From positions 20,043-84,042 of the forward strand of contig JAFGSW010000063.1 of the NCBI GenBank assembly GCA_016934415.1: a stretch of DNA of 64,000 bases, read 5' to 3'. Under the pieces are notes generated by a model that saw only the letters and a program-made list of their open reading frames with translations, was not told where the DNA came from and made no database searches. Numbering within the stretch: position 1 is the first letter of the stretch; each line of letters starts with the position of its first letter. The translations under genes and the position numbers were made by a program. Of the stretch, positions 1-64,000 are shown in pieces. Source of the stretch: Spirochaetales bacterium. Its GTDB lineage: Bacteria; Spirochaetota; Spirochaetia; SZUA-6; RPPD01.

Positions 1-2
1 AT

Positions 3-260
3 TCCAATTTCTCCCGCCTGCTCGCCATCCAGGCCGATTACGTCAAGATCTCCGGTGACTTCACCAAGAACATTCTGGTCGACGAGCAAAACTACAAGGT
101 GGTCAAGGCGATCACCGACTTCGCGCACAGCATCGGCACCGAAGTCATCGCCGAGTACGTCTGCCACGAGGATATCCAGAAAAAGATCCTCGAGCTCGGG
201 ATCGAATATTCGCAGGGCAACCTGTTTTCCCGCCCCGCGCCCGAGCTGGTGAAGGGCTGA
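3..260 (+). CDS. EAL-domain (c-di-GMP phosphodiesterase) protein, C-terminal fragment; the N-terminus lies outside the window
   Basis: Frame 3 translates without a stop from the window edge to the TGA at 258-260: ...YVKISGDFTKNILVDEQNYKVVKAITDFAHSIGTEVIAEYVCHEDIQKKILELGIEYSQGNLFSRPAPELVKG. This matches the conserved C-terminal block of EAL domains. The ORF-track ORF at 55..252 is in a different, arginine-rich frame and is probably spurious. Confidence 0.6.
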   Translation, partial: SNFSRLLAIQADYVKISGDFTKNILVDEQNYKVVKAITDFAHSIGTEVIAEYVCHEDIQKKILELGIEYSQGNLFSRPAPELVKG

Positions 261-332
261 GGCGATCTCCCTCGACAATTCTCATCGTTTCAGTTATTTT
301 TATCGTAGCTTTTAGGGTCAAGGAGTCGAGCC

Positions 333-2075
333 ATGAAGGTTAGAATCTCACTCGCCATTTTACTCTGCACAGCATTCATCTTGACCGGCTGCGGTCCCGG
401 CGCCGGCCAGGGGCCCACCGTTGAGGATAATTCAATAGCGTTTGGTTACGAGGCGATGCCTAATTCCTTGAACTACCTGATCGACTATAACAGTTTTAGT
501 ATTTATGTGGGACAACTTCTTTATGAAACGCTTACGGAGCTTAATTACGATACTTTCGAACTTCAGCCCCGCCTTGCAGAGAGCTGGAAAATCAGCGATG
601 ACAAGATGACGTATACGTTTATCCTCGATAAAGATGCGCAATGGGCGGACGGGTCGCCGGTGACAACCGACGATATCCTTTTTACGTATAATACGATCAT
701 GGATCCTAAAAACTTGACGTCAATTTTCCGCTCAGATTATGAAAATTCCTTTTTAAAAGTGTACGCGTTGGATTCGAGAACGATAGTTTTCAAGGCAAAA
801 ACGAATCGATGGTCGAACTTCTATTCCGCGTGCTTTTTCGTCGTTCTCCCCAAAGAAGCATATAGCGGAAAGGATTTCAATAAAGATTTTAACCTGACTT
901 TACCGCCCGGCTCGGGACCATACATTATCGATACTATCGAACCTGATCGTTTTATACAACTTAAGAAACGTTCCGATTTCTGGTGCAAGAAGCTTCCAAG
1001 TAAAAGAAACATGTATAATTTCGAAACAATAAAGATTAAATTTATTTCCGAGGACAGCGTACGGATCGAGGCCCTAAAAAAAGGCGATATTAATTATTTT
1101 CCCGTCTCAAGTGCGAAGAATTGGGTTGAATTGACTCAGAACAATGTGCCGGACCAAATAAAAAAGAATTGGATCCTCGCGAAGCGCATTTGGAACAAAG
1201 CTCCCCAGGGATATCAAGGTTTCGAGATGAACCTGCGTCGCGATAAATTTAAAGACCTACGTATTCGTCAGGCTCTAGCCATGCTGCTGAACATCGATCT
1301 AATTAATGAGAAAATTATGTATAATCAATATACACGCCTCAGATCTTATTTCCCGTCATTTTTCGGGCAGGATAAAGACCTCCCGCTCATTCCTTACGAT
1401 CCAGATCAGGCGAGAAAACTGCTGGCTGAGGCCGGTTGGGACAAAGTTGGCAATGACGGTATTCTGGTGAATAAAAACGGTCAACGATTCAGTATTGACT
1501 TCCTTTATAGTTCGCAGAGTTTGGAAAAGCATCTTACGATTTTTAAAGAAGATTGCAAAAAAGTCGGCGTACAGGTGAACCTCAGCCTTATATCCGCGGC
1601 GTCCTGGCGGAAAAAAGTTTTTGAGGATCATGATTTCGATATCACGTGGGGCGCCTGGGGTCCCGGCGTCCCCTACCCTTCGGTAGAAGACGGCTGGAAA
1701 AGCGACCGGGCCGATCTTCCGAACAGCAATAACATCACCGGCTATAAAAATCCTTCGCTCGATAAACTCATTGACGCATACTTGATGGAATACGATATTC
1801 CAAAACGCGTGGCGCTTCTCAAAAAAATCGACCTCACCCTGACTAGTGATATGCCGACGATATTACTCTGGGGTGCCCCGTATATTAGGATTTTATATTG
1901 GAACAAATACGGGATGATTCCGACCGTACTGAAAAAATACGACGACAGCAACAGCGAGGATTCGCCCTACACCAACTGGTGGCTCGATGCGCAGAAGTTA
2001 AAAGCCTTGATTGATGCGCGCGCCAACAATGCCGTGCTTCCCTCGGAGCCAATCGAAGTACACATCGAAAAATAA
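333..2075 (+). CDS. ABC transporter substrate-binding lipoprotein, family 5 (oligopeptide/dipeptide OppA/DppA-like)
   Basis: 580 aa. Lipoprotein signal MKVRISLAILLCTAFILTGCG (lipobox LTGC). Length and composition are typical of SBP_bac_5. AAGGAG ribosome-binding site 8 nt upstream. First gene of a five-gene transporter cluster. Confidence 0.9.
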   Translation: MKVRISLAILLCTAFILTGCGPGAGQGPTVEDNSIAFGYEAMPNSLNYLIDYNSFSIYVGQLLYETLTELNYDTFELQPRLAESWKISDDKMTYTFILDKDAQWADGSPVTTDDILFTYNTIMDPKNLTSIFRSDYENSFLKVYALDSRTIVFKAKTNRWSNFYSACFFVVLPKEAYSGKDFNKDFNLTLPPGSGPYIIDTIEPDRFIQLKKRSDFWCKKLPSKRNMYNFETIKIKFISEDSVRIEALKKGDINYFPVSSAKNWVELTQNNVPDQIKKNWILAKRIWNKAPQGYQGFEMNLRRDKFKDLRIRQALAMLLNIDLINEKIMYNQYTRLRSYFPSFFGQDKDLPLIPYDPDQARKLLAEAGWDKVGNDGILVNKNGQRFSIDFLYSSQSLEKHLTIFKEDCKKVGVQVNLSLISAASWRKKVFEDHDFDITWGAWGPGVPYPSVEDGWKSDRADLPNSNNITGYKNPSLDKLIDAYLMEYDIPKRVALLKKIDLTLTSDMPTILLWGAPYIRILYWNKYGMIPTVLKKYDDSNSEDSPYTNWWLDAQKLKALIDARANNAVLPSEPIEVHIEK

Positions 2076-2093
2076 TAGATTATTGGTAGAGCG

Positions 2094-3098
2094 ATGCTCC
2101 GGTATCTGATTAAAAGGATGCTTCTCATCATTCCCACGCTCATCGGGGTGAGCATCGTGACCTTCTTTCTCACCAGAATTCTACCCGGTGGGCCTGTTGA
2201 ACAAGCCATCATGCACATGACCCAGGGCAAGGACCGATCTCTGCGCAAGGAGGTAAACTCCGAAGAGATTGCGCGCTTGAATAAAATCTACGGCTTCGAC
2301 AAGCCGGTCGTTCAACAGTATTTCATGTGGATGGGGAAAATCGTCCGGGGAGATTTCGGAGAATCCTTCCGCTCCTTCCGGCCGGTCACGCAGGTGATTT
2401 TTTCGCGGGTGCCCATTTCGCTTACCTTCGGGCTCACGGGTTTTTTCCTCTCTTATCTCATCTGCATCCCGCTCGGTATAAAAAAAGCGCTTAAGCACAA
2501 ACAGCTCTACGATTCGATCACGAGCGCTATCGTTTATATTGGATATTCTATTCCCGGTTTCGCATTAGGCGTCCTGCTGCTCGTGTTCCTGGGAGGCGGC
2601 ACCTTCCTCAATCTTTTTCCCCTGCGCGGGATCGTCTCCGACAATTTCGAGTATCTACCGTGGTACGGTAAAATCTTCGATTTCATCCACCACATGATTC
2701 TACCCGTATTTTGCTATACGGTCGGGGGGTTCGCCGTGCTCACCACCCTTATGAAAAATTCACTCCTCGACGAACTGGGGAAGGACTATATCCGCACCGC
2801 CATGGCGAAGGGACTTCCCTTCCGGAAAGTCGTTTATCGTCACGCGTTGCGGAACGCGTTTATCCCCATCCTCACCGGATTGGGCAGTTTTTTCAGTATT
2901 TTTTTCGCAGGTTCGATCCTGATAGAAAAAGTTTTCACAATTCCCGGTATGGGGCTTTTAAGCTACGACTCGATGCTCAACCGGGATTACCCGGTTGTGC
3001 TCGGCCTCATTTTGATTCAAACGCTCTTTGCGCTGTTGGGACGACTCGTCTCCGATTTTTCATTAGCCGCGGCCGACCCGCGCATTTCATTCGAATAG
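2094..3098 (+). CDS. ABC transporter permease (OppB/DppB/YejB-like)
   Basis: 334 aa. N-terminal ...RILPGGPVEQAI... motif typical of OppB-family permeases. Multiple transmembrane segments and an EAA-like loop (IRTAMAKGLPFRKVVYRHALRNA). Confidence 0.9.
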   Translation: MLRYLIKRMLLIIPTLIGVSIVTFFLTRILPGGPVEQAIMHMTQGKDRSLRKEVNSEEIARLNKIYGFDKPVVQQYFMWMGKIVRGDFGESFRSFRPVTQVIFSRVPISLTFGLTGFFLSYLICIPLGIKKALKHKQLYDSITSAIVYIGYSIPGFALGVLLLVFLGGGTFLNLFPLRGIVSDNFEYLPWYGKIFDFIHHMILPVFCYTVGGFAVLTTLMKNSLLDELGKDYIRTAMAKGLPFRKVVYRHALRNAFIPILTGLGSFFSIFFAGSILIEKVFTIPGMGLLSYDSMLNRDYPVVLGLILIQTLFALLGRLVSDFSLAAADPRISFE

Positions 3099-3109
3099 GA
3101 GTCTTGAGT

Positions 3110-4153
3110 TTGCGCCTGTCGCCACTTACTAAAAGACGAATCAATCGGTTTTTCAAGATCAAGCGTTCGGTCCTTTCCCTGGCCGTTCTCGGCGTCCTGT
3201 ATATCCTCTCGCTCGGGAGCGAGCTCATTGCCAATGACAAGCCCATTCTCGTCTTTTATAAAAACACGCCCTATTTGTTCAACGCCTACATCTTCCATTC
3301 CGATAAAACCTTCGGGGGACAATACGACACCGAGGCCCAGTACCGCGGGCTCAACAAGACCGCCGCTTTTATGCAGGGAAGCGGCAACTATATGGTTTTC
3401 CCTCTCGTCCCATACAGCGCCTATTCTTCATCACTTGACGAGCTTAGGGGCAACCCGCCCACCGCTCCGGATGCGATACATATCCTGGGCACGGACGATC
3501 GCGGGCGGGACGTGTTTGCCCGCCTGCTCTACGGTTTCCGGACCTCGCTCACCTTCGCGCTGGTTCTCCTCGTCCTGGAAATCGTCATTGGATGCGTTAT
3601 CGGCGCTCTTCAGGGTTACCTGGGCGGGGCCTTCGATCTCGTCATGCAGCGCCTCATCGAGATTCTCTCCGCCCTTCCGTTCCTCTACATCGTTATCCTC
3701 ATCGGCAACGTTCTTGGGCAGAGCTTCGGCATGCTCATTCTCATTATGGCAATCTTCAACTGGATCGGGCTTTCCTACTACATTCGGTCCGAATTTCTAA
3801 AAAACAAGCAGTTCCAGTTCGTCGAAGCGGCCAGGGCCCTCGGCGTGCGCGGTGCCAAGATCCTTTTCTCCGAAATTCTCCCGAATGCCCTCACCCCGAT
3901 CGTCACCTTCATGCCGTTCTCGCTCATCTCGGCCGTCTTTACCCTCACCGCCCTCGACTACCTGGGCTTCGGCCTGCCGGCTCCCACGCCGAGCTGGGGC
4001 GAGCTCATTCAGCAGGGAATGGAAAACCTTTCGAGCTATTGGTTGTCGGTGTATCCTTTCATCATTCTTTTCCTCACGCTCCTCCTCCTCGCCTTCGTGG
4101 GCGAAGGGCTCCGGGAGGCGCTCGATCCCAGGGAATACTCCCGGATGGAATGA
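3110..4153 (+). CDS. ABC transporter permease (OppC/DppC/YejE-like)
   Basis: The ORF-track frame (2711..4153) is open through the upstream gene. I place the start at the TTG about 7 nt after a GGAG that overlaps the upstream stop. This gives LRLSPLTKRRINRFFKIKRSV..., a typical OppC N-terminus, and about 348 aa. The exact start is uncertain by a few codons. Confidence 0.8.
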   Translation: MRLSPLTKRRINRFFKIKRSVLSLAVLGVLYILSLGSELIANDKPILVFYKNTPYLFNAYIFHSDKTFGGQYDTEAQYRGLNKTAAFMQGSGNYMVFPLVPYSAYSSSLDELRGNPPTAPDAIHILGTDDRGRDVFARLLYGFRTSLTFALVLLVLEIVIGCVIGALQGYLGGAFDLVMQRLIEILSALPFLYIVILIGNVLGQSFGMLILIMAIFNWIGLSYYIRSEFLKNKQFQFVEAARALGVRGAKILFSEILPNALTPIVTFMPFSLISAVFTLTALDYLGFGLPAPTPSWGELIQQGMENLSSYWLSVYPFIILFLTLLLLAFVGEGLREALDPREYSRME

Positions 4154-4156
4154 GAC

Positions 4157-5155
4157 ATGGCGAACGAAAAACCCCTGGTCAATGTCAAACGCCTCTCCAT
4201 CGGATTCACCGTCGAGGAGAAATACATCGAAGCGGTGGATGGGATATCGTTCGCCATCGGCTCGTGCGAAAGCGTGGGGCTGGTGGGCGAATCCGGCTGC
4301 GGCAAGAGCGTAACGGCCATGGCCCTCATCAAGCTGCTCCCCGTGCCCGTCTCCCGGATCGCCTGTGAGACGCTCGAGTTCGCCGGCAAGGATCTCCTTT
4401 CCCTGCCCCATGCGGAGATAGAGGCGATCAGGGGACGTGAAGTGGGCGTCATATTCCAGGAGCCGATGACGAGCCTCAATCCCGTCAAAAAGATCGGGGT
4501 TCAGGTCGAGGAACCGCTTCGCATCCACCTTCCCGCCATGGAAAAGACGGAGCGGCGTCTGCGCATGTTTGAGATGCTGGCCGAGGTCGGCCTGTCCGAC
4601 GCGGAGCGCGTCGCCGCATCATTTCCCCATAATCTTTCCGGCGGGATGCGGCAGCGGGTGATGATCGCCATCGCCATGGTCCTCAAGCCCAAGCTCCTCA
4701 TCGCCGACGAGCCCACCACCGCCCTCGACGTGACGATCCAGGCCCAGATCATCGACCTCATCAAGCGGCTCCAGGAACAATACCGGATGTCGCTCCTTCT
4801 CATCAGCCACAACATGGGCCTCGTCACGACCGTCTGCGAACGGGTGTTCGTCATGTACGCCGGCCGGTTAGCCGAAACCTCTCCTCTTGAGGAGCTTTTT
4901 TCGCATCCCCTCCACCCGTATACGCAGGGCCTTCTCAAATCCATCCCGACGCTGTCAACGGGACGCGAGGCGCTTCAGTCCATCTCCGGGACCGTCCCCC
5001 ACCCGAGCGAGTTTTTGCCCGGTTGCCGCTTCGCTCCCCGTTGTCCGTACGCCTTCGATCTCTGCCGTGCGCCGGAGCCGCCTCCCCTCTTTGTCCGAGG
5101 ACCCGAACACGGCGTATCGTGCTGGCTGTACCGGGAAGGAGACAGACCGACATGA
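4157..5155 (+). CDS. Oligopeptide ABC transporter ATP-binding protein (OppD-like)
   Basis: Walker A GESGCGKS, ABC signature LSGGMRQRV, Walker B LLIADEPTTALD. C-terminal oligopeptide-transporter extension carrying cysteines. Confidence 0.9.
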   Translation: MANEKPLVNVKRLSIGFTVEEKYIEAVDGISFAIGSCESVGLVGESGCGKSVTAMALIKLLPVPVSRIACETLEFAGKDLLSLPHAEIEAIRGREVGVIFQEPMTSLNPVKKIGVQVEEPLRIHLPAMEKTERRLRMFEMLAEVGLSDAERVAASFPHNLSGGMRQRVMIAIAMVLKPKLLIADEPTTALDVTIQAQIIDLIKRLQEQYRMSLLLISHNMGLVTTVCERVFVMYAGRLAETSPLEELFSHPLHPYTQGLLKSIPTLSTGREALQSISGTVPHPSEFLPGCRFAPRCPYAFDLCRAPEPPPLFVRGPEHGVSCWLYREGDRPT

Positions 5156-6156
5156 ATGCGCCCCTGCTTGAGGTCCGCGGCTTGAAAAAATACTTCCCCG
5201 TCCGCAAGAATATGCTCTGGAGCCGTCAGGCGACGGTGCGGGCGGTCGACGATGTTTCCTTTGCCGTCATGCCGAGCGAAACCATCGGCCTGGTCGGTGA
5301 ATCCGGCTGCGGCAAGACGACATTGGGCAGGGTGATCTCCCTCCTCCTTCGCCCGACGGCTGGGAAGATCACGTTCGACGGGCGGGTCATCACCGGCTTG
5401 CGGGGCCGCGCGCTTCACCGATACCGGCATTCACTGCAGATCATCTTTCAGGACCCGTATTCGTCGCTCAATCCGCGCAAGACCGTCTTCGACATCGTTC
5501 TTACCGGGATCCGCGCCTTCGGAATCGTTAAAACCAAAAAGGCTCTCATGGACAAAGCCGAAGCGCTCCTCACGCTGGTCGGGCTTTCTCCGCAATACCT
5601 CCACCATTATCCGCACGAATTTTCCGGCGGCCAGCGGCAGCGGATTTCCATCGCCCGCACCCTGGCGGTGAATCCCCGGCTGGTGATCTGCGACGAACCG
5701 GTCTCGGCCCTCGACGTGTCCATCCAGGCGCAGATTCTCAATCTCCTCAACGAGTTGAAGCAGCAATTGTCGCTTTCGTACATTTTTATTTCGCACGATT
5801 TGTCGGTTGTGAAATACCTGTCCGACCGCATTTTCGTGATGTACCGGGGGAAAATCGTGGAAAAGGCCGCCGCCGCCGAGCTCTTCGCCCGGACGGCGCA
5901 TCCCTACTCAAAAGCCCTCATTTCCGCGATTCCCGAGCCGGTGATCAACCAAACGAAAAAGACGATCATCCTCAAAGGCGACGTCACGACGCCCGTGGGA
6001 GCGATAGAGGGCTGCTGTTTCCGGGAGCGCTGCTACATGGCGCAGGCGGTGTGCCGGACGACGAGTCCGCCGGACCGCGAGATACACCCGGGACATTTTT
6101 CTTGCTGCCATTTTGCGGAGCAGGTCGCGCCGCCCGCTGGCGGGGGAAAATCGTAA
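5152..6156 (+). CDS. Oligopeptide ABC transporter ATP-binding protein (OppF-like)
   Basis: The internal ATG at 5152 ([17 protein letters not shown]) overlaps the upstream stop as ATGA. Walker A GESGCGKT, signature FSGGQRQRI, Walker [13 protein letters not shown]. The ORF-track start at 5023 is an in-frame extension running into the previous gene. Confidence 0.9.
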
Positions 6157-6193
6157 ACGATGATGGGCGCTCAAACGCCCGAAGGGGGACCAT

Positions 6194-7657
6194 ATGAAAA
6201 AAAGATATCTGGCGATTTTCGCGGCGGCGTATTTGCTCGGGGTTCCGTTTCAGGCGACCGCCCTTGATACGCCCGTTCCCGGCCTCACGTGGCAGGTGCT
6301 CGACAACGGACTCGAAGTGTTCATTTACGAATCGCACGCCGTACCGCTCGCCAAAGTGGAGGTGGTCTTCCGCTGCGGATCGCTCGCCCAGACTCCCGAG
6401 ACGGCCGGCTTGTTTCACCTTTACGAGCACCTGCTTTTCAAGGGCAACGCGTTGCTGAAGAGCGACAGCGATTTCCAGGCCGCCATGAAAGAGCTCGGGG
6501 TGACGTCCTGGAACGGCGGCACGAGCGATGAATTCGTCAATTACTACTTTACCATACCCTCTGATAAAGTGGAGAAGGGGCTCGCCTTCTGGGCGGCGGC
6601 CGTACGCTCACCCCTTTTCCTGCCTAACGAGCTGGCCATCGAAAAAGACGTCGTTATCAATGAAATCCTGGGGGATTATAACGAGCCGAACCGAATCTAC
6701 GACGGCGCCCTCGAGGCGAGACTTTTTTACATGTACCCCTGGCGCAAGGACGCCATCGGTCCGGAACGCAATGTGCGGAACGCCACCATCTCCCAGTTGC
6801 GGGAAATCCAAAGCACCTATTACATCCCGAACAATGCCGCCATTCTCGTCGGCGGAGACGTCGATCCGGCTGAAATCATCATCTTGATCAAGAAGCGCTT
6901 CGGCGACTGGAAGCGCGGCTCGGCCGCCTGGTCGACCAGACCGGCGCCGCATCCCTTTCCCGCCGCCGACTTGTTCCTGGCATACCCGGATGAAACGACT
7001 TACCAGGACATCATCACGATCGATATTCGCTGGCGCGGTCCTGACGTGCTCGACCAGACAGCCGCCACCTATGCCGCCGATCTGTGGCTTTCCCTGCTCG
7101 AAGATCCGGCGGGGCCGTTTCTCAATCATCTGGCGGAAAAAATCCCGTCCCTGTACAAGAAAGAGGCGACCACCGTTTCCTACTTCACCCAGCGCGACGG
7201 CGGGGTGATTTACTTCAGGACCTTGCTCAAGGCGACATCCGGACACAACCTGGCGCAGACCGTGCTCGACGCGAAAAAAGCCGTCCTGGAGGAAATGAAT
7301 TTGATGGCCTCCGATCCGCATTATTTCAGCGAGGCCGATTTCTCCCTGGTGAAGGCGAGACTCGAAGACCAGCTCCTTGTGGGCCGGGAAACCGCCGACC
7401 GTTTCATCGACACCCTGTCGTTCTGGTGGTCCACGGCCAGCACAGATTATTATTTCGGATATATCGACAATCTGCGGCGCGTCACCAATGACGACGTGGC
7501 GAAGTTCATCACCGCGTACCTCCTGACCAAGAAATCGGTGACCGGGGTGAGGCTCAACCCCTCTCTTTACAGGACTGCCCGGTACGGCTTCCGGAAAGCC
7601 CGTTTCTCCGAGATCACGCCCGCCAACGCGTTTTGGTGGCAGGATAAGGGGAGATAA
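6194..7657 (+). CDS. Secreted M16-family (pitrilysin/insulinase-like) zinc peptidase, active subunit
   Basis: Signal peptide. Inverted zinc-binding motif HLYEHLLFKG (HxxEH). 487 aa. GGGGGA ribosome-binding site. Confidence 0.9.
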   Translation: MKKRYLAIFAAAYLLGVPFQATALDTPVPGLTWQVLDNGLEVFIYESHAVPLAKVEVVFRCGSLAQTPETAGLFHLYEHLLFKGNALLKSDSDFQAAMKELGVTSWNGGTSDEFVNYYFTIPSDKVEKGLAFWAAAVRSPLFLPNELAIEKDVVINEILGDYNEPNRIYDGALEARLFYMYPWRKDAIGPERNVRNATISQLREIQSTYYIPNNAAILVGGDVDPAEIIILIKKRFGDWKRGSAAWSTRPAPHPFPAADLFLAYPDETTYQDIITIDIRWRGPDVLDQTAATYAADLWLSLLEDPAGPFLNHLAEKIPSLYKKEATTVSYFTQRDGGVIYFRTLLKATSGHNLAQTVLDAKKAVLEEMNLMASDPHYFSEADFSLVKARLEDQLLVGRETADRFIDTLSFWWSTASTDYYFGYIDNLRRVTNDDVAKFITAYLLTKKSVTGVRLNPSLYRTARYGFRKARFSEITPANAFWWQDKGR

Positions 7658-7659
7658 AT

Positions 7660-9138
7660 ATGAATACCAATTCTCGTTTTCGGCCGCTGATACCGCTCCT
7701 TTTTTCATTTCTCGTCGCCGGCTGCCAAACCGGAGGCCCGGCCGCGGCGGTCAATCAATTCGCGCAAAACAACCTCTCCTCCTTTTTTTCGCGGACGCTG
7801 GATAACGGAATACCGGTCGTCGTTAAAAAAAGCGACGTCAATCGCATCCGGACTCTCAGCATCAGCCTCAAGGGGCAGGCGATGTTCACTCCCCCCGGCC
7901 GGGCCGGCATCGAGGCCGTGACACTCGACATGCTCACGAAAGGCTCCCGGCGCTACTCATACGACCGGATCCGGAGAATGCTGTACGAGATGAGCTCCTC
8001 CATATCCGATTTTTACAATTCCTTCGATTACTCGTCCTTCAATCTCTTCACCCTCGATAAATACTTCGACGAGCTTTTTCCGATCTTTATCGATTGCTTC
8101 CTTGATCCCGCCTGGGACGCCGCCCAATTCGACAAGGTCGTCAACGATTTGAAAATAAAAAGGAAGCAGGACTTGACCGATCCTTTGGGCCTGGCGGCGG
8201 ACAGGCTCCACAACCGTTTTTTCAAGGGGCACCCTTATCTCGCGCCTTTCGGCGGCAGCGAAGAAACCCTCTCACGGCTCACCCTGCCGATCGTGATGAA
8301 ATACTATGATGATTTTTTTCGCCCGGAACGGATCATGATTACAGCCGTGGGGAACTACGATCCCGAGGATCTTTTTCGCAAATTGAACGCCACGATCGGG
8401 AAACTGCCGAAAAAGGGAATTTCACTGCCGTCCGTCCCCCCTTTCGCCCCGATGAAGGATTCCTCCCTCCTCCTCGAACCTTTCCCGGCTTCGGTCGGTG
8501 TCGGCTATGTGCGCGGCGATACGCCCATACCGCCGCCCACGGATGGCGACTACCCCGCCCTGCTCATCGCCTGCTCCATGCTCGGCGATATTTTTTACCA
8601 AAAAATCCGCATTGAGCACGGCGCCGCCTACGGCATGTGGGCCAATCCCTTCGCCTTTAAAGCGAATTACCTGAGCATCACTATTTATAAAACGACCGTG
8701 CCGGAAAAGGTGAAGCACTACATAGACGATTCCATCGCCGTCATGGCGCGGGGGAAATGCCTGGGAGTGACCGTCAACTCGTCCGCTGCGGCGGTGGAAA
8801 ACAGCGCCTCCCAACCCCCGCCTCCGTCGTCGTACGTCGACTTAAATGACGCGCTCGAATTCTACAAGGCCCAGTACATCAATTCATATTACCAGCGGCA
8901 GGAAACCAATGCTTCAATCACCTCGCAGATAATCACCTCGCTCGTTTCCACCGGCGATTTCAAGAGCTATTTGTTCCTTATCAATAGGATCGATTCAGTC
9001 ACGGCCGACGATATCAGGCGCGTCGTAAAAAAATACCTCTATCAACAACCCAAAATGTGGATCGTCGTGGCTTCGCAGGACTTGCTCGACAACATCAACC
9101 AAGCAGACTACCTTCATTTCCTCGGCGACATAAAATAA
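7660..9138 (+). CDS. M16-family peptidase-like lipoprotein lacking the HxxEH motif (probable non-catalytic partner subunit)
   Basis: Starts 2 nt after the upstream stop. Lipobox LVAGC. M16-like length and domain layout, but no HxxEH was found by eye. Confidence 0.75.
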   Translation: MNTNSRFRPLIPLLFSFLVAGCQTGGPAAAVNQFAQNNLSSFFSRTLDNGIPVVVKKSDVNRIRTLSISLKGQAMFTPPGRAGIEAVTLDMLTKGSRRYSYDRIRRMLYEMSSSISDFYNSFDYSSFNLFTLDKYFDELFPIFIDCFLDPAWDAAQFDKVVNDLKIKRKQDLTDPLGLAADRLHNRFFKGHPYLAPFGGSEETLSRLTLPIVMKYYDDFFRPERIMITAVGNYDPEDLFRKLNATIGKLPKKGISLPSVPPFAPMKDSSLLLEPFPASVGVGYVRGDTPIPPPTDGDYPALLIACSMLGDIFYQKIRIEHGAAYGMWANPFAFKANYLSITIYKTTVPEKVKHYIDDSIAVMARGKCLGVTVNSSAAAVENSASQPPPPSSYVDLNDALEFYKAQYINSYYQRQETNASITSQIITSLVSTGDFKSYLFLINRIDSVTADDIRRVVKKYLYQQPKMWIVVASQDLLDNINQADYLHFLGDIK

Positions 9139-9265
9139 CGCATGAAACGGTGACAATCTGTTTTCTCCTGCGGAACACACCGTGAGTCGAATTTGAATAT
9201 CTCTTCCCCATCCGCTATACTTCGAATCGAGGGGATAATCCGAGGAAGGAGAGGCGCTTTTCGCC

Positions 9266-10462
9266 ATGCCCGAACCGTTCACCTTGCAGGAACGCATTTA
9301 TAAAAAAGGCTCGATTGTATGGATGGAGAATTCCAAGGCCATGCCCTACTTCTTCATCCTCAAGAGCGGACAGCTTCGCCAGTTTTTCAGGCTCATGGAC
9401 GAGGAGGAGGTGACCGTCCACGGCAAGGGCGACACCTTCGGCCTCATCGGCTGTCTTACCGGACACAATTACGTCGACCGGCTTATCGCGGTGGAAGACT
9501 CGACCGTGATCATGATCAAGACCGAGGAGCTCATTCCCTTCCTCGCCCACCGGTCGGAAATTTTTCTCAAGATCGTCGGCGATTATTCCAACCGCCTGCG
9601 CAACATCAACCAAAAGCTCTTCCAACTCTGCTCGCGCGGCAATTACGAGGACGTGCCGCGCCATTTCCTGGACATCGCCGAGTACTTCAAGGCGCACAAG
9701 CTCGATCGCAACGCCGTCTACGCCTACCGGCGTTACCTCGCCTACGGCGACGACCAGGCGCTGAAGACGGCGGTGGCGGCGGAAATCAAGGCGGCGGAAG
9801 CGCGGGTGGGGACGCCCCTTCCCCCCGAATCTTTCACACCCCAACGGCAGGGCGCCAAAGCGTCGTACCGGGGCGGGGAGATCATTTTCCTCGAGCAGGA
9901 AAAGGGCGACGAATTCTATTTCATCGAATCGGGCAAAGTGAAGATTTCGCACATCGACAAATCAAACGAATACGTGATCGCGGTGCTGCGCAGCGGCGAG
10001 TTTTTCGGTGAAATGGCGATCCTCAACCAGGAGGAACGCAACGCCTCGGCCATCGCTTTCGAGAACACGAGGCTCCTCGTCCTCAACAAGGACACCATCA
10101 TGCAGTCTCTTGGCGTGGAGATCCTCAAGAAAGTCTTCACCAGCCTCGCCAAGCGCATGTGGTATTCCTACCGCCGCTCCATCAACCTGAGCTACAAGAA
10201 CCCGGTCCTGCGACTTTACGATTGCCTCGATTTCATCATCGAGTCGAAGAGCGGCCAGAAGCGTGAGAACTCCTACTTTTTCGACATCAACTTCCACGAT
10301 CTCCGCGGGATGACCAACACCCTCGACGTTGAGGACTCGAAGATCAGGGATTTCCTCAACGACGAGAACATCAAGCTCAATTACGGGACCGTCTCGATCA
10401 TCAACCTTTCCAAATACACCGACACGCTCAAGGTCTACCGCAGCCGCGAACACACCATGTGA
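9266..10462 (+). CDS. Tandem cyclic-nucleotide-binding (cNMP/CAP-like) domain protein with an uncharacterised C-terminal domain
   Basis: Two CAP-type cNMP-binding cores: GDTFGLIGCLTGHNY...AVEDSTV and GEFFGEMAILNQEERNASAIAFENTRLLVL. No helix-turn-helix recognisable in the last ~130 aa. GGAAGGAGAGG ribosome-binding site. Confidence 0.8.
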   Translation: MPEPFTLQERIYKKGSIVWMENSKAMPYFFILKSGQLRQFFRLMDEEEVTVHGKGDTFGLIGCLTGHNYVDRLIAVEDSTVIMIKTEELIPFLAHRSEIFLKIVGDYSNRLRNINQKLFQLCSRGNYEDVPRHFLDIAEYFKAHKLDRNAVYAYRRYLAYGDDQALKTAVAAEIKAAEARVGTPLPPESFTPQRQGAKASYRGGEIIFLEQEKGDEFYFIESGKVKISHIDKSNEYVIAVLRSGEFFGEMAILNQEERNASAIAFENTRLLVLNKDTIMQSLGVEILKKVFTSLAKRMWYSYRRSINLSYKNPVLRLYDCLDFIIESKSGQKRENSYFFDINFHDLRGMTNTLDVEDSKIRDFLNDENIKLNYGTVSIINLSKYTDTLKVYRSREHTM

Positions 10463-10664
10463 AGTATCGAAGAAGAAGAACTGCGGATGACGCGGATAAA
10501 ACGCGGTTAAGAAAAAAGGGCAAAAATATTCCAGGCCTTCAAATGATCACTATAAATTTCAATTGTATAATTAATTTCTAAGTGTAAATATTTTCTCTTC
10601 AAATATTCATTCTTTCCATCCGCTCTTATCCGCGCTCATCCGTAGTTTCACTTCTTCCGGAGCG

Positions 10665-11603
10665 TCATTCGATCGCGCCGAAGCGGGAGAATGGAAAGAA
10701 GCGCAGGACCGATTTTCCCTGGATCCGATGGAGGTCGACCGGGCCGTAGAAACGGGCGTCTTTGGATTGGGGGCGATTGTCTCCCATCGGGAAAAACATG
10801 CCCGCCGGGATATACCAGCCGAGTTCCTGTTTGAGCCAGGCGGAAGCGGCGGCGGAGTCTTGCGGGTTCCGTTCCCACTCGGCCCGGGTGATGTCGACGG
10901 GCGGAGTCTCGCGGCGGACGCGTGCGGTAAGCCGGTCCAGAAACCGCGCCAGCGACCGCCGGTCGAGGGGAAGCGTTCGCCGGGAATAGTCGCCCTCGAT
11001 CGTATAGACCGTCCCCCCCCGGGCCATCAAATCCCGCTCCTCCAGCCATCGCTCCTCGCAGGCGGGGAGAATCTCGAAACGTCCGTTGAGCTGCCGCACA
11101 CGATCGCCGGGCAGCCCGATCACCCGCTTGATGAGGAGGTCGACGATCGGGTCTCCCCCGGAGTCGGTCTTCAGGTTGACGAGAGAAAGAGTGGCGATGA
11201 ACACGAGGCGATCAGCGAGTTCGGCGAGCGGACCGTTCTTCGCGTAGAGCTCGCTCTCAAAGGAAACGATTTCGCCGTGACGGGGTGACCGCAGGGCGGG
11301 CAACTTGAGCCGGCCTGGCAGGAGTTCCGGCCCGAAGGTGATTTTCTCCACCAGGATGAGGTCGCCGTCCAGGAGGGTGGGAACCATGGACTCCGAGGGA
11401 ATACGGTAATTCTGAAAAACGAGCATCTGGAAGACGACGGCGGCTATGAAAATAACGGCGAACGTTATAAGCCATTCAAGAATGACGGTAGGAACCTTCC
11501 GTTTACGCGCGGGGCTTCGTCGGGCGAGTCTGCGCCGCCGGCGACGGCTGAGCGCGGCCTCGGTCTTCGTCACGAGCCAATTTTCGAATTCCTTGAACGT
11601 CAC
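10665..11603 (-). CDS. lepB: Signal peptidase I
   Basis: N-terminal transmembrane segment. Box B with the catalytic Ser (IPSESMVPTL). C-terminal box E (GDNRPQSKDARFYGPV). Confidence 0.9.
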   Translation of the reverse strand: MTFKEFENWLVTKTEAALSRRRRRRLARRSPARKRKVPTVILEWLITFAVIFIAAVVFQMLVFQNYRIPSESMVPTLLDGDLILVEKITFGPELLPGRLKLPALRSPRHGEIVSFESELYAKNGPLAELADRLVFIATLSLVNLKTDSGGDPIVDLLIKRVIGLPGDRVRQLNGRFEILPACEERWLEERDLMARGGTVYTIEGDYSRRTLPLDRRSLARFLDRLTARVRRETPPVDITRAEWERNPQDSAAASAWLKQELGWYIPAGMFFPMGDNRPQSKDARFYGPVDLHRIQGKSVLRFFPFSRFGAIE

Positions 11604-11644
11604 ACACGTTCTCCCAAAAAAGAACGGCGATTTCCCTTCGCCTG

Positions 11645-11670
11645 AAAAAAAAGGGGCTCGTGAGGCCCCC
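11645..11670 (-). terminator. Rho-independent terminator downstream of rpmB
   Basis: On the minus strand: GGGGGCCTCACGAGCCCC stem-loop followed by TTTTTTTT. Confidence 0.55.
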
Positions 11671-11789
11671 CTTCGGCGTTCATGCGCACATTGATTTCCC
11701 GTCTTATTAGACGGGTCGCGCCCTTCAAGTTCGTTCCGGGGACCCGCCGATCGCTGGCCCGCTCCCCGCTCGCGAAGCGCTGCGATACT

Positions 11790-11978
11790 TCAGCGCTTCG
11801 TCACTTTCCCCGATCGGAGGCAACGGGTGCATACGGTAAGCACGGTCCGGCGTTCGCCGACGACCGCTTTCACCCGTTGCAGGTTCGGTTTCCACGACCG
11901 TCGGGTCTTATTGTGGGCGTGACTGACTTTGTTTCCGGTGGTGGTGTGTTTCCCGCACACATCGCATTGCATTCCCAT
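11790..11978 (-). CDS. rpmB: 50S ribosomal protein L28
   Basis: 62 aa: MGMQCDVCGKHTTTGNKVSHAHNKTRRSWKPNLQRVK.... This matches the L28 consensus C.V.GK...GN.VSHA.N.T.R...PNLQ. Confidence 0.9.
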   Translation of the reverse strand: MGMQCDVCGKHTTTGNKVSHAHNKTRRSWKPNLQRVKAVVGERRTVLTVCTRCLRSGKVTKR

Positions 11979-12172
11979 ATGCTTCCTCGAAATATAATAT
12001 CGTTTTTCGTGACTTTGAAAACGGAAGTTTTAAAAGTCTTTCACTGAAACCCGGCGCCCGGGCGAGAGGATAAAATAACACATACGCGAGGGAATGTAAA
12101 GGGGGCCAGTTGCACTATCCGCCGCGATAGATAATACTGTAGGAAAGGGCCGGCCGGTCCCGGGGAGCGTTT

Positions 12173-12460
12173 ATGAGTGATGAAAACAGATCGAAAACCA
12201 AGGTCGCGGGCGAAGATCTCATCCGAAAAATCAAGGAAATCGTACGTGAAGGCAATGTCCGCAAAATCGTCATCCGCGACGACAAGGGCAAGCAACTCCT
12301 GGAGTTGCCGTTGGCGGTCGGGCTTCTGGGCATCGCGATCGCGCCGCTCTGGGCGGTTCTGGGAACGGTCGGGGCCGTCGCCATGAATTACACGCTCGAG
12401 ATCATCCGCAAGGACGATGCGGAGAAATCGTCAGCGCCGGAGAAAAAAGCCGACGCATAA
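12173..12460 (+). CDS. DUF4342-family small protein
   Basis: 95 aa. EDLIRKIKEIVREGNVRKIVIRDDKGKQLLELPLAVGLLGIAIAPLWAVLGTVGAV is the characteristic DUF4342 pattern. GGGGAG ribosome-binding site. Confidence 0.7.
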   Translation: MSDENRSKTKVAGEDLIRKIKEIVREGNVRKIVIRDDKGKQLLELPLAVGLLGIAIAPLWAVLGTVGAVAMNYTLEIIRKDDAEKSSAPEKKADA

Positions 12461-12487
12461 GGCGACGGCCGGGACGGCCGTCGCCTT
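12459..12487 (+). terminator. Perfect 13-bp stem-loop directly after the DUF4342 stop (terminator-like, no clear U-tract)
   Basis: AAGGCGACGGCCG-gga-CGGCCGTCGCCTT. Only a distant A/T run on either side. Confidence 0.4.
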
Positions 12488-12678
12488 ATGCGACTGTCCG
12501 CGCATGTCTTTACAATTCTCATTTCTTTCCCAGTATGCAAATACGCTATAGGCGACTTCTTCAGGCCGAGTGACGGGCTGCATGGAGCGCTTTTCGATAT
12601 TCCATTTTTTTTATATTATGCGCATATAATTATATCATGATCTTCCCTGAACAGGATGCTCGTGAGCGGCGCAGTCGC

Positions 12679-15600
12679 TCACGAGCATCCTGTCGTGGAG
12701 CCGCAGGTTTCGCACTTGAGGCAGGTGCCGTTTCTGACCAGCGTGAAGTGGCCGCACTCGGGGCAGGGATCGCCCTCGTACCCGATGCGCCGCGCCTGCC
12801 TGGCCTGGTTTTGTTCCGCGATCTCCGCCGCGGCGGCGGGCGGCTCCTTCTTCGCTTCCTCCTGCATCATGGTGGTGGCGATGAGGTCGTCGGGCTTCAC
12901 CTGCACCAGGTCCGTCCGGTTCAGATAGGAGAGCGCCAGATCGCGGAAGATGAAATCGATGACCGAGGTCGTCATCTTGATGTTCTGGTGCCCGGAGACT
13001 GAGCCGTTCGGCTCGAAGCGCGTGAAGGTGAAAGCGTCGACGTACTCCTCGAGCGGCACGCCGTACTGGAGTCCCAGCGACAGGGCGATGGCGAAGCTGT
13101 TCAAAAGCGAGCGGAAGGCCGCGCCCTCCTTGTGCATGTCGAGGAAGATCTCGCCGAGGCTGCCGTCTTCGTACTCGCCGGTGCGCAGAAATATGCTGTG
13201 CCCGCCGATCTTGGCTTTCTGCGTGTACCCGGATCGTCGGTTGGGCAGGAGACGTCGTTTCTTGCGCGGCGGCTCGGCGTCCGGCGGCGCGGCCGCGGAT
13301 TGGCCGCGCTTGTCATGCGCCGCGAGGCCCACGATCGCGTCGCGCAGGGGGTTGCTTCCCGGCTCGAGGCTCGAAAGCGGCTGGCTCAACTTCGACCCGT
13401 CGCGGTAGACCGCCACGGCTTTCAGCATCTTTTCCCAGGCGAGCCAGTAGGCGGACTTGATGTCGTCGACGGTGCTCTCGTTCGGCATGTTGATGGTCTT
13501 GGAGATGGCTCCGGAGATGAAGGGCTGGACCGCGGCCATCATGTCGATGTGGGCGCGCCAGCCGATGGCCCGCGTTCCGCCGGCGCCGGGCTTGGAGGCC
13601 GTGTCGAAGACCGGGTAATGCTCGCTCTTGAGATGAGGCGCGCCCTCCAGCCGCATGGTGCCGCAGGCGTAGATTGACGCCCTCTCGATCTCATCCTGTT
13701 TAAATCCGAGATGGGAAAGAAGCTGGAAATCCGGCTTTGTGAAGACAGCCCTGTCGATTTTGAGCGTGTTTTCGAGAAATTCCCCGCCCACGACCGCCGG
13801 CAAGAAGGCGGAATGCAGCGAGAAGGTGTTCTTGAGTTCGGTTTCGATCTTTTTGAGGACGGCCTGGGTGAAGCCCTTTTTCCCGAGGGCCGCAAACGAC
13901 AATGGCGAATCGGGATCGAGGGTGCCGTGACCGATGCAGTAATGGACGATCTCTTCGGCCTGCTTCTTTGTGTACCCGAGTTTTTTCAGAGCGGGCGGGA
14001 TCGAGGTGTTGATGATTTTAAAGTACCCGCCACCGGCCAGTTTCTTGAACTTGACGAGCGCGAAATCCGGCTCAATGCCGGTCGTGTCGCAGCCCATGAC
14101 GAGGCCGATAGTGCCGGTCGGCGCGACCACGGACACTTGCGCGTTGCGAAATCCGTGGGACTCTCCCATTGAGAGCGCCTCGTCCCAGACGGTGCGCGCC
14201 GCTGAGAGGAGGTCCTTGGGACAGACTTGCGGGTCGAGCCCTTGCGGCGTCACCGACAGCCCTTCGTATTCCGAAACGGGCGCGTTATAGGCCGCGCGCC
14301 GGTGGTTGCGGATCACCCGGAGCATATGCTCGCGGTTGGCCTGGAAGCGCGCGAAGGGGCCCAGTTCCTTGGCCATCAGCGCCGACGTGCGGTAGCACTC
14401 GCCGGTAAGAATGGCGGAAAGCGCGGCGGCGATCGCCCTCCCCTCGGCGGAATCGTACGGGATGCCGAGCACCATGAGCAGGGCGCCCAGATTGGCGAAA
14501 CCGAGGCCGATCGTCCTGAAGTCGAAGCTCTTGCGGGCGATGGCCTTGCTCGGAAACTGGGCCATCACCACGGAGAGCTCGAGCACGATCGTCCACAGCC
14601 TGACGGCGTGGCGGAAATCGTCGATCAGGAACTTCCCCTTCTCCCGATCGTAGAACGTTATCAGGTTGAGTGAGGCGAGGTTGCAGGCGGTGTCGTCGAG
14701 GAACATGTATTCGGAGCAGGGATTCGAGGCGCGGATCGCGCCGTCGGCCGGGCAGGTGTGCCATTCATTGATGGTCGAGTGAAATTGAAGGCCGGGGTCG
14801 GCGCACTTCCAGGCGGCTACGGCGATCTCTTCCCACAGCGCGCGCGCCGGTATCGTCCCGGAGCGGCCGCCGCTCGTGCGGTTCACGAGCGCTCCCCCGC
14901 CGCCGGTCCTGACCGCCTCCATAAACGCCGCATCGACGCGCACGGAGTTGTTCGAGGACTGGCCGCTGACGGTGTTGTACGCCTCACCGTCCCACTCGGT
15001 CGAATAGACGGCGAGGTTATGGGCGCCGTAGCCCTGGCGCGCCAACTCGAGCACCTGGAAGAGAAAGGACGCCGGCACGTGGTCCAGAAGCGCGGACTGG
15101 AGCGCGTCGTAGAGCACCGTATTTTTCCCGGGGTTGAGGCGATCGGCGCCGGCGAGAGCTTTCGCCTTGCCGTCGAGAGCGGAAAGAATGCCCGTTACGT
15201 GCCGCCGGATGACCGCGCTGCCCGTGACCAGGGCGGCCACCTTGAAATCCTCCTCGACCTTCCATTCGACGAACTGGGCGATATCGGGGTGGTCGGCGTC
15301 GAGGCAGACCATGCGGGCGGCCCGGCGGGTGGTGCCTCCGCTCTTGATGGCCGAGGCGGAGCGGTCTCCGACGCGCAGAAAGGACAGCAGCCCGGACGAC
15401 ACCCCGCCTCCGCTTAAGGGCTCGTCTTTCCCCCTCAGGCTCGAGTAGTTGGTGCCCGTGCCCGAGCCGTACTTGAAGAGGCGCGCCTCACGGGTGATGA
15501 GGTCCATGATGCCGTTGTCGTTCACCAGATTGTCGTCGACGGACAGGATGAAGCAGGCGTGAGGCTGGGGCCGCTCATAGGCGCTTTTCGATTTTTCTAT

Positions 15601-16065
15601 CTTGTTCGTCTCTGGATCGACGTAGTAGTGTCCCTGGGGGGGACCTGAAATGCCGTATGCCGCGAACAGTCCGGTGTTGAACCACTGCGGCGAATTGGGG
15701 GCCGCCATCTGAAGGGCGAGCATGGCGCAGAGCTCGTCATAAAAGGCCTGGGCGTCCTCCTCCTCGTCGAAGTAGCCGTACTTTTTTCCCCATTCCTTCC
15801 ACGTGAGGGCCAGGCGATGGAAAACCTGCCGTGCGTCCCGCTCTCCGCCGGTGGCACCGTCGGGTTGCGGCACGCCGGTCTTCCGGAAGTATTTCTGGGC
15901 GAGGATATCGACGGAAATCTGGTTCCAGGAATCAGGCACATTAATGCCTTCCTGCCGGAAGATGCTCCGTCCGTCGAGATTTTTTATTTCACTCGTCCGC
16001 ACGACGAAAGATATGCCCTGGTAGGGATCTTCGCCCTTTTTCGTGAAGCGCCGCTCAATTTTCAC
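12679..16065 (-). CDS. nrdJ: Class II adenosylcobalamin-dependent ribonucleotide reductase, long form with a C-terminal zinc ribbon
   Basis: Active-site region [22 protein letters not shown]-terminal [22 protein letters not shown] zinc ribbon. The probable start is GTG at 16065 ([17 protein letters not shown]) with a GGAGGA ribosome-binding site 6 nt upstream; the ORF-track ATG at 16122 is an in-frame alternative. A 17-bp perfect hairpin (12651-12693) overlaps the stop codon. Confidence 0.9.
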
Positions 16066-16308
16066 CCGATTCCTCCGCGGACCGGATGAAGTCCTTCGCG
16101 CCGATGCACCAAGCCCCCTCACCTTCCGGTCATCGTTTTTTTTCGTATTGAGAGTATATGAATCTTTTCGCCAATTATCAAGCGCGCCTGATTTCTCTCA
16201 AGGAATGAACGAATACATCGTTCCGTACGGCCTCTTCCGCATCCGCGGATATCCGTAATCATCTTGAGCAACGAAAACGCATCGGGATGACAAGACGGCG
16301 TGGAGACG

Positions 16309-16986
16309 TCAGGGCGAATAATAATACGGTCCGATCATCACCCCGAAGTAGATGCCGCTTTTTTTGGCGTACGCGTAATATGTGAAACCGGCGGCGAGTT
16401 GTTTGTATTTGGTCCTGATTGACGAAATGTCGGCGAATTTCTGCGGCATCGGCAGTCGATCGATGAAGACGTCGTTCGCGTCGAATATCCACAACTCCGG
16501 ATCGGTGAAATCTCCTTCGACAAGGATCCGGTCGTTTTTCACGGACACGGAGGGGAACCGGGCATTGGCGGTTTCCACGTTCTCCTTTTTCATATAGAAC
16601 TGCGTTTCGGCGGTTTTTCCGCCCTGGTCCTCGACGAGAACGCGGTACATTCCCGTGGGCAGGTTCCGGCCGTCCGGCATGGCGAGTCCGTTCGAGCCGA
16701 TCCAGGCCACCCCCCGGACGCTGGCTTTTTCCCATTTCTCGGACGGTATGCTCCAGAAAAGCTCATCATCATCGTTGATGACGTTTATCGTTGCCAGGTC
16801 CTTTTCCCCGTCCTTGTCATTGGCCAGAACGAAGACGGACAATCTCTGGTAGGTGACGTCCATAAGCCGGTTCCGGAAGAATACAACCTGCCATTGCACG
16901 CTGTTGATCTGCGGCGCATTGTCGGAACAGGCCGGCGGCATAAGGATGAGTGCGAGCAAATACGAAATGGCGAAGCGCCTTTTCAT
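16309..16986 (-). CDS. Hypothetical lipoprotein
   Basis: 225 aa. Signal plus lipobox PPACSDN. The start overlaps the hisC stop (ATGA), which suggests co-transcription. No recognisable domain. Confidence 0.6.
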   Translation of the reverse strand: MKRRFAISYLLALILMPPACSDNAPQINSVQWQVVFFRNRLMDVTYQRLSVFVLANDKDGEKDLATINVINDDDELFWSIPSEKWEKASVRGVAWIGSNGLAMPDGRNLPTGMYRVLVEDQGGKTAETQFYMKKENVETANARFPSVSVKNDRILVEGDFTDPELWIFDANDVFIDRLPMPQKFADISSIRTKYKQLAAGFTYYAYAKKSGIYFGVMIGPYYYSP

Positions 16987-18110
16987 GACGCGGTTTCTCC
17001 TTTCCCCGTCGCGGCGAGGACCTCGTCGAGCGCGGCAAGGAATTTTTCGTTCGCGGTCCGGGTGCCGATCGTGACGCGGATGCGGGTCCGCATGGACGGC
17101 TGCGGCAGAGCGCGGACGATGACGCCGCGATCGAGAAGCGCATCGGCCAGGAACCGGTTTTCCCGGCCGGCGTCTATGAGGATGAAATTAGCCGATGTTG
17201 GTTGGTACGGAAGCGAACGGCGGTCGAGTTCCGCGTACAGGAACCGCTTTTCACGCTCGTTGTGCTCGATCGTCTTATGATAAAATACATCGTCCTCTAT
17301 TGCGGCTAGGGCCGCAATTTGGGCGAGCACAGAGACGTCGAAGGGCGGACGGACGCGGTACATCATGCTCACGAGCGCGGTCGCGCCGACCCCGTATCCG
17401 ATCCGGACCCCGGCCAAGCCGTAGATCTTGGAAAAGCTGCGGATGACGAAGACGTTGTCCCGTCCGTTTCGGATGTAGGAAAGAGCGTCGGGGACGGCGG
17501 AGGCGTCCGCAAAATCGCCGTAGACCTCGTCATAAATGAGAAACACATCTTCCGGCACGCGCGCCGCGAAGGAATGAAAAGCCGCCCTGCCGATGGCGGC
17601 GCCGGTGGGATTGTTGGGATTGGCGATCCAGATCATCTTGGTGCGCTTGGTAATCCGCGCCAGGATGTCCTGCAGGTCGATGTTGAGACCCTCCATCCTC
17701 GAAAAAACGGCTTTTCCGCGCATGGCGCGTACCGCGATTTCGTAATAGGGAAACGTGACTTCGGGGATGACGGCCTCATCGCCCTCGGCGAGCATGCTCA
17801 TGGCGCAGGCATAGATAAGTCCGTCCCCCCCATTGCCGAATATGATGCATTCCGGATCCACGCCGATACGCTTCGCCAGGGCGATTCTCGCCTCGCGGCA
17901 TGTCGCTTCCGGATACGCGAAAGCCTCCGCGGCGCGCGCCTGCACCGCCGCGAGGGCCGCGGGCGACATGCCGAAGGGATTCTCGTTCGAGGCCATTTTT
18001 ATGAATTCACCGCCGCCTTTTTCCCGGCCGGCCTCATAAACCGTTTTCCCCGGTTCGTAAGGTTTGATGCCGAGGATCCCGGGATTAAGCCGACGGTTCA
18101 AGTCTTTCAT
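16983..18110 (-). CDS. hisC: Histidinol-phosphate aminotransferase
   Basis: N-terminus MKDLNRRLNPGILGIKPYEPGK. PLP-lysine motif FSKIYGLAGVRIGYG. Class II aminotransferase length. Confidence 0.85.
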   Translation of the reverse strand: MKDLNRRLNPGILGIKPYEPGKTVYEAGREKGGGEFIKMASNENPFGMSPAALAAVQARAAEAFAYPEATCREARIALAKRIGVDPECIIFGNGGDGLIYACAMSMLAEGDEAVIPEVTFPYYEIAVRAMRGKAVFSRMEGLNIDLQDILARITKRTKMIWIANPNNPTGAAIGRAAFHSFAARVPEDVFLIYDEVYGDFADASAVPDALSYIRNGRDNVFVIRSFSKIYGLAGVRIGYGVGATALVSMMYRVRPPFDVSVLAQIAALAAIEDDVFYHKTIEHNEREKRFLYAELDRRSLPYQPTSANFILIDAGRENRFLADALLDRGVIVRALPQPSMRTRIRVTIGTRTANEKFLAALDEVLAATGKGETAS

Positions 18111-18242
18111 ACGCAGTGAGAGTATTATTTTTATCGGTCTTTGTATAGGGCAGCCGGCTTTGAAACGCCATGCCCTTTATGGTATACTGTAATGGATGGA
18201 ATCTCCGGTTACCTTGCCCCGGCTTTTTTCCGATATTGAGGT

Positions 18243-19472
18243 ATGATGCGTCTCCGCTGGCTCGTCTTTTCATTTTTTTACCTCTGCGCGTCCGGCCTCT
18301 GGGCTCAGAACCAATCTTCCGGGGTCTTCGCCCCCTTCGTCTCTCGTCTTGCCGCCGTACCACAGGCCGGACGAATCGTCCTCTCATGGAAAAACTCCGA
18401 GGATGCGAGCGGATACAAACAGGTGTTCCGCTCAGACGTCGAAATCACAGACCGAACGTTCGGGAGCGCGACGATGATCGCCCGGGTGGCTCCCAATGTC
18501 GAATCCCACCTCGATACCCCCCCCTCCGGGCATGATTATTTCTACGCGGTGCTCCTCGAGGACAACCGCGGCGATCTCTACCGCGTCTTCATTCCCTACC
18601 GCAACCAGACCGCAGCCGGTGTCCGGCTCGCGCAATCGGCGGAGAGCGCGGCTGCATCCGTCACCGGCATCACCGCGAGCGTGGCCGGTGAAACCGTGAT
18701 GGTGAGTTTCCTCCCTTCGAATAAAACGCGCGACCTCATTTTTTACCGAAGCACGGCGCCGATCCGCTCCGTCGCCGACCTGACCAAGGCCAGCTACTCG
18801 ATTCTTCTCAGCCCGGGGACGCTTCAGGTAAAGGACGTCCCCCTGCCCGGCATTGATTATTATTATGCGGTGCTGGACGCCGATCTCGTGAATTCCGGCG
18901 CATCAGTCTTTGTGACGGGACAGAACACGACGGCCTCCCCGGTGCAGATCCCGCTCGGCGACCTCTCCGCCAAAAACCGGGCGCCCGTCGAGCGCGTTTT
19001 CCCCCTGCCCGCCCCTCATGTCCTGTATAGCATTGAATCCGGTGAAGAGCTGCTGCCGCCGCTCCCCTTCCTCCTGCCCCAAAAAATGGAACTCGCCGGC
19101 GCGGTCCAGAATCGGATTGATTCACTCATCGGACGCATCCAGCGGCCGCCGAAAGAGATGACCTTTGAGCTCCTGCCGGTCGATGAGGCGTCCAACCTGG
19201 AAGGTGAAGACCTCCTCCTGCAGACGATCGTCAAAGCGTCAAGCGAAGATCCCGGGACCAAGGAAACAGTGGATAAAATCGGGGATTTCCTGCGGACGGC
19301 CCACGGAGACCGCATTGAGGCGCGGGCCCGCTTTTACCTGGGCCAGGCCTATTACCTCCACGGCCAGGTGAGGGAAGCGCTTCTCCAATTTGTCTTGGCC
19401 CAGCGGTATTACTATGTGGAAACTCAGAAATGGGTCGATGCCTGCCTCTCGTCGCTCGAGACGGCGAAATAA
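18243..19472 (+). CDS. Hypothetical secreted protein (beta-rich N-region, TPR-like C-terminus)
   Basis: Signal peptide MMRLRWLVFSFFYLCASGLWAQ. C-terminal ...ARFYLGQAYYLHGQVREALLQFVLAQRYYY is TPR-like. Confidence 0.6.
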   Translation: MMRLRWLVFSFFYLCASGLWAQNQSSGVFAPFVSRLAAVPQAGRIVLSWKNSEDASGYKQVFRSDVEITDRTFGSATMIARVAPNVESHLDTPPSGHDYFYAVLLEDNRGDLYRVFIPYRNQTAAGVRLAQSAESAAASVTGITASVAGETVMVSFLPSNKTRDLIFYRSTAPIRSVADLTKASYSILLSPGTLQVKDVPLPGIDYYYAVLDADLVNSGASVFVTGQNTTASPVQIPLGDLSAKNRAPVERVFPLPAPHVLYSIESGEELLPPLPFLLPQKMELAGAVQNRIDSLIGRIQRPPKEMTFELLPVDEASNLEGEDLLLQTIVKASSEDPGTKETVDKIGDFLRTAHGDRIEARARFYLGQAYYLHGQVREALLQFVLAQRYYYVETQKWVDACLSSLETAK

Positions 19473-19537
19473 TTCATCACGCGAACGCATTCCCGTGAGT
19501 ACTAAAGACTCTGATAATTTTCGGAAGGAGAAATTTA

Positions 19538-19702
19538 TAAGGAATCCAGGAAACCCGGAAATATCCGAAAAGGCAATAGCGAAATTTTTGAAATATTGTT
19601 ATTATCCCACCTGATTAATTAAAATTTCTTTCAACGGTAAAATGAATATAACGAATAGCGCCGCACGCTACTTTGCTGCTATTTACTTTCCTGGATTCCT
19701 TA
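19538..19702. repeat. MITE-like element copy A (165 bp), perfect 16-bp terminal inverted repeats
   Basis: Left end TAAGGAATCCAGGAAA at 19538-19553. Right end TTTCCTGGATTCCTTA at 19687-19702, an exact reverse complement. AT-rich interior. Lies between convergent genes. Confidence 0.7.
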
Positions 19703-19727
19703 TTGAATTCATTTCCTTTCCGAATAT

Positions 19728-21719
19728 TCACATTTTCTGAATCGAAAGCTCCAGCGTCATCTCCCAGATCTCGTTCGGCTCCAGGCTGATCCCCCAGGAT
19801 GGGAACAGGCACAGCGCCTGGAATTGCCTCCGGATTTTTCCGTTTTCACGGGCGTGTGAATAGACGCTGTGGTTGAACAGCGAGCAGGGTTTGGCGGACG
19901 TCAACTCGAGCAGGACGTTATTGAGTTTGTCCTCGACGGTTATTTTCCGCACATTGGCGCGCTCGCCCGCGGCGGCGTCTATTTCGCCGGGAGTCTTTTT
20001 CGACGAATCGAAGAGCTTCAGATTTTCCTTGAGCGCCGAGAGTAATGCCAGATTTATCTCGGTGCCGAATTCGACGGCGAATTTCTTTTCGCCCGTGTTG
20101 CGGATCACATAATCGGTCACGACCGTGTTCTTTCTGAACGAGTACCGTTTTTCCAATTCGACAAGCGTTTTTTCCCGTCGGCCGTCGAGGCACCCCCCGT
20201 AGAAGAACGCCATTTGACGTTGTTCGCGCTTCAATTCCTTGAGTTGATATTCGGCCCCCGGGCAGGCGCAGACGTCGGCGATACGATCGCTCAAGGTGGA
20301 GGCCCCGCCGTCTTTCTTGAAATGAAAAAAATGCTCGACGAATATCTTGCGCGGATATCCGTCGAACGAATCGGTTCCGTCGCGGTGATAATACTCCCTG
20401 ATCCGGGACAGTGTATCTCCGTAGTTCCAGCAGACCGGGATGTAATCGAGCTCGAAGATCATGCCGTTCTGGCGGTGGATGTAGACGTTCATCTCATTCG
20501 ATTGGTAAAGGATTTCCGGCTCCCCGTCGAAGTCGAAATCCGCCGTAATAATCGACGACAGGAAAGATCCTTTGACCCGCGTGTATTTTTCCGCCGTGAT
20601 GAAGCTTTTATAGATTTCCTTCCGCAGGGCATTGTCGTAGATGCCCAAATGGCGGCCGTGCCAATATCCGTAATGGCATTGGCCGCGCCACAACTCCTCG
20701 AGCGCGCTTTTTTTCCTCGATTTGTCGCCGCGCATCTGGTGTACCGTCAGGTGGGTATACATCATCTTGGCGTAGAGCAGATTGCTCTCCCGGTATTTGT
20801 TGAAGATTTGCTTGAAATTCGACGCGGCCGGCGCGATCGGCCGGCGTGTTTTTATTCGCCGGTAGGGAGGGCGCAAGGCGGCGCGGGAGACGGCATCGGA
20901 ATAGGTACCGGAAAAATAAATCTTGCGGGTGACGTTCCGCCCCTTCAGATATTCCTGCGGTACGACGGGAATGATGGTGTCCCGATGATCGTTCAGCCGG
21001 GCATGGAACTCTTTGAGCCAATTAATATTTTTGCGTCCCTTGGGGAGCACGAAGCGCTTGGTATAACATTCGCCGTCGATGAGAATCGAAATCACGCGCT
21101 CCCCGTCCTCCGACGCCTGCCGCCGCAGGAAGCGAATCACCTCGCGCGGACTTTTTCGGAAAAGGAGGTCTTTGAGTCTGAGGGTGAGCGGAAATATCGT
21201 AATATTCTTGCCGTGTTCCTCGGTCAAGTGCGGATAAAAGAGGTCGTCGTCGGAGCGCCGAACGGAGAGGAAAGCGCTCTCGTTGAGAAAGGTGTATTCG
21301 ATTCCGCAGCTTTTCAGGGTGTTGGGAAGCGTCGCCTCCCACACCTGTTCCGGCAGCCACAGCCCCCGCGGCCGTTTGCCGAAATGCGAGCGCAGGTAGG
21401 TCGTGCAGAGCTCGATCTGTCCGATTTTATCGAGGAGCGGAACGAGCGGCAGGATGGGGTCGTAAAAACCCCCGCCGATAAGCTCCACCTGTTTTCTCTT
21501 CATCATTTCATCGAGAAGGTTCAAGTATTCGGGATGATTTTTTTCGAGGAATTCAAGGACGATTCCCGAATAATGGAGCACGACGGGCAGCCGTTCAATC
21601 TCGTAGAGCGTGCTTAAGAAATGCTTATAGGTATCCTGATAAACGGCCTCGAAATCGTGGTCGCTGTAACCGAGCGGCGCGTGCCAATGCACCCCGAAAA
21701 TGAGGTGTATCGTTTTCAT
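19728..21719 (-). CDS. Glycoside hydrolase family 57 (alpha-glucan-acting enzyme)
   Basis: N-terminus MKTIHLIFGVHWHAPLGY... with the GH57 HWHxP motif. 663 aa. Confidence 0.85.
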   Translation of the reverse strand: MKTIHLIFGVHWHAPLGYSDHDFEAVYQDTYKHFLSTLYEIERLPVVLHYSGIVLEFLEKNHPEYLNLLDEMMKRKQVELIGGGFYDPILPLVPLLDKIGQIELCTTYLRSHFGKRPRGLWLPEQVWEATLPNTLKSCGIEYTFLNESAFLSVRRSDDDLFYPHLTEEHGKNITIFPLTLRLKDLLFRKSPREVIRFLRRQASEDGERVISILIDGECYTKRFVLPKGRKNINWLKEFHARLNDHRDTIIPVVPQEYLKGRNVTRKIYFSGTYSDAVSRAALRPPYRRIKTRRPIAPAASNFKQIFNKYRESNLLYAKMMYTHLTVHQMRGDKSRKKSALEELWRGQCHYGYWHGRHLGIYDNALRKEIYKSFITAEKYTRVKGSFLSSIITADFDFDGEPEILYQSNEMNVYIHRQNGMIFELDYIPVCWNYGDTLSRIREYYHRDGTDSFDGYPRKIFVEHFFHFKKDGGASTLSDRIADVCACPGAEYQLKELKREQRQMAFFYGGCLDGRREKTLVELEKRYSFRKNTVVTDYVIRNTGEKKFAVEFGTEINLALLSALKENLKLFDSSKKTPGEIDAAAGERANVRKITVEDKLNNVLLELTSAKPCSLFNHSVYSHARENGKIRRQFQALCLFPSWGISLEPNEIWEMTLELSIQKM

Positions 21720-21880
21720 CGGATATTCCCTCCGCGTACCGTATGGCGGTTTTTTACAACGGCCGACACAAAAACCCCCATCTGAACTCGGAGAATGAAT
21801 AATCGCCCGTTTATTTCATTATGCGCGAAACGCCTATTGTACACCCGCCAACTCGGACAACGCAATAGCTTTTTGTAAAA

Positions 21881-21908
21881 GTTGAAAAAAACCCCGGCCG
21901 CGGTGCGT
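21881..21908 (-). terminator. Probable rho-independent terminator after rnfA
   Basis: On the minus strand: GC-rich CACCGCGGCCGGGG followed by TTTTTTT. Confidence 0.45.
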
Positions 21909-21946
21909 CATGAAGCTGAGACGTAGTCATCGATTCCTTTTCCTTA

Positions 21947-22537
21947 TCACCCGAAGATGTGCGAGAGAAGGGCGACGTCGAGCGCGACGAATCCCAGGGA
22001 GATGAGTCCGGCGGTGATGAAGGCGATCGGCGCCCCGCGCAGGGCCCGGGGAACGTTTTCCAGATCGAGTCGCTCGCGGATGCTCGACATAAGCAGCACA
22101 GCGAGAAGGAATCCGAGTCCCGAGGCAAAGCCCGCCAGCGTTCCCTCGGCGGGAGAAAAATCGTTTTTCAGGCTCATGAAGACCGTCCCCAGGACTGCGC
22201 AGTTGGCGCTGACGGCCGGAATGGAAGCGCCCAAGGAAAGGCGAAGCGCGGGCCAGAAGCGGCGCACGGCGCGTTCCGTCGCGAAAAGAAATCCCGTCAC
22301 CATGAGCACGAAACACATGATCCTGAAGCTCGAGAGCACGGGACCGACAAGGAGGTAACGCCCCACGACCTGGGAGACGAGCGTCGAGCAGGTCATGACG
22401 AAGACGACGGCGCACGCCGAACCGATCGCCGAGCCGGTTTTTTTCGGGGGATGCAACATCGGGCACCATCCCAGGCACTGGATGAAAACAATGTTTCCGG
22501 TAAAGGCGAAGGTGATGATGATGCTGAAAACGCTCAT
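21947..22537 (-). CDS. rnfA: Rnf electron-transport complex subunit A
   Basis: 196 aa polytopic protein, MSVFSIIITFAFTGNIVFIQCLGWCP..., collinear with E. coli RnfA. ATGA overlap with rnfE. Confidence 0.9.
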   Translation of the reverse strand: MSVFSIIITFAFTGNIVFIQCLGWCPMLHPPKKTGSAIGSACAVVFVMTCSTLVSQVVGRYLLVGPVLSSFRIMCFVLMVTGFLFATERAVRRFWPALRLSLGASIPAVSANCAVLGTVFMSLKNDFSPAEGTLAGFASGLGFLLAVLLMSSIRERLDLENVPRALRGAPIAFITAGLISLGFVALDVALLSHIFG

Positions 22538-23226
22538 GGCCCAGTCCTCCCCTCCGCCTCGCCTTCGGTCTTCCCTTCCCCTTCATCGTCTGATGTCCTG
22601 CGCGCGGCTTTCCTCCTGTTTCCGACGGCACGAACGACATTGAAAAGTCCCATGAGAAGGCCGACGGTCAAGAAAGCCCCCACCGGTCCCGCGATGACCG
22701 CCGCCGGAGAGTCCGCCAGTCCCGGTAGTGCGATCAGCCCGTATCCTGAGGCAGGGAAAAAAGTGATCGTTCCCGATCCGATGAGTTCCCGGAAGAATGC
22801 GATCAGTCCCAGGGCCAGGGTGAAGCCTCCGCCCATGCCGAGGGCGTCCGCCACCGTCCGTCCCGGCGCGTGTGTGAAGGCGAAGGTCCCGGCGCGACCG
22901 AGAATGAGGCAGTTGACGGCGATGAGCGGCACGTAAATGCCGAGCCGCGAGGAGAGAACGGGCGCGGTGGCCTTGAGAAGCTGGTCGGTCGCGGTCGTGA
23001 GGGCGGTGAGCATGATGAGGACCGCCGGTATACGCAAATTGGCGGGGATGAAATTCCTGAGGAGGGAAACGGACAAGCCCATGCAAAGGAGCGCTCCCGT
23101 AACACACGCGCCCAACACGACGGCATTGACGAATTGAACCGTGACGGCCAGGGCCGGGCACAAGCCGATAAGGACGACGAAGACCGGATTCCGAGTGAAG
23201 AGGCCCCGGGAAAAATCCTGCAACAT
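22534..23226 (-). CDS. rnfE: Rnf complex subunit E
   Basis: Internal start MLQDFSRGLFTRNPVFVVLIGLCPALAVT preceded by GGAGG. The ORF-track N-terminal extension is arginine-rich and probably spurious. Confidence 0.85.
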   Translation of the reverse strand: MLQDFSRGLFTRNPVFVVLIGLCPALAVTVQFVNAVVLGACVTGALLCMGLSVSLLRNFIPANLRIPAVLIMLTALTTATDQLLKATAPVLSSRLGIYVPLIAVNCLILGRAGTFAFTHAPGRTVADALGMGGGFTLALGLIAFFRELIGSGTITFFPASGYGLIALPGLADSPAAVIAGPVGAFLTVGLLMGLFNVVRAVGNRRKAARRTSDDEGEGKTEGEAEGRTGP

Positions 23227-23978
23227 TAGAAACCTCCCATCCGAGCCGCGAAGCGTGAGCCCTCGCGCAAAGCGAGCCCCAACCCCCTGAAAGTCACCGT
23301 CGCTCCGGTGACGGCGTCGGCGCCTGCCCCGGTGAGGCTTTCCCGCGTCACAGGGACTTCCCTCCCCTTTGCGCCGGCAAAGAGACCGAGCAACCGCACG
23401 GCTTTCGCGCGTTCGCGCCACGGCCCGCGGCCGGCTTCTTCGGCCAGCACCGCATTCCTCACGACGCCGTCCCTTCCGAAATACGCCAGCAGCTTCATCC
23501 CTCCTCCGAAACCGCGGACGCTTAATTCGAGCACGAATCCGGTGAGTGAGCCGGAACTTTCCACCGGATAGTAGGCGCGCACCGTCCCTTCGTTCCTGTA
23601 TCCTATCGAAGAAACAAGGAGGGACAAAGCGGTGCGGTCGCTCTCAGGGAGGCCCTGCTTGAGTCCGACGGTATCGTCCGGGAGGATCTCGTAGCAGGCT
23701 GAGATCCTGCGCCGTGCTTCGTCATCGGGACAAGACGCCAGGATGCGCTCGGCGAAGCCGGTGCGGCTCATGGTGAGAGGAAAAGCCGCATATCGCTCGC
23801 CCGGCGCAAGTCCCCCCGCCGCCGCCCTTAAGAGTTCCTTCTCTCCCCGGGCCAGGCGGTCTTCGATCACCGGCCCCGTCGCAAGTCCGACCGTCACGAT
23901 CACGGCCGCAGCGGCCACGGCGACGACGCCCAACCGCCAAAACGGACTGATCAAATTGCGTAAATCGGCTCTGTTCAT
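23226..23978 (-). CDS. rnfG: Rnf complex subunit G (FMN-binding)
   Basis: This is the C-terminal 250 aa of the 661-aa track ORF, starting MNRADLRNLISPFWRLGVVAV (transmembrane anchor). FMN-attachment motif DAVTGATVT. ATGA overlap with the rnfD stop. Confidence 0.8.
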   Translation of the reverse strand: MNRADLRNLISPFWRLGVVAVAAAAVIVTVGLATGPVIEDRLARGEKELLRAAAGGLAPGERYAAFPLTMSRTGFAERILASCPDDEARRRISACYEILPDDTVGLKQGLPESDRTALSLLVSSIGYRNEGTVRAYYPVESSGSLTGFVLELSVRGFGGGMKLLAYFGRDGVVRNAVLAEEAGRGPWRERAKAVRLLGLFAGAKGREVPVTRESLTGAGADAVTGATVTFRGLGLALREGSRFAARMGGF

Positions 23979-25126
23979 GTCGTCTTCTCCCGGGCGATCA
24001 CGGTCCGTTTCGGCCTCAGAAACCGGTCGATGAGAGGGACGAACATGTTCATGACGATGATCGCCACCGACGCCCCTTCCGGCAAAATGCCGGCGGCGCG
24101 GATCAGGAAGGCGATGAGTCCGACGCCGGCACCAAATACTATTTTCCCCGGGCGGGTGAGAGGTCCCGAAACGTAATCGGTCGCAATAAAGAACGCGCAG
24201 AAGACGATTCCTCCCGAAAAAAGGTGGAAGAGAACGTCGCCTTGGAAAAGGCCCGTCGCGAAGGGAACGCCCCCGAACACCCAGGTGAGAAGCGCGAACG
24301 TCCCCAGCAGCGCCGCAGGGATTTCCCAGGAAATGATCTTCCGCGCCAAAAGCACGGCCGCGCCCACCAGCAGCAGAAAAACGGAAATCTCGCCGATAGA
24401 CCCCGCCGTGTTCCCGAAAAAAAGGTCGAAGTACCCCGGCCTCACGTTCACGCCGAAAAGACCGCCGAGCCATTTGCTCAACTGGCCGTCGAAAGCGGTT
24501 ACCGGGTAATGATGGACGGCCATAAGCGCGGCGGGGCCCCCGAGCGAGCGCAAGGCGGACGCCGCCGCCTCCTGAGAAGCGGCGCCCGCGCCGATCGACG
24601 ACACGGTCGTTTTCACCACGCTTAAGGGTGTGGCGCCGGAGAGGGCGTCGAAGGACGGTCCGGCCCCTTCCGCGATCGTGGCCGGCGCGATCCAGGCGCT
24701 CATGGCCGCCGGAAAGGAAAGCAGCGCGAATACCCGACCCGCCATGGCGGGATTCATCCAGTTGGCGCCCAATCCGCCCGAGGCGTGCTTGACGACGGCC
24801 ACGGCGAACACTGAAGCGCAGAGTGGAACGTAGACGGGCGCGGCCGGCGGCAGGCTCATGCCGATCACGAGGCCGGTAAGGAAGGCGGATCCGTCCCCGA
24901 CCGTCACTTTTCCCCTGATTGCGTTCGCCGCGAGCTCCGTGAGAACGGCGCCCGCCAGGGCCGTCGCCACCACGAGGATCGCGCGCGCGCCGAAAACGGC
25001 CAGGCCCCAGGCGAGCGCGGGGACCAGGCACGCGGAGACCGTCCACATGACGGTCCGGATGCCGGCACCTTCGGCGATATACGGGGCGGAGGCGCTCGTG
25101 ATGGACCGTTTTTCGGATTTCATCAT
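23975..25126 (-). CDS. rnfD: Rnf complex subunit D
   Basis: NqrB/RnfD-type polytopic protein. Start at MMKSEKRSIT overlapping the rnfC stop. Confidence 0.85.
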   Translation of the reverse strand: MMKSEKRSITSASAPYIAEGAGIRTVMWTVSACLVPALAWGLAVFGARAILVVATALAGAVLTELAANAIRGKVTVGDGSAFLTGLVIGMSLPPAAPVYVPLCASVFAVAVVKHASGGLGANWMNPAMAGRVFALLSFPAAMSAWIAPATIAEGAGPSFDALSGATPLSVVKTTVSSIGAGAASQEAAASALRSLGGPAALMAVHHYPVTAFDGQLSKWLGGLFGVNVRPGYFDLFFGNTAGSIGEISVFLLLVGAAVLLARKIISWEIPAALLGTFALLTWVFGGVPFATGLFQGDVLFHLFSGGIVFCAFFIATDYVSGPLTRPGKIVFGAGVGLIAFLIRAAGILPEGASVAIIVMNMFVPLIDRFLRPKRTVIAREKTT

Positions 25127-26457
25127 ATCGCCCCGTCCCGAGTCGGCATCCGGCCCCAGCTTCTTCCTTTTCTGAGATAGGCGAGAAGCGGTATCCCCGC
25201 CGGGCAGACATACGCGCAGCAACCGCATTCCTCGCAGTCGTTCAATCCCCCGGCCACCGCTTCTTCCGTCCGGCCGTGTTTGATCAATTTCACGAGGATC
25301 GTCGGTGAAAGGCCCCACGGGCAGGAGCGTACGCACCGTCCGCACCGGATGCAGGCGTCATCGGCGCAGGAAGCAGTTTCACGCCGGGTAAGAGCGATGA
25401 GTCCCGTCGTAAGCTTGGTGAGGGGCGCGTCGAGATCGGTCACGGCGGCGCCCAGAAAAGGGCCGCCCATGACGATCCGGCCCGGCGGCTCCCTGAATCC
25501 CCCGCAATCCTCGAACAGCTCGCCGATCTTGGTCCCGATTCTGGCCTTGACGTTCGACGGCCGGACGACCGCCGAACCCGAAATAGTAATGACGCGTTCG
25601 ATGAGCGGTTTTTTCCAGACGACGGCTTCGTAGACGGCGAAAATTGTGCCGACATTGGAAATGATCGTTTTCGTTCCCGGCGGGATATGATGCGCCGTCC
25701 GATCTTCGCGCAGAACATGCCGAAGCAGGTCTTCTTCTCCCTGCGGAAATTTCGCTTTCACCGTGACCAGGTCAAACGGCAGGGACTTCTCCGCTATTTT
25801 TTCCCGCAGCACGGCAACGGCGTCGATCTTGTTTTCCGCGACGGCGAAAACCACGCCGCGGGCGCCGGTGATTTTCCGGGCGATGCATGAGCCTTCGATG
25901 ATTTCGTCCGGTTTTTCCAGCATGAGACGGTGTTCGCCCGTGAGATACGGCTCGCACTCGATCCCGTTCACGATCAGGCTGTCCGCCGGACGGTCCGTTC
26001 CGAACGCGTATTTTACGTGAACGGGAAAACCCGCCCCCCCGAGTCCCACCACGCCCATTTCGGCCACAAGGGCGTTCAGGGTCGCCGCGTCGACGCCGTC
26101 CCACGGTTGCCGGTTCAGGATCTTTCCGGAACGGTCGAACTCACCCGCGCACTCGACGGTGACGGCCCGGCATCGTCCGCCGTCGGGCAGCGTCATGTCC
26201 CCCACGTCCCGTACCAGCCCGGGGACGGGCGAGTGGATATTGGCCGACCGGAACCCGTCGGCGCGGGCGATGAGCATTCCCTCCCTCACCCGGTCGCCCG
26301 GGGAGACGACGGCGACGGCCGGCGCGCCCGAATGCTGAAGGAGGGGAACGACGGCAACGGCCGGAATATGCGCATTGGCGATCGGGAGATGTGAGGTCAG
26401 TGATTTAAAATCAAGGGGTTCGACGCCGCCCCGGGCGAACGTCAAGGTTCGGCTCAT
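25123..26457 (-). CDS. rnfC: Rnf complex subunit C (NADH-binding, two 4Fe-4S clusters)
   Basis: 444 aa. Two ferredoxin-type motifs, CIRCGRCVRSCP and CEECGCCAYVCP. RnfC N-terminal domain. Confidence 0.9.
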   Translation of the reverse strand: MSRTLTFARGGVEPLDFKSLTSHLPIANAHIPAVAVVPLLQHSGAPAVAVVSPGDRVREGMLIARADGFRSANIHSPVPGLVRDVGDMTLPDGGRCRAVTVECAGEFDRSGKILNRQPWDGVDAATLNALVAEMGVVGLGGAGFPVHVKYAFGTDRPADSLIVNGIECEPYLTGEHRLMLEKPDEIIEGSCIARKITGARGVVFAVAENKIDAVAVLREKIAEKSLPFDLVTVKAKFPQGEEDLLRHVLREDRTAHHIPPGTKTIISNVGTIFAVYEAVVWKKPLIERVITISGSAVVRPSNVKARIGTKIGELFEDCGGFREPPGRIVMGGPFLGAAVTDLDAPLTKLTTGLIALTRRETASCADDACIRCGRCVRSCPWGLSPTILVKLIKHGRTEEAVAGGLNDCEECGCCAYVCPAGIPLLAYLRKGRSWGRMPTRDGAI

Positions 26458-28211
26458 CGTTTTTTCCTCTTGGTCGGACGATTACTTTTTCTCATTCCGT
26501 ACACGAGCCCGGGAAACGCCGTGTACTGAAGCAGCAAGAGTGGAACCAGTACGATACTAAAGATCACGATGATTGTCCAGTCGCCTTCCCTGAACCGATC
26601 TCCCCGAAATTCCCGGGAGAAAGCCATCGACAGGCATTGGCCCTGGGCGAAGAGCATTGTCGCGACCGAAGAGCGACCGGCCCGTTTCTCAAGTCCGCGC
26701 AGCCACTCGTCGTCGAAGGCGAGGACCGTCTTTTCGGAACGTACGACTTCGCCGTCGGACGCATCGGTCCGGTATTCGGAAACGGCGATGTATTCGCCCG
26801 GGGCGGGTATGGCGTATGCCGGATGTTTCTCGTAGGCGAGCCGCTCCTGAAACGCCGCATGACGAACGAAATCCGAAAGATCGGGAAGCGAATCGGCGGA
26901 TTTCGCTTCGCTCAAGCGGCGGATCGAGCTCATGGCGATGGGCGCCCCCGGAGCGACCGGGCTGGGGATGGGGAAGCTCACGGAGCGTGAGGCCGGCAGC
27001 AGGAGGAGCACCGGATACACGAGGCAGAGAATGATGACGACGGCGTGAACCGCCCGGCGATTGGGCTTGTCAGACGTTTCCCGCGGTTCGAAACGTCTCA
27101 GCAGCCCGGCGACCGTGGAAACACGGAACGACTTCGATCGCTTTTTTTTCTTTGCGAACGCGGCGGCCCGCAGCCACCCCCAGTAAACGCCCGCTCCCGC
27201 CGCCTGGCAGAAGAGCGCACACGCGACGGTCGCCGGACGCACCGTCCCGAGGACGGCGCAGCACGCCGCAACGAACATCATTCCGCCGTACAATCCGAGC
27301 CGCACAAGAAGCGGGCGCCTTTCGGCGCGAAGAGATCCCGGCCGGGTTTCATTGTCGCAATATGAAAGGAACTCCCTCAAGAAAAAACACCATGCGGCTG
27401 ATACCAAGAAAAACAAGGCGAAAACCTCTATTTTGCTCCCGGCCAGGGCATGGAGCCAGGGGAGAATGCCGGCGGTCGCCAGCACATGGAACACGGGACG
27501 GAGCACCAGGGTGAACAGCGATATAAAAAATACCGTCCCGATCAGGGCGATGATCGCCATTCTCCCTTCATTGCCCGTTGTGTCGAGAATCCAGTCTTCC
27601 GGACCGGTTCCCGCGATCCGCGGAAGGACAAGCGAGAGGGAGAGTGAATTGCGCGACGCGGCTACATAGAGCACGTCCCACCGCGAGCCGCCCTCGCGGA
27701 AGGTGAAGTACCTCTCGAGCTGCTTCATGTATTCGTCGTACCGCGGATCGAGCGCATCGAAGCGTTGTGAGACCTGCGCCAGGGTCACGGTCGAGAACCC
27801 GGAAAAATCCGTGAAGAGCACCTCGGCCGTCTCCCGGGACACGACCGCCTCGATGCCGGGTTGTTTCTCCATGAAGGCCGTCACTTCGGAGAGCGGCCGT
27901 GAACCGCGGTAGAGAACCGTGTCGTATCCTTTGAAAGCCGGTCGCGAGGAAGCGGGAGCCTCGAACAGGAGGTCGAATCCGACGAGAAGCGCACACACGG
28001 TAAGCGTGATGAGCGGGATGACCCTTCTCCCGGCGCCGGCGCGCGCGGCGGCTGGAGTCTTGATCGCGACCGGCGCCCGGCGCCGGGGAGAGCGCCTCGG
28101 CGCCCGGAGCGGCGGTGAGGCGGCGGTATTCTTTTTCGAGATCGTACCTTTTGTCCGGCGCCCTTTCGTCATCTTTCGACGCGCCGTCCCGCGGCGAGCT
28201 TTTCTTTTCAT
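26454..28211 (-). CDS. Hypothetical polytopic membrane protein with highly basic N- and C-terminal tails; first large gene of the rnf transcription unit
   Basis: 585 aa. N-terminus MKRKARRGTARRKMTKGRRTKGTISKK. Several hydrophobic segments. C-terminus ...KSNRPTKRKKR. No Fe-S cysteine motifs, so it is not RnfB. The stop overlaps the rnfC start. Confidence 0.6.
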   Translation of the reverse strand: MKRKARRGTARRKMTKGRRTKGTISKKNTAASPPLRAPRRSPRRRAPVAIKTPAAARAGAGRRVIPLITLTVCALLVGFDLLFEAPASSRPAFKGYDTVLYRGSRPLSEVTAFMEKQPGIEAVVSRETAEVLFTDFSGFSTVTLAQVSQRFDALDPRYDEYMKQLERYFTFREGGSRWDVLYVAASRNSLSLSLVLPRIAGTGPEDWILDTTGNEGRMAIIALIGTVFFISLFTLVLRPVFHVLATAGILPWLHALAGSKIEVFALFFLVSAAWCFFLREFLSYCDNETRPGSLRAERRPLLVRLGLYGGMMFVAACCAVLGTVRPATVACALFCQAAGAGVYWGWLRAAAFAKKKKRSKSFRVSTVAGLLRRFEPRETSDKPNRRAVHAVVIILCLVYPVLLLLPASRSVSFPIPSPVAPGAPIAMSSIRRLSEAKSADSLPDLSDFVRHAAFQERLAYEKHPAYAIPAPGEYIAVSEYRTDASDGEVVRSEKTVLAFDDEWLRGLEKRAGRSSVATMLFAQGQCLSMAFSREFRGDRFREGDWTIIVIFSIVLVPLLLLQYTAFPGLVYGMRKSNRPTKRKKR

Positions 28212-28224
28212 GTCCCTCTATCGA

Positions 28225-28689
28225 TTACAGCATGCAGAATGCCAAAGCGATGAAAAATCCGAGCACCGCTCCCACCCCCACTTCAGAGAGGCTGTGGCCG
28301 TTGATTTCCTTCACGGGTTTTATGGAAAGACGCTTCTCCTTCTTCAAAACGGCGATGAGTCTGTTCAGGGTGTGCGCCTGGAGCCCGGCGGACCGCCGTA
28401 CGCCGAGGGCGTCGCGGATGACGAGAAGCGCGTAAAAAAAGGTGACGATAAAAAGGGGATCGCCGATGCCCACCCTGAACCCGATTGAGGTGACGAGCGC
28501 CGCCACCACCGCTGAATGGCTGCTCGGCATTCCGCCCGTGGTCCAGAAAATGTACTTGAGTATTTTCAAGGCGCTCCGCGGTTTATTCTTGGTGATTTCG
28601 ATGATCGATTTCATCACCTGAGCGATGAACCAGCTAAACACGGTCGCCAGGAATATCGGACTCTTCAATAACGCATTGATATGATCCAT
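28225..28689 (-). CDS. Divergent PAP2-superfamily membrane protein (YuiD/DUF212-like)
   Basis: Internal start MDHINALLKSPIF...; motifs GGMPSSHSAVVAAL and IRDALGVRR...LN. The 266-aa track ORF is an upstream extension with no good start context. Confidence 0.65.
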   Translation of the reverse strand: MDHINALLKSPIFLATVFSWFIAQVMKSIIEITKNKPRSALKILKYIFWTTGGMPSSHSAVVAALVTSIGFRVGIGDPLFIVTFFYALLVIRDALGVRRSAGLQAHTLNRLIAVLKKEKRLSIKPVKEINGHSLSEVGVGAVLGFFIALAFCML

Positions 28690-28930
28690 ACAACCCATCG
28701 GTGGCGGGCGGCCCCGCCGCGGGAAACGGCGAAGCCGCTTCCGCGTCCGTTGCCTCCGCAGATTATCTTCCCGTTCCGCTGATGCAGTCTCGTGCCAACG
28801 ACGTGCAAGTTTCGCTTTCCTTCGGGAAATTGTCAATACAGCGGACCTCACTCGTGTGCAATCCACTCCCCGCGGACACAGAGGGAGGAGAGGCACTCGG
28901 AGAAGGTATGAATAAAATATCAGAGGTTTA

Positions 28931-28958
28931 TTGACACATTCGCGATTCCCGCTACAAT
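28931..28958 (+). promoter_or_regulatory. Near-consensus sigma70-type promoter for the mlaEFD unit
   Basis: TTGACA (28931-28936), 16-nt spacer, TACAAT (28953-28958). AGGGAA ribosome-binding site and ATG at 28970 downstream. Confidence 0.55.
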
Positions 28959-28969
28959 TTACAGGGAAT

Positions 28970-29758
28970 ATGACGAAAATAGGGGATCGCGCGTCAAAAG
29001 AGTGGTCTATCACGGCCAAATCCATTCTTTCGATCTATAGGAATTTCTTTTTTTGGGTCTTCCGCCGGCCGCTCAACGGGATACAACTCGCCGAACAGTT
29101 CGTACGCACCCTCCTTGAAGGTTTTTTAACGATCGTCATCGGCTCGGTGGTCATGGGCATGTTCATCGCCTGGATCGGCGGTTATTTCGGATCGCTGTAC
29201 GGGGCCGTCAACTACATCGGCGCGGCGGCCACCTTCGCCATTCTCCACGAATTCACGATCATGCTCGTCGGCCTGCTCTACGCCTGCCGCGTCGGCACCG
29301 CTTTCACCGTCGAGATCGGCTCGATGGCCATGAGCGGCCAACTCGACGCCCAGCGGATGATGGCCGTGGAACCGCTCAAGCACATCGTCATCCCGCGCGT
29401 AGTCGCCTCGGTCTTCAGCATCGTCCTTCTCCTCGCCGTCTCCATCGGGATCGGCCTGGTCGCCTCGGCTTTTTTCCTGCAGCTCTGGTTCAATATCACT
29501 TTCGCCACCGTCTTCGACAACGCCTTTATGCTCGTCAAGCCCGGAACCGTCATCCAGGCTTTCGTACGCATAGCGATCATGGGCTTTTTCATTTCCCTGA
29601 ACGCCTGCGCCGTCGGTTTCAATTTTACGGGCGGCGCGATCGAGCTCGGCAAGGCGGCCACTAAGTCCATCGTCATTAATTTCATGTACGTGATGGTGAT
29701 CCAGCTCGTTACGGCGATCCTCGTCACCTACAGCCGCTGGTTTACGGACGTGTTATGA
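28970..29758 (+). CDS. mlaE: MlaE-like ABC transporter permease (phospholipid/lipid trafficking)
   Basis: YrbE/MlaE family polytopic protein. ATG at 28970 chosen because the ORF-track TTG start at 28931 lies inside the -35 box. Confidence 0.8.
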   Translation: MTKIGDRASKEWSITAKSILSIYRNFFFWVFRRPLNGIQLAEQFVRTLLEGFLTIVIGSVVMGMFIAWIGGYFGSLYGAVNYIGAAATFAILHEFTIMLVGLLYACRVGTAFTVEIGSMAMSGQLDAQRMMAVEPLKHIVIPRVVASVFSIVLLLAVSIGIGLVASAFFLQLWFNITFATVFDNAFMLVKPGTVIQAFVRIAIMGFFISLNACAVGFNFTGGAIELGKAATKSIVINFMYVMVIQLVTAILVTYSRWFTDVL

Positions 29759-30507
29759 TCAGAATTGTCGACCTCCATAAATCGTTCGAGGGCAACCTGG
29801 TGCTCGACGGCGTCTCAATCGACATCCCCGATTCGGATTCGCTCGTCATCGTTGGCAAAAGCGGCATCGGAAAATCGGTGCTCTTGAAATGCGTCACCCG
29901 GCTCCTCGTTCCCGACTGCGGACGCGTCTACATCGACGACGAGGACATCACCGTCGCCGGGCGCGACGACCTGCTCCGCATCCGCAGAAAGATCGGTCTC
30001 CTGCTGCAGGAAGGGGCGCTCTTCGACTCGCTCGACGTGTACGAGAACGTCGCCTTTCCGCTCTGGTACCACCGCCTGTTCACCCGGGGGGAAATAGACC
30101 GAAAGGTGCGCCACTACCTCGACATCGTCGAAATGCCCGAATTCATCCACGCCTTCCCCGACGAACTCTCCGGCGGAATGAAACGGAAGGTGGCGCTCGC
30201 CAGAGCCATGATACTCGAGCCGAAATACCTGCTCTACGACGAACCCACCACCGGGCTTGACCCGATGAGCGCCGGCATCGTGGAATCCATGATGATGAAG
30301 CTCAAGCGGGAAATGAACATCACCTCGCTCATCGTCACCCACGATCCGGACCTGGCGCACTACATCGGCGAGCGCATTGCCCTCCTCGACGGGGGAAAAC
30401 TGGTGGCGGTGGAAACACGGGACGGGGCCTTCGAGGAGCAGTCCCCCATTTACGAATATTTCATCCACACGCGGGAAAGGGTGCACAACAACCATGGCAG
30501 TCACTAA
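29755..30507 (+). CDS. mlaF: MlaF-like ABC transporter ATP-binding protein
   Basis: Walker A GKSGIGKS, signature LSGGMKRKV, Walker B LLYDEPTTGLD. ATGA overlap with mlaE. Confidence 0.85.
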   Translation: MIRIVDLHKSFEGNLVLDGVSIDIPDSDSLVIVGKSGIGKSVLLKCVTRLLVPDCGRVYIDDEDITVAGRDDLLRIRRKIGLLLQEGALFDSLDVYENVAFPLWYHRLFTRGEIDRKVRHYLDIVEMPEFIHAFPDELSGGMKRKVALARAMILEPKYLLYDEPTTGLDPMSAGIVESMMMKLKREMNITSLIVTHDPDLAHYIGERIALLDGGKLVAVETRDGAFEEQSPIYEYFIHTRERVHNNHGSH

Positions 30508-31345
30508 ACGACAGGTTTCCAAGGTCATCGTCATCGTGACGATCGCTCTCGCCGTCACCCTGATCATTTTTCTCATGGTGTTCAGGGTGCAGATCTTCTC
30601 GGGCCCGGTCTTCCACATTAAATTCGATCATGTCGGATCGCTCACCAGCGGCGCGGTGGTACGGACGGCCGGCGTGCGGATCGGCACCGTGACCGACATC
30701 GCCATCAATCCGGACGATTTCCGGACGGTTATCGTCACGGTCACCCTCTACCCCAATGAAAAGGTGCGGAAGGGCTCGCGTTTTCTCGTCATGTCCGGCA
30801 GTCTCATCGGCGACCAGTACATCGAGGTGCTGCCCGTCGCGCAGGGCGCGTTCATCACCGGCGGCGAGACCTTCACGGGCGAACCGATCAAGAACCTCGA
30901 TTCGTTCCTGCTCTCCTCCGATACGCTCATCAAGGATTTCACCACCGCCATGAGCACGCTGGCGGATATCTTGAGCGAAAACAAGGACGACATTCACGAG
31001 GCGATCGCCAATATCAACGCGGCCTCCGCCTCGCTCAAGGAATACATGAGCGAGGACAAGGGCGGCGGCCCTTCGCTCTTGAAAAAACTTTCCACCCTGC
31101 TTGACAACCTCGACCGAAGCTCGACCGCCATGACCAAGGTCCTTGAGGACCTCTCCTCGAAGGATTCGGTCGTCACGCTTCTGAATCAAAAAGAGACCAC
31201 GTCCGACATGAAAATCACTTTGAGCAATCTTAAAAAAATCTCTGAAAACTTGGAAAGCGTCGCGAGCGACCTGAAAACGCTCATGAAAGACGTCGTCGGC
31301 CCCTCCCCGACGCCTGTTGGCCGGACGGATGACGGGAAAAACTGA
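30494..31345 (+). CDS. mlaD: MlaD-like MCE-domain protein
   Basis: Internal ATG MAVTKRQVSKVIVIVTIALAV (transmembrane anchor) followed by an MCE domain (...FDHVGSLTSGAVVRTAGVRIGTVTDI...). Confidence 0.8.
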   Translation: MAVTKRQVSKVIVIVTIALAVTLIIFLMVFRVQIFSGPVFHIKFDHVGSLTSGAVVRTAGVRIGTVTDIAINPDDFRTVIVTVTLYPNEKVRKGSRFLVMSGSLIGDQYIEVLPVAQGAFITGGETFTGEPIKNLDSFLLSSDTLIKDFTTAMSTLADILSENKDDIHEAIANINAASASLKEYMSEDKGGGPSLLKKLSTLLDNLDRSSTAMTKVLEDLSSKDSVVTLLNQKETTSDMKITLSNLKKISENLESVASDLKTLMKDVVGPSPTPVGRTDDGKN

Positions 31346-32306
31346 GCCGCTGTTCGCGGGACCTGACGACGGCGGAAAGCGTCTCGACCGGGTCCTGCGC
31401 CGGCACTTTCCCCGTCTCGCCTTAAGCGGGGTGTACCGGCTCATCCGGCGCGGCCGGGTGAAGGTCAACCGCGCCCCCGCCTCTCCCGCGTACCGCCTCA
31501 AGCCGGGCGACCGCATCGACGTCTCCGCCGACGTGGCGGCCCTGGCCCGCGACACGACGATGGAACGCACCGCCCCGCTCACGGGAGACCGCCGGCTCCC
31601 GTCCCTCCCCGTTCTCTACGAAAGCGAGCACGTGCTCGCCGTGAACAAACCGTACGGGGCGCTCGTCCACGGTCCGGACTCGCTCGCCGATATCGTCGCC
31701 GCCGAATACGCCGGAGAGGCGCCTTCCCTTTCCTTCCGGCCCGGACCCGCGCACCGGCTCGACCGCAACACCACCGGTGTCCAGCTTTTCGGCCTGACTC
31801 TCTTCGGGGCGCGGGCGCTGGCGAACAGTTTTCACTCGCACCGGGTGATGAAAATATATTGCGCCCTCGTGGACGGCGAAATACGCGCGGAAGAGGAGTG
31901 GGAGGACGTTCTGGAGAGGGACGATGCCCGGCGGCTTACGATTTCCGCCCGTCCGGACGCTGCACGCGGCTTGTCCGCCACCACCCGGGTCGTACCGTTA
32001 TTTCCGGGGAAGCGATTCTCGCTCGTGTTTTTCCTGCCCGAAACCGGGCGCACCCATCAGCTCCGCTTCCAGTCGTCGCGCCGCGGCCATCCGCTGGCCG
32101 GGGACGCCAAGTACGGCGGATCGATTGACCGATCGCGTTATCTCCTTCACTGCCAGGGACTGGCCGTACGGTCGGACGATCTTTCGCTGCCCCCCCTCTT
32201 CGCCCCCCTCGATCGGTTCGGCCGGAAAACGGTCGAGGAATTGTTCGGGCGGTCGGCGATCGGAACATTGCGCCGTCTGTGCCGCGAACGCCTCACCGGC
32301 GCTTGA
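31329..32306 (+). CDS. RluA-family 23S rRNA pseudouridine synthase
   Basis: S4-like N-terminus. Catalytic motif HRLDRNTTG. PETGRTHQLR motif. Start could be TTG 31317 or ATG 31329. Overlaps the mlaD 3' end. Confidence 0.8.
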   Translation: MTGKTEPLFAGPDDGGKRLDRVLRRHFPRLALSGVYRLIRRGRVKVNRAPASPAYRLKPGDRIDVSADVAALARDTTMERTAPLTGDRRLPSLPVLYESEHVLAVNKPYGALVHGPDSLADIVAAEYAGEAPSLSFRPGPAHRLDRNTTGVQLFGLTLFGARALANSFHSHRVMKIYCALVDGEIRAEEEWEDVLERDDARRLTISARPDAARGLSATTRVVPLFPGKRFSLVFFLPETGRTHQLRFQSSRRGHPLAGDAKYGGSIDRSRYLLHCQGLAVRSDDLSLPPLFAPLDRFGRKTVEELFGRSAIGTLRRLCRERLTGA

Positions 32307-32392
32307 TCGCCCCGCACGAGTCCGCGCGTCCGTTTTCTTGGCACACGGCGCGGAAGAATGTATTTTTAAAGCGAAAGGAAACCGTCACCGCG

Positions 32393-33274
32393 ATGAACGC
32401 CGCCGTCGCCGCCTACTACCACCTCCTCTGGCTGATACGCGGCATCCAGGTGTTCGCCCTCATCGGCCGCAGCGGGACGGGGAAGAGCTTCCGCGCCGCG
32501 CTCATCGCCCAAAAATACAATATCGAGCTCATTCTCGACGACGGGCTTTTGATTCACGATCAGAAAATAATCGCCGGCCGGTCGGCCAAAAGCGAGAAAG
32601 CCTATCTCTCGGCCATCAAGACCGCCCTTTTCGCGGATGAACGCCAGCGCCGGCAAACCATCGACGCCCTCAAGCGATATAAATTCAAGCGCATCCTGAT
32701 CCTGGGCACGTCTTTCGGGATGGTCGCCCGAATCGCCCGCCGGCTGGAGCTCCCCTCGCCGTCACGCGTGATCAACATACAGGACGTCGCCACCGAGGAC
32801 GAAATAAAACTCGCCATGCGCGCCCGGAAAACCGAAGGGAAACACGTTGTCCCCGTCCCGGCCCTGGAAATCAAACGCGATTTCGCCCATCTTATTTACG
32901 AGACCGTCAAGGTGTTTTTCGAGCGGCGCTTTTTCCGATCGAAGAAGCGCAGCGTCTTTGAAAAGACCGTCGTCCGGCCGGAATTCAGCCGGCGCGGGAA
33001 GCTGGAGATATCCGAGACGGCTTTGAGCCAGATGGTATTCCACTGCGTGAGTGAATACAATCCCGCCTTGAGGATTGAAAAACTGATCGTCAAACGCGAG
33101 GCGCACGGGTACATCCTCTCCCTCCACATGCGCGTTCCTTACGGAACCGAGCTCTCAAGCTCTATTCCCCAGCTGCAAAGGTATCTGATCGAAAGCATCG
33201 AAGGGTTCTCCGGGATCCGCCTTTTTCGTGTCGACCTCCTCATTTCGAGAATCGAGCGGCGGAAAAACGAATGA
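32393..33274 (+). CDS. Fusion protein: N-terminal P-loop NTPase/kinase-like domain (HprK-like Walker A) plus C-terminal Asp23/Gls24-like domain
   Basis: Walker A VFALIGRSGTGKSFRAAL. The C-terminal ~110 aa (GKLEISETALSQMVFHCVSEYNPALRIEKLIVKREAHGYILSLHMRVPYGTELSSSIPQLQRYLIESIEGFSGIRLFRVDLLISRIE) follow the Asp23 family pattern. Start chosen at MNAAVAAYYHLL. Confidence 0.6.
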   Translation: MNAAVAAYYHLLWLIRGIQVFALIGRSGTGKSFRAALIAQKYNIELILDDGLLIHDQKIIAGRSAKSEKAYLSAIKTALFADERQRRQTIDALKRYKFKRILILGTSFGMVARIARRLELPSPSRVINIQDVATEDEIKLAMRARKTEGKHVVPVPALEIKRDFAHLIYETVKVFFERRFFRSKKRSVFEKTVVRPEFSRRGKLEISETALSQMVFHCVSEYNPALRIEKLIVKREAHGYILSLHMRVPYGTELSSSIPQLQRYLIESIEGFSGIRLFRVDLLISRIERRKNE

Positions 33275-33290
33275 GTGATTCGGAGGGAAT

Positions 33291-33396
33291 GGAGTACACG
33301 GAGAAAAGAGAGGAGAACGCGGAGGAAAAGGGAAATGCTAGTCATCCCGTTTTTTAGATTCCATCTTTCTCCGTGCTCTCCGTGTCTTTCCTTGAC
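33291..33396. repeat. Long purine-arm/pyrimidine-arm inverted-repeat hairpin element (copy F)
   Basis: ACACGGAGAAAAGAGAGGAGAACGCGGAGGAAAAGGGAAATG ... GATTCCATCTTTCTCCGTGCTCTCCGTGTCTTTCC. Shares the GAGGAAAAG(R)(R)AAATG core with copies E and B. Confidence 0.5.
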
Positions 33397-33537
33397 GGCG
33401 GTCCGTACAAGCAGTTTTTTGTTTTTGGTGCTCCATCTTTCACGTATTTCTTCCGATACTAGTACGGAATGAACCGTATCATCTCAATTGACAGGCTGAT
33501 TTCACCGCACTATGCTTAAAGCCATGAGGGGGAACGT

Positions 33538-34878
33538 ATGAAAACATTGCCGAAACTACTCGCGCTGTTGGCGGCGGCGCTCCTGTTCGTAAACGCCGAC
33601 ACCACCGCCGCGACCTCGCCCGGTGGCGCCATCGCCCAGGTCAATTCGGACCATTACCGGATTTTTTATCAAGGCTCGGATGAGGACGCCCGCCTGTTCG
33701 GCGCGAAGATGGAGAGCTGCCTTGAGCTCTACAATTCAGTGCTCCATTTCGACCTGGCCAAACTGCTGATCAAGCTCAAGGTGCGGATCTTCTCCGACAA
33801 AAGCGGGTTCGACGCGTACTTGAAATCCGTCGTCAAGGAGACCAAGGACGATTTCGTCTACATCCACTATACCGATCTGGCCAGGTGCGAGCTCGTCGGC
33901 TTTCAGAAGACCGTCGAAGCCGATTTCTATACCGCGCTCCTCCATCAAGGCGCCGTTCAATTCCTGAAAGCGTATGTTTCCAATCCTCCCCTTTGGCTCC
34001 AGGAAGGATTGGCCGCGTATTTCGAACAATCTCAGTTTAATGAGGAAAAGAACAAATTCGACCTCCCGTCCGACCTCATCTGGCTTACCAGCCTGAAAAA
34101 ACTCGTGAAAGGCGATTCGGAAAATGCCCTGATCTCTTTCGATTCGTTTCTTGTCATAGACAAGACTCAGGCACAGGCCGATCTGGCTTCCTTCTACCCC
34201 GAGGCTTGGGGTCTCGTCTATTTCCTTCTCCACAGCCAGGATTCGAACATCAACCGGATTCTCTGGGACAGCATTGCGGCGCTCGATCCCGCCTTAAGCG
34301 TGAAGGACAATTCCGCGCGCGTGATGGATAAAGCCTTTTCCTGGTACGGCGTGGACAAGATCGAGACCGCGTTCAAGGACTATTACAACGGACTCAAGAC
34401 GTTGTCCGACCTGGTGGCGGAAGGCGTTTCATATTACAGCGGCAATGAGCTCGACAAGGCCCGTGAATCCTTCACTCAAGCCGAGGGGAGGAACCCCGAC
34501 AACTATATTCCGTATTATTACCTGGGCTTGATCAGCTATAATAAGAAGGATTACGGCAAGGCGGAGACGTTATATCTCAAGGCGCTCGATCTCAAGGCCC
34601 CGGCGGCTCTCATTAACTACGCCATCGGCGTCAACGCGTATGCCGACAACAACTATGATAAAGCGGCGACGTATCTTAAAAACGCCAAAACCGAAGACCC
34701 GAAAAACTACGGCGACAAAGTTGATACCATCCTTTCGAGCATCGAAGGGGAAACCGCCGGCGGCGCCGACGTTTCTCCCTCACCGAATCCTTCTCCCGCT
34801 CCCGCTCCGGAAGCCAGCCCCGCTCCCGTTCCTGATTCCGACTCCGACACCGAGCCCCTGGACGACGAGGAGATGTAG
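33538..34878 (+). CDS. Secreted TPR-repeat protein with a Ser/Pro-rich acidic C-terminal tail
   Basis: Signal peptide. Internal TPR-like repeats (YYYLGLISYNKKDYGKAETLYLKALDL...). Tail SPSPNPSPAPAPEASPAPVPDSDSDTEPLDDEEM. Confidence 0.65.
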   Translation: MKTLPKLLALLAAALLFVNADTTAATSPGGAIAQVNSDHYRIFYQGSDEDARLFGAKMESCLELYNSVLHFDLAKLLIKLKVRIFSDKSGFDAYLKSVVKETKDDFVYIHYTDLARCELVGFQKTVEADFYTALLHQGAVQFLKAYVSNPPLWLQEGLAAYFEQSQFNEEKNKFDLPSDLIWLTSLKKLVKGDSENALISFDSFLVIDKTQAQADLASFYPEAWGLVYFLLHSQDSNINRILWDSIAALDPALSVKDNSARVMDKAFSWYGVDKIETAFKDYYNGLKTLSDLVAEGVSYYSGNELDKARESFTQAEGRNPDNYIPYYYLGLISYNKKDYGKAETLYLKALDLKAPAALINYAIGVNAYADNNYDKAATYLKNAKTEDPKNYGDKVDTILSSIEGETAGGADVSPSPNPSPAPAPEASPAPVPDSDSDTEPLDDEEM

Positions 34879-34905
34879 GTTTATTCACCGACCCCCGAAC
34901 CTATC

Positions 34906-34942
34906 AAGCGGCGCGCCGATAAACGGGCGCCGCTTTTTTTTC
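34906..34942 (+). terminator. Rho-independent terminator
   Basis: AAGCGGCGCGCC-gataaac-GGGCGCCGCTT followed by TTTTTTTT. Confidence 0.8.
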
Positions 34943-35029
34943 GCGCTTTACATTCACACGCTTTCCGATTAATCTGGAGCACGTCTTCCGAAAACACGGG
35001 CTTCCGCCCCGGAGAAAGAGGTAGCCTTC

Positions 35030-36340
35030 GTGAAATCACCTATCGAACCGAAACTCCTCAAGGGCTTCCGCGATTTCCTCCCCGAAAGTGAGATCGTGCG
35101 AAAATCCATGACGAGGAAATTGGAAACCGTCTTCGAGCAGTTCGGATTCGTCCCCATCGATACTCCGGCGATCGAATACGCCGAGATACTGCTCGGCAAG
35201 AGCGGCGGCGAAACGGAAAAGCAGATCTATTCCTGGAGAGATCAGGGGGGACGCCGCGTGGCGCTCCGCTTCGACCTGACTGTTCCATTCGCCAGGTTCC
35301 TGGCCCAGCACCGGCCCCGCCTTGTTTTCCCCTTCAAACGCTACCACATCGCGAAAGTGTGGCGTGGAGAAAATCCCCAGGCCGGCCGCTATCGTGAATT
35401 CATGCAATGCGATTTCGACATCGTCGGCGCGGATTCCGTCTCCGCCGACGCCGAAATCCTGCTTGTCGTCTGCCGCAGCTTCAAGTCGCTCCGCATCGAA
35501 GATTTCAAGATTCACGTTTCCCACCGCGGGGCGCTTAATGATTTTCTCTCTTCACTCGGCATTGCCGACCGTTCGGCCGACATCCTGCGTCTCGTGGATA
35601 AATCGAGAAAAATCGGGCCTGAGAAGACCTCCTCCGAACTCGCCGCTCTCATCGGTCCCGAAAAAACGGATTCGATCCTCGATTTTATCTCATTCGTCGA
35701 TTCAAATGAACTGGCTCTTCAAAAAATGGCCGGCATCCTCGGAGAAGACAATTCCCACGTCGGACGGCTCAGGGACGTGTACGCCTGTTTCCGAGAATTG
35801 GGTATGGCTCACTACCTCGTCTTCGATCCTTCCATCACCCGCGGCTTGGATTATTATACCGCTCTCGTGTTCGAGACCTTCGTCGCCGGCGCCGAGGGAA
35901 TGGGCTCTGTGTGCAGCGGCGGCCGGTATGACAACCTCGTCTCCGTGTATTCGAAAGAGAAGCTCTCCGGAATCGGCGGATCGGTGGGGATCGACCGGCT
36001 GCTTGCCGTGATCGAGGAACTCGGCGAGCTCCCCTCCTGGAAGGGGAAGACGCAGATCGTCATCCCCGTCGTTGACGAGGACCTTGCTCGCTATTACCAC
36101 AAGCTGGCCGAAATGCTGAGGAGCGAGGGCTTCAATGTGGAAGTGTTCCATGAAAAACTCAAGCTGGCCGCGCAATTCACGCTGGCCGAGAAAAAAGGCA
36201 TACCCTGCGCGGTGATCGTCGGCGGCCGGGAACGGGAACGCAATGTCGTCCAGGTCAGGGATTTCGCCACCCGTTCCAATTTCGAGAATCTCTCCGTACC
36301 GGAAGCCATCGTCAAGCTTAAGGGTATCCTGCAGGTGTGA
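35030..36340 (+). CDS. hisS: Histidyl-tRNA synthetase
   Basis: GTG start with AGAGG ribosome-binding site. Class II aaRS motifs (..LKGFRDFLPE.., ..RYHIAKVWRGENPQAGRYREFMQCDFD..). Confidence 0.9.
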   Translation: MKSPIEPKLLKGFRDFLPESEIVRKSMTRKLETVFEQFGFVPIDTPAIEYAEILLGKSGGETEKQIYSWRDQGGRRVALRFDLTVPFARFLAQHRPRLVFPFKRYHIAKVWRGENPQAGRYREFMQCDFDIVGADSVSADAEILLVVCRSFKSLRIEDFKIHVSHRGALNDFLSSLGIADRSADILRLVDKSRKIGPEKTSSELAALIGPEKTDSILDFISFVDSNELALQKMAGILGEDNSHVGRLRDVYACFRELGMAHYLVFDPSITRGLDYYTALVFETFVAGAEGMGSVCSGGRYDNLVSVYSKEKLSGIGGSVGIDRLLAVIEELGELPSWKGKTQIVIPVVDEDLARYYHKLAEMLRSEGFNVEVFHEKLKLAAQFTLAEKKGIPCAVIVGGRERERNVVQVRDFATRSNFENLSVPEAIVKLKGILQV

Positions 36341-36642
36341 TCGTCATGTTACGTGCCGCGTCCGGCCCCCGTGAAGAAGCCTTCACCATCGCCGTCAAGG
36401 TGATTCCCTCGGCGCCCGGTAACCGTTTCGCCGGATACCAGGGAAAGGAACTGGTGGTGAAAATCGCCGCCCCGCCCGAGAAAGGCAAGGCGAACAAGGA
36501 GTTGATCGCCTTTTTTTCGAAATCGCTCGGCATCTCCAAAAGCGGCGTCGCATTGCTTCGCGGCGAAACGTCCCACCACAAGCTTCTGAGCCTTCCATTA
36601 TCAAGCCGGGAGGCCCTGGAACGCATCCTCTCTCCCGAATGA
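36337..36642 (+). CDS. DUF167/YggU-family small protein
   Basis: ...IPSAPGNRFAGYQGKELVVKIAAPPEKGKANKELIAFFSKSLGISKSGVALLRGETSHHKL matches the DUF167 pattern. Overlaps the hisS stop. Confidence 0.7.
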   Translation: MIVMLRAASGPREEAFTIAVKVIPSAPGNRFAGYQGKELVVKIAAPPEKGKANKELIAFFSKSLGISKSGVALLRGETSHHKLLSLPLSSREALERILSPE

Positions 36643-36660
36643 TGCGCTTGAGATAATTCG

Positions 36661-36786
36661 ATAAGGAACCCAGGAAACCAGGCAAAGAATCCTGAGGGAA
36701 AAGAATGAAACATGACGCTGCATATATCTGAGACCGGTTTGTTTTCATATTTTTTGTTTCCTTTCTTGGTTTCCCGGCTTCCTTAT
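36661..36786. repeat. MITE-like element copy B (126 bp)
   Basis: Left ATAAGGAACCCAGGAAACCAGG. Right CTTGGTTTCCCGGCTTCCTTAT, an imperfect reverse complement. The interior contains GAGGGAAAAGAATGAAAC, related to copies E and F. Confidence 0.6.
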
Positions 36787-37161
36787 AGATTCTTCCGAAC
36801 TGAATTCCAAAAAAGGGGGTGGTAAACCGGCAGGCTGATTGACAAACGGATATCCCAAAGTTATAGTAAAGTACTGGATTCGATCGTTTTGAAACGGCGC
36901 CGGAAATCCGGCGAGGCATTTCCCGTTACGGCGATTTTCTTTTTCATCGGAAAAGGATCCTCTGAAAACTCCATGACCTTCGGGTTCTTGAGTCGTCGAA
37001 GGATCCCGCGCCGGGGCAATACGCCCCTTTTATGAAGGAACGAGCGCGTCCCAGGCGGCCCGTGATGGCTCCTGAATCGGGAAAGAATACCCTTAAAGAC
37101 GACAGTTTTTTGGGGACCCTCAAATCATCAACCCCTTTCGGGGGGGACAAAGGAGTCCAGT

Positions 37162-39240
37162 ATGAGCTACGCCACCTCTTCCATCAGGAATATCGCTTTG
37201 TGCGGACACGGGAGCACGGGAAAAACCACGCTCACCGAGCAGCTGCTCGCGACCGGCGGCGCCATTTCCAAGGCGGAGGCGGTCGAATCGGGAAAATCGA
37301 CGAGCGATTTTACCGAAGAGGAAATCGCGAGAAAAATATCGATTCATACCTCGCTTTCGAATCTCGTTTGGAACGGCGTGAAGATCAACGTCCTCGATAC
37401 GCCGGGCGTGGCCGATTTCGTGGGCGAGGCGGTGGCGGCGTACCGGGCCGCCGAGTGCGCCATCGTGCTCGTCGGCGCCGACGTGGGCGTGCAGATCGAA
37501 ACCGTTAAAATCTGGCGGCGCCTTTCCAAAATCCAGTACCCGCGGGTCTTTTTCGTCAACAAGATGGATAAGGAACACGCCGATTTCGAGAAAACATTGG
37601 CCGATCTGAAGGGCAAATTCAACGCCTCCTTCGTCCCCGTCTCCATCCCCATCGGCAAGGGAGCGGGATTCAAGGGCGTCATCGATCTTCTTAAAATGAA
37701 GGCCTCTACTTCGGGCGAAAACGCAAAATCGGCCTCCGAGGATATCCCGGCCGATATGGTTGCGGAGGCCAAAAAATACCGCGACGCGCTCATTGAGGCG
37801 GCGGCCGAGGGCGACGACAAGCTCATCGAAAAATTCTTCGCCACCGGCACCTTGTCGGAAGAAGAGATTCTCACCGGCCTGCGCAAGGCCCTGGCAAACG
37901 GCAGACTTTTTCCTGTGCTCTGCGGCGCGGCGGTGGACAATCGCGGCGTCGCCGCCCTGCTCGACTTCATCGTCACCGCCTGTCCGTCTCCCGGCGGCGA
38001 GGTCAAGGGGTTCGATCTGAAGGGTCAGGAAACCGTTCGCCGCGTCGATTCTTCCGAACCGCTCTCCTGCTTCCTGTTCAAGACCGTCATCGACCAGTTC
38101 TCCGGCCGGATGTCGTTCGTCAAGGTCGTCTCCGGCAAATTGTTGAACGACTGCGACCTCATCAACGTCCGCGGCGAAAAGAAGGAAAAGTCCGGGAAGC
38201 TTCATTCCCTGATCGGGAAAAAACTCACCGACGTCGACGCGCTCGAAACCGGCGACATCGGCGTGCTCCTGAAACTCCAGAGCGTCGCCACCAATGACAC
38301 GCTCTGTACTCCCGATTCACTCGTGAAATACGAGCCGCTCGCCCTGCCCCAGCCCGTTCACGGGGTGGCCATATCCGCGACGTCGAAAAAAGAAGAAGAC
38401 AAACTCAACCAGATGCTTCAGCGCGCCGCCGAAGAGGACCCGACCTTCAAGCTTTCCTTCAACGCTGAAACCAAGGAAACGGTCGTTTCCTGCATGGGCG
38501 AACTCCACCTTTCCATCGTCCTCGACAAGATCAAGGAAAAACAAAAGATCGATATCGAGACGCGCATCCCCAAAGTGGCCTACCGCGAAACCCTGCAGGC
38601 GGCCTCGGGCGCCGAATATACGCACAAGAAACAGACCGGCGGCCACGGCCAGTATGCCAAGGTCGTCCTTGAAATCGCGCCCCTGCAGCGGGGCGAACAG
38701 TTCAAATTCGTCAACGCCATCTTCGGCGGGGCCATTTCGAAAGGCTACGTGGCGGGCGTCGAGAAGGGCGTCATCGAGGGCATGGAACACGGCATTCTCG
38801 CCGGTTACCCGATCGTTGATTTGGAAGCCAAGGTCGTGGACGGCAAGGAACACCCGGTCGATTCGTCGGAAATGGCCTTCAAGCTCGCCGCGCGCGGCGC
38901 GCTCAGGTCCGCCATGGAAAAAGCCAAGCCCGTGCTCCTTGAGCCGGTCATGAACCTCACCGTCTACGTGGACGAGAATTACCTGGGAGACATACTCTCG
39001 GACATTTCCAGCCGGCGCGGCAAGGTGCTCGGCCAGGAGCCGATCGGGGGAGGCATCCTCGAAGTGCGCGCCCAGGTGCCGCAGTCCGAACTTCTTCGCT
39101 ATTCGATCGACCTCAAATCGATCACCTCGGGGACGGCGTCCTTTGAGATTGAATTCGATCACTACAGCCCCATTTCGGGCAAGATTGCCGACGACGTAAT
39201 CAAGGCGGCGCAGGTGGCCAAGGAAGAGGCGAACGCTTAA
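37162..39240 (+). CDS. fusA: Elongation factor G family GTPase (stand-alone paralog, EF-G2-like)
   Basis: G-domain AHGSTGKTT...DTPGVADF...NKMD. 692 aa. AAAGGAG ribosome-binding site. Not located in an str operon context. Confidence 0.85.
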   Translation: MSYATSSIRNIALCGHGSTGKTTLTEQLLATGGAISKAEAVESGKSTSDFTEEEIARKISIHTSLSNLVWNGVKINVLDTPGVADFVGEAVAAYRAAECAIVLVGADVGVQIETVKIWRRLSKIQYPRVFFVNKMDKEHADFEKTLADLKGKFNASFVPVSIPIGKGAGFKGVIDLLKMKASTSGENAKSASEDIPADMVAEAKKYRDALIEAAAEGDDKLIEKFFATGTLSEEEILTGLRKALANGRLFPVLCGAAVDNRGVAALLDFIVTACPSPGGEVKGFDLKGQETVRRVDSSEPLSCFLFKTVIDQFSGRMSFVKVVSGKLLNDCDLINVRGEKKEKSGKLHSLIGKKLTDVDALETGDIGVLLKLQSVATNDTLCTPDSLVKYEPLALPQPVHGVAISATSKKEEDKLNQMLQRAAEEDPTFKLSFNAETKETVVSCMGELHLSIVLDKIKEKQKIDIETRIPKVAYRETLQAASGAEYTHKKQTGGHGQYAKVVLEIAPLQRGEQFKFVNAIFGGAISKGYVAGVEKGVIEGMEHGILAGYPIVDLEAKVVDGKEHPVDSSEMAFKLAARGALRSAMEKAKPVLLEPVMNLTVYVDENYLGDILSDISSRRGKVLGQEPIGGGILEVRAQVPQSELLRYSIDLKSITSGTASFEIEFDHYSPISGKIADDVIKAAQVAKEEANA

Positions 39241-39310
39241 TTCCGGCTCCGCCGGAAATTAAGCGACATGAACAAGCCGTAAGAAAATGGATTGAGTGCC
39301 TATTCAAAAA

Positions 39311-39345
39311 GAGGCCGCCGGTTCCGCCGGCGGTCTCTTTTTTTG
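39311..39345. terminator. Bidirectional rho-independent terminator between the EF-G gene (+) and hypE (-)
   Basis: GAGGCCGCCGG-ttcc-GCCGGCGGTCTC flanked by AAAAAG on the left and TTTTTTT on the right. Confidence 0.75.
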
Positions 39346-39354
39346 ATTCTATCT

Positions 39355-40377
39355 TCAGCAGATGCGCGGCAGCATGTCCGCAACGAGCATGTCGACAATG
39401 CGCGTTCCGCCCGCCTTTGTATTCAAATACACCCGGCTTAAAGGATCGTCGGTGACTGTGCCGATGATGGCCGCGTCCTTGGATGCTGGCCGTGAACCCA
39501 AGTGCGCGAGGATGTCTTCGGCCGTATTTTCCTCACAGACGAGGATGAACTTTCCTTCGTTCGCGAGGTACAACGGATCGTAACCGGTCAATTCGCACAA
39601 TGCCAGCACCTCGTCGCGCACGGGCAGCGCCGATTCGTCGATTTCAATCGAACATGTGGAGGATCGCGCCAACTCAACCAACGTCGTAGCCAATCCGCCG
39701 CGGGTGGGATCGCGCATGAAGCGTACGGCCGGCGGCGGGAACCGTTCGAGGGTTGCGAGAACGACCCCGGACAGGGGCCGGCAATCGCTCTCGATCTCAA
39801 ATGAGACGGGAAAATCGCCCCTGGCCTTCATGATGGCGGCGGCGTGGTCGCCGAGCGTCCCGCTCACGATCACCCGGTCTCCGGGCCGGACGGCGAGAGG
39901 CGAAAGCGCGGCTCTGAATTCGCACGTGCCGATCCCGCTCGTGTTGACGAACAGGCCGTCGGCTTTTCCCCGCGGCACGACCTTGGTGTCCCCCGTGACG
40001 ATCGCCACGCCGGCCTCGTCCGCCGCGATCTTCATCGAGCGGACGATCGCAGCCATATCTTTGAGGGGAAATCCGTCCTCGATGACGAAGGCGGCGCTCA
40101 AGTACCTGGGCCGGGCGCCGGCGACGGCGAGGTCATTGACCGTGCCCGACACGGCGAGCCGTCCGATGTCTCCTCCCGGGAAAAACAGCGGCTGCACCAC
40201 GTACGAATCGGTCGTGAAGGCCAATCCGTATTCGTGCGCGGGCAGAATGGCGCTGTCAAGCAAAGCCTCGAGGAAACGATTGTCGAGCGCCGGCAGAAAC
40301 GTCTTTTCGATGAGATCATGCATGGCCTTCCCGCCGTTGCCGTGGGCGAGGGTGATCGTCTTGCCTTTGGATGTCAT
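39355..40377 (-). CDS. hypE: Hydrogenase maturation protein HypE
   Basis: N-terminus MTSKGKTITLAHGNGGKAMHDLIEK. AIR-synthase-like fold. C-terminus ...PRIC with the conserved terminal cysteine. Confidence 0.9.
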   Translation of the reverse strand: MTSKGKTITLAHGNGGKAMHDLIEKTFLPALDNRFLEALLDSAILPAHEYGLAFTTDSYVVQPLFFPGGDIGRLAVSGTVNDLAVAGARPRYLSAAFVIEDGFPLKDMAAIVRSMKIAADEAGVAIVTGDTKVVPRGKADGLFVNTSGIGTCEFRAALSPLAVRPGDRVIVSGTLGDHAAAIMKARGDFPVSFEIESDCRPLSGVVLATLERFPPPAVRFMRDPTRGGLATTLVELARSSTCSIEIDESALPVRDEVLALCELTGYDPLYLANEGKFILVCEENTAEDILAHLGSRPASKDAAIIGTVTDDPLSRVYLNTKAGGTRIVDMLVADMLPRIC

Positions 40378-40406
40378 TTATCTTTTCACCTTCAGTTAAT
40401 AATTCT

Positions 40407-40623
40407 AAAAGGAAACCAGGAAAAATTACAGTGAAAATAAACACTCCTCATCATGACCCAACGAACCATATTTTCAGGAAGCTCAGAGCAGAAATAATGA
40501 AAATAAATTATCTACAAAATGGTCAACTGAATTTTAACATAAATAGTTATTGTTTTTTCAAATTTTTCTGAACGTCTTTTCGTTTTCATATTTTTCTTTT
40601 TTCCTGGATTCCTGGTTTCCTTA
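40407..40623. repeat. MITE-like element copy C (217 bp)
   Basis: Left AAAAGGAAACCAGGAAAAA. Right TTTTCCTGGATTCCTGGTTTCCTTAT. AT-rich interior that shares GTTTTCATATTTTT with copy B. Confidence 0.65.
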
Positions 40624-40642
40624 TTATTTCCTTTTGAGAGAA

Positions 40643-41563
40643 TTACGTCCCCTCGATCACCACCAGACCGCCCAGGCGGCGCGGATCGAGGTTCACTGTT
40701 TTAACGAGTTTGGCCATGGCCTCTCTGGGAAAGGACGCATCTCGAACGAATTCACTTCCAATCTGCCAAAAGGCTTTTTCCTGTTCCAGCCAGCGAACGA
40801 CGGCGCAGAAAACCATTTTCTTCCCGATTCCGCCGACAGCGTCGACTTGGACGCTGATGATCCCGCCCTGCTCCAGGCTGTCGCGACTCAAGAGAAGCAA
40901 TTTTGCGCCCTCCGTGGATATGTCGATCAGGTATCCATCGATTGAATTATTCACGACCGCCTTGGTGAAAATGCTGTGCCGTTGGAGCCGCCGTAGGTAC
41001 ATTCCGGACTCGACGGGTTTCACTTCCGCCTCGTTCCCGACTTTCGTCATTCTCTTGGCGGCGGTAATTCGCGTGCCGGCCACGCTCCCCCCGCCCTTCC
41101 ACGCGCACTCTTTTCCTTCCCGGTCGATGAAGACGAGATGAAAGGCGTCGAGGGCGATTTTGGCCGAAAGGAGGCCGATTCCGAACCGGTTGAAGCCGTG
41201 GCGTTCGCGATATTCCTGAAATTTAAGACTCGTAAAGTCCGGTTTTTTCGATTCGTCGTTGATGTCGATCGGAAGGGTTGAGAGATCGAATCCGCCCCCG
41301 AAATCCGTCACGATGATCTTCAGGAAATTTCCGGAAACCATGAGGTCGACCGATACTTCCTTGTCGATCTTCCGCTCATGGAGGGCGCGCAGGGAATTGG
41401 TCACGAGCTCGGTAAGGGCGTACCGCAGGATGATATTATCGGATTCCTTGACCGGGAAATCGATGAGCTCGAGTATTTTAAAAAAATCCGAGCCGTTCAG
41501 TTTGGGCGAAAAATGAATGAACAATTCCGTGTAGCAGTTGCCCTTGTAGACGATGTAGTTCAT
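40643..41563 (-). CDS. Fusion protein: GHKL/HATPase_c (anti-sigma-factor/serine-kinase-like) N-domain plus PilZ c-di-GMP-binding C-domain
   Basis: N-domain ...ILRYALTELVTNSLRALHERK...IIVTDFGGGFD. C-domain RRLQRHSIFTKAVVNNSIDGYLIDISTEGAKLLL (PilZ RxxxR ... D/NxSxxG). GGGAG ribosome-binding site. Sits between hypD and hypE. Confidence 0.65.
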   Translation of the reverse strand: MNYIVYKGNCYTELFIHFSPKLNGSDFFKILELIDFPVKESDNIILRYALTELVTNSLRALHERKIDKEVSVDLMVSGNFLKIIVTDFGGGFDLSTLPIDINDESKKPDFTSLKFQEYRERHGFNRFGIGLLSAKIALDAFHLVFIDREGKECAWKGGGSVAGTRITAAKRMTKVGNEAEVKPVESGMYLRRLQRHSIFTKAVVNNSIDGYLIDISTEGAKLLLLSRDSLEQGGIISVQVDAVGGIGKKMVFCAVVRWLEQEKAFWQIGSEFVRDASFPREAMAKLVKTVNLDPRRLGGLVVIEGT

Positions 41564-41700
41564 ATGGCTCCCATAGAATTATATCCATTCTTCAAAAAAT
41601 AAAAAGATCATATTTCATAAAACCTTCGGGAGTCTTTTCCGGGAGACGGCCTCTCGCGCCGGCTCGATCGATCCCGGAAACGCGAACGATGATTCGTTTC

Positions 41701-42792
41701 TCAGGCGTCCCGATACGAGTAATGGATGCCGCAGGCGCCCTCGGCGCTCACCATGCAGGCCCCGAGGGGATTGTCCGGCCGGCAGGTCCGCGCGAACAGA
41801 GGGCAGGCGGGCGGGTCGATCGTCCCCCGCATCACGTCTCCGCACCGGCAGCCCGGGTATTCACGGGGCGGCGGAAGCTCCACCGGGAATCTTCGGTCGG
41901 CGTCAAATCGCGTGTAATCGACCTTGAGCTCCAGGCCCGAACCGGGGATGTTTCCCAGCCCCCGCCAGACCGCGTCCGCAGGAACAAACACGCGCTCCAT
42001 GACACCCCTGGCGGCCGGGTTTCCCTCCCGTCCCACGACGCGCGTGTATTCGTTCTCAACCTCTCCCCGTTTTTCCCTCACCTGGCGCAGGAGCATGAGG
42101 ATGGAGCGCAGCATGTCGGTGGGCTCGAAGCCCGAGACGACGCACGGCACGTGAAATTCGTCCGCGAGGGGCTCGTAGATACGGCCGCCGGCGACGGCCG
42201 TGACGTGGCCCGGACAGATGAAACCGTCGATACGGACGGTCGGGCTCTCGAGCAGGGCGCGCATGGCCGCGGGCATGGTTTTGAGGGCGGTGAGCAGGCT
42301 GAAATTGCGGAGTCCCCGTTCCTCTGCTTCGATCACTGCCGCGGCCGCGGTTGGAGCGGTGGTCTCGAATCCGATGCCGAGAAACACGACCTCCCGCTCC
42401 GGGTTCGCTTGGGCGAACGCCACCGCTTCGAGTGGCGAGAGACATATCCGGATGTCGGCCCCCCTCGCCTTGGCCTCAAGCAGCGAACCGTCCGTCCCCG
42501 GCACGCGCAGCATGTCGCCGAAGGTGGCGACGACGATGCCGGGTCGGGCGGTGAGGGCGAGAGCGGTATCAATGTACCGTTGCGGTGTGACGCACACGGG
42601 ACAGCCGGGGCCGCTCTTCAAGCTCAGCCCCTCGGGGAGAAGCTTCGCGAGTCCGTACTTGAGGGCAGTAAGGGTATGGCCGCCGCAGATTTCCATGAAG
42701 GCGAGCTCTTGCTTCGGCATGAGGCTGCGGATGTCGGCCGCCAGGGCGCGCGATCCGGCCGCGCTGCGAAATTCCTCCATGTACCGGATCAT
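41701..42792 (-). CDS. hypD: Hydrogenase maturation protein HypD
   Basis: Start at MIRYMEEFRS. Motifs GPGCPVCV, CPGHVTAV, FEPTD. Fe-S C-terminus. Confidence 0.9.
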   Translation of the reverse strand: MIRYMEEFRSAAGSRALAADIRSLMPKQELAFMEICGGHTLTALKYGLAKLLPEGLSLKSGPGCPVCVTPQRYIDTALALTARPGIVVATFGDMLRVPGTDGSLLEAKARGADIRICLSPLEAVAFAQANPEREVVFLGIGFETTAPTAAAAVIEAEERGLRNFSLLTALKTMPAAMRALLESPTVRIDGFICPGHVTAVAGGRIYEPLADEFHVPCVVSGFEPTDMLRSILMLLRQVREKRGEVENEYTRVVGREGNPAARGVMERVFVPADAVWRGLGNIPGSGLELKVDYTRFDADRRFPVELPPPREYPGCRCGDVMRGTIDPPACPLFARTCRPDNPLGACMVSAEGACGIHYSYRDA

Positions 42793-43025
42793 TCGTTTTT
42801 CGCCTTCCCTTCGGCCTCCTCGATTTCCCGGAAGAGACGGATCGATTCGGCGGCGTCCTCCTGATCGAGTTTCTGGATGGCGAAACCGGCGTGTACAATG
42901 ACGTAGTCTCCCGGGACTATATCGGGTAGCAATCGGAAGCTCACTTCGTACGTCACACCGCCCGCCTCGACGACGCCCTTGTCGCTTTCTATCGTTTTGA
43001 CTTCCATGGGAATGGCCAGACACAT
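42789..43025 (-). CDS. hypC: Hydrogenase maturation protein HypC
   Basis: Internal start MCLAIPMEV.... 78 aa. Confidence 0.85.
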   Translation of the reverse strand: MCLAIPMEVKTIESDKGVVEAGGVTYEVSFRLLPDIVPGDYVIVHAGFAIQKLDQEDAAESIRLFREIEEAEGKAKNE

Positions 43026-43038
43026 ATCGAAATACCCC

Positions 43039-45363
43039 CTATCCCACGTTTTCCGCGGCCACGACCGCCTGTCCAAGGGCCAACCCTCCGTCATTGCAGG
43101 GCACCCGCTCGTGAACAATCGGTTTCAGGCCGTTATGCTCGATCCTCAGTGCCAGACCTTCGAGCAGGGTCATGTTCATGAAACAACCGCCGCTCAAGAC
43201 GACGTCTTTCAAACCCGTTTTCCGGGCGACGGTTGATACCGTTGAGGCGAGAACGTCCGCCAGACCACGGTGGAATTTCCCCGAGATAGTCGCGGACGAC
43301 GTTCGCTTTCTGGCGTCCATTGCCGCGGACAGAACGACGCCCCGCCAGTCGATGACAATGCCGTCCGATTTTTCTTCGATCGAAAAACGATATCCGTTTT
43401 CATCGCCGGATCCATTTCCCGCAAACGCCTGTTCGAACTCGATCGCCGGCTGGCCCTCGTAGCGGGCTTCGAGGCAGACGCCGGAAATGGCCGACATGGC
43501 GTCGAAGAGTCGGCCGCAACTCGACGTGACCGGCAGCGATAACGATGATTCCAGCTGGGCGGCTGTCACCGCCAGCTTTTGTTCGGGGATACCGGAAAGC
43601 GACGGCGGTAACACGTCCCGCCAGCCGTTTCCGCACGCCTCCCTGAGACAGGCCGCCGCCATGCGCCACGGTTCGCGAACGGCAAGATCCCCGCCCGGCA
43701 TAGCGACGGTTCCCAAATGCGCCCGGCGCTCGAAACGGGCGCGGTCGGCGACGAGTATCTCCCCGCCCCAGACGGTGCCGTCCGTTCCCAGGCCCGTCCC
43801 GTCGAGCGCCACGCCGATGACGGGCCCCCGCAGGCCCCGCTCGGCCATGCAGCTCGCAATATGCGCGTGATGGTGCTGGACCGGGAATTTGAGGGCCGCC
43901 GCCGCCCATTCGAAATCCGGGGGTGGATCGAGCGCGAACTGCGTCGAAAGGTACTGCGGGTGCAGGTCGTGCGCGATGAGCGACGGGGTCACGTCAAGAA
44001 GGGCGAGGAAATGGCGGATCGCATCCAGAAACGCCCGGTAGGTTTCGCGGTCCTTGAGGTCGCCGACGTGCTGACTTAAGAATGCCGAATCGCCGTGGGC
44101 GAGGCAGACGGTGTTTTTCAACTCGGCGCCCACGGCCAGCACCGGGCGCTTGAGCGCAGTCCGCATCACGACCGGGGAGGGCGTGAAGCCCCTCGCCCGC
44201 CTGATCGGGTAATCGCCTCCCCGGAACAGCCGGACGACCGAATCGTCGGCTCTGGTCTGGATGTCCCGGTCACCCTGGAGAAAATAATCGCATATGGGTG
44301 AAAGCCTGTGCAGCGCCTCGTCGTTCCGGCAGGCTATCGGTTCGTCGGAAAAATTGGCGCTGGTCATGACGAGCGGAACGTCGATTCGCGAGAAGAGGAG
44401 GTGCTGGAGCGGCGTGTAGGGGAGCATGAGTCCGAGTGTCGACGATCGGGGGGCGACCGCCTCCGCCAGCCCATGCCCTGGTTTTTTCGGCAGGAGCATG
44501 ATCGGGGCGTCGACGTCGAGAAGGCGCCGTTCCTCGGTTTCCCCGAGCTCGACGAGCCGCCGCGCCGACTCAATGTCCCTCACCATCACCGCCAAAGGCT
44601 TCTCCTCGCGGCGCTTGCGCCAACGAAGGGCGGCGACCGTTTTTTCGTCGTCGGCCCGGCAGGCGATATGAAATCCGCCCAGACCCTTGACCGCGATAAT
44701 GGCGCCGCCGGAAAGCATGGCTGCGGTCCTTTCGATGAGGTCTTTAACCGATGAGGAATCGACGCCGCGGACGATCGTCACGCCGTTGCGGTCGCAGAGA
44801 CTGACATGCGGTCCGCAAACGTGGCAGGCATTGGGCTGGGCGTGGAAGCGCCGGTCGGCCGGGTCGCTGTATTCGCGCTCGCATTCGGGGCACATGGGGA
44901 ACGAAGACATCGTCGTATTGGCCCGGTCGTATGGAATGTCCCGAACGATGGTGAAACGGGGGCCGCAATTGGTGCAGTTGATGTAAGGATAGAAAAACCG
45001 CCTGTCGCGCGGATCAAATAGCTCCCTTCGGCAATCGGGGCAGAGGGCGAGGTCGCGTGAAATCCTGACGATCCGGACGTCGTCCGCGCGGCTCTCCTCG
45101 ATGGTGAACCCGTCAAAGACGGGCGGATTTTCGACCGTGACGCTCTCCACGGATTCCACCCTGCTCTGCGGCGGCGGAGTCTCCCGGACGGCCCGCTCCA
45201 GGGCGGCCACGGCCTCCTCCGTCCCCTGGGCGAGGATCTCGACGCAGCGCGTGGTGTTGGCGACGGTCCCCATGATCCCCAGACCCGCCGCCCGGTTGTA
45301 GACGAAGGGCCTGAAGCCCACTCCCTGAACGACTCCTTTGACGATAATGCGCTTGGTGATCAT
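43039..45363 (-). CDS. hypF: Carbamoyltransferase HypF
   Basis: Start at MITKRIIVKGVVQGVGFRPF (acylphosphatase domain), an ATGA overlap with the hypB stop. Two zinc-finger pairs, YrdC and Kae1-like domains. The 212-aa ORF-track N-terminal extension is arginine-rich and probably spurious. Confidence 0.9.
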   Translation of the reverse strand: MITKRIIVKGVVQGVGFRPFVYNRAAGLGIMGTVANTTRCVEILAQGTEEAVAALERAVRETPPPQSRVESVESVTVENPPVFDGFTIEESRADDVRIVRISRDLALCPDCRRELFDPRDRRFFYPYINCTNCGPRFTIVRDIPYDRANTTMSSFPMCPECEREYSDPADRRFHAQPNACHVCGPHVSLCDRNGVTIVRGVDSSSVKDLIERTAAMLSGGAIIAVKGLGGFHIACRADDEKTVAALRWRKRREEKPLAVMVRDIESARRLVELGETEERRLLDVDAPIMLLPKKPGHGLAEAVAPRSSTLGLMLPYTPLQHLLFSRIDVPLVMTSANFSDEPIACRNDEALHRLSPICDYFLQGDRDIQTRADDSVVRLFRGGDYPIRRARGFTPSPVVMRTALKRPVLAVGAELKNTVCLAHGDSAFLSQHVGDLKDRETYRAFLDAIRHFLALLDVTPSLIAHDLHPQYLSTQFALDPPPDFEWAAAALKFPVQHHHAHIASCMAERGLRGPVIGVALDGTGLGTDGTVWGGEILVADRARFERRAHLGTVAMPGGDLAVREPWRMAAACLREACGNGWRDVLPPSLSGIPEQKLAVTAAQLESSLSLPVTSSCGRLFDAMSAISGVCLEARYEGQPAIEFEQAFAGNGSGDENGYRFSIEEKSDGIVIDWRGVVLSAAMDARKRTSSATISGKFHRGLADVLASTVSTVARKTGLKDVVLSGGCFMNMTLLEGLALRIEHNGLKPIVHERVPCNDGGLALGQAVVAAENVG

Positions 45364-46043
45364 GGCCGCGAATTCACAGTATACGGCATTGACCGCCTCC
45401 GTCCAAGCAGCCATTCTGCGAACCGCTCGGTCCCCTCTCCCGAGACGGCCGAACATTCGAAGACGGGCACCTCGGCGTTGACGGCGCTGATATTGTCCCG
45501 GTAGCGTTCCAGGCTCACCGGCAGGTGCGGGATGAGATCGGTCTTGGCGATCACCGCCGCGATCGCCTCCCGGAAAAGGAGCGGGTACTTGAGCGGCTTG
45601 TCCTCGCCTTCGGTGACGCTCAAGACCGCAATCTTTCCGTTTTCGCCGATGTCGAATTCCGCCGGGCAGACGAGGTTGCCGACATTTTCCACGAACACGC
45701 AGACGCCTTCGCCCGCCTCCGGGAGAGGGAGATCTTCCAGGGCTTGAAAGACCGTCTTCGCTCCCAGGTGGCAGGCGCCGTGGGTGAGGATCTGAACGGC
45801 GGGTATGTGGAGCGCCAGGAGCCGGTCGGCGTCCCGGGTGGTTTCCACGTCCCCCTCGAGCACGAAACAAGACAGCCGTTCGCGGAGAAACGGGATGAGA
45901 CGTTCGAGAAGGGCGGTTTTCCCCGAGCCTGGCGAACCGATGATGTTCCACATCACCGCGCGTTTCTCTGCCAGGAAAGCCCTGGTCCGGGCCGCCCATT
46001 CCTCGTTCGCGCTGAGTACGTTCTTATATACCTTCAGGTTCAT
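45360..46043 (-). CDS. hypB: Hydrogenase nickel-incorporation GTPase HypB
   Basis: P-loop GSPGSGKT. ENVGNLVCP motif. Start chosen at MNLKVYKNVL. Confidence 0.85.
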   Translation of the reverse strand: MNLKVYKNVLSANEEWAARTRAFLAEKRAVMWNIIGSPGSGKTALLERLIPFLRERLSCFVLEGDVETTRDADRLLALHIPAVQILTHGACHLGAKTVFQALEDLPLPEAGEGVCVFVENVGNLVCPAEFDIGENGKIAVLSVTEGEDKPLKYPLLFREAIAAVIAKTDLIPHLPVSLERYRDNISAVNAEVPVFECSAVSGEGTERFAEWLLGRRRSMPYTVNSRP

Positions 46044-46407
46044 CGTCCGCAATCTCCATGTCCTCGATATACAGTTCATTGCCCGAGATCGTTTCCACCG
46101 CTCCCCGTCCGCAGCGGCCGCACAGAAAGAACGGCGCCTCGATCTCCCCTTCCCAGCCGCAGGTACGGCAGTGGACGGCGAGTGGAATTTTCTTCAATTC
46201 CAGAGCCGCTCCCTCGAACGCCGTACCAGGGGTGAGCGCTTCCCAGGCGAGAAGAAAGCTCTCCGTCACGATCTGGTGGATCTGCCCCATCACGATTCGC
46301 ACTCTGATGACGCGCGCCGCCCGGGAGCCTTTTTTCCCGGCTTGGGACCTTTCGTACTCGGCGGCAAGCGTCTTGAGCATCGATTCGCACATGGAAAGCT
46401 CATGCAT
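46024..46407 (-). CDS. hypA: Hydrogenase nickel-insertion protein HypA
   Basis: MHELSMCES N-terminus and two CxxC pairs (CRTCG ... CGRCG). Confidence 0.85.
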   Translation of the reverse strand: MHELSMCESMLKTLAAEYERSQAGKKGSRAARVIRVRIVMGQIHQIVTESFLLAWEALTPGTAFEGAALELKKIPLAVHCRTCGWEGEIEAPFFLCGRCGRGAVETISGNELYIEDMEIADDEPEGI

Positions 46408-46879
46408 CACCCGCGACCTTTTTCACCAACCCGGTTTCGGACGCGATCTCCTTCAGATACTCGTCAAAACGGCATTCGAGCGAGGCTGACAAGCCGCGGC
46501 CCAATTCGATCCGTTCCGGCTCGATCCCGAAAAAAACGATTTCCGGCGGCCCCGAGCCCACGCGTCCCGCGACATTGACGATCTCGAAGACGTCGCCCTC
46601 GTGCAAGCTCATGTGCCGCAGGACCTTCTTCGAACGGGCTTCGTCGCGAGTGAATTTGATTATCGTTCCCGGTTTTTCGCCCATGAGCGCGCAGTCGATG
46701 ATGACGGCCTTGGCTTTGTTTTCAAGCACGTGCACCACATTGAAAAGGGACGTGCCGAGGTCATACACCTCGACGCCCGAGCAATCATAGCGGCGCTCAA
46801 GCTCTTCGGCCAGCCGCCCGCCGATGCCCTCGTCCCCGGCAAGCGGGTTTCCCAGACCGACGACGGCTATTTCTGCCAT
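46400..46879 (-). CDS. [NiFe]-hydrogenase maturation endopeptidase (HyaD/HybD/HycI family)
   Basis: Internal start MAEIAVVGLGNPLAGDEGIG.... About 159 aa. The ORF-track N-terminal extension runs into the hairpin element. Confidence 0.8.
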   Translation of the reverse strand: MAEIAVVGLGNPLAGDEGIGGRLAEELERRYDCSGVEVYDLGTSLFNVVHVLENKAKAVIIDCALMGEKPGTIIKFTRDEARSKKVLRHMSLHEGDVFEIVNVAGRVGSGPPEIVFFGIEPERIELGRGLSASLECRFDEYLKEIASETGLVKKVAGDA

Positions 46880-46891
46880 ATGCTCATCACT

Positions 46892-47034
46892 CCCGTAAAA
46901 AACAGCCACAGAGGCACTGAGGACACAGAGAGGAAAAGAAAATGAGGAAAGAAAATTTCCAATAAATTCTCCTTCCTTTCTTTTTATCATTTTCTTTTTG
47001 TCTTCTCTGTGCTCTCTGTGTCTCCGTGGCTGTC
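46892..47034. repeat. Long imperfect inverted-repeat hairpin element (copy E) between hydA and the maturation protease
   Basis: Arms ACAGCCACAGAGGCACTGAGGACACAGAGAGGAAAAGAAAATGAGGAAAG and CTTTCCTTTCTTTTTATCATTTTCTTTTTGTCTTCTCTGTGCTCTCTGTGTCTCCGTGGCTGT, centred on AATTTCCAATAAATTCT. Confidence 0.55.
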
Positions 47035-47085
47035 CTTTTCTTCCCCGCTAGGTGAAGTCACGTCGCGCGCAAAGCCGACGAAAAA

Positions 47086-48381
47086 TCACACGAACTCGAC
47101 ATCCAGATAATGCGTGGAGCAGGAGATGCAGGGGTCGTACGCGCGGACAAGCATCTCCATGAGGAGCCTGATTTCGTCCTGCGGCTTGTCGATGATCTTC
47201 GGCACCAGGGATTCGAAGTCTTTCTGAATGTTCCCGTGATTCTGGCCGGTGGGGATGCAGATATTGGCCGACGTGCACATTCCCTTGCCGTCGAATGCAT
47301 AGCGGTGGAAAAGAATGCCGCGCGGAGCCTCCACGCTTCCCACCCCCTCGCCTTCGCGCGGCGCGGCCTTGGGCGTCTCCGGCGTGACGCCGTCGGTAAG
47401 GACGCCGTCGATGAGCCGGATCGAATGGGCGATGACCTGGGCGATCTCCACGACCTGGGCCACGCTGTTGAGGTAGGGGTTGCAGGCGCCCTTTTGAAGG
47501 CCGAACTTCGCCGCCACGGCCTTGGCCTCGGGAAGGAGGAGATCGGCATTGATATTGTACCGGGCGAGGGCGCCCACGGCGTATGAGTCCCTGTGCCACT
47601 TGCACCACTTGGCCGTCGATTGGGCGGAAACGTACTCATTCGCCACCGATTCGAACTTATGAACGTCGGTGGTCTCCTTGACGTCGGTGGAGGCGATGTC
47701 TCCGTGGTAGAAGGTGTATGTTCCGTCCGTTTTCAGCGCGACATATTCGGTATCACGGTTGAAATCCGGAAGCTTGTCCGCCAGGCTCACGACCACATCC
47801 GCCAGAATCCCGACCAGCTTCATGCCGTTCTCGAGATCTTTTTTATAAGCCTTCAATTGCGCTTCCGTGGGGAGCTTGGCGAACCCGCCGGGCTTGACGG
47901 TCACCGGGTGCGTCATCCGCCCTCCGATGAGCTCCATGCCGGCGTTGCCGAGCTTGTGCAGTGCTATGACGGTCTTCACCACGTCCGGATGCGATGCCAC
48001 GAGCGGAACGACGGATTTCTGGCCCAGGAGATCGGGCGCCACCAGGTAACCGACGTGCAGGACGTGACTTTCGATCTGCTCGGCGTAGTGCAGAACGATG
48101 CGAAGCGCGTCGGTCTGCTTCGAGACGGTGACGCCGATGGCGTCCTCCACGGCCTTGATGGCGGCGAGCGAGTGGGTCACGGAGCAGATGCCGCAGATGC
48201 GTGAGACGATGGTCTGGATGTCTTCGTAACTCCGCCCCCGCACCATGGCTTCGAAGAAGCGCGGAGCCTCCGGCACCCGCCACTCCACCCGTTCTATCTT
48301 CCCGTCGGAGGCGCGCACGCGGATCGTGCCGTGGCCCTCCACCCGGGTGACATGGTGTACGCTTACATCAATATTCGGCAT
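47086..48381 (-). CDS. hydA: [NiFe]-hydrogenase large (alpha) subunit, group 3b-like
   Basis: N-terminal RICGIC and C-terminal DPCISCSTH Ni-Fe ligand motifs. 431 aa. Confidence 0.9.
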   Translation of the reverse strand: MPNIDVSVHHVTRVEGHGTIRVRASDGKIERVEWRVPEAPRFFEAMVRGRSYEDIQTIVSRICGICSVTHSLAAIKAVEDAIGVTVSKQTDALRIVLHYAEQIESHVLHVGYLVAPDLLGQKSVVPLVASHPDVVKTVIALHKLGNAGMELIGGRMTHPVTVKPGGFAKLPTEAQLKAYKKDLENGMKLVGILADVVVSLADKLPDFNRDTEYVALKTDGTYTFYHGDIASTDVKETTDVHKFESVANEYVSAQSTAKWCKWHRDSYAVGALARYNINADLLLPEAKAVAAKFGLQKGACNPYLNSVAQVVEIAQVIAHSIRLIDGVLTDGVTPETPKAAPREGEGVGSVEAPRGILFHRYAFDGKGMCTSANICIPTGQNHGNIQKDFESLVPKIIDKPQDEIRLLMEMLVRAYDPCISCSTHYLDVEFV

Positions 48382-48392
48382 CGGATCGCTCC

Positions 48393-49127
48393 TTACGATT
48401 GATTGTTGAACAAGAGCAGGCGGCCCGACAGATCGTCGACCGTCTTGCCGTAGATGTCCATGACTTCCTTGGCGGCGTCAACGTTCGGGTTGTCGAGCAG
48501 TCCCCGGCAGCCGAAGCACCAGAACCCGCCCGTCGGGCACTTGGCGCCGCAGCCGGCGCGCGTAATCGGGCCGAGGCAGACTTCGTTGTACTCGTAGCGG
48601 CAGATGTTGCCTTTTTTCTTGCATTCCACGCACACGGGATAATTCGGTATCGAAGGCGTTTTCCCGGCGAGCACGCTCTTCAGGATGGTGCCGAACTCGA
48701 AATGATCGATCGGGCAGCCGTGAATCTTCACTTCCACGGGCACGACCTCGTGGACCGCCTTGACCCGGGCGGTGTCCAGGTGCGGGGCTTCCGCGTCCTT
48801 GCCGTACACCGTGCGGCGCACCTCACCGAAATCGAACTGGTTTTTGAGCTTGTTCACCCCGCCGATGGTCGCGCAGGCGCCGAGGGCGATCATCACTTTG
48901 GCCCTTTTCCGGATGTCCTTGAGGCGCTCCTCGTCCTCTTTTCTCGTGATTGAGCCCTCGATGACGGCAATGTCGTAGCTGTCGGACTGGTCGCTTATGG
49001 CCTCGCGCCATTCGACCGGCTCGATGAGCCCGAGGACGTCAAGGAGGCCTTCCTCCAGATTATAGAGCTGGAGCTGGCAGCCCTCGCAGCAGGCGAAATC
49101 GAATATGGCGACGCGCGGTCTGTCCAT
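48393..49127 (-). CDS. hydD: [NiFe]-hydrogenase small (delta) subunit
   Basis: Internal start MDRPRVAIFDFACCEGCQ (proximal-cluster motif). ATGA overlap with hydG. Confidence 0.85.
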   Translation of the reverse strand: MDRPRVAIFDFACCEGCQLQLYNLEEGLLDVLGLIEPVEWREAISDQSDSYDIAVIEGSITRKEDEERLKDIRKRAKVMIALGACATIGGVNKLKNQFDFGEVRRTVYGKDAEAPHLDTARVKAVHEVVPVEVKIHGCPIDHFEFGTILKSVLAGKTPSIPNYPVCVECKKKGNICRYEYNEVCLGPITRAGCGAKCPTGGFWCFGCRGLLDNPNVDAAKEVMDIYGKTVDDLSGRLLLFNNQS

Positions 49128-49963
49128 CAAATGGCCTCCCTCGTTTCGGCGATATCGGAGTAGCGGAACACCGGACCGTCCTGGCAGGCGTACAGGCCGT
49201 TGATCTGGCAGTGGCCGCATTTGCCCACCCCGCACTTCATCTTGCGCTCGAGCGACACGTACACGTTCGCATAACTCATCTCCAATTTGCGGAGCTCGAG
49301 CAGGGCGAATTTATACATGACCGGCGGTCCGACGATGAGGGCGACGGTGTTCTTCGGATCGAAGGATATTTTGGAGAACAGCGTGGTGATGACGCCGACG
49401 TTCCCCTTCCAGCCGTCGTCCGGCTGATCGACCGTTTCCAGAAGCCGGACCCCGTCGACTTTGCCCCACTGTTCGAGCTCGTCCGAAAAGAGCCTGAACG
49501 CCGGGGTGCGGGTTCCGGAGAGAATGTGGATTTTCCCGTACTCTTTCCTGTGGGACAGCACGTACTTGATGGCCGAGCGGAGCGGGATCATGCCGATGCC
49601 GGCGCAGACGAAAAGGATATCCTTCCCTTTCATTGCCGTCGTGACCGGGAACGTGGTGCCGTAAGGCCCGCGCACGCCGATCTTATCGCCGACGGAGAGC
49701 CGGTGGAGGGCGCCGGTGAGGCTCCCCACCTGCCGGATGCCCATTTCGAACGTCGGTTCGCCGTGCGGAGGCGAGGAGATCGAGATGGGCGCCTCGCCGA
49801 TGCCGAAAAGCGAAATTTCTGCGAACTGTCCCGGCATGTGGCCGAGCGATTTTCCCGAATCAAGCTTGAACTCGAAACATTTCTCGGTCGGGGTGAGCTG
49901 GCGGATGGCGACCGCGGTGGCCGTCTCGGGAAGGTAGATGTCCTTCAATGCGATCTTTCCCAT
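49127..49963 (-). CDS. hydG: Hydrogenase gamma subunit (FAD/NAD(P)-binding, 2Fe-2S; AsrB/PyrK-like)
   Basis: Ferredoxin-reductase-type FAD/NAD fold. C-terminal CGVGKCGHC cluster motif. Confidence 0.85.
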   Translation of the reverse strand: MGKIALKDIYLPETATAVAIRQLTPTEKCFEFKLDSGKSLGHMPGQFAEISLFGIGEAPISISSPPHGEPTFEMGIRQVGSLTGALHRLSVGDKIGVRGPYGTTFPVTTAMKGKDILFVCAGIGMIPLRSAIKYVLSHRKEYGKIHILSGTRTPAFRLFSDELEQWGKVDGVRLLETVDQPDDGWKGNVGVITTLFSKISFDPKNTVALIVGPPVMYKFALLELRKLEMSYANVYVSLERKMKCGVGKCGHCQINGLYACQDGPVFRYSDIAETREAI

Positions 49964-49966
49964 GTG

Positions 49967-50983
49967 TCAGGCCTCCATGATGGCGTTGTAGACTTCCACC
50001 GGATTGGCGATGTGCGTTACGCACGCGCCGATGCAGCGCCCGCAGCCCACGCACGAAAACTCTCCGATCTTGTCCGGCACGTATTTCCCCTTGCGGTAAT
50101 AGCGGTGTCGGTAGCGCGCCTCTCGCTGATTCCGGAAATTATGGGGGCCGGCCACGGTGGCGAAATCCTCGAGCATGCAGCCGTCCCAGGTGCGCACACG
50201 CTCGCCGGATGCAAGGTCCCAGTTCAACCTGTCCGCCACGTCGAAGCAGTAGCAGGTGGGACAGACCAGGTTGCAGCTGCCGCATGAGAAGCAGAGGCGC
50301 GCCTTTTCCTTCCATATTTTGTGATCGTATGATTTTTCAAGCTGCGCGGTTATCTGCGCCTTGTTCGGCTTGAGCTCGTGCCTGCGCAGAGCTTGTTTGT
50401 TTTCGTCCCAGATTTTTTTCCGCGCGGCCAGGTGCGTATCGTCCGCTTTTGTGAATCCCTTGCCCAAGGCGATAAGTTTTTCGCCGGCGGCCGTGGCCGC
50501 GTCGGCGAGATACTCGTTTCCGATTTTGGTAAGAAGTATGTCGTAGGAATCCTCAACATGCTCGAAGCCGAGGCAGCCGGCGAAAACGTGAGCCGACGGT
50601 TTCTGCACGTCGACCGCGACGACGATCGCCTTGGCCCGCCGGGAAAGGTAGTGAACGTCCGGGTTGTCCATCTCGAAGAGTTTGTCAAGTTGACGGAGGG
50701 CGATAAGATCGTACGGGTGAACGCCGAAAAGGACGAACGGCTCAGCCGCCTGGGCGCTCTTCGCCTCGTCCTTCTTGAAAGTGAAAAGCTTTTCGTCAGG
50801 CAACAGGAAAAACCTCTTGGGAGCGTTCAGGCTGACGTCGTAGTCGAGCCGCAGGTCTTGAACCTTTGCAAGCGGCCCGAAATCGAACTTGTCGGCGCGG
50901 GCCTGAATCCCGATCACGTCGTGGGCTTTGATGATCGCCTCGACCCATGTTCCGAGCTCGGCCGTGTCAAGGACTTTGAGCAT
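49967..50983 (-). CDS. hydB: Hydrogenase beta subunit (AsrA-like iron-sulfur protein)
   Basis: Cysteine motifs CFSCGSCNLVCPTCYC and CVGCGRCIGAC. 338 aa. Confidence 0.85.
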   Translation of the reverse strand: MLKVLDTAELGTWVEAIIKAHDVIGIQARADKFDFGPLAKVQDLRLDYDVSLNAPKRFFLLPDEKLFTFKKDEAKSAQAAEPFVLFGVHPYDLIALRQLDKLFEMDNPDVHYLSRRAKAIVVAVDVQKPSAHVFAGCLGFEHVEDSYDILLTKIGNEYLADAATAAGEKLIALGKGFTKADDTHLAARKKIWDENKQALRRHELKPNKAQITAQLEKSYDHKIWKEKARLCFSCGSCNLVCPTCYCFDVADRLNWDLASGERVRTWDGCMLEDFATVAGPHNFRNQREARYRHRYYRKGKYVPDKIGEFSCVGCGRCIGACVTHIANPVEVYNAIMEA

Positions 50984-51351
50984 TTCTCACCTCCCCGTCC
51001 GGCTGTCGTAACAGCGCAGTATCGGCGCGTATTCCATCACAGCCGTCACTGTATGTGCTTTGCGACCGCACCGGCTTAAGACCGCATCGTTTCGCAGAGT
51101 TGTCATCCCTGTCAGGATAAGGCTGTGAAAAAAGCACTGGCTCCTTAAGGGCCGGACGCGCAACCACAAGCTTTATGAAAGTTTTGCCCCACCCGGACCA
51201 GATCGTGTTGCCCGTAATATATACGGATTAATTGAACGTGTCAAATATTCGCGGTTTTCTTGTCACAGTCGGCCTGTCCGTGATAGTGTGTGATCGCTTT
51301 CAATCCGATGGTGCGGCGCGGCCTCGAATAATGCCGCCGAAAGGGGAACGC

Positions 51352-52326
51352 GTGAAAAAAACGCCGGCGATCATTTTTTCCACACTGCTCTTCGTTTCCT
51401 GCAGCGGCGTGGAATCCGAATTTTCTCCCCCGGTGTCCCTGCGTCTGACGATCCGGGCCGGCCTGCCGCCGGTCGCGATCGCGGTCGATGAATTCGCGCG
51501 GCTCGCCGCCGAGCGTTCCCACAAGACGATGACGATCGCCGTCGGCGAGACCCGGCACGCAGCCGACGACCGGAAGGTCGTGAAGAAATTGGCCGCCGGA
51601 GAGATCGACGTCGCCTGTGTCGGCGCTCAAGAGTTAAGCGCGCTCGACGCGGAGTTCGCGGTCCTCACCCTGCCCTTTCTCTTCCGCGGCGACGCCCATT
51701 TCCGCCGCGTCATCAACGGACCCGTCGGCGAAAGTATTCTGAAAGGACTCGATCGCCACGGGCTCACCGGCATAGGTTTTTTCGACCAGGGCGCATTGCA
51801 TTTTTTCAGCCGGGACAAGAAGCTGATCCTGCCCGCCGATTTCAAGAAAACGCGGTTCAGGATCCCCTCGCTGCCCCCGCTGCGCGGCGCAATTGAACGC
51901 CTGGGCGGCTTCGTCGCACCCGTGCCGGGCGAAGAGGCCGCCCAGGCCCTCAAGCTCGGTATTGTCGACGCCGTGGGCGATTTCCCATGGGCCTTCGAGC
52001 GCTACGGTTCCCAAACCGCGGCCATGAGAGTATCGTCTCTCGGCTGCGCCCGCGCGCCTCTCGTGCTCGTCATGAGCGGCGCGGCGGCGAGGAAACTTCC
52101 GTCCGGAGCGATCGAGTTCCTGCGCGCCGCCGCTCGCGACGCCGCGACCGGTCAAAGGGCGTCGGCTCACGGCGATGACGAGTCCGTCGCCGCGCTCGCC
52201 GCCCGGGGAGTCACGGTCGATCGCCCGGTCGATGTTTCGGCATTCGCCGCCCTTATCGGGCCGGTTTATCGGGAACAGCCCGAGGAAGTGCGGAAACTCA
52301 TAAAGGAAATTGATGATATGCGATAA
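51352..52326 (+). CDS. TRAP-type transporter solute-binding lipoprotein (DctP family), orphan
   Basis: GTG start after AAAGGGGAA (alternative ATG at 51331). Lipobox LFVSCSG. DctP-like sequence. No dctQ/dctM adjacent. Confidence 0.7.
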   Translation: MKKTPAIIFSTLLFVSCSGVESEFSPPVSLRLTIRAGLPPVAIAVDEFARLAAERSHKTMTIAVGETRHAADDRKVVKKLAAGEIDVACVGAQELSALDAEFAVLTLPFLFRGDAHFRRVINGPVGESILKGLDRHGLTGIGFFDQGALHFFSRDKKLILPADFKKTRFRIPSLPPLRGAIERLGGFVAPVPGEEAAQALKLGIVDAVGDFPWAFERYGSQTAAMRVSSLGCARAPLVLVMSGAAARKLPSGAIEFLRAAARDAATGQRASAHGDDESVAALAARGVTVDRPVDVSAFAALIGPVYREQPEEVRKLIKEIDDMR

Positions 52327-52334
52327 GTTGGCGT

Positions 52335-52952
52335 TTAATCTTTCCCCCGGATCACGCCCCAGACTTTCGTGAGATCGGCCTCCCGGTACTGCCCCGGGAC
52401 TTTGCGGTTCGAGCCCACATACTCGACCGTGAGCGCGCTCCGCTTGTCGAAATCGATCCATTCCACGAACACGGCGCTGTGGCCGATTTCTCCGTACGGC
52501 AGGTTCCGGTACATGACCCAATCGCCCGGCCGGATGACGCCCGGGTCGGCGAACGGACCGGTTTCGGGCTCCTTGAAGATCGTAACGCGCTTGGCGCCGG
52601 GAAAACCCGCCCGTTTATAGACGGCGTTCACGAAATCCCAGCAGGCGCCGAGCACGATCTTTTTTTCGCCGACCATGGCGGCGGCCGCGGCGAGCACCCG
52701 GGCGCCCGGCGTTTTCTCCTCCGCATGCGCGGCGACGACGGCGGACACTGAATCGACCGAGCCCGTCTCTGCCGGACGCCGAGTTCGCGGGCGGTCTCCG
52801 GTCCTCGGCGCCGCCCGATCGTTCCATTCGCTTGAAGCCAGTCGCGTCGATCGGCTGATCGTAATGATGCAGCCGCTCAAGGGCAGAACACATACGATCG
52901 TCCATATAATCAAATATAATAATGTGCGCAATTTATTATAATAATTTTTCAT
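52335..52952 (-). CDS. Lipoprotein with a putative papain-like (NlpC/P60 or CHAP-like Cys/His) peptidase fold
   Basis: Internal start MKNYYNKLRTLLYLIIWTIVCVLPLSGC. Candidate catalytic Cys in LGACWDFVNAVY and His in GEIGHSAVFVEW. The fold assignment is tentative. Confidence 0.4.
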   Translation of the reverse strand: MKNYYNKLRTLLYLIIWTIVCVLPLSGCIITISRSTRLASSEWNDRAAPRTGDRPRTRRPAETGSVDSVSAVVAAHAEEKTPGARVLAAAAAMVGEKKIVLGACWDFVNAVYKRAGFPGAKRVTIFKEPETGPFADPGVIRPGDWVMYRNLPYGEIGHSAVFVEWIDFDKRSALTVEYVGSNRKVPGQYREADLTKVWGVIRGKD

Positions 52953-53619
52953 CCCGCTCCTCGAAGGTCCGGTAAACGGCTTCATGCGGCCTTCGGCGCA
53001 CGTCGCCGTAGGTGTAATATTCAGCCCGGGCGGTCCACTCACCGCGCGCATTGAATTTCAGATATTTATATTCAATGAAAAAAGCGAGACCGCCGTCGGG
53101 ATTGCGGACGGAAATCGACTCAAGATTGCCGGCATCGTCGTAGGCGTACGTTTTCCTGAAGACGAGGCGACCGTCGGCCCCTCCCTGCCTGGTTTCCTCG
53201 AGACGTCCCGATCGCGAATACTTTTTTTGGTTGACGAAGAGAACGCCGCCGTCCGGCAGGACGGCCGTTTCGGTCTCGAGGTCGCCCTCGCGCTCGAGGG
53301 TCACCGTCCGGCGCAGCGTTCCTTCCGGACCAAAGACGGAAAGGATGCGTTTCCCCTTGCCGTACCGGTAGACCGTTTTTTCAAGGACGTCGCCCTTTCC
53401 CCCCGCGAGCACCTCTTCGGCCGGGCGGCCTTCCCGGTCGAACGTCAGGGTGATGCGTTTGATCGTCTGGCCGACGCCCCACACCCTTTTCTTCGCGTTC
53501 CAGTGGTACACTTTCACCGTGGAGACGATTTTCCCGCGGCCGGAAGCCTCCGCGTAGGCTCCCGCGCAGGCGAGAAAGGCGAAACCGATGAAAATCGCCC
53601 TGTCGATCCGTCTATTCAT
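52936..53619 (-). CDS. Short secreted YD/RHS-repeat-like protein
   Basis: Signal peptide. YD-repeat-like motifs (RLVFRKTYAYDDAGNLESISVRNPDGG, RYGKGKRILSVFGPEG). Confidence 0.5.
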   Translation of the reverse strand: MNRRIDRAIFIGFAFLACAGAYAEASGRGKIVSTVKVYHWNAKKRVWGVGQTIKRITLTFDREGRPAEEVLAGGKGDVLEKTVYRYGKGKRILSVFGPEGTLRRTVTLEREGDLETETAVLPDGGVLFVNQKKYSRSGRLEETRQGGADGRLVFRKTYAYDDAGNLESISVRNPDGGLAFFIEYKYLKFNARGEWTARAEYYTYGDVRRRPHEAVYRTFEERDEKLL

Positions 53620-53700
53620 TCAAGCCGGGCGTTCCTTTACCGCCCTCGTTCATTGTATCGTCTTCTGGCGGGGAATTCCAAAACTGCGCTGTAAATCCAA

Positions 53701-54306
53701 TCAGCCTGCCAGGTAGCCGCGTACCGCCGCCTCGTCGATAAGCCCGCCGGCGAGCTCCCCGAGCTCGGCCGACCCGTCTCCGATCCGGGCTTCGACATTG
53801 GCGCGCACCCGGGCCGCGTCAATTCCGTGCTCCAGCCAGGCTTTGCCCGAGGTGAGAAAATTATGGTAGAGCGGCTGGAAGCGGTCAATCGACTTCGCGA
53901 AGCGCGCGGCGGGAGTGACGCCTTCCTCGAATTCCCTCCAGAGCGAAAGAAGCTCGTCACGCTGGTCGCCGGGGAGGAGCCCGAAGAGCTTTTCGGATGC
54001 CCGCGTCTCTCGTTTTGCCTGGCCCGCGACCGCCCGCTCGTCGTAGATGTAGGTGTCTCCGGCTTCGATCTCCACCACGTCATGGATGAGGAGCATTTTC
54101 ACCACTCTGAAGGGGTCGATGCCGTCCGCGTCCGCGTGCTCGATGAGGAGAATCGCCATCAAGGCGACCTGCCATGAGTGCTCGGCTGAATTTTCGGTTC
54201 GCGACGAATCCAGCAGATAGGTGCGCCTCTTGACGGACTTGAGCTTGTCGAGCTCCCGGATGAACGCGAGTTGTTTTTCGAGCCGTTCGGAAATATCGAT
54301 CGCCAT
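53701..54306 (-). CDS. HD-domain phosphohydrolase (YfbR-like 5'-deoxynucleotidase family)
   Basis: Start MAIDISERLEK. Motifs ENSAEHSWQVALMAILL...LIHDVVEIEAGD (H..HD..D). Confidence 0.75.
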   Translation of the reverse strand: MAIDISERLEKQLAFIRELDKLKSVKRRTYLLDSSRTENSAEHSWQVALMAILLIEHADADGIDPFRVVKMLLIHDVVEIEAGDTYIYDERAVAGQAKRETRASEKLFGLLPGDQRDELLSLWREFEEGVTPAARFAKSIDRFQPLYHNFLTSGKAWLEHGIDAARVRANVEARIGDGSAELGELAGGLIDEAAVRGYLAG

Positions 54307-54384
54307 CGTTTTCGCTCCTCTCGCTGTCAGTATATGACATTCACGCGGCGGGGTAAATCGTGGCGGCACGGGTGTATATATTAC

Positions 54385-54530
54385 TGCAGAAATTCTCAAT
54401 TTTTCATATACCGGACGTCATTCCGAGCGAAGCGAGGAATCTCCCAACAACGAATGGTCCAGATGACTCTTATTGTTAGGGGATTCTTCGGCCTTCGGCC
54501 TCAGAATGACATTTCACATTCCTTATTGAG
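54385..54530. repeat. About 145-bp composite palindrome in the divergent promoter region between the HD hydrolase and MscS genes
   Basis: Outer arms GAAATTCTCAAT / ATTGAGAATTCC. Two inverted inner units GTCATTCCGAGCGAAGCGAGGAATCTCCC and GGGATTCTTCGGCCTTCGGCCTCAGAATGAC. Its right end (ATTCCTTATTGA) resembles the right end of MITE copy A. Confidence 0.5.
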
Positions 54531-54618
54531 AATTCCTGATATCAGTGATTCCCCGGTTTTCACTTACGTGAATGCGTGTTATCATTTCCTACAAATTGCC
54601 GAAAACGGGGGAGATGCG

Positions 54619-55734
54619 ATGTGGCAGGAATTAATCCAAGAGTTTGAAAAGAATTGGCAAGGCTACCTGACATCGGCTGTTGTCATTCTGGCGGCGGCAG
54701 CCGCCGGGTTCATCGCGCAATTCCTGATATCCAGGCTCATCAGGGCGATTTCAAGAAAGAAAACCGATTTCCCCGGCAGTCTCGCGGTCAAGCACCTGCG
54801 CTGGCCTCTGCGCTTCGCCTTGCCCATCGTGTTCATCGCGGCCGCCTCGCCCTTCGTCAAGGCACCCCCATCCATTCAATACGGCGCGGGCATCATCCTC
54901 ACCACGCTCCTCATTGTCGTCTTCGCCTGGACCGCGATAAAGGCCCTTTCCATCGTCGTCGACTGGAGCGAGCGGCGCCTGCGCGGCGGCGGGCGGGAAA
55001 CTCTGCGCGACCGCCGCATCTTCACGCAGGTGCGCATCATCAAGCGCATCGTCGCCACGGTCGTCGTCTTCGTCGCCGCGGCGATCATCCTCCTTCAGTT
55101 CAAGGAAATCTCGAACCTCGGCACCACCCTCCTCGCCTCGGCCGGCGTCATCGGCATCGTCGTCGGTTTCGCCGCCCAGCGCTCGCTGGGCACCTTTTTC
55201 GCCGGTTTCCAAATCGCGCTCACCCAGCCCATCCGCATCGACGACGTGGTGGTGGTGGAGGGCGAATGGGGCACGATCGAGGAGATCACCCTCACCTACG
55301 TCGTCGTCCGCATCTGGGACCTACGCCGACTCATCCTGCCGGTAACGTATTTTCTCGAGAAACCCTTTCAGAACTGGACGCGCACGTCCGCCGCGGTCAT
55401 GGGCACGGTCTTCCTCTACGCCGACTACACCGCTCCCGTCGCCGCCCTCCGGGACAAGCTCAAGGAAGTCGTTACGGCGGATCCCCTCTGGGACAAGAAA
55501 GTCTGCGTGCTCCAGGTGACCGACACGCGCGACCGCACCGTGGAGCTGCGCGCGCTGGTGAGCGCCGCCGATTCGCCCTCGCTCTGGGACCTGCGGTGTC
55601 ACGTGCGCGAGGAGCTCGTACGCTTCCTTACCGAGACTTATCCCCTCTCCCTCCCCCGCTTCCGCGCCGTCCTGGACAAGGAAGACCCGCACGAACCCCG
55701 AAAAACCCGCGGGCCGCTGAAGAAAGATTTATAA
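54619..55734 (+). CDS. Mechanosensitive ion channel (MscS family)
   Basis: ATG at 54619 after GGGGGAG. N-terminal transmembrane helices and an MscS beta-domain region (GFQIALTQPIRIDDVVVVEGEWGTIEEITLTYVVVRIWD). Confidence 0.8.
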   Translation: MWQELIQEFEKNWQGYLTSAVVILAAAAAGFIAQFLISRLIRAISRKKTDFPGSLAVKHLRWPLRFALPIVFIAAASPFVKAPPSIQYGAGIILTTLLIVVFAWTAIKALSIVVDWSERRLRGGGRETLRDRRIFTQVRIIKRIVATVVVFVAAAIILLQFKEISNLGTTLLASAGVIGIVVGFAAQRSLGTFFAGFQIALTQPIRIDDVVVVEGEWGTIEEITLTYVVVRIWDLRRLILPVTYFLEKPFQNWTRTSAAVMGTVFLYADYTAPVAALRDKLKEVVTADPLWDKKVCVLQVTDTRDRTVELRALVSAADSPSLWDLRCHVREELVRFLTETYPLSLPRFRAVLDKEDPHEPRKTRGPLKKDL

Positions 55735-55898
55735 GGAAACCAGGAAGAAAGAATCCAGGTAAAGGAAAGCAAAAATAGAGAGAACGAACCGAAGTTTTCC
55801 TTTTTCGGTTTGTATCTGTTTTTTTACCGCATGGATTTTCCTTCTCTTATTTTTTCTCATCTCTCTTTCCTGCTTTCCTTTCCTCCTGGCTTCCTCAT
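55731..55898. repeat. MITE-like element copy D (168 bp)
   Basis: Left ATAAGGAAACCAGGAAGAAAGAATCCAGG starts at the MscS stop codon. Right CCTGGCTTCCTCAT. Polypurine / polypyrimidine halves. Confidence 0.6.
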
Positions 55899-55911
55899 AA
55901 ATTCTCTTTCC

Positions 55912-58900
55912 TCAGTAATAATACCCGCCCCACACGGCGCCCGCCTGGGGCAGCTCGACCGGCTTCTTGTCCCAACTCTCCTCCAGGCGGTCGGGGTCGC
56001 GGGTGAGGCGCACCGCCTCCTCGACTTGGACCGAGAGCGCGCCCAGATCGTCCTTGACCGTGCCCACGATGAGGAAGGCCGCCGCCTGCTGGAGCAGGAA
56101 GCGGTGGCGGGCGTAGACCTCGGGGAAGAAGACGGTCTCGAACACGGCGTGCTCGTCCTCGAAGCTCACGAACATCATGGCCGTATTCACCCGGGTGCGC
56201 ACCTCCTTGCCGGTGACGATGGTCCCGGCGATGGCCGCCCGGCGGCCGACGAAGCGCGGCAGGTCGGCCGAGCCGATGAGCGGCAGGCCGGGAAAGCGCC
56301 CGGCGCGCGCGGCGGCCCGCGCGGTAAAGAGGCTCATCGGGTGGCGGGAGGCGACGAGACCGAGGCTCTCCACCTCGGCGCGAAGGCGGGCCTGAGCGGA
56401 GTAATCGGAAACGCAGTCCGGGAGGCGGGGCGGGAAAAAGCCGAAATCGGCCTGCGTTCGCGGAGCACGCTCCCCACGGGCACCCGACCGCGCGTCCAGC
56501 TGGAAGAACAGGAAGAAAAGCTCGGGCCGGGTGCGGCCGTTCGAAACCGAATCGAGCGCCCCGCTCTTGATGAGCACCCGAATCTCCGGGTAGCCCGCCC
56601 CGGTGCGCCGGCAGAAATTGAAGAAGTCGACGAACGGCCCGCGCGCCCGGCGCTCGGAGACGAGCTTTTCCAGAAACGGCCGCTTGACGTCCGCGAGCTG
56701 GAGGAGGCCGATGCGGAGCCCCCCGTTTTCCACCGTGTATTCGAGTCCGCTTGAGTTCACGTCCGGCGGCAGGACGGCGAAACCGCGGCGCCGCACCTCG
56801 TCCAGATAGGTCTGGCGCGTGTAGAAGCCGCCGCCGTTGTTGATGACCGAGGCGAGAAACTCGATCGGGTAATGGAGCTTGAGCCAGGCGAGGCGGTAGG
56901 AGACCTGGGCGTAGGAGGCCGAGTGCGGCTTGCAGAAGGAATAGCCGTCGAAGGAGAGGATCATGTCCCAGACGGCGTCCGCCTCCGCGGCCGTGACGCC
57001 GGCTTTGACCGCGCCCGAGACGAATCGTTCCTTGAACTGCGCCAGCTTCGGGCTCCCGCCCTTTTTGGCCAGTATCTTGCGGAGCATATCGGCGTCCTCG
57101 GTCCCGAAGCCGGCGAGCGCGATGGCCACCCGCGACACGTCCTCCTGGTAGACCATGATGCCGTAGGTGTCCTTGAGGGTGTCGTCGAAGGCGGGGTGGA
57201 GCCTGAGGTAGGGCTTGCCGTGCAGGCGCTTCACGAACTCCTCGATGTACCGGTTGGCGGCCGGCCGGATGATCGAGCTCGCGATGACGAGGTTCTCGAA
57301 ATCGGCCTTCCCCATTTTCCGCAGCAACTGGCGCGTGGCCGGCGACTCGATGTAGAAGATCCCGACCGTGTCCCCCGAGGCGATGAACCGCTCGACGGCC
57401 GGGTCGGCGGTCGGATCGAAGCGCCGCCAGCTCAAGGACTCGCCGCGCCGCTCGTTCACCAGGCGGATGGAATCGCGGAGCACGCCCAGGGAGCGGTTGC
57501 CGAGGAGGTCGATCTTGACGAGGCCCGCCGCTTCGACCGCGTCCTTCTCCCAGGCGATGAGCGGCCAGCCGAGGGCCGACACCTGCACCGGCACGTGGTC
57601 GGTGATCGGGCCGGGGGTGATCACCACCCCGCCCGGGTGCGTGCCGATGGTGCGGGGCACGCCGCGGAGCGTGTCCGCCAGGTCGAGAAGCTCGGCCGGA
57701 ATCCGGTCGCGCTCTCCCGCCAGGCGGAAGCGCACGAGCCGCTTGATCTCAGGCTCGCTCACGCCCAGGGCCTTGGCAGGCTCGCGCAGGGAGGAGCGCG
57801 GCCCGAAGGTGACATGATCGGCCACCATGCCAGCGCGGCCGCGGTAGCGCTCGAACACGTAGCGCAGGGCCTTCTCCCGCTCGTCCCAGGGGAAGTCGAC
57901 GTCGATGTCCGGCGGATCCCTGCGGCCGCGGTTCAGGAAGCGCTCGAAGAAGAGGTTGTGGCGCAGGGGATCGACGTGGGTGATGCCGAGAAGATAGGAG
58001 ACGATGCTCGAGGCCGCGCTCCCCCGCCCGCAGGTGCGCGGGCAGCGGCGGACGATGTCGTGCACCACCAGGAAGTACCCGGCGAAGCCTTTCTCCCCGA
58101 TGATGGAGAGCTCGTAGTCGAGGCGCGAGCGGGCCGGGCCGCGCTCCGCGGCCGGATAGCGGCGATCGAGCCCCGTAAGGCAGCGGGCCCGCAGCCGCGC
58201 GAACTCCTCCTCCGGGGACAGGCCGCAAAAGGCGGGGAACACCGGCCGGTCGGAAAGCACGCCCGCGGCCGACGATTCCTCCACGAGCGAGCGGGTGTTC
58301 CGCACGGCCCCGGGCACGGCGCTGTAAAAGGCGGCGGCCCGCTCCGGCTCGGGGAGGCGCTGCGGGGAGCGCTCTTCCCGCGGCAGGCTGTCAACGTTGA
58401 CCGACAGGTCCACGGCGCGAAGAATCCGGTAGAGCTTCGCGTCCCGCTCGGTCCGAACCGCGCCCTCCACCACGGCCAGGCCCGGCAAGCCGCGCGCCTC
58501 CCCCCAGGCCGCCAGGCGGGCGAAGGGCCGCCCGTAGGCGAGCTTCACGGAGAGGCCCACGGCGCCGCGCGCGCGCAGGGCGTCGAGGAGCCCCGGGTCG
58601 TCCGAGGCGAGGGCGAGACCGTCCCAGCCCTTTTCAAGAAGATCCTCCGTCAGGCGGCGGCGCAGGTCACCGTCGAGCTCGGCCTCGGTGCGGCCGGCGG
58701 CCCGGTCGGGAAAGTACCGGCGCGCGGTCACGTCGGTGAGAATGAGGCTGAGAAGCGCGGAAAGACGTCTGAAACCAGCCGCGTTGCGGACGAAGGCGCT
58801 CGCGAGCGGCCGGCCGCCGGTTTCAAGCGCCGCGCCGACGACGGGCTTGACGCCCCCTTCCCGGCACGCCGAAAGAAAACGCACCAGGCCGTAGAAATTG

Positions 58901-59040
58901 TTGACGTCGGCCAACCCGACTGCCGCCCAGCCGGCCGTGCGCGCGTCGGCCGCGATTTCCTCCGGCGAAAAAACGCCCCTGAGGAGGGAAAAATACGAGT
59001 GCACGCCCAATGGGACGACGAAGCCTTCCTTTTTCTGCAT
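55912..59040 (-). CDS. dnaE2: DNA polymerase III alpha-subunit family protein, short form (DnaE2/ImuC-like error-prone polymerase candidate)
   Basis: N-terminal PHP domain, then polymerase core. About 1040 aa with no C-terminal tau-binding extension. Start is ATG at 59040 (MQKKEGFVVPLGVHSYFSLL) or TTG at 59049. Confidence 0.7.
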   Translation of the reverse strand: MQKKEGFVVPLGVHSYFSLLRGVFSPEEIAADARTAGWAAVGLADVNNFYGLVRFLSACREGGVKPVVGAALETGGRPLASAFVRNAAGFRRLSALLSLILTDVTARRYFPDRAAGRTEAELDGDLRRRLTEDLLEKGWDGLALASDDPGLLDALRARGAVGLSVKLAYGRPFARLAAWGEARGLPGLAVVEGAVRTERDAKLYRILRAVDLSVNVDSLPREERSPQRLPEPERAAAFYSAVPGAVRNTRSLVEESSAAGVLSDRPVFPAFCGLSPEEEFARLRARCLTGLDRRYPAAERGPARSRLDYELSIIGEKGFAGYFLVVHDIVRRCPRTCGRGSAASSIVSYLLGITHVDPLRHNLFFERFLNRGRRDPPDIDVDFPWDEREKALRYVFERYRGRAGMVADHVTFGPRSSLREPAKALGVSEPEIKRLVRFRLAGERDRIPAELLDLADTLRGVPRTIGTHPGGVVITPGPITDHVPVQVSALGWPLIAWEKDAVEAAGLVKIDLLGNRSLGVLRDSIRLVNERRGESLSWRRFDPTADPAVERFIASGDTVGIFYIESPATRQLLRKMGKADFENLVIASSIIRPAANRYIEEFVKRLHGKPYLRLHPAFDDTLKDTYGIMVYQEDVSRVAIALAGFGTEDADMLRKILAKKGGSPKLAQFKERFVSGAVKAGVTAAEADAVWDMILSFDGYSFCKPHSASYAQVSYRLAWLKLHYPIEFLASVINNGGGFYTRQTYLDEVRRRGFAVLPPDVNSSGLEYTVENGGLRIGLLQLADVKRPFLEKLVSERRARGPFVDFFNFCRRTGAGYPEIRVLIKSGALDSVSNGRTRPELFFLFFQLDARSGARGERAPRTQADFGFFPPRLPDCVSDYSAQARLRAEVESLGLVASRHPMSLFTARAAARAGRFPGLPLIGSADLPRFVGRRAAIAGTIVTGKEVRTRVNTAMMFVSFEDEHAVFETVFFPEVYARHRFLLQQAAAFLIVGTVKDDLGALSVQVEEAVRLTRDPDRLEESWDKKPVELPQAGAVWGGYYY

Positions 59041-59060
59041 ACTATACAAATGTATAGTAT
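59039..59060. promoter_or_regulatory. Perfect 10-2-10 palindrome overlapping the polymerase start codon (candidate repressor operator)
   Basis: ATACTATACA-AA-TGTATAGTAT. Lies in the divergent region between dnaE2-like (-) and a membrane protein gene (+). Confidence 0.5.
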
Positions 59061-59154
59061 TTCAGGGCGATATGCAACCGGCGGCGGGGAAGTCTTGACG
59101 CGACCCTGCAAAGCCTTTACTCTCGAATTGATCCTATGCGCGCGGGGGGCCTTC

Positions 59155-59835
59155 ATGGATATTCTTGTAATATTAATCGAAGTCTTCATCGGCGGCGGCT
59201 TGCTCGTCATCGTCCTGGCGCCGGCGTTCAGGCTCTTCAAGAAAGCCGGCGGCAGCCAATGGCCGGCGCTCGTCCCCGGGCTCAATGTCTGGAAGTTTGC
59301 GGGCTTCGGCGGCCGACGGAGCGTCCGCCTGATCGGCTTCGCATCGTTCATCGCCTTTCCCGCTTTTATCGTCCTCTACGACCTCATCATGTTCCAAGGT
59401 GAATCGCCCGCAGTGACCTCGATCGTGCTTGAAATCGTCTTCGCGCTCCTGATCGCCATGTACGTCTTTCCATTCCCCATGCTTTCCACGACCATGGCGA
59501 TGGCCGCGACGGTCTTCCTCGCCATCGCCTATCCCGGGCCCGGCGAGGCGGCTTTGCCCTTGACGATCATTTTCGTCTGCCTGGCCGCCCTGCAGGCGGT
59601 GTGGGATTATCTCGGCTGGCGGTCGATCCTGAAGCGCATGAGCCGTCCCGCCTGGCAGGCCGTGTTCCTGTTCCTGCCGGTAGCCGCCGCGCTCTGCCTG
59701 GCCGTAGCGAGCCTTCTCGCGGGGCCTCTCGGTCCGGCCGTGATCCTGGGAGTCTTCCTCCCCGCGCTTTTCACGGGGTTTGTGTATTATTATTACATCG
59801 GTTATTCCGCCAAGGTCCGATATCGGGCCGATTAG
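59155..59835 (+). CDS. Hypothetical polytopic membrane protein
   Basis: 226 aa starting MDILVILIEVFIGGGLLVIV after a GGGGGG ribosome-binding site. It is the 3' part of a long spurious track ORF running antisense to dnaE2. Confidence 0.6.
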   Translation: MDILVILIEVFIGGGLLVIVLAPAFRLFKKAGGSQWPALVPGLNVWKFAGFGGRRSVRLIGFASFIAFPAFIVLYDLIMFQGESPAVTSIVLEIVFALLIAMYVFPFPMLSTTMAMAATVFLAIAYPGPGEAALPLTIIFVCLAALQAVWDYLGWRSILKRMSRPAWQAVFLFLPVAAALCLAVASLLAGPLGPAVILGVFLPALFTGFVYYYYIGYSAKVRYRAD

Positions 59836-60023
59836 AGGAATATATTCTGCAAAAATCGATGTGATGGTCGCTCATCTTCGGACTCGGAGTGATTATGTCA
59901 TGGTGAGTTTGTCGAACAATGACAGACACGTGAAGCGTCACTCGTCCGTCACCTTTCGACAGGCTCAAGGTGACCAATTCGCTTAAGGCTAACGAAACGC
60001 GAAAGACTGCTATATCCACCGAT

Positions 60024-60299
60024 TCATTTCGGCGAGCTCACTTTTGAGAAGACCCAGAGCAGGAAGAAGGCCGTGCCGAGCGCCAAAAACACATTGACGC
60101 CGTTGAAGTTTGACAAAAACTTGATGACGTTTTCACCGAAAAGGTAATTGACCACGAAGCTCAGGAACGATCCAACCAGTCCCACGATGAGCGCGCCGAT
60201 GAATTTGCCGAGAAGCTGCTTGCGCAGAATGAAGTGATAATAGAGGGCCGCCGCCATCCCGATCGTCGTGTAGGTGAGAAAGATGTTGATCGTGCTCAT
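60024..60299 (-). CDS. Transglycosylase-associated (GlsB/YeaQ/YmgE family) small membrane protein
   Basis: Start MSTINIFLTYTTIGMAAALYY.... Glycine-zipper transmembrane pattern (GALIVGLVGSFLSFVVNYLFG). Confidence 0.6.
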   Translation of the reverse strand: MSTINIFLTYTTIGMAAALYYHFILRKQLLGKFIGALIVGLVGSFLSFVVNYLFGENVIKFLSNFNGVNVFLALGTAFFLLWVFSKVSSPK

Positions 60300-60359
60300 T
60301 GAATGACCTTTCGGAAAAATTTCAAATTCTGTTTTCAGTGAAAGGCGGAGCAATTATGG

Positions 60360-61118
60360 CTACTCTGTATCCTCATCCCAACAATAGAACGAAACGTTGA
60401 CAATGCCTCCTGCCAGAGAGCTCCTCACATAACTGCCAGTATCAATATTATATCCGTACGCATATATATAAATTAAAATAACCGCTGGTAGTGCAGCTTC
60501 GTTCAATACACCGGCTAAAGGTATGCCGGGATAGTAAATGTCGTTGTCGCCATTCCAAAATGCATTAAAACGCTTAAAATGCTGATAATCCGATGAACTT
60601 TGAGGAGCATTGCTATGAAGCGCCCGCCGTAGATTTACAGTGACGGGGGTGCCCACTGGATATTCGTAAGACGCGGTCGCCTCTTCCATGCCTAATCCAT
60701 GAGCAGTTAATTTATTAAAGTCCAAGGTGACGGTTACTTTGTCACCTGAAGCGGGAATGAGCTTAACAAGTGGAGCAGGGGCCGTAGCAGACGCTGGTTC
60801 CCATACATCACTAGAAAGGTACATTCTTTGAAATTGATGACTAGATAGTTCGTTTGCGTCAGCAAGGCTAATATCGGCACTTAGCGTGCTTGCTGAATCG
60901 GCCGCTTTATAATAAAGCTCATACCCCAAGAAAAAACTATTGGTTCCGACCCCCCCGCTATAATTATTATCCCCAGTAGTAAAAACAAATTTACCGATTG
61001 AAGGAACTGTCACCGTGGGAGCGTCCCATGGCGTAATCGACCTTTCCAACCCGCACTGCGCCAGAAGCAGGCAGGCGGCGGCGGAAAGGATCAGGAGGGG
61101 GATTTTTCTACGCATCAA
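60360..61118 (-). CDS. Hypothetical lipoprotein encoded in a lower-GC segment
   Basis: Signal plus lipobox LLAQCG. 252 aa. The 3' half of the gene is noticeably AT-richer than the surrounding DNA. Confidence 0.6.
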   Translation of the reverse strand: MMRRKIPLLILSAAACLLLAQCGLERSITPWDAPTVTVPSIGKFVFTTGDNNYSGGVGTNSFFLGYELYYKAADSASTLSADISLADANELSSHQFQRMYLSSDVWEPASATAPAPLVKLIPASGDKVTVTLDFNKLTAHGLGMEEATASYEYPVGTPVTVNLRRALHSNAPQSSSDYQHFKRFNAFWNGDNDIYYPGIPLAGVLNEAALPAVILIYIYAYGYNIDTGSYVRSSLAGGIVNVSFYCWDEDTE

Positions 61119-61124
61119 GGTGTA

Positions 61125-63521
61125 CTATACCGCGGCCGGCTTGGGTGGTTCAAGGCCGTCCTTGACGTCCAAAAGCTCGTAGATGAGCACGGGCTTATTC
61201 TTGCCCTTCACCCTAATATTGTCGAGCTCGCGGACCACCACCCGGTCCTTGACGAGGCCGTAGGTGTACTCGCTCAAGATGATGGTGGTGCCGTAGGACT
61301 TGTTCGTGCCCTCGAGGCGCGCCCCCAGGTTGCAGTTGTCCCCCATGAGTGTGTAATTCATGCGCCCCGGCGAGCCCATGTTGCCGACCGTCATGATGCC
61401 CGAATTGATGCCGATGCCGATGTTGATCCGCTTCTCCGGCGGCCAGTTCCGGTTGAGCTCGTTCAGGACCTCGATCTGCCTGAGCGCGCACTGGCAGGCG
61501 AGTATGGCGTGTTCCTTCTGCGGCAGCGGCGCCCCCCAGAAGCACATGATCTCGTCTCCGACGTACTTGTCCAAGGTGCCGTAATATTTGAAGATGACGT
61601 CGGTCATCTCCGTCAGGTAGACGTTCAGGTGGTTGACGAGCGCCTGGGGCGTGAGGGTTTCCGAGAGGGTGGTGAATCCCCGGATGTCGGAGAAGAGCAC
61701 CGTGATCTCCTTGTCCACGCCGCCGAGCTCGGGCGGATTCAGGAGGATCTGCTCCACGACCTGCGCGTTTACGTACTTGGCGAACATGCCTTTAATCCGC
61801 CGTTTGTCCTGCTCCTCGAAGATGATCCGGTAGGCGACGATGAAGAGGAACGTGAAGAAAATGCCGATCGCGGGCTCTGAAAAATTGAGGATGATGTTGT
61901 TGAAATCAAAGAGGAAATTGACCGCGATAAAATACACCGCCACGAACCACACCGTCATGAACAGCGAGAGGAGGGACGGAAGGCGCGAGCTCACGAAGGC
62001 GGTCAGGAGCACGGCCGCCAGGACGATCGCCAGAGTGAGCCAGACCGGCGGCTGGGTGAGAAAATTGTCCATGATGATGGTATTGACGGCATTGGCGTGC
62101 ACCTCTCCGCCGTACATGAGGCCCAATGGCGTGCTTTTTTCGTCCTCGGCCATTCCCGTGGTGTAGGCGCAGGCGATGACGATTTTATTGGCGTAGCCGC
62201 GCGAGATGGGGCGCCGGGCGGGCGGCGCGTCCTCCTTCGGGATGACTGCGGGATTGGCGAACTGCCAGTATGAAGACACCCAATAGGTCTTGGAAACGTC
62301 CGAGCTCGGTCCCATGAAATTGATCAGCATCGCCCCTTCCGCGTCGACCGGAATCCTGATTTCTTTCACGATTTTGCCGTCGCGCATGAGCGACTGCCAG
62401 CCGCCGGACGGATTGAGCATGTCGTCGTCGTCGATTACGTAGATCTCCGGGTCGGGAATCCGAACGTACTCTCCGTACTTGATCTCCACGTCGGAGATTT
62501 TTTTATGGTAGTATTCAAGCGCCAGCGAGAGCGAAATGGCGGGGACGAAGTAATCACCGAACAATCTGATGGAGTACGCTTCCCCCTTGTTGCGCAGGGC
62601 TTCATCCGAAAGCAGCCGCCCGAGCCGGGCCATGGCCGCCGGATCGCCGAGGGTCGTCTCGTCGATCCGACGGAATTTTTCGGTCTTGTCCTTCCAGGCC
62701 AGCCATTCGAAATTTTCCCGGTTGACCGAAAACGTCTTCAGCGCGGCGCCCAGATCGTCCGTTTTGACGGGGATGTCCTTTTCCGTGATGAGCCGGGAAC
62801 AGCGGGCGACCAGCGCGACCCGGCGGAACGTCTGGTCGCTGTCATGCTCGAGAATGGCGTGTCCGTAGCCCTCCGTGTTTTTGCCGAATTGCTCGAGCGG
62901 GGGCACTTGCGAAAAATACGGGCGCACGTTCCACCAGGCGCCGCTCACCTTGACCACCGTCCCGTGTTTCCGATAGAGGACCTCCTGGTCGCTTTCCCTT
63001 CTGGCGGTGGTGGCCTCGTCCACGCGGGCGTCATACCAGGCGGATTGGGGGATGGTTTCCAGGAAGACCCGGCCGTTCTCGGCCATGGCGTCCCTGAGGG
63101 CGTCGTCCTCCTTGGCGACGGTGGGTTCATTGTAGAAAAAATCGACAAGGAGGGCCCGTTCCCGGTTCACCGGAGTGCGGAGGCGGGCGGTCGATTCCAT
63201 GAGCCGGGCTTGCACGCTCCGCCGCCATGGCCAGCGTCCGAGTTGATCGAGCGCCGTCTGGTCCACGCCGATGATGGCGATGTCCTGAGAGACCTTGGCT
63301 TCCCTGGTCGTCGCGTAGGACACGCCCTCCTCTTCCGAGACCGCCGCCGATGTCACCTTAAGATTGAAATTCTGATCGAGCATTCCCAACTCGATCGCAT
63401 TGAACAGGGGGAATTTCGTCCCCACGGATAAGAGAGCTATCAGGACGAACACGGCCAGGGCGATGAGAAGGCTCATGTATCGAATTTCGAACAGCTTCGG
63501 ACGTTTCCCTTTCTTCGTCAT
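61125..63521 (-). CDS. CHASE2 sensor-domain class III adenylate/guanylate cyclase
   Basis: N-terminal transmembrane plus CHASE2 region. C-terminal cyclase domain (VLFSDIRGFTTLSE ... YVGDEIMCFWGAP ... GIGINSGIMTVGNMGS). Three transmembrane helices before the catalytic domain. Confidence 0.85.
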   Translation of the reverse strand: MTKKGKRPKLFEIRYMSLLIALAVFVLIALLSVGTKFPLFNAIELGMLDQNFNLKVTSAAVSEEEGVSYATTREAKVSQDIAIIGVDQTALDQLGRWPWRRSVQARLMESTARLRTPVNRERALLVDFFYNEPTVAKEDDALRDAMAENGRVFLETIPQSAWYDARVDEATTARRESDQEVLYRKHGTVVKVSGAWWNVRPYFSQVPPLEQFGKNTEGYGHAILEHDSDQTFRRVALVARCSRLITEKDIPVKTDDLGAALKTFSVNRENFEWLAWKDKTEKFRRIDETTLGDPAAMARLGRLLSDEALRNKGEAYSIRLFGDYFVPAISLSLALEYYHKKISDVEIKYGEYVRIPDPEIYVIDDDDMLNPSGGWQSLMRDGKIVKEIRIPVDAEGAMLINFMGPSSDVSKTYWVSSYWQFANPAVIPKEDAPPARRPISRGYANKIVIACAYTTGMAEDEKSTPLGLMYGGEVHANAVNTIIMDNFLTQPPVWLTLAIVLAAVLLTAFVSSRLPSLLSLFMTVWFVAVYFIAVNFLFDFNNIILNFSEPAIGIFFTFLFIVAYRIIFEEQDKRRIKGMFAKYVNAQVVEQILLNPPELGGVDKEITVLFSDIRGFTTLSETLTPQALVNHLNVYLTEMTDVIFKYYGTLDKYVGDEIMCFWGAPLPQKEHAILACQCALRQIEVLNELNRNWPPEKRINIGIGINSGIMTVGNMGSPGRMNYTLMGDNCNLGARLEGTNKSYGTTIILSEYTYGLVKDRVVVRELDNIRVKGKNKPVLIYELLDVKDGLEPPKPAAV

Positions 63522-63556
63522 GAGAACACTCCCCCCTTCGCCGTTCGCCGGCGCGC

Positions 63557-64000
63557 TTAATTCTTCACCAGGCCTTCCGCCTCCATGGCTATCTTACGGT
63601 TGACGGCGATTTTCGTCCAGAGACTCGTTCCGTAATCGCTTTCCAGCCGGCCGTAAAGGTCGTAGGCTCCCTGGGCGTCGCCCTTGGCCTCGAGCAGGAA
63701 CCCCATGTTGACGAGGGCTTGCGGCGTGTAGAGGCTCTTCGGGAATCGGTCGACGAGGTTCTGGAATACGGCGAACGCCACCTCATCGATTTTCTCCGGC
63801 TTGGCCGTGCCGAGCGCCTTCCGCGGAACGATTTTCATCAATTCGTCGAGTCCGACGGCGGAACCTTCCCCGGACGCGGCCGGGGCCAGGTTGTCCAGGT
63901 TCTGGACGATGGTTCCCAGCTTGGTGAGGGCGAGAGGGACGAGGACGTTGTCGCCCGCAGTATCGACGACCCGCGACAGGTCGCGCAGGATCGACACCGT
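63557..64000 (-). CDS. TPR-repeat protein (YbgF-like), 3' part only; the gene continues past the window end
   Basis: C-terminal TPR-like repeats (...ALVNMGFLLEAKGDAQGAYDLYGRLESDYG...). The frame is open to the window edge. Confidence 0.6.
   Translation of the reverse strand, partial: TVSILRDLSRVVDTAGDNVLVPLALTKLGTIVQNLDNLAPAASGEGSAVGLDELMKIVPRKALGTAKPEKIDEVAFAVFQNLVDRFPKSLYTPQALVNMGFLLEAKGDAQGAYDLYGRLESDYGTSLWTKIAVNRKIAMEAEGLVKN

Follow-up and report, generated by a model that had tools for sequence, protein, structure and literature searches.

Intergenic inverted-repeat elements in a Spirochaetales genome as probable cargo-less relatives of small nuclease cassettes

Four intergenic elements and two related palindromes in the window

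Several gene spacers of the Spirochaetales bacterium contain segments that begin with one short sequence and end with its reverse complement, which raises the question of what these elements are, where they come from and what keeps them in place. In the window (the whole analysed stretch of DNA, 64 kb), the motif AAGGAAWCCAGGAA was found 13 times compared to 0.9 expected occurrences. These occurrences are arranged as four inverted pairs, all of them in gene-end spacers, so the four inverted-repeat segments of the original prediction are real. Two further palindromes of the same architecture but with different 8-mers were found in the window. The six features, none with an assigned strand, are as follows:

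Copy A, 19530..19710: arms 19530-19560 (GAAATTTATAAGGAATCCAGGAAACCCGGAA) and 19687-19710 (TTTCCTGGATTCCTTATTGAATTC) around AT-rich filler; between the convergent genes 18243-19472 (+) and 19728-21719 (-, GH57)
Copy B, 36658..36789: arms 36658-36689 and 36758-36789
Copy C, 40397..40626: arms 40397-40425 and 40598-40626; between the PilZ/HATPase gene 40643-41563 (-) and hypE 39355-40377 (-)
Copy D, 55724..55905: arms 55724-55761 and 55867-55905
Palindrome E, 46897..47038: unit CACAGAGG; between the NiFe-hydrogenase large-subunit gene and hycI
Palindrome F, 10469..10657: arms of GCGGATGA-type units; in the convergent spacer between 9266-10462 (+) and 10665-11603 (-)

The arms of copies A–D consist of tandem 8-nt units, namely an outermost (A)TAAGGAAN followed by one to three units of the form [C/G]CAGGAAN, and the latter degrade towards the interior of the element. 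For instance, the arm of copy C at 40598-40626 contains two CCAGGAA units and one degenerate ATGAAAAC unit. Since the arms are inverted, either strand reads as a purine-rich arm, filler and a pyrimidine-rich arm. The termini of all eight window arms can be aligned, as had been claimed, with AAGGAA.CC.GGA invariant, and the 16-nt termini of copy A are perfect. Copies B and C had also been described as sharing an interior block; the interiors of copies A–D cannot be aligned with each other and the alignment is limited to the termini. These copies carry no cargo and consist of the arms and 94–186 bp of AT-rich filler.

The elements are located 0–67 nt from stop codons, in convergent or tandem spacers, in agreement with the intergenic position proposed earlier. 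Three of the six palindromes lie between convergent genes and none in a divergent spacer. Copy B starts 21 nt past the stop codon of the DUF167 gene (36337-36642, +), the final gene of the hisS operon, and is followed by a promoter-like site, TTGACA-17-TATAGT (36839-36867), and by the EF-G gene. The left arm of copy C is 20 nt from the start codon of hypE. The left terminus of copy D contains the stop codon TAA (55732-55734) of an mscS-like gene, and its right terminus is 13 nt from the stop codon of dnaE (55912-59049, -).

Palindrome E has the purine-rich left arm, pyrimidine-rich right arm and 8-nt periodicity of copies A–D; its arms are 58 nt long (72%), and its folding z-scores are -10.7/-10.3, with -7.5/-6.6 for palindrome F. 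The same genome contains, 4 kb to the left of the window (locus L200, 2080-2260), an element of the CACGGAT type in which the inner CCAGGAA units are degenerate, and in two Planctomycetota loci (L014 and L052) CACAGAG-type arms are positioned outside CCAGGAA arms.

The same arms around nuclease genes in other phyla

Hairpins with the identical 16-nt terminus were found in Verrucomicrobiota, Planctomycetota, Chloroflexota, Latescibacterota, Sumerlaeota, Nitrospinota, Syntrophaceae and Spirochaetota. The terminus thus spans at least eight bacterial phyla, and the suggestion that the family is specific to this lineage has to be abandoned. Lineage specificity is the usual assumption for short intergenic palindromes, REPs and MITEs among them. 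The scan of genome contigs revealed at least 114 stretches with the motif from many phyla, including contigs of 0.4–1.8 Mb. Among the matches listed, 62 of 125 exact motif matches had an inverted partner within 1500 nt, mostly with a gap of 11–60 nt. Short hairpins of 50–80 bp are the commonest form of the family, and a few IMG/VR contigs carry hairpins. ORF-based analysis of the genes flanking about 57 hairpins found the arrangement to be tandem in 34 cases, convergent in 15 and divergent in 8, which is a rough indication only, as this way of calling orientation erred on known cases (window copy B and the orthologue of copy D in L196).

In each of the six cassettes sampled, a promoter-less gene for a GxxExxY/PDDEXK_3 nuclease of 123–135 aa (PF13366) lies between the same arms. 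The full-length cassette is about 450 bp long, is located just downstream of a host gene in the same orientation and always has the arms as its outer boundary. Its purine arm provides Shine-Dalgarno-like AGGA words 6–12 nt ahead of the start codon, and its pyrimidine arm follows the stop codon or even supplies it. Complementary terminal arms with tandem purine-rich repeats before a small ORF were found in loci L025, L201, L202, L204 and L205. Internally deleted versions of the cassette exist, and where the GxxExxY subfamily differs, the accompanying 8-mer differs as well.

The nuclease family is among the largest families of uncharacterised small proteins, with at least 7,938 clusters at E ≤ 1e-10 among the 8,000 candidates scored. 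Plasmids rarely carry it (8 of 72,556 records), and it was not found in the GenBank phage set. Literature searches by family name found no paper describing hairpin-flanked GxxExxY cassettes, and searches with the exact unit sequences gave nothing or unrelated primer matches only. It is solely by arm identity that copies A–D would be tied to the nuclease cargo, because neither the 64-kb window nor about 35 kb of sequence from sister genomes gave such a gene in a tblastn search with three GxxExxY proteins.

These characteristics allow us to assume, with a probability of about 0.55, that copies A–D belong, as cargo-less members, to a family of small inverted-repeat cassettes present in many phyla and that they likely form a stem in transcripts. 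Cassettes would lose the nuclease gene through internal deletion and so give rise to short hairpins, and copies A–D would represent a stage of decay at which the arms and the AT-rich filler are kept. In read-through transcripts, the arms could base-pair to give an interrupted stem (at least 22 bp) and thereby close off the spacer. RNA pairing and cleavage at the arms are suggested by analogy: the stem may have a processing, 3'-end-protecting or insulating role, like the RNase III-cut stems of 23S rRNA intervening sequences (IVS). The 7-nt words of the arms would be read by the nuclease or another sequence-specific factor. Loops of 94–186 nt are, however, long for a processing stem.

Conservation of the arms and rival explanations

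Comparison with sister species showed that every one of the sites A–D is filled in relatives at 74–88% protein identity, and no clean empty site was recovered among these species. The right arm and spacer of the copy A orthologue (L030) are identical at 38 of 42 positions, as is the left arm of the copy B orthologue (L206/L207) at 26 of 32. For copy C, the hypE-adjacent arm is conserved in L116, and for copy D both arms are kept in L196 with a filler that cannot be aligned. Arm identity was 0.90 (A), 0.81 (B), about 0.67 (C) and, in a gapped alignment, 0.61–0.68 (D; left core 19/24), filler identity was 0.43–0.54, and the third-codon identity of the flanking genes was 0.67 (A), 0.58–0.61 (B), 0.70 (C) and 0.81–0.87 (D). 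By this comparison, the window copies are evidently old residents of the lineage, with arms that are retained and filler that turns over. Arm conservation at site D does not exceed that of synonymous sites, which speaks against the assumption made above. Gene conversion from other copies could also maintain arm similarity without any host function.

The predicted folds of the window palindromes are more stable than those of shuffled sequence. The variable positions of the two arms were statistically independent in 55 hairpins; position 9 was complementary in 16 of 55 hairpins, compared to 17.0 expected. The 7-nt words are near-invariant across phyla, and the spacer positions between them vary freely. 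Because the variable positions do not covary, it is more likely that the words are read as sequence than that pairing is the main constraint, and the arms give the impression of a recognised sequence rather than a stem alone.

This result also bears on another explanation, which we consider rather unlikely, namely that the arms are recognition arrays in double-stranded DNA (terminal inverted repeats with subterminal 8-bp iterations) for a putative sequence-specific protein. The reader would be the PD-(D/E)XK nuclease of the cassette or a host factor, the inverted arrangement would bring the hairpin potential with it as a by-product, and the window copies would persist as inert or re-usable landing sites. 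The near-invariant words and the lack of covariation fit such arrays, as do the location of the arms at the outer boundary of every cassette, the change of GxxExxY subfamily with the 8-mer and the turnover of filler between retained arms. However, the Cas4/RecB-like core of 125 aa has no known transposase activity, neither a target-site duplication nor an insertion polymorphism among sister species was seen, and the nuclease gene was not found in the window and the sister-genome sequence searched. The original prediction favoured a MITE, that is, a non-autonomous DNA transposon, which would now be mobilised in trans by a transposase elsewhere in the genome. What holds from this proposal is a family with terminal inverted repeats, of small size, at intergenic sites and in several copies per 64 kb, together with hallmarks of a mobile origin, since identical termini occur in at least eight phyla alongside longer nuclease-carrying copies and internally deleted intermediates. 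Several other features were not borne out, and a classic active MITE appears improbable. No constant direct repeat was found at the termini of the four window copies and about 60 hairpins elsewhere, where the flanks often extend the palindrome instead (GATTT, then ATAAGG...CCTTAT, then AAATC). The interiors are unrelated between copies, no transposase was found among about 55 window genes, the occupied sites in sister species give no filled/empty polymorphism, and the gene enclosed by the termini in at least eight phyla encodes a nuclease instead of a transposase.

The same prediction had offered structured RNA genes or terminators specific to the lineage, here taken as bidirectional intrinsic terminators or small structured RNA genes, as an alternative. 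The proximity to stop codons, the number of convergent spacers and the stable folds are in favour of it, but we regard it as highly improbable. The stems of copies A–D are followed by ATAAA or ATTGAA and lack T-runs, so that no U-tract would be formed; the large loops lack conservation even among sister species, there is no covariation between the arms, and the motif is found far outside the lineage. A scan for canonical terminators found a textbook bidirectional one at 39306-39342 in the window and none at the elements. Rfam covariance models gave no matches in the window at the gathering score, and in eight related loci they gave only sub-threshold matches to miRNA precursors, which correspond to a generic long hairpin. 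A promoter reading of the termini was rejected too: the spacing and hexamers do not fit sigma-54 (TGG..N..TGC) or sigma-70, outward transcripts would run antisense to the converging genes, and the promoter-like sites of the scan lie elsewhere. Known RNA-binding sites include A(N)GGA in loops for CsrA, (ARN)n for Hfq, the sites of TRAP and the periodic rut sites of Rho. In a by-eye comparison, these were rejected, as the sister units CACAGAGG and CACGAAG do not contain GGA and the 8-nt period fits none of them. A Dcm/EcoRII site (CCWGG) would be valid for the CCAGGAA class only.

Likeness to known systems and consequences

Among described systems, the 23S rRNA IVS is the closest relative. In Coxiella, the stem of the IVS is cut by RNase III, and the purine-rich 5' arm carries AGAAGA and three tandem GACAGAT heptamers directly ahead of the start of an ORF that is undergoing decay through deletion; horizontal acquisition of the element was followed by vertical inheritance (PMC4990558). 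Like the present family, these sequences (with an S23p/four-helix-bundle ORF, in Coxiella and Leptospira) are selfish insertions of about 0.4–0.7 kb whose ends pair into a long stem enclosing a small ORF. In contrast to them, the window elements are located in spacers of protein genes and not in rRNA helices (the window contains no rRNA), their unit is an 8-mer (CCAGGAAN), and the cargo of the family, absent from the window copies, is a PD-(D/E)XK nuclease and not S23p.

REP/REPIN-RAYT systems are similar in having many short intergenic inverted doublets that form hairpins, together with a rarer copy that flanks one enzyme gene, and in their position downstream of genes and long vertical persistence at orthologous sites. 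REPs are defined as imperfect palindromes of 20–40 bp, one end of which bears a GTAG or CGTC tetranucleotide tag (PMC3733652). The arms described here do not have this tag and begin with (A)TAAGGAA; a single arm is a direct 8-mer array and is not self-palindromic, and the arm sequence is common to several phyla, whereas REPs are lineage-specific. In addition, the flanked enzyme is a minimal PD-(D/E)XK nuclease and not an HUH/Y1 transposase as in RAYT, and the 64-kb window revealed neither a Y1 nor an IS200-like gene. MITEs share the terminal inverted repeats, small size, intergenic location and a series of internal deletions derived from a longer gene-carrying element; the elements differ from them in the target-site duplication, conserved interior, known transposase and insertion polymorphism, none of which was found. 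Cyanobacterial STRRs are intergenic short tandem heptamer repeats with units of 7–8 nt and resemble the arms as intergenic arrays of such units. Unlike STRRs, the arms contain 2–4 units, always occur as inverted pairs and are tied to a cassette.

It is possible, and we propose it tentatively by analogy with REPIN-RAYT, that the hairpins and the GxxExxY protein are one system built on a different enzyme. The minimal Cas4/RecB-like PD-(D/E)XK nuclease would recognise arrays of its cognate 7-nt word, with CCAGGAA, CACAGAG, CACGAAG and CGGATGA as separate specificity classes, and would mobilise or maintain its own promoter-less cassette and many cargo-less hairpins across phyla. Classical 23S rRNA intervening sequences would then be a special case, namely cassettes that landed in rRNA. 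Should this be so, the GxxExxY family would gain a function, the occurrence of its genes as promoter-less singletons behind housekeeping genes would be explained, and a connection would be drawn between rRNA intervening sequences and hairpin-armed cassettes as a general class. Hairpins and nuclease together would make up a class of prokaryotic mobile or selfish elements that has not been recognised before.

The elements also affect assembly and annotation. They break short-read assemblies, as in the copy A orthologue, which coincides with a 100-N scaffold gap, and they can give neighbouring genes stop codons and Shine-Dalgarno-like words. Short ORFs were observed in the fillers, with an ATGAAA start just inside some arms and continuing through the opposite arm (MKTKRR... 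in copy C, MKTNRS... in copy B). They were rejected as real genes and taken as incidental, because the peptides are not conserved between copy B orthologues and the pyrimidine arms simply contain no stop codons, a property by which such arms generate spurious ORFs.

Structure and gene context of the window elements

The window contains four inverted-repeat elements (copies A–D), in which two inverted arms of tandem 8-nt units enclose an AT-rich filler; a re-reading of the sequence agreed with the original prediction of these segments. In two further spacers, palindromes of the same build composed of other 8-mers (E and F) were found.

Copy A, 19530–19710: convergent-gene spacer, 67 and 27 nt to the two stop codons; repeat-finder arms of 24 nt, 88% complementarity
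Copy B, 36658–36789: 21 nt 3' of the final gene in the hisS operon and 5' of a good sigma-70-like promoter for EF-G; arms of 32 nt, 81%
Copy C, 40397–40626: 21 nt 3' of a PilZ/HATPase gene and 20 nt 5' of the hypE start; arms of 29 nt, 76%
Copy D, 55724–55905: spacer of a convergent mscS-like gene and dnaE; the left terminus provides the TAA stop of the mscS-like gene
Palindrome E, 46897–47038: imperfect 58-nt arms of CACAGAGG units; z about -10.5; spacer between the NiFe-hydrogenase large-subunit gene and hycI
Palindrome F, 10469–10657: GCGGATGA-type arms; z about -7; AT-rich filler (33% G+C); convergent spacer between the cNMP-binding protein and signal peptidase genes

With up to two mismatches, AAGGAAWCCAGGAA was matched 13 times in the window versus 0.92 expected, a number reached in 0 of 100 shuffles, and 12 of the 13 matches lie inside copies A–D as inverted pairs. 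By length, copies B, C and A ranked within the top six inverted repeats found in the window. The predicted folds of all four copies close on the terminal arms and are more stable than dinucleotide shuffles (z -3.2 to -6.8), with the exception of the minus strand of C (z -1.7). MAFFT alignment of both strands of A–D revealed that only the termini are conserved (~AATTYATAAGGAAnCCAGGAAACCAGGAAA), while no alignment was obtained between the interiors. The arms consist of TAAGGAAN followed by repeated [C/G]CAGGAAN units that decay towards the interior. The interior block reported earlier as common to B and C (GTTTTCATATTTTT) is present, but it actually belongs to the right arm, as its innermost, degenerate unit, and pairs with AAAAGAATGAAAC of the left arm in the predicted fold.

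An A-rich run followed by ATGA(A), e.g. AAAAATATGAAAAC, is often located just inside the 8-mer units of both arms (36700–36713, 36741–36756, 40583–40598 and 46940–46948 in the window; about 1525–1540 in the locus L196 of another genome). It resembles a start-codon context on both strands, and the short ORFs that follow it showed no conservation between orthologues. The first ATG of the listed hycI ORF (46990) is located inside E and the HycI domain begins only at residue 59; therefore, the true start of hycI is probably 3' of the arm.

Housekeeping genes from a Spirochaetales MAG are encoded in the window, among them those for an opp-type ABC transporter, class II ribonucleotide reductase, Rnf, a GH57 enzyme, hisS, EF-G, hypA/D/E/F, NiFe hydrogenase and dnaE. 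Genes for a transposase, RAYT, GxxExxY or S23p protein were not found in the window, nor was any detectable GxxExxY remnant, and none of its divergent spacers holds an 8-mer element. The TAA in the terminal ATAAGG of copy D is with certainty the stop codon of the mscS-like gene (55732–55734). By ORF calls alone, the TAA of an arm is also the upstream ORF stop in the loci L053 (2519–2521), L096 (2167–2169) and L107 (6088–6090) from other genomes. These stop codons inside arms suggest insertion at, or selection for, extreme gene ends.

A canonical bidirectional intrinsic terminator (39306–39342; a 17-pair stem between an A-run and a T-run) was found in the EF-G/hypE spacer, so the 8-mer elements are not the organism's sole way of ending transcripts. 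Two perfect 18-bp G+C-rich hairpins lacking a T-tract (12454–12492 and 12651–12693) occupy both ends of the convergent spacer between the DUF4342 and class II ribonucleotide reductase genes; these differ in kind from the 8-mer gene-end elements.

Conservation in relatives and distribution across phyla

The sister-species MAG CAZKOS01 is syntenic with window positions 13444–21527. At its site A, 38 of 42 positions match across the right arm and the spacer as far as the stop codon, and the remainder of the element falls within a 100-N scaffold gap. At site B, the element is kept 3' of the DUF167 gene (74% protein identity), with 26/32 identical positions in the left arm and 22/27 in the inner right block. 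The hypE-side arm of site C was found in a metagenome contig (85% protein identity), and at site D of a relative both arms are kept and the filler is unalignable. Arm identity was 0.90 at A, 0.81 at B, about 0.67 at C and 0.61–0.68 at D (gapped; left core 19/24), and third-codon identity of the flanking genes was 0.67, 0.58–0.61, 0.70 and 0.81–0.87, respectively. Compared with synonymous sites, the arms are kept at least equally at A and B, but not at D. The fillers (0.43–0.54 identical, close to the chance level for AT-rich sequence) are worse conserved than the arms in every case. Occupied orthologous sites and conserved arms mark the elements as long-standing residents. Among the relatives compared at sites A–D, no clean empty site was recovered; in a more distant relative (63% identity), the convergent spacer of D contains a CACGAAG-type pyrimidine arm instead.

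Exact 100-N runs are located on or beside hairpin spacers in the sister MAG (L030, 1848–1947 and 3234–3333; L083, 1694–1793), and one such run deletes the left half of the copy A orthologue; AT-rich hairpin elements appear to break short-read assemblies. In a relative's contig (L208, 790–1036), a long tandem array of the 21-nt unit CGGAAACGTCCGGCGTTTTGT and its variants lies within an opposite-strand ORF directly 3' of the DUF167 gene, the place of copy B in the window.

A scan for ATAAGGAAWCCAGGAA in one genome per species found at least 114 stretches. Among the exact matches listed, including those of the window, 62 of 125 have an inverted partner at most 1500 nt away, with gaps of mostly 11–60 nt that correspond to short hairpins, e.g. 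ATAAGGAATCCAGGAAACCATGAAATCAATTCCTGGATTCCTGGTTTCCTTAT. Carriers include Verrucomicrobiota, Planctomycetota (Gemmataceae, Isosphaeraceae, Planctomycetaceae), Chloroflexota, Latescibacterota, Sumerlaeota, Nitrospinota, Syntrophaceae, the UBP2 group and the sister species. This spread over many phyla contradicts the suggestion that the family is specific to one lineage, and mis-binning does not explain it, since several matches are on contigs of 0.4–1.8 Mb. Rfam gave no matches in the window at the gathering score, and only sub-threshold matches to eukaryotic miRNA-precursor models in eight related loci, which reflect a generic long hairpin. The hairpins also occur in a few IMG/VR contigs, among them L233, where an M15-peptidase-like gene is directly preceded by an arm and followed by a complete short hairpin.

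Unit classes and nuclease cassettes

In the same genome, 4 kb left of the window (L200), a CACGGAT-type element with inner degenerate CCAGGAA units was found. CACAGAG-type units are located outside CCAGGAA units on both sides in two Planctomycetota loci (L014, L052), as are GCGGAT-type units in a Chloroflexia locus (L113), and the sister genome has a CACGAAG-type hairpin (L083). This mixing within single loci and genomes indicates that the three unit types of the window belong to one modular repertoire. A palindrome of Latescibacterota (L114, 5413–5687) has arms of a further class, GAGACGTTAGACGTAAGACGGGAGAGGAT, and encloses two copies of a motif of ~60 nt (CTTGCCGGAGGCATA...GAACCAATCGGGCA). 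An Armatimonadota contig (L003, 1700–1840) has a CACAGAG-type array and a CCAGGAA arm but lacks the corresponding right arm; next comes G+C-rich sequence containing several strong local hairpins. This G+C-rich sequence gave no Rfam match at E ≤ 1 and might represent another kind of cargo, for instance a structured RNA.

In its full-length form, the family encloses a nuclease gene. In the locus L025, the arms surround a 124-aa ORF in the order ATAAGGAATCCAGGAAGGCAGGAAAT, 9 nt, ATG ... TGA, 13 nt, TTTCCTGCATTCCTGGCTTCCTTAT. Its product was attributed to GxxExxY (TIGR04256, 2e-38) and PDDEXK_3 (PF13366, 5e-37), i.e. a nuclease. Close homologues of this protein from independent metagenomes showed the same arms at the same positions in five more cassettes (two in L201, and L202, L204 and L205), so that 6/6 fit. 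In L205, an ABC transporter operon has the cassette between its permease and ATPase genes, and a cargo-less CACGAAA-type hairpin is located 3' of the ATPase gene. A 46%-identical GxxExxY gene lies between CACAGAT-type arms in L068. Wherever the context was readable (L201, L202, L205, the JGI place of P0187, L068), the cargo has the same orientation as the gene 5' of it. Internally deleted cassettes were found in Isosphaeraceae (L006, two in L016, L086, L097, L108); they retain the first 15–35 and last 15–50 codons and intact arms.

The GxxExxY family is very large (at least 7,938 clusters at E ≤ 1e-10, of 8,000 candidates scored); PMC3424549 classes its function as unknown and notes 'multiple transfers' between divisions. 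The nuclease gene is rare on plasmids (8/72,556 records), and the GenBank phage set does not contain it. No description of hairpin-flanked GxxExxY cassettes or of the 8-mer units was found in the literature searched. All unit classes are purine-rich with a 3–5-nt Shine–Dalgarno-like core (AAGGA, AGGA, GAGG, AAGG, GGAT), and the last arm unit is located 6–12 nt 5' of the cargo start codon. Given these cores and this spacing, the purine arm could plausibly be the ribosome-binding region of a promoter-less cargo gene.

Origin of the elements and reading of the arms

Of the original interpretation, terminal-inverted-repeat elements of mobile origin are retained, but a MITE, sRNA or terminator family confined to one lineage is not. 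Judged from sequence, copies A–D belong, as cargo-less members, to a nuclease mini-cassette family found across phyla. Most likely, they are relics of cassette insertion just 3' of stop codons whose arms remain under constraint. In read-through RNA, base pairing of the arms would then most likely give an interrupted stem (at least 22 bp) that, like the stem of rRNA intervening sequences, would be processed or form a 3' barrier. The nuclease may have a role in mobility.

Covariation was evaluated in 55 unique hairpins from all phyla by comparing the left arm with the reverse complement of the right arm; the conserved words pair by construction, and the variable positions were free in the search. 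No covariation was found at the variable positions: complementary pairs versus expected were 16 vs 17.0 at position 9, 23 vs 19.1 at position 17, 23 vs 20.3 at position 18 and 28 vs 30.6 at position 21, and positions 24–26 were at or under expectation. Stems would still be able to form from 7-bp blocks with 1–2-nt mismatches between them. The cross-phylum identity of the words is upheld by more than base pairing; the sequence is read by something. The absent covariation favours sequence read-out and keeps alive the main rival to relics acting through a paired RNA stem, namely that the arms serve as arrays recognised in double-stranded DNA by the nuclease or by a host factor.

In population structure, the closest analogue is REP/REPIN-RAYT, in which empty doublets are numerous and copies with the enzyme few; however, its GTAG/CGTC tag, self-palindromic units and HUH transposase are absent from the elements described here (PMC3733652). 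The closest described relative is the 23S rRNA intervening sequence of Coxiella burnetii, a 428-nt selfish element with an RNase III-cut stem, whose 5' arm comprises AGAAGA and three tandem GACAGAT heptamers just 5' of the S23p ORF (PMC4990558). Its repeat number differs between strains, its ORF decays by deletion, and it was acquired horizontally and then inherited vertically (PMC4990558). The architecture is the same as that of the GxxExxY cassettes, and GACAGAT is close to the CACAGAT units around the L068 nuclease gene, whereas the elements described here are located in mRNA spacers and have another unit and another cargo.

Follow-up and report, generated by a model that had tools for sequence, protein, structure and literature searches.

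We find that in a few uncultured spirochaetal lineages an operon of the layout DUF212–X–rnfCDGEA(B)–GH57, in which X is a 585-amino-acid membrane protein, appears to have had its rnfB gene deleted once, and that it likely still encodes an altered RnfCDGEA complex that is maintained by selection and works with another partner. In anaerobes, Rnf is a key enzyme of energy conservation, and no entry for ferredoxin into it other than RnfB is known. Four species-level lineages with rnfCDGEA under selection and no rnfB constitute a natural experiment on the capabilities of the membrane core in the absence of RnfB.

An rnf operon without rnfB

The cluster lies on the minus strand of the window (the whole 64-kb stretch of DNA that was analysed) and runs in the order DUF212, X, rnfC-D-G-E-A and GH57; Pfam and NCBIfam agree on this order, which a preliminary description of the locus had already given. 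The first gene (28225–28689) encodes a YuiD-like divergent PAP2 (DUF212) membrane protein that matches the full-length PF02681 profile (134.6 bits against a cutoff of 26.5, E = 2.8e-39). After a gap of 13 nt comes the gene for the polytopic protein X (26454–28211), a member of an unnamed family. Both rnfC (25123–26457; TIGR01945, 415.5 bits against a cutoff of 245.95) and rnfD (23975–25126; TIGR01946, 271 bits against 207; flavinylation motif DALSGAT) score above their NCBIfam cutoffs. The next gene, rnfG (23226–23978), is divergent and its models are weak (FMN_bind, E = 3e-3; PF04205, 18.5 against 22 bits; TIGR01947, 20 against 102 bits); it carries the flavinylation motif DAVTGAT, and in every related locus its place is between rnfD and rnfE. 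The PF02508 cutoff of 23.8 bits is exceeded by rnfE (22534–23226; 153 bits, with the GLCP and VNC cysteines kept) and by rnfA (21947–22537; 124 bits), and the dedicated NCBIfam models of both stay below their cutoffs (149–172 bits for the rnfE/RsxE models; 146.8 bits against 229.3 for TIGR01943, rnfA). A GH57 alpha-glucan enzyme (19728–21719; PF03065, PF09094 and PF09095), which follows the cluster in every related locus, begins 227 nt beyond rnfA.

Most of these genes had been described as joined by ATGA overlaps, and four such junctions are present (X/rnfC, rnfC/D, rnfD/G and rnfE/A), with TAATG at rnfG/E. The terminator that had been placed between rnfA and GH57 is doubtful: the short hairpin and U7 run found 3′ of rnfA are about as stable as shuffled sequence (z = 0.6), and a terminator scan made no call at the hairpin. 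An Rfam scan of positions 21000–29500 returned nothing at threshold.

RnfB, which combines an N-terminal transmembrane helix, a PF04060 Fe–S domain and ferredoxin domains, is absent both from the cluster, as noted before for its two ends, and from the 64-kb window. A six-frame scan of the window for cysteine motifs found only RnfC and a Fer4_22 subunit of a hydrogenase (49967–50983), tblastn of the window with two related RnfB proteins gave a best E value of 0.08, and the motif of the RnfB N-terminal Fe–S domain, C..CG...C, does not occur in the window. The Fer4_22 reading frame was considered as a remote RnfB and ruled out, as it heads a NiFe hydrogenase cluster. An assembly artefact was likewise ruled out by the identical junction in independent NCBI, JGI and Logan assemblies.

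A single loss, with a relic left in place

The syntenic operons sampled outside the rnfB-less clade read DUF212–X–rnfCDGEAB–GH57; the sister lineage and the outgroups alike have rnfB between rnfA and GH57. Loci with rnfB are L006/L013, L008, L014, L015–L021 and L095–L097; those that lack it are the window, L001 (identical to L012), L002–L004 and L007. In a neighbour-joining tree of 2,478 concatenated residues the rnfB-less loci form a clade with 100% bootstrap support, with L006/L013 as its sister and L008 and L014 as outgroups. From gene order and tree together, a single deletion of rnfB is indicated, in the common ancestor of the clade of the window, L001, L002–L004 and L007.

The spacer between rnfA and GH57 still holds a relic of the gene (21831–21876, minus strand), a block of about 45 nt equivalent to nucleotides ~644–688 of rnfB, with codons TK.AC.VGC.GCK.C. 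The homologous block of L001 aligns with the rnfB of L095 at 84% over 43 nt (E = 1.3e-8), a score that none of 200 shuffles reached; the window block maps to the same part of rnfB and taken alone is not significant (7 of 200 shuffles). All four rnfB-less loci have conserved this block. At the same place, ahead of GH57, stands a promoter-like box, TTGCGT-N18-TACAAT, which a promoter scan did not call and which we infer to be a putative GH57 promoter.

Could rnfB instead have moved elsewhere in the genome, leaving an ordinary six-subunit ferredoxin:NAD+ pump? Split rnf clusters do occur in other bacteria, which counts for relocation, as does the nature of the data: all genomes concerned are metagenome assemblies, which are incomplete, and the window genome was read over 64 kb. 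Against it stand the closest candidates for a moved gene. Seven proteins are nearest to the RnfB of the sister lineage (63–78% identity), and five of them (P0128, P0129, P0130, P0133 and P0134; P0131 and P0132, on short contigs, were left out of this check) lie in the usual rnfA–rnfB–GH57 context of other organisms. One of these five placed proteins and the window organism were sequenced in the same run. A narrow-alignment scan of a genome collection gave 3 loci, none of them from the window's own genome. A metagenome scan with RnfB yielded 80 loci, in which rnfA–rnfB–GH57 was the common spirochaete arrangement; none of the 80 came from metagenomes that hold rnfB-less relatives.

Rnf subunits evolve faster after the loss

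Relative-rate tests compared the rnfB-less lineages with L006, using L008 as the outgroup and DUF212, GH57 and X as controls. Over the four rnfB-less lineages, the rate ratio was 6.7–7.8 for RnfA (p = 1e-11 to 1e-14), 3.0–3.8 for RnfC, 3.1–3.8 for RnfE and 2.3–3.1 for RnfD, and the controls gave 0.5–1.2 (DUF212), 0.7–1.2 (GH57) and 0.9–1.7 (X). RnfA is thus the fastest-evolving subunit after the loss, with a ratio of 6.7 in the window (p = 8e-12); other choices of reference and outgroup gave the window 6.2–7.5 for RnfA and 2.2–3.8 for RnfC, RnfD and RnfE. The control pair L006 and L008 evolved at near-symmetric rates. Of the RnfA columns that do not vary among the rnfB-bearing sequences, 35% were replaced in all four rnfB-less lineages, as against 0–1% in DUF212 and GH57.

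The dN/dS values were estimated by YN00 and are approximate (dS is 0.6–1.0 for the best pair, and all but the closest pairs are saturated): between the window and L001 they are 0.21 for RnfC, 0.16 for RnfD, 0.25 for RnfG, 0.29 for RnfE and 0.18 for RnfA, with 0.09 for GH57 and 0.04 for DUF212 as controls, and between L006 and L013, which both carry rnfB, 0.05 for RnfC, 0.02 for RnfA and 0.07 for GH57. A mere relocation of rnfB leaves unexplained why RnfA, RnfC, RnfE and RnfD evolve 2–8 times faster than in the rnfB-bearing sister lineage, with dN/dS 2–9 times higher, next to flanking genes of unchanged rate, and the acceleration being specific to Rnf argues against it. The subunits that changed most are the structural contacts of RnfB, whose transmembrane helix joins helices from RnfA, RnfE and RnfG in a four-helix bundle and whose soluble part packs on RnfC (PMC9588780), which fits the loss of rnfB as the context of the change.

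Acceleration of this kind might also mean that rnfCDGEA is a non-functional remnant, decaying since rnfB was lost. The Rnf-specific acceleration indeed continues within the clade (the window and L007 share 53% identity in RnfA and 78% in GH57), and RnfG, RnfE and RnfA fall under their NCBIfam cutoffs. Speaking against decay, in four lineages whose RnfC identity has dropped to about 60% the five reading frames are intact and overlap in the same arrangement, and dN/dS, at 0.16–0.29, is far below 1.

Redox ligands are kept and a loop of RnfC degenerates

Every Fe–S and flavin ligand is retained, which speaks against decay. In the RnfC of the window, both 4Fe–4S motifs (CxxCxxCxxxCP), GLGGAGFP and NGIECEP are intact; the flavinylation threonines of RnfD and RnfG are kept; and the four cysteines of the membrane Fe–S site of the RnfA/RnfE pair are conserved. 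In alignments RnfA keeps C25 and C113, and also K32, R154 and D158, residues that contact the B8 cluster of RnfB in A. woodii (PMC11889175). The retention of the latter three would also fit a partner that is still present and, like that of the RnfA/RnfE cysteines, counts in favour of relocation.

A conserved loop of RnfC, YPQGxEKxL...REVPxGxLPxDxG, has fared differently. In the window it is replaced by FPQGEEDLLRHVLREDRTAHHIPPGTK. The loop sits in the NuoF-like FMN/NAD module, between the YPQG and NV.T motifs, and every rnfB-bearing relative conserves it, as do the RnfC structures 7zc6, 8ahx and 9eri. We take it to have a role in NAD/FMN binding, by homology to NuoF as known from the complex I literature. 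It is eroded in all four rnfB-less lineages, and the Gly-rich motif of RnfC is eroded in L001, L002 and L007 and intact in the window; both erosions count in favour of decay. The degeneration of a conserved RnfC loop is also a change that relocation leaves unexplained. Weighing these points, we regard relocation of rnfB as unlikely and decay of the rnfCDGEA genes as about equally so, and favour an altered complex that is still under selection.

Protein X, probably an envelope protein, predates the loss

X is encoded immediately before rnfC, where operons of the rnfBCDGEA type carry rnfB (PMC4014512), and its stop codon overlaps the rnfC start; it might on these grounds be a replacement for RnfB as the electron-input module. 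The protein itself speaks against such a role. As stated in the preliminary description, it is not a divergent RnfB: its 9 cysteines form no CxxC or other Fe–S motif, it has no flavin motif, and the family shares no conserved cysteine. The earlier picture of a basic-tailed, polytopic protein also agrees with our results. Its topology is predicted (AF2, 60-sequence alignment) to be N-in/C-in, with 8 transmembrane helices and two periplasmic alpha/beta domains at about residues 85–212 and 405–541; 23 of the N-terminal 62 residues are K or R and none is D or E, the C-terminal tail is basic, and both tails are predicted to be cytoplasmic. The invariant residues of the family are all predicted to be periplasmic.

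X matches no Pfam or NCBIfam family. A word-indexed homologue search found just 6 proteins, and the family became visible by exhaustive profile search, which collected 633 cluster representatives and so defines a sizeable protein family that has no model in either database. No credible relative emerged from the PDB, whether by fold or by sequence, and comparison with MacB/FtsX/LolCE and with RND transporters gave no significant match across both the membrane and the periplasmic domains.

The genomic distribution of X separates it from the missing gene. The synteny of X with rnf, which the preliminary description had suggested checking, is conserved in part: the X gene adjoins rnfC in the nine rnf-linked lineages sampled, in which the two are probably co-transcribed, and members of the family also occur away from rnf, in L005 and L010. 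DUF212, whose identity is 83–94% in close relatives and 55–67% in distant ones, is always upstream of the X-family gene in rnf-linked loci, and the DUF212–X pair heads rnfC in L006/L013, L008 and L014, where rnfB is present. X thus coexists with rnfB, occurs without rnf, and did not change its rate when rnfB was lost, and the link between the 585-residue protein and the absence of rnfB that had been implied is not supported by these observations. Judged by its distribution, X predates the loss of rnfB and is not its replacement, a role to which we attach hardly any probability. The most likely role for both X and DUF212 is that of co-transcribed envelope proteins, not of redox subunits.

A proposed RnfCDGEA complex with another electron partner

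We propose that the ancestor of the clade of the window, L001, L002–L004 and L007 deleted the last gene of the operon, rnfB, and that RnfCDGEA would still be made and kept by selection, forming a redox complex in the membrane with a transmembrane flavin/Fe–S chain that is predicted to be intact. The canonical ferredoxin entry would be gone and the NAD(H) site of RnfC would be under relaxed or changed constraint; for these reasons RnfCDGEA is probably no longer a standard ferredoxin:NAD+ pump. Electrons would then probably be exchanged with a different cytoplasmic partner, either a small Fe–S or flavodoxin-type protein encoded in trans that would dock on RnfA/RnfE, or a carrier that would bind directly. 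That the result is a working redox or ion-translocating complex which has abandoned both canonical entry points for a new cytoplasmic electron partner is a more specific proposal, which we advance tentatively and think rather doubtful. If true, the loss of rnfB that has been proposed as a step in the birth of Na+-NQR would have been repeated independently in extant organisms, and the Rnf of Treponema pallidum might be in the same state.

Comparison with known systems

The window shares its C-D-G-E-A order with canonical rnfCDGEAB operons (the clostridial order; C. tetanomorphum 7ZC6 and A. woodii 9ERI), and its RnfC and 7zc6_C can be aligned over their full length (E = 2e-95). The RnfC 4Fe–4S motifs, the RnfD and RnfG flavinylation sites and the RnfA/RnfE cysteines are common to both. 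Unlike canonical Rnf, the window has no RnfB, a degenerate RnfC loop, an additional DUF212 and X at the head of the operon, and RnfA, RnfE and RnfG that score below the curated NCBIfam cutoffs.

The 'noncanonical Rnf' of the spirochaete T. pallidum is encoded by a six-gene operon, tp0153–tp0148, in which RnfC, RnfD and perhaps RnfE alone are recognisable; no RnfB was identified in it, its first gene is named 'RnfB?' by position only, and a flavodoxin has been proposed as donor (PMC4436053, PMC7512555). Compared by published description only, its gene count and order would fit X-C-D-G-E-A. The flavinylation motifs, which the window retains, are reportedly not recognisable in T. pallidum. The rnfB-less clade may serve as a free-living comparator for this system (PMC4436053).

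Reyes-Prieto et al. (2014) postulated that Na+-NQR arose by way of a hypothetical intermediate without rnfB (PMC4014512), of which the window operon may be an extant analogue: in both, rnfCDGEA stands without rnfB, and the window shows signs of the order of events postulated there, with constraint on the nucleotide site of RnfC loosening and the membrane core kept. The two differ in that Na+-NQR has NqrF (a 2Fe–2S ferredoxin with an FAD/NADH domain), whereas the window cluster has no NqrF-type gene; in that the RnfC of the window keeps the Fe–S cysteines lost in the cofactor-free NqrA (24–47 bits with nqrA models against 415 with rnfC); and in phylum, the proposed origin of Na+-NQR being in Chlorobi/Bacteroidetes (PMC4014512). 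The operon is a parallel to that intermediate, not its ancestor.

Finally, partial 'NQR/RNF-like' systems in Actinobacteria and CPR have been read as altered electron routes (Meheust et al. 2021, PMC8238504). In those systems RnfD is fused to an NqrF-type NAD-binding domain in a single one-way path (PMC8238504), whereas in the window C, D, G, E and A are all present as separate genes.

Gene content of the cluster

Eight consecutive minus-strand genes occupy 19.7–28.7 kb of the window. In order of transcription, these are DUF212/divergent PAP2 (28225–28689; PF02681, 134.6 bits); a 585-aa ORF, X, which matches no Pfam or NCBIfam family (26454–28211); rnfC (25123–26457; TIGR01945, 415 bits); rnfD (23975–25126; TIGR01946, 271 bits); rnfG (23226–23978; FMN_bind at E 3e-3 only); rnfE (22534–23226; PF02508, 153 bits); rnfA (21947–22537; PF02508, 124 bits); and GH57 (19728–21719; PF03065 and related domains). 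The junctions comprise four ATGA overlaps and one TAATG, with 13 nt between DUF212 and X and 227 nt between rnfA and GH57. The terminator previously placed after rnfA is weak.

The gene calls and targeted searches bear out the preliminary description of an rnf cluster without rnfB, the gene for the ferredoxin-input subunit: none lies in the 64-kb window. Scanning the window for Cys motifs turned up RnfC, a hydrogenase Fer4_22 subunit and nothing else; tblastn searches with a pair of related RnfB proteins gave a best E of 0.08; and the motif that marks the N-terminal Fe-S domain of RnfB was not found there.

The window also carries a four-gene cluster resembling cytoplasmic hydrogenases of the NiFe sulfhydrogenase type (47086–50983 (−)), encoding Fer4_22, FAD/NAD plus DHODB Fe-S, Oxidored_q6 small and NiFeSe large subunits, with HypF and AIR-synthase-like (HypE-type) maturation genes nearby (43039–45999 (−) and 39355–40377 (−)). 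Between GH57 and an aminotransferase gene, on the opposite strand, lies a 409-aa protein that matches no Pfam family and whose N-terminus resembles a signal peptide (18243–19472 (+)); proteins of 408–414 aa take the equivalent position and orientation in six related loci (L002, L006, L007, L008, L097 and, more distantly, L011).

A single loss of rnfB

The entire neighbourhood of the window cluster recurs around the genes for the closest X and RnfC proteins, in the order divergent MlaD-F-E, DUF212, X, rnf, GH57, a 410-aa protein and an aminotransferase. In four lineages this neighbourhood has no rnfB: the window, L001 (the same as L012; GCA_964554445.1), L002–4 and L007. In the next relatives, L006/L013, L008 (GCA_016929065.1) and L014, rnfB sits between rnfA and GH57. 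It takes this position also in public short contigs with the closest RnfB proteins (L015–L021, L095, L096 and L097), of which L017 and L097 show rnfB–GH57 only, with little or no upstream sequence; another, L022, shows rnfA–rnfB only. The sequencing run that yielded the window organism is also the source of L097, which belongs to a different, related organism (GH57 only 60% identical). Because this run, SRR13394437, contains both L097 (SRR13394437_492638, rnfB–GH57) and L009 (SRR13394437_326953, the rnfB-less window organism), the two operon states coexist in one habitat.

Comparison of these loci shows that an rnfCDGEAB operon lost rnfB in one ancient deletion and that relaxation specific to Rnf followed, with reading frames and cofactor ligands kept. 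A neighbour-joining tree built on 2478 residues concatenated from DUF212, X, RnfC, D, E, A and GH57 groups the four rnfB-less loci in one clade with 100% bootstrap; L006/L013 is its sister, and L008 and L014 fall outside. The rnfA–GH57 spacers of all four share a block of ~45 nt, a remnant of rnfB. In L001 this block matches nt 646–688 of the L095 rnfB at 84% identity (E 1.3e-8; 0 of 200 shuffles as good) and translates as SKRPCTGGGDGCKMC, the RnfB counterpart being TKRACKVGCIGCKIC. The window block (21831–21876 (−)) aligns at the equivalent rnfB positions and is not significant by itself. The block also reads TTGCnn-N18-TAnAAT, and we infer from this sequence that the relic probably survived as the carrier of the GH57 promoter.

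Between the relic and the GH57 start codon lies a conserved element, CATTCTCCGAGTT...GGGGGTTTTT (window 21775–21800 (−)), also found in the L001, L002 and L006 spacers and called terminator-like by our scan. Since in L006 it sits downstream of rnfB, it may be a GH57 5′-leader or attenuator.

In L011, a distant relative, the order is DUF212-X-rnfC-rnfD-rnfE-rnfA-GH57 (9001–16420), with a 130-nt rnfD–rnfE gap that leaves no room for rnfG and an rnfA that abuts GH57, leaving none for rnfB. Frameshifts interrupt many genes of this locus, GH57 and MlaD among them, so its rnf fragments may be either real pseudogenes or long-read assembly errors.

Relaxed but persisting constraint on Rnf

In Tajima relative-rate tests of each rnfB-less lineage against L006, with L008 as outgroup, unique changes were in excess 6.7–7.8-fold in RnfA (p 1e-11 to 1e-14), 3.0–3.8-fold in RnfC (p ≤ 4e-7), 3.1–3.8-fold in RnfE (p ≤ 9e-6) and 2.3–3.1-fold in RnfD (p ≤ 1.5e-4). 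Ratios were not significant for RnfG (1.1–1.5), DUF212 (0.5–1.2), GH57 (0.7–1.2) or, except in the window (p 0.013), X (0.9–1.7). Other references and outgroups gave 6.2–7.5-fold for the window RnfA and 2.2–3.8-fold for its RnfC, D and E, and the control pair, L006 against L008, was near-symmetric. This Rnf-specific acceleration disfavours the explanation that rnfB has simply moved elsewhere in the genome.

Columns invariant in the rnfB-bearing set and replaced in all four rnfB-less lineages make up 35% of those in RnfA, 29% in RnfG, 19% in RnfE and 9% in RnfC and RnfD, and 0–1% in DUF212 and GH57. This ranking fits the contacts of RnfB in the C. tetanomorphum structure, where its transmembrane helix is bundled with others from RnfA, RnfE and RnfG and its soluble part packs against RnfC (PMC9588780).

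NG86 dN/dS between the window and L001, both without rnfB, is 0.21 for RnfC, 0.16 for RnfD, 0.25 for RnfG, 0.29 for RnfE, 0.18 for RnfA, 0.09 for GH57 and 0.04 for DUF212; for L006 and L013, which have rnfB, the values are 0.05, 0.09, 0.54, 0.13, 0.02, 0.07 and 0.10, respectively. Pure decay of the rnf genes is disfavoured because dN/dS is well below 1 and frames are intact in four lineages; on these two pairs, the estimates point to constraint on Rnf that is relaxed about two- to nine-fold, yet clearly persists.

All four rnfB-less lineages keep both RnfC 4Fe-4S motifs, the flavin-accepting Thr/Ser of RnfD and RnfG, and the four Cys of RnfA and RnfE. The window RnfA retains K32, R154 and D158, whose equivalents in A. 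woodii touch the last RnfB cluster (PMC11889175). Erosion is seen in RnfC: the segment YPQGxEKxL...REVPxGxLPxDxG, conserved in all rnfB-bearing relatives, C. tetanomorphum and A. woodii, and largely in A. vinelandii, is replaced by unrelated, length-variable sequence in each rnfB-less lineage. By homology to NuoF in the complex I literature, this segment presumably lines the FMN/NADH pocket. The Gly-rich GLGGAxFP of RnfC is degraded in L001, L002 and L007 and intact in the window. We infer that RnfCDGEA would still be made and useful, no longer as a standard ferredoxin:NAD+ pump; at its RnfA/E face it would most likely engage a different partner from the cytoplasm.

Relation to known systems

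Among described systems, the ‘noncanonical’ Rnf of T. pallidum comes closest: its six-gene operon has no recognised RnfB, and the first gene received that label from its position only (PMC4436053, PMC7512555). In the proposed origin of Na+-NQR, loss of rnfB preceded decay of RnfC cofactor sites (PMC4014512); by analogy, the rnfB-less clade resembles an early stage of that path, reached independently and with no NqrF in the cluster. A wide survey of flavinylated systems used RnfB as the defining mark of Rnf (PMC8238504), so such operons would be uncounted there. Our literature searches found no further published rnfB-less Rnf operons beyond these systems.

The protein encoded upstream of rnfC

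There are nine Cys and no CxxC motif in X, and both its ends are strongly basic. A word-indexed search retrieved only six relatives, including the source record JXD23_11405 (hypothetical protein, Spirochaetales bacterium); an exhaustive profile search gave 633 cluster representatives at E ≤ 1e-3 and 159 at E ≤ 1e-30, nearly all matches being full-length (500–560 aa). None of 60 family members has a Pfam match above noise. An AlphaFold model from a 60-sequence alignment is confident (pLDDT 83.6, pTM 0.79) and has eight transmembrane helices, with alpha/beta domains following TM1 and TM7 that the positive-inside rule predicts to be periplasmic. Residues invariant across the family (D155, R157, D159, P443, H451, Q455, P469 and W503) all lie within these two domains. 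Given this topology and these residues, X represents, on the model, an unnamed family of membrane proteins that face the periplasm and give no indication of a redox cofactor.

X precedes rnfC in loci with and without rnfB, and in two loci, L005 and L010, a family member is flanked by pseudouridine synthase and prfB in surroundings that lack rnf; X is therefore ruled out as an RnfB substitute. The preliminary interpretation is partly supported: it holds for the missing rnfB and the lack of Fe-S motifs in X, whereas the link it implies between X and the missing rnfB is unsupported. The L005 and L010 members are full-length (10001–11593 of a 5.4-Mb contig and 9001–10518 of a 1.1-Mb contig), with DUF212, Mla and rnf genes absent alongside. 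Because rnf-linked copies are also near pseudouridine synthase and, in L011, prfB, the X-family gene looks like the stable member of this gene neighbourhood.

Family members differ in where their long Lys/Arg-rich tail lies: at the N-terminus in the window clade (window 26454–28211 (−)) and at the C-terminus in L006 (3950–5653), with almost none in L008 (6415–8004). The GenBank record of the window X starts 13 codons later, giving 572 aa.

Follow-up and report, generated by a model that had tools for sequence, protein, structure and literature searches.

A hairpin within a Spirochaetales [NiFe]-hydrogenase operon and its relation to a dispersed family of tandem-unit palindromic repeats

A long hairpin at the hydA–hycI junction

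Is a very stable hairpin that lies within a hydrogenase operon a regulatory device of that operon, or is it a copy of a repeat found at many other places? This question is raised by element E (positions 46902–47033, minus strand), located in a 64-kb stretch of DNA from a Spirochaetales MAG that is referred to here as the window. The operon is encoded on the minus strand in the order hydBGDA–hycI–hypA–hypB–hypF–...–hypD. On its mRNA, E is preceded by hydA (47086–48381, minus strand), which encodes the large subunit of a group 3b [NiFe]-hydrogenase, and followed by the gene for a hycI-type hydrogenase maturation protease (46400–46879, minus strand). An earlier note on this DNA had placed E between the hydA stop codon and the protease start, within the operon, and this location is correct: the stop at 47086 and the start at 46879 delimit a 206-nt spacer that contains the element.

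E is a full, paired-arm hairpin copy of a repeat family in which each arm consists of three tandem units of the form TCTCYGTG-N. Its inverted arms extend over 46897–46954 and 46981–47038 and form a hairpin of ~60 bp, as expected from the original description of a long inverted repeat. The well-conserved family arm (TTCTCTGTGCTCTCTGTGTCTCCGTGG, 47003–47029, plus strand), which splits as TTCTCTGTGC-TCTCTGTGT-CTCCGTGG, corresponds to positions 1–28 of the family arm profile, built for nhmmer from 125 sequences (E = 1.3e-8), while the more diverged purine arm (CCACAGAGGCACTGAGGACACAGAGAGG, 46906–46933, plus strand), also with three tandem units, is matched at E = 1.9 only. The 69-nt interior between them (46934–47002) is a nested palindrome of A/G-rich versus T/C-rich sequence and holds the block GAGGAAAAGAAAATGA, which is shared with a second element, F. 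The arms do contain runs of CAC(A/G)GAG(R), as had been noted; however, the opposite arm is the reverse complement of the first and not its mirror image.

Folded as RNA, the minus strand of E, which is that of the mRNA, reaches a minimum free energy of −78.1 kcal/mol (z −7.8) and the plus strand one of −70.7 kcal/mol (z −8.3), and the folds of E as single-stranded DNA have z-scores of about −7 to −8. No shuffled sequence folds equally well, which bears out the stability anticipated for this element, and in a 150-nt sliding fold of the whole window E is the foremost stability outlier. At Rfam gathering scores, the window has no match and nine element-bearing loci give tRNA only; with E-value thresholds, E resembles only generic models of miRNA-precursor hairpins, far under their cut-offs.

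On the mRNA strand, the base of the hairpin (..CUCUGUGGCUG) is followed by UUUUUU-AC, the hycI Shine–Dalgarno sequence GGGAG, and the ATG. Judged from sequence, the U6 tract (46897–46902, minus strand), directly 3′ of the hairpin, would serve as a terminator-like tail, and the putative Shine–Dalgarno sequence (46890–46894, minus strand) lies outside the hairpin, 10 nt 5′ of the hycI ATG at 46879. E has, in this respect, the form of an intrinsic terminator, with a stable stem, a G+C-rich base, and a U tract directly after it. A T-rich tail is present on the plus strand too, and a consensus terminator scanner (up to 20 pairs, loops of 3–8) flags only the apical part of the element. Because no promoter-like site was found between E and hycI, hycI and the genes downstream of it appear to rely on read-through.

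The gene order DctP / hydBGDA–hycI–hypA–hypB–hypF is conserved in orthologous operons. In relatives that are 82–85% identical, the hydA–hycI spacer measures 12, 12, and 19 nt, versus 206 nt here, and in four further lineages it measures 6, −8, 15, and 46 nt. No hairpin was found at the hydA–hycI junction in any of these seven lineages, the closest relatives included. Comparison of the spacers identifies E as an insertion, specific to this Spirochaetales lineage, into a normally tight junction. A tandem-unit hairpin of another kind is present at the corresponding place in a second Spirochaetales lineage (L126/L127), with −37.9 kcal/mol in the sense versus −36.0 kcal/mol in the antisense orientation, and this could be a hint that a hairpin is selected for at this junction.

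A repeat family with a near-invariant arm

The window contains two copies of the family, E and F, both intergenic. F (33286–33400, plus strand) is a decayed, truncated copy that begins 12 nt past the stop codon of the ORF at 32279–33274 and lies 5′ of a TPR gene (33538–34878), with a promoter-like site 3′ of the element. It has lost the outer CCAC/GTGG unit and kept two of the three units in each arm, around an interior of ~60 nt; its pyrimidine arm (TTCTCCGTGCTCTCCGTGTCT, 33367–33387, plus strand) is the exact family 21-mer and matches profile positions 1–21, equivalent to two units (nhmmer E = 7e-5). With these truncated arms and z-scores of −3.5 and −2.8 for RNA and −2.4 and −1.7 for single-stranded DNA on its two strands, the earlier description of F as an inverted-repeat hairpin is weakly borne out. 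For E and F alike, the sense strand is the more stable one, which counts against the explanation favored below. The two elements have in common the 21-mer TTCTCYGTGCTCTCYGTGTCT and, beside the purine arm, the block GAGGAAAAG(RR)AAATG, which had 0 matches in 200 block shuffles; beyond the 21-mer and this 16-nt block they align poorly. The block had also been reported from copy B, another hairpin of the window, where it fits only a looser, indel-bearing pattern; because an equally good loose match occurs within a coding region at ~4062, that resemblance is not beyond chance. BLAST revealed no further similarity of E and F to the first class of hairpins in the window (class 1). The proposed relationship to that class holds for architecture, with tandem 8–9-nt units in the arms, and not for sequence homology.

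An exact search for the arm 21-mer returned matches in genome stretches from more than 120 species, which is a lower bound. Among the matches listed, the next 10 nt beyond the 21-mer pattern are also conserved as C-Y-G-T-G-G-T-K-A-A (125 instances): six are a single fixed base in 99–118 of the 125, and the rest keep Y, K, or A (75–77 of 125). The paired family arms, of ~31 nt each, read TTCACCACRGAG-R-CACRGAG-RR-CACRGAGAA ... TTCTCYGTG-CT-CTCYGTG-T-CTCYGTGGTGAA, with three tandem 8–9-nt units per arm. A partner arm lies within 600 nt in 85 of the 120 evaluable matches listed, the other 35 being solo arms, and the paired elements among the matches listed are 56–469 nt long (median ~105). Relative to permuted partners, paired arms show covariation both at the variable R:Y positions and at the two flanking positions next to the arms (each p ≤ 0.0025). 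Beside the inverted arms we found no direct target-site duplication; the flanks are complementary instead (TTCA..TGAA, TTAA..TTAA, TTGAA..TTCAA), and this complementarity fades over ~3 nt. A single arm is not a palindrome, the consensus arms alone folding at only −1.3 and −3.2 kcal/mol.

The interior between the arms is variable and at times nested-palindromic. It is common to the copies of one genome, as in L052/L070, L004/L044, and L014/L037, each pair from a single MAG, and likewise in L008/L071, in opposite orientation, while between genomes only the arms are shared. The arms are not always the termini of the element, because in L036/L052/L070 the repeat unit continues past them and in Pseudoalteromonas the hairpin belongs to a tandem array of 240 nt. 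T-rich tails (at least five T in 8 nt) adjoin 32% of element sides versus 6% of random positions, an enrichment that is overstated because most of the random positions fall in coding DNA. Such tails flank both sides of 12 of the 83 elements and A-rich tracts lie upstream, while half of the elements have no tail.

The arm 21-mer spans at least 13 bacterial phyla, as named in the sequence records, and the range of the family includes Bacteroides, cyanobacteria, Planctomycetota, Chloroflexota, Acidobacteriota, and Spirochaetota. Arm matches occur on plasmids of cultured Calothrix, Nostoc, Anabaena, Gloeocapsa, Pseudoalteromonas, Bacteroides, and Burkholderia and on 14 viral contigs, and several MAGs supply three to four contigs each with the family arm. 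Host GC content varies from 32 to 71% and does not correlate with the choice of A or G in the arms. Of 85 elements, 55 fall outside crude ORF calls, which take up 87% of the loci. The nearest genes are housekeeping genes (SHMT, PGK, AccA, aconitase, and others) with no common function: no Pfam family recurs in more than 2 of 114 neighbors, and clustering of all ORFs in 120 loci yielded no recurrent family. The 114 nearest-neighbor ORFs match 146 Pfam families, and the 25 commonest of these include no transposase, integrase, or RAYT. As for an autonomous partner, in the loci with unpaired arms (stretches of up to 8 kb) no ORF is enclosed by two arms separated by more than 600 nt. Since neither a transposase, a target-site duplication, nor an autonomous partner was found, we infer mobility from the distribution of the family only. 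Across 29 co-directional contexts there is no preference for stability on the sense strand (16 vs. 13, p = 0.28), and divergent and convergent contexts number seven each.

Predicted effect of the insertion and probable nature of the family

We favor, with moderate confidence, the explanation that E (intact) and F (decayed) are copies of a dispersed, non-coding, palindromic family of REP/MITE-like type and that any effect of E on the operon is a by-product of its insertion. In being multicopy, in having interiors shared within but not between genomes, and in lying between unrelated housekeeping genes, the family resembles selfish or semi-domesticated intergenic DNA of the REP/MITE type. Because E is a lineage-specific copy of a widespread intergenic repeat, any influence it has on the operon is probably incidental to its insertion. 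Transcribed E would fold as the ~60-bp hairpin followed by U6 and would break the translational coupling of hydA and hycI. Transcription would be expected to pause or partly terminate at the element and/or the hairpin to be cut by RNase III, the 3′ end of the upstream hydBGDA message should be protected, and expression of hycI–hyp would then be reduced relative to the structural genes. Attenuation, RNase III processing, and 3′-end stabilization are each plausible and physically possible, because the hairpin is followed by UUUUUU and then by the hycI Shine–Dalgarno sequence and ATG; such an effect would be tolerated or mildly useful and would not be the reason the element exists. An insertion of ~130 nt has turned a tight junction into a long spacer with a very stable hairpin and a U tract, and E may be viewed as a natural experiment on how repeats between genes adjust the balance between the structural and the maturation proteins of a hydrogenase.

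The alternative, which takes up the earlier note's suggestion of an attenuator, processing site, or mRNA stabilizer, is that E is a dedicated cis-regulatory RNA of the hydrogenase operon, selected to uncouple structural from maturation gene expression. A very stable hairpin on the mRNA strand, the U6 next to it, a hycI Shine–Dalgarno sequence outside the stem, the need for read-through into hycI, and the L126/L127 hairpin, slightly more stable in the sense orientation, all speak for this interpretation. Analogues are the REP stabilizers in malEFG. The STRR hairpins between hupS and hupL of cyanobacteria are a further analogue (PMC2670836). Of that interpretation, the stable ~60-bp hairpin transcribed within the operon stands, but ownership by the operon is distinctly unlikely: the seven other operon lineages, the closest relatives among them, have no hairpin, the same element is dispersed over unrelated loci in many phyla, and the family has no sense-strand stability bias. 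We consider it more improbable still that the family serves primarily to terminate or insulate transcription wherever it lands, often in both directions, and is kept for ending transcripts. The enrichment of T-rich tails, at times on both sides and with A-rich tracts upstream, would fit this role, as would the tails of E on both strands and the position of F shortly past a stop codon and before a promoter-like site. However, that enrichment is inflated by its control, half of the elements have no such tail, divergent contexts are as common as convergent ones, and a full terminator at E would silence hycI–hyp.

Other explanations concern the arms themselves. Tandem 7–9-bp operator arrays are typical of ribbon-helix-helix repressors, for example MetJ and omega, and the arms might likewise consist of arrayed sites to which a protein binds, be it a global regulator, a nucleoid-associated protein, or a domesticated recombinase, their symmetry being that of two inverted arrays bound as double-stranded DNA. 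Three contiguous 8–9-bp units per arm, the variable spacing of pairs, the persistence of solo arms, and the extreme conservation of arms around a free interior, irrespective of host GC, are consistent with this idea, as is a published annotation as putative IHF sites (PMC2700814). We nonetheless regard it as unlikely, since the IHF consensus WATCAANNNNTTR occurs in none of 83 family elements and is missing from both E and F, the covarying pairs at variable positions and in the flanks are not required of a pure double-stranded DNA site, the genes beside the elements yielded no candidate protein, and these neighbors share no function. A near-invariant 31-nt arm across phyla is, on the other hand, unusual for REP/MITE sequences, and a conserved host factor could bind it instead. 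Possible, if doubtful, is a further proposal, in which the family is no lineage-specific REP/MITE and is instead a single ancient or highly transmissible module, whose 31 nt would have stayed almost unchanged across 13 or more phyla and phage contigs because a widespread trans-acting factor recognizes arrays of 8–9-nt units. Candidates for this factor are a domesticated recombinase or HUH enzyme and a nucleoid or RNA-binding protein. Sister systems with units of their own would then be found in the class-1 hairpins of the window and in the class 1 and class 3 sites of Geobacter. Hardly credible is a chance similarity of purine-rich, low-complexity DNA, with E and F related neither to one another nor to other sequences. 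In its favor, the composition of the arms is biased and the two elements align poorly outside the 21-mer and the 16-nt block, but no shuffle matches the fold of E; we rejected this explanation on the conservation of 10 nt outside the search pattern and the partner arms of most listed matches.

Comparison with known repeat systems

Correia/NEMIS and ERIC elements are MITEs of 60–300 bp, non-coding and intergenic, with terminal inverted repeats; their transcripts form hairpins that are open to RNase III and can terminate transcription or alter mRNA stability. The present family has the terminal inverted repeats, small size, lack of coding capacity, and many copies of MITEs. Unlike MITEs, it shows no target-site duplication, and in the stretches of up to 8 kb no IS with the same ends came to light; its interior is not conserved between genomes, and its arms sometimes lie within a larger repeat unit. 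REP/BIME sequences and REPINs with RAYT are short, multicopy, extragenic palindromes that are co-transcribed in operons, can stabilize upstream mRNA, and are targets of IS110-family insertion (in part PMC3733652 and PMC3116915). A REP unit is a palindrome of 20–40 bp, whereas the family arm alone is not palindromic; only 2 of 83 elements carry a GTAG/CGTC end tag of the REP type in the terminal 10 nt; and REP families are lineage-specific, in contrast to an arm that is common to many phyla. RAYT, a Y1 HUH transposase that REPs usually flank, is not found in the 25 commonest neighbor families.

STRR hairpins resemble E in architecture and context, being intergenic, with arms of short tandem repeats, and located in hydrogenase operons, and roles in transcript stability, coupling, or termination have been proposed for them (PMC2670836). 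Their units are, however, 7 bp long and of other sequences, and they have been described from filamentous cyanobacteria only, as opposed to the 8–9-nt units of a Spirochaetales MAG; no cross-phylum conserved 31-nt arm was reported for them (PMC2670836).

The closest counterpart is found in Geobacter metallireducens, whose "class 2 putative global-regulator/IHF binding sites" (Gmet_I2xxA/B) comprise 21 paired sites with three tandem repeats of the consensus TCTCCGTS[Y] at variable spacing (Aklujkar et al. 2009, PMC2700814, Additional file 8). Classes 1–3 were deemed unique to that species and annotated as putative IHF sites, with IHF/HU proposed as the binding protein (PMC2700814). Like the family described here, class 2 is intergenic and multicopy, with opposite-strand pairs, variable spacing, and an occasional unpaired vestige, and, as in the window, it coexists with other classes built of different 7–8-nt units. 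The comparison draws on the published consensus and on copy L007 from a Geobacter MAG, TCTCCGTG having 0 occurrences in the searchable text of the supplement. The three units of the conserved E arm agree with the class 2 consensus, and F fits with two units; E nevertheless has mostly the T variant (TCTCTGTG), unlike TCTCCGTS[Y]. Where the Geobacter study dealt with a single genome and an IHF annotation, the present family, without the IHF consensus, extends over no fewer than 13 phyla. A little-known repeat whose single record was in supplementary data to one species' genome paper of 2009 is thus far more widespread. Its breadth, with an almost invariant arm and no linked enzyme, contrasts with the normally narrow host range of REP/MITE families, and because of this contrast the constancy and spread of the arm become addressable questions.

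Hairpins E and F and the other palindromes of the window

The hydrogenase operon of the window, whose genes were named by NCBIfam and Pfam, runs on the minus strand from hydB (50983-49967) through hydG and hydD, in that order, to hydA (48381-47086), the gene for a HycI-type maturation protease (hycI, 46879-46400), and then those for HypA, HypB, HypF and HypD. Because hydA ends at 47086 and hycI starts at 46879, hairpin E falls within the 206-nt spacer between the two genes. E is a long imperfect inverted repeat within 46880-47060, with arms at 46897-46954 and 46981-47038, and as RNA it is predicted to fold into one nearly continuous hairpin, with a minimum free energy of -78.1 kcal/mol (z = -7.8) on the minus, or operon mRNA, strand and of -70.7 kcal/mol (z = -8.3) on the plus strand. 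Folded as single-stranded DNA, it reaches z values of about -7 to -8 on either strand, and in a G+C-corrected 150-nt sliding fold of the entire window it is the strongest outlier. Thus, the long hairpin that the earlier note had placed in the hydA-hycI spacer does exist, and at that position. Among the window's strongest folds, ranked below E, are also two perfect 18-bp inverted repeats in AT-rich intergenic DNA (12454-12492 and 12651-12693), with loops of 3 nt and 7 nt.

The second hairpin, F (33286-33400), starts 12 nt past the stop codon of an unannotated ORF (32279-33274) and has a TPR gene downstream, with a promoter-like site at 33488-33516. It is far weaker than E, with z values of -3.5 and -2.8 as RNA and of -2.4 and -1.7 as single-stranded DNA, so that its description as a hairpin is only weakly borne out. 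The overall alignment of E and F is poor, but they have in common an exact 21-mer in the pyrimidine arm, TTCTCYGTGCTCTCYGTGTCT, and the block GAGGAAAAG(RR)AAATG adjoining the purine arm. The proposal that this block also occurs in copy B, a member of the window's other hairpin class, was not upheld: the alignment needs an indel, and a coding-region match near 4062 is equally good. The block GAGGAAAAGAAAATGAGGAAAG, suggested earlier as a search key, was found in E and nowhere else in the window, and its three matches in metagenomes are all unrelated regions consisting of a ribosome-binding site plus ATG. The sequence GAGGAAAAG..ATG itself resembles a ribosome-binding site and start codon on the plus strand (46942-46965 in E, 33335-33472 in F); it opens an ORF of 7 codons antisense to the operon in E and one of 45 codons through the pyrimidine arm in F, and we regard both as incidental.

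The other class comprises four hairpins (19530-19710, 36658-36789, 40397-40626 and 55725-55915) with arms built of tandem AGGAAWCC/AAGGAAWCCAGGAA units. The motif AAGGAAWCCAGGAA occurs 13 times in the window, where 0.9 matches would be expected, and never in the 134 other-genome loci fetched by then. That absence rules out these units as part of the cross-phylum family described below and makes the class look lineage-specific, unlike that of E and F. The relationship that the earlier note saw between the two classes therefore holds for architecture and for nothing beyond it. The ends of the convergent ORFs 37162-39240 (plus strand) and 39355-40377 (minus strand) are separated by a canonical bidirectional intrinsic terminator (39290-39345, AAAAAGAGGCCGCCGG..CCGGCGGTCTCTTTTTTT); ordinary short terminators are therefore also used by the host organism.

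A dispersed palindromic repeat in at least 13 phyla

A scan of GTDB representatives, one genome per species, located the 21-mer in at least 120 genome stretches. Three lines of evidence show that these matches are not due to chance. The 10 nt that follow the 21-mer, which lay outside the search pattern, are conserved as C-Y-G-T-G-G-T-K-A-A in 125 instances, with six of them one fixed base in 99-118 of the 125 and the rest kept as Y, K or A (75-77 of 125). A complementary purine arm lies no more than 600 nt away in 85 of the 120 evaluable matches, so that paired elements measure 56-469 nt, with a median of about 105, and 35 arms are left unpaired. Finally, covariation between the arms, at the R of CACRGAG, the Y of CTCYGTG and the first flanking bases, is well above that in permuted controls. 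The consensus of the family is TTCACCACRGAG-R-CACRGAG-RR-CACRGAGAA ... TTCTCYGTG-CT-CTCYGTG-T-CTCYGTGGTGAA, in which each arm is made of three tandem 8-9-nt units. E conforms to it (mRNA strand GCCACGGAGACACAGAGAGCACAGAGAAG; nhmmer E = 1.3e-8); in F, two arm units remain and the outer one is gone.

By record titles, the 21-mer matches listed come from at least 13 phyla: Planctomycetota, Chloroflexota, Acidobacteriota, Pseudomonadota, Desulfobacterota, Armatimonadota, Verrucomicrobiota, Bacteroidota, Fibrobacterota, Spirochaetota, Cyanobacteriota, Gemmatimonadota and Hydrogenedentota. Plasmids or chromids from cultured Calothrix, Nostoc, Anabaena, Gloeocapsa, Pseudoalteromonas, Bacteroides and Burkholderia also carry the family, as do 14 IMG/VR viral contigs; it is absent among 5,426 complete Escherichia coli genomes. 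Host G+C content ranges from 32 to 71%, and the choice between A and G in the units does not follow it (rho 0.03).

Copies from different genomes have the arms alone in common, whereas copies within one metagenome-assembled genome (MAG) also share the interior, once in opposite orientation (loci L008 and L071). The interior is strongly palindromic in 19 of 57 elements, as it is in E, which rules out a palindromic interior as a constant feature. Other short-unit arrays (CGCTAAT, CGCAGAT, CACGAAGG, GTTGACA) occupy some interiors or stand beside unpaired arms, and at three loci (L075 at about 3830-3900, L078 and L068) family arms directly adjoin the arrays GTTGACAG/GTTGATAG, CACGCTGAY and GCGCGATA. 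In some genomes the repeat unit exceeds the hairpin, as in the Anaerolineae loci L036, L052 and L070 and in a Pseudoalteromonas 4 x 240-nt tandem array. The latter (L129:1320-2249, P. shioyasakiensis megaplasmid CP076682.1) lies downstream of an EAL-domain gene, carries one family hairpin and a spacer of about 110 nt per unit in at least the first two units read, and matches 10 places of its replicon. In a Caldilineaceae MAG (L094, about 5100-5370), three unpaired pyrimidine arms spaced 99-133 nt apart belong to a larger tandem repeat that also includes a small hairpin, CCGATTTCCACAATCGG.

The elements are strongly enriched outside ORFs and lie beside ordinary housekeeping genes, with each Pfam family present in at most 2 of 114 nearest neighbours. 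Neither ORF clustering over 120 loci nor Pfam annotation of those neighbours revealed a linked enzyme, returning only ABC ATPases, kinases and housekeeping enzymes, and no transposase was among the most frequent neighbour families. No direct target-site duplication was seen at the element flanks, which are complementary over about 3 nt. T-rich tails occur on about one third of element sides, compared with 6% of random positions in a control that is mostly coding. Fold energy shows no bias toward the sense strand in 29 co-directional contexts (16 vs 13, p = 0.28), and G.T and A.C mismatches are equally frequent; selection on one of the RNA strands is thus unsupported. At L045 and in five IMG/VR contigs (L135, L136, L138, L140 and L144), start codons are preceded, at a distance of 4-50 nt, by unpaired purine arms that read TTCACCACRGAG..GAGAA-N-ATG in the sense orientation. 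As gene-start marks, solo purine arms show no significant excess: an ORF start lies within 80 nt in 18 of 36, against 26 of 75 in a crude internal control.

Gain of E at the hydA-hycI junction and its expected effects

The window is part of a Spirochaetales MAG, as shown by 100% identity of its hydA to a homologue on a 157-kb contig. Orthologous operons with the same synteny, their relatedness given by hydA identity, have a short hydA-hycI spacer: 12 nt in an 85% relative, 12 and 19 nt in two 82% relatives, and 6, -8, 15 and 46 nt in four further lineages. The ancestral junction, judged from these spacers, is tight, and it was probably translationally coupled; E was therefore gained in the lineage of the window. 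Apart from the window, a long spacer (108 nt) was found among the lineages compared only in L126 and L127 (75% hydA identity), where it is occupied by a tandem-unit hairpin of another kind, CACGCAGAG-CACGCGGAG-TGCGCAAAG ... CTTTGCGAT-CTTCGCGAT-CTTTGCGAG (RNA z = -4.6). This hairpin of another Spirochaetales lineage, made of CGCRRAG-type units (L126:5300-5395, likewise in L127), suggests either that the junction of E gained a hairpin independently or that it is favoured as a site of landing or by selection. The window also has, from the hydA stop to E, about 50 more nt that are missing from orthologous junctions (47034-47085, minus strand); within them is GACTTCACCTAGCGGGGAAG, in which TTCACC is similar to the end of a family element, and they may be the remnant of an earlier copy.

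In the mRNA, the base of the E stem (CAGCCACGGAG/CUCUGUGGCUG) is followed by UUUUUU and then by GGGAG, which precedes the hycI ATG by 10 nt, and no promoter-like site was found between E and hycI. Four effects would be expected from this layout: hydA-hycI translational coupling would be lost on insertion, transcription would in part terminate or pause at the hairpin with its U tract, the helix of about 60 bp might be cut by RNase III, and the 3' end of hydBGDA would be protected. Combined, they would reduce the expression of hycI-hyp in relation to that of the structural genes. The earlier note had proposed E as an attenuator, processing site or mRNA stabilizer that uncouples the two gene sets; a regulatory effect by this mechanism is plausible but unproven. 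REP stabilizers and Correia and ERIC elements are the analogues behind these expectations, and the STRR hairpins between hupS and hupL are a further one (PMC2670836). E itself is one copy of a palindromic repeat, dispersed across phyla, that inserted into the operon, rather than a regulator specific to it.

Comparison with known systems

Rfam, searched at the gathering score with the window and nine loci and at an E-value threshold with E, gave only generic miRNA-like hairpin matches, and the family is thus not represented there; a literature search with 12-15-mers of the arm found no relevant context. Among known repeats, REP/REPIN sequences differ in that a single family arm is not a palindrome and is without the GTAG/CGTC tag. 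MITEs are a partial likeness: the inverted repeats, size and copy number of the family fit, but it is without target duplication, and no autonomous partner was found in the stretches of at most 8 kb covered. The closest likeness is in Geobacter metallireducens, for which Aklujkar et al. (2009) described 21 pairs of "class 2 predicted global regulator binding sites," each of three tandem TCTCCGTS[Y] repeats, the two sites of a pair lying on opposite strands with differing spacing (PMC2700814). The same study described a class 1 of four GTTGCTYN units, in whose vicinity IS110-family elements insert, along with a class 3 of five MTYCTGA units, with one pair between proB and proA; the sites were labelled putative IHF sites and believed to be unique to that genome (PMC2700814). 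The IHF consensus occurs in none of 83 family elements. Set against the published consensus, the class 2 arm is the same as the arm of E and F, which are thus new members of a family that had been noticed yet never explained. The near-invariance of this arm, together with its broad spread without a linked enzyme, is the aspect worth following up.
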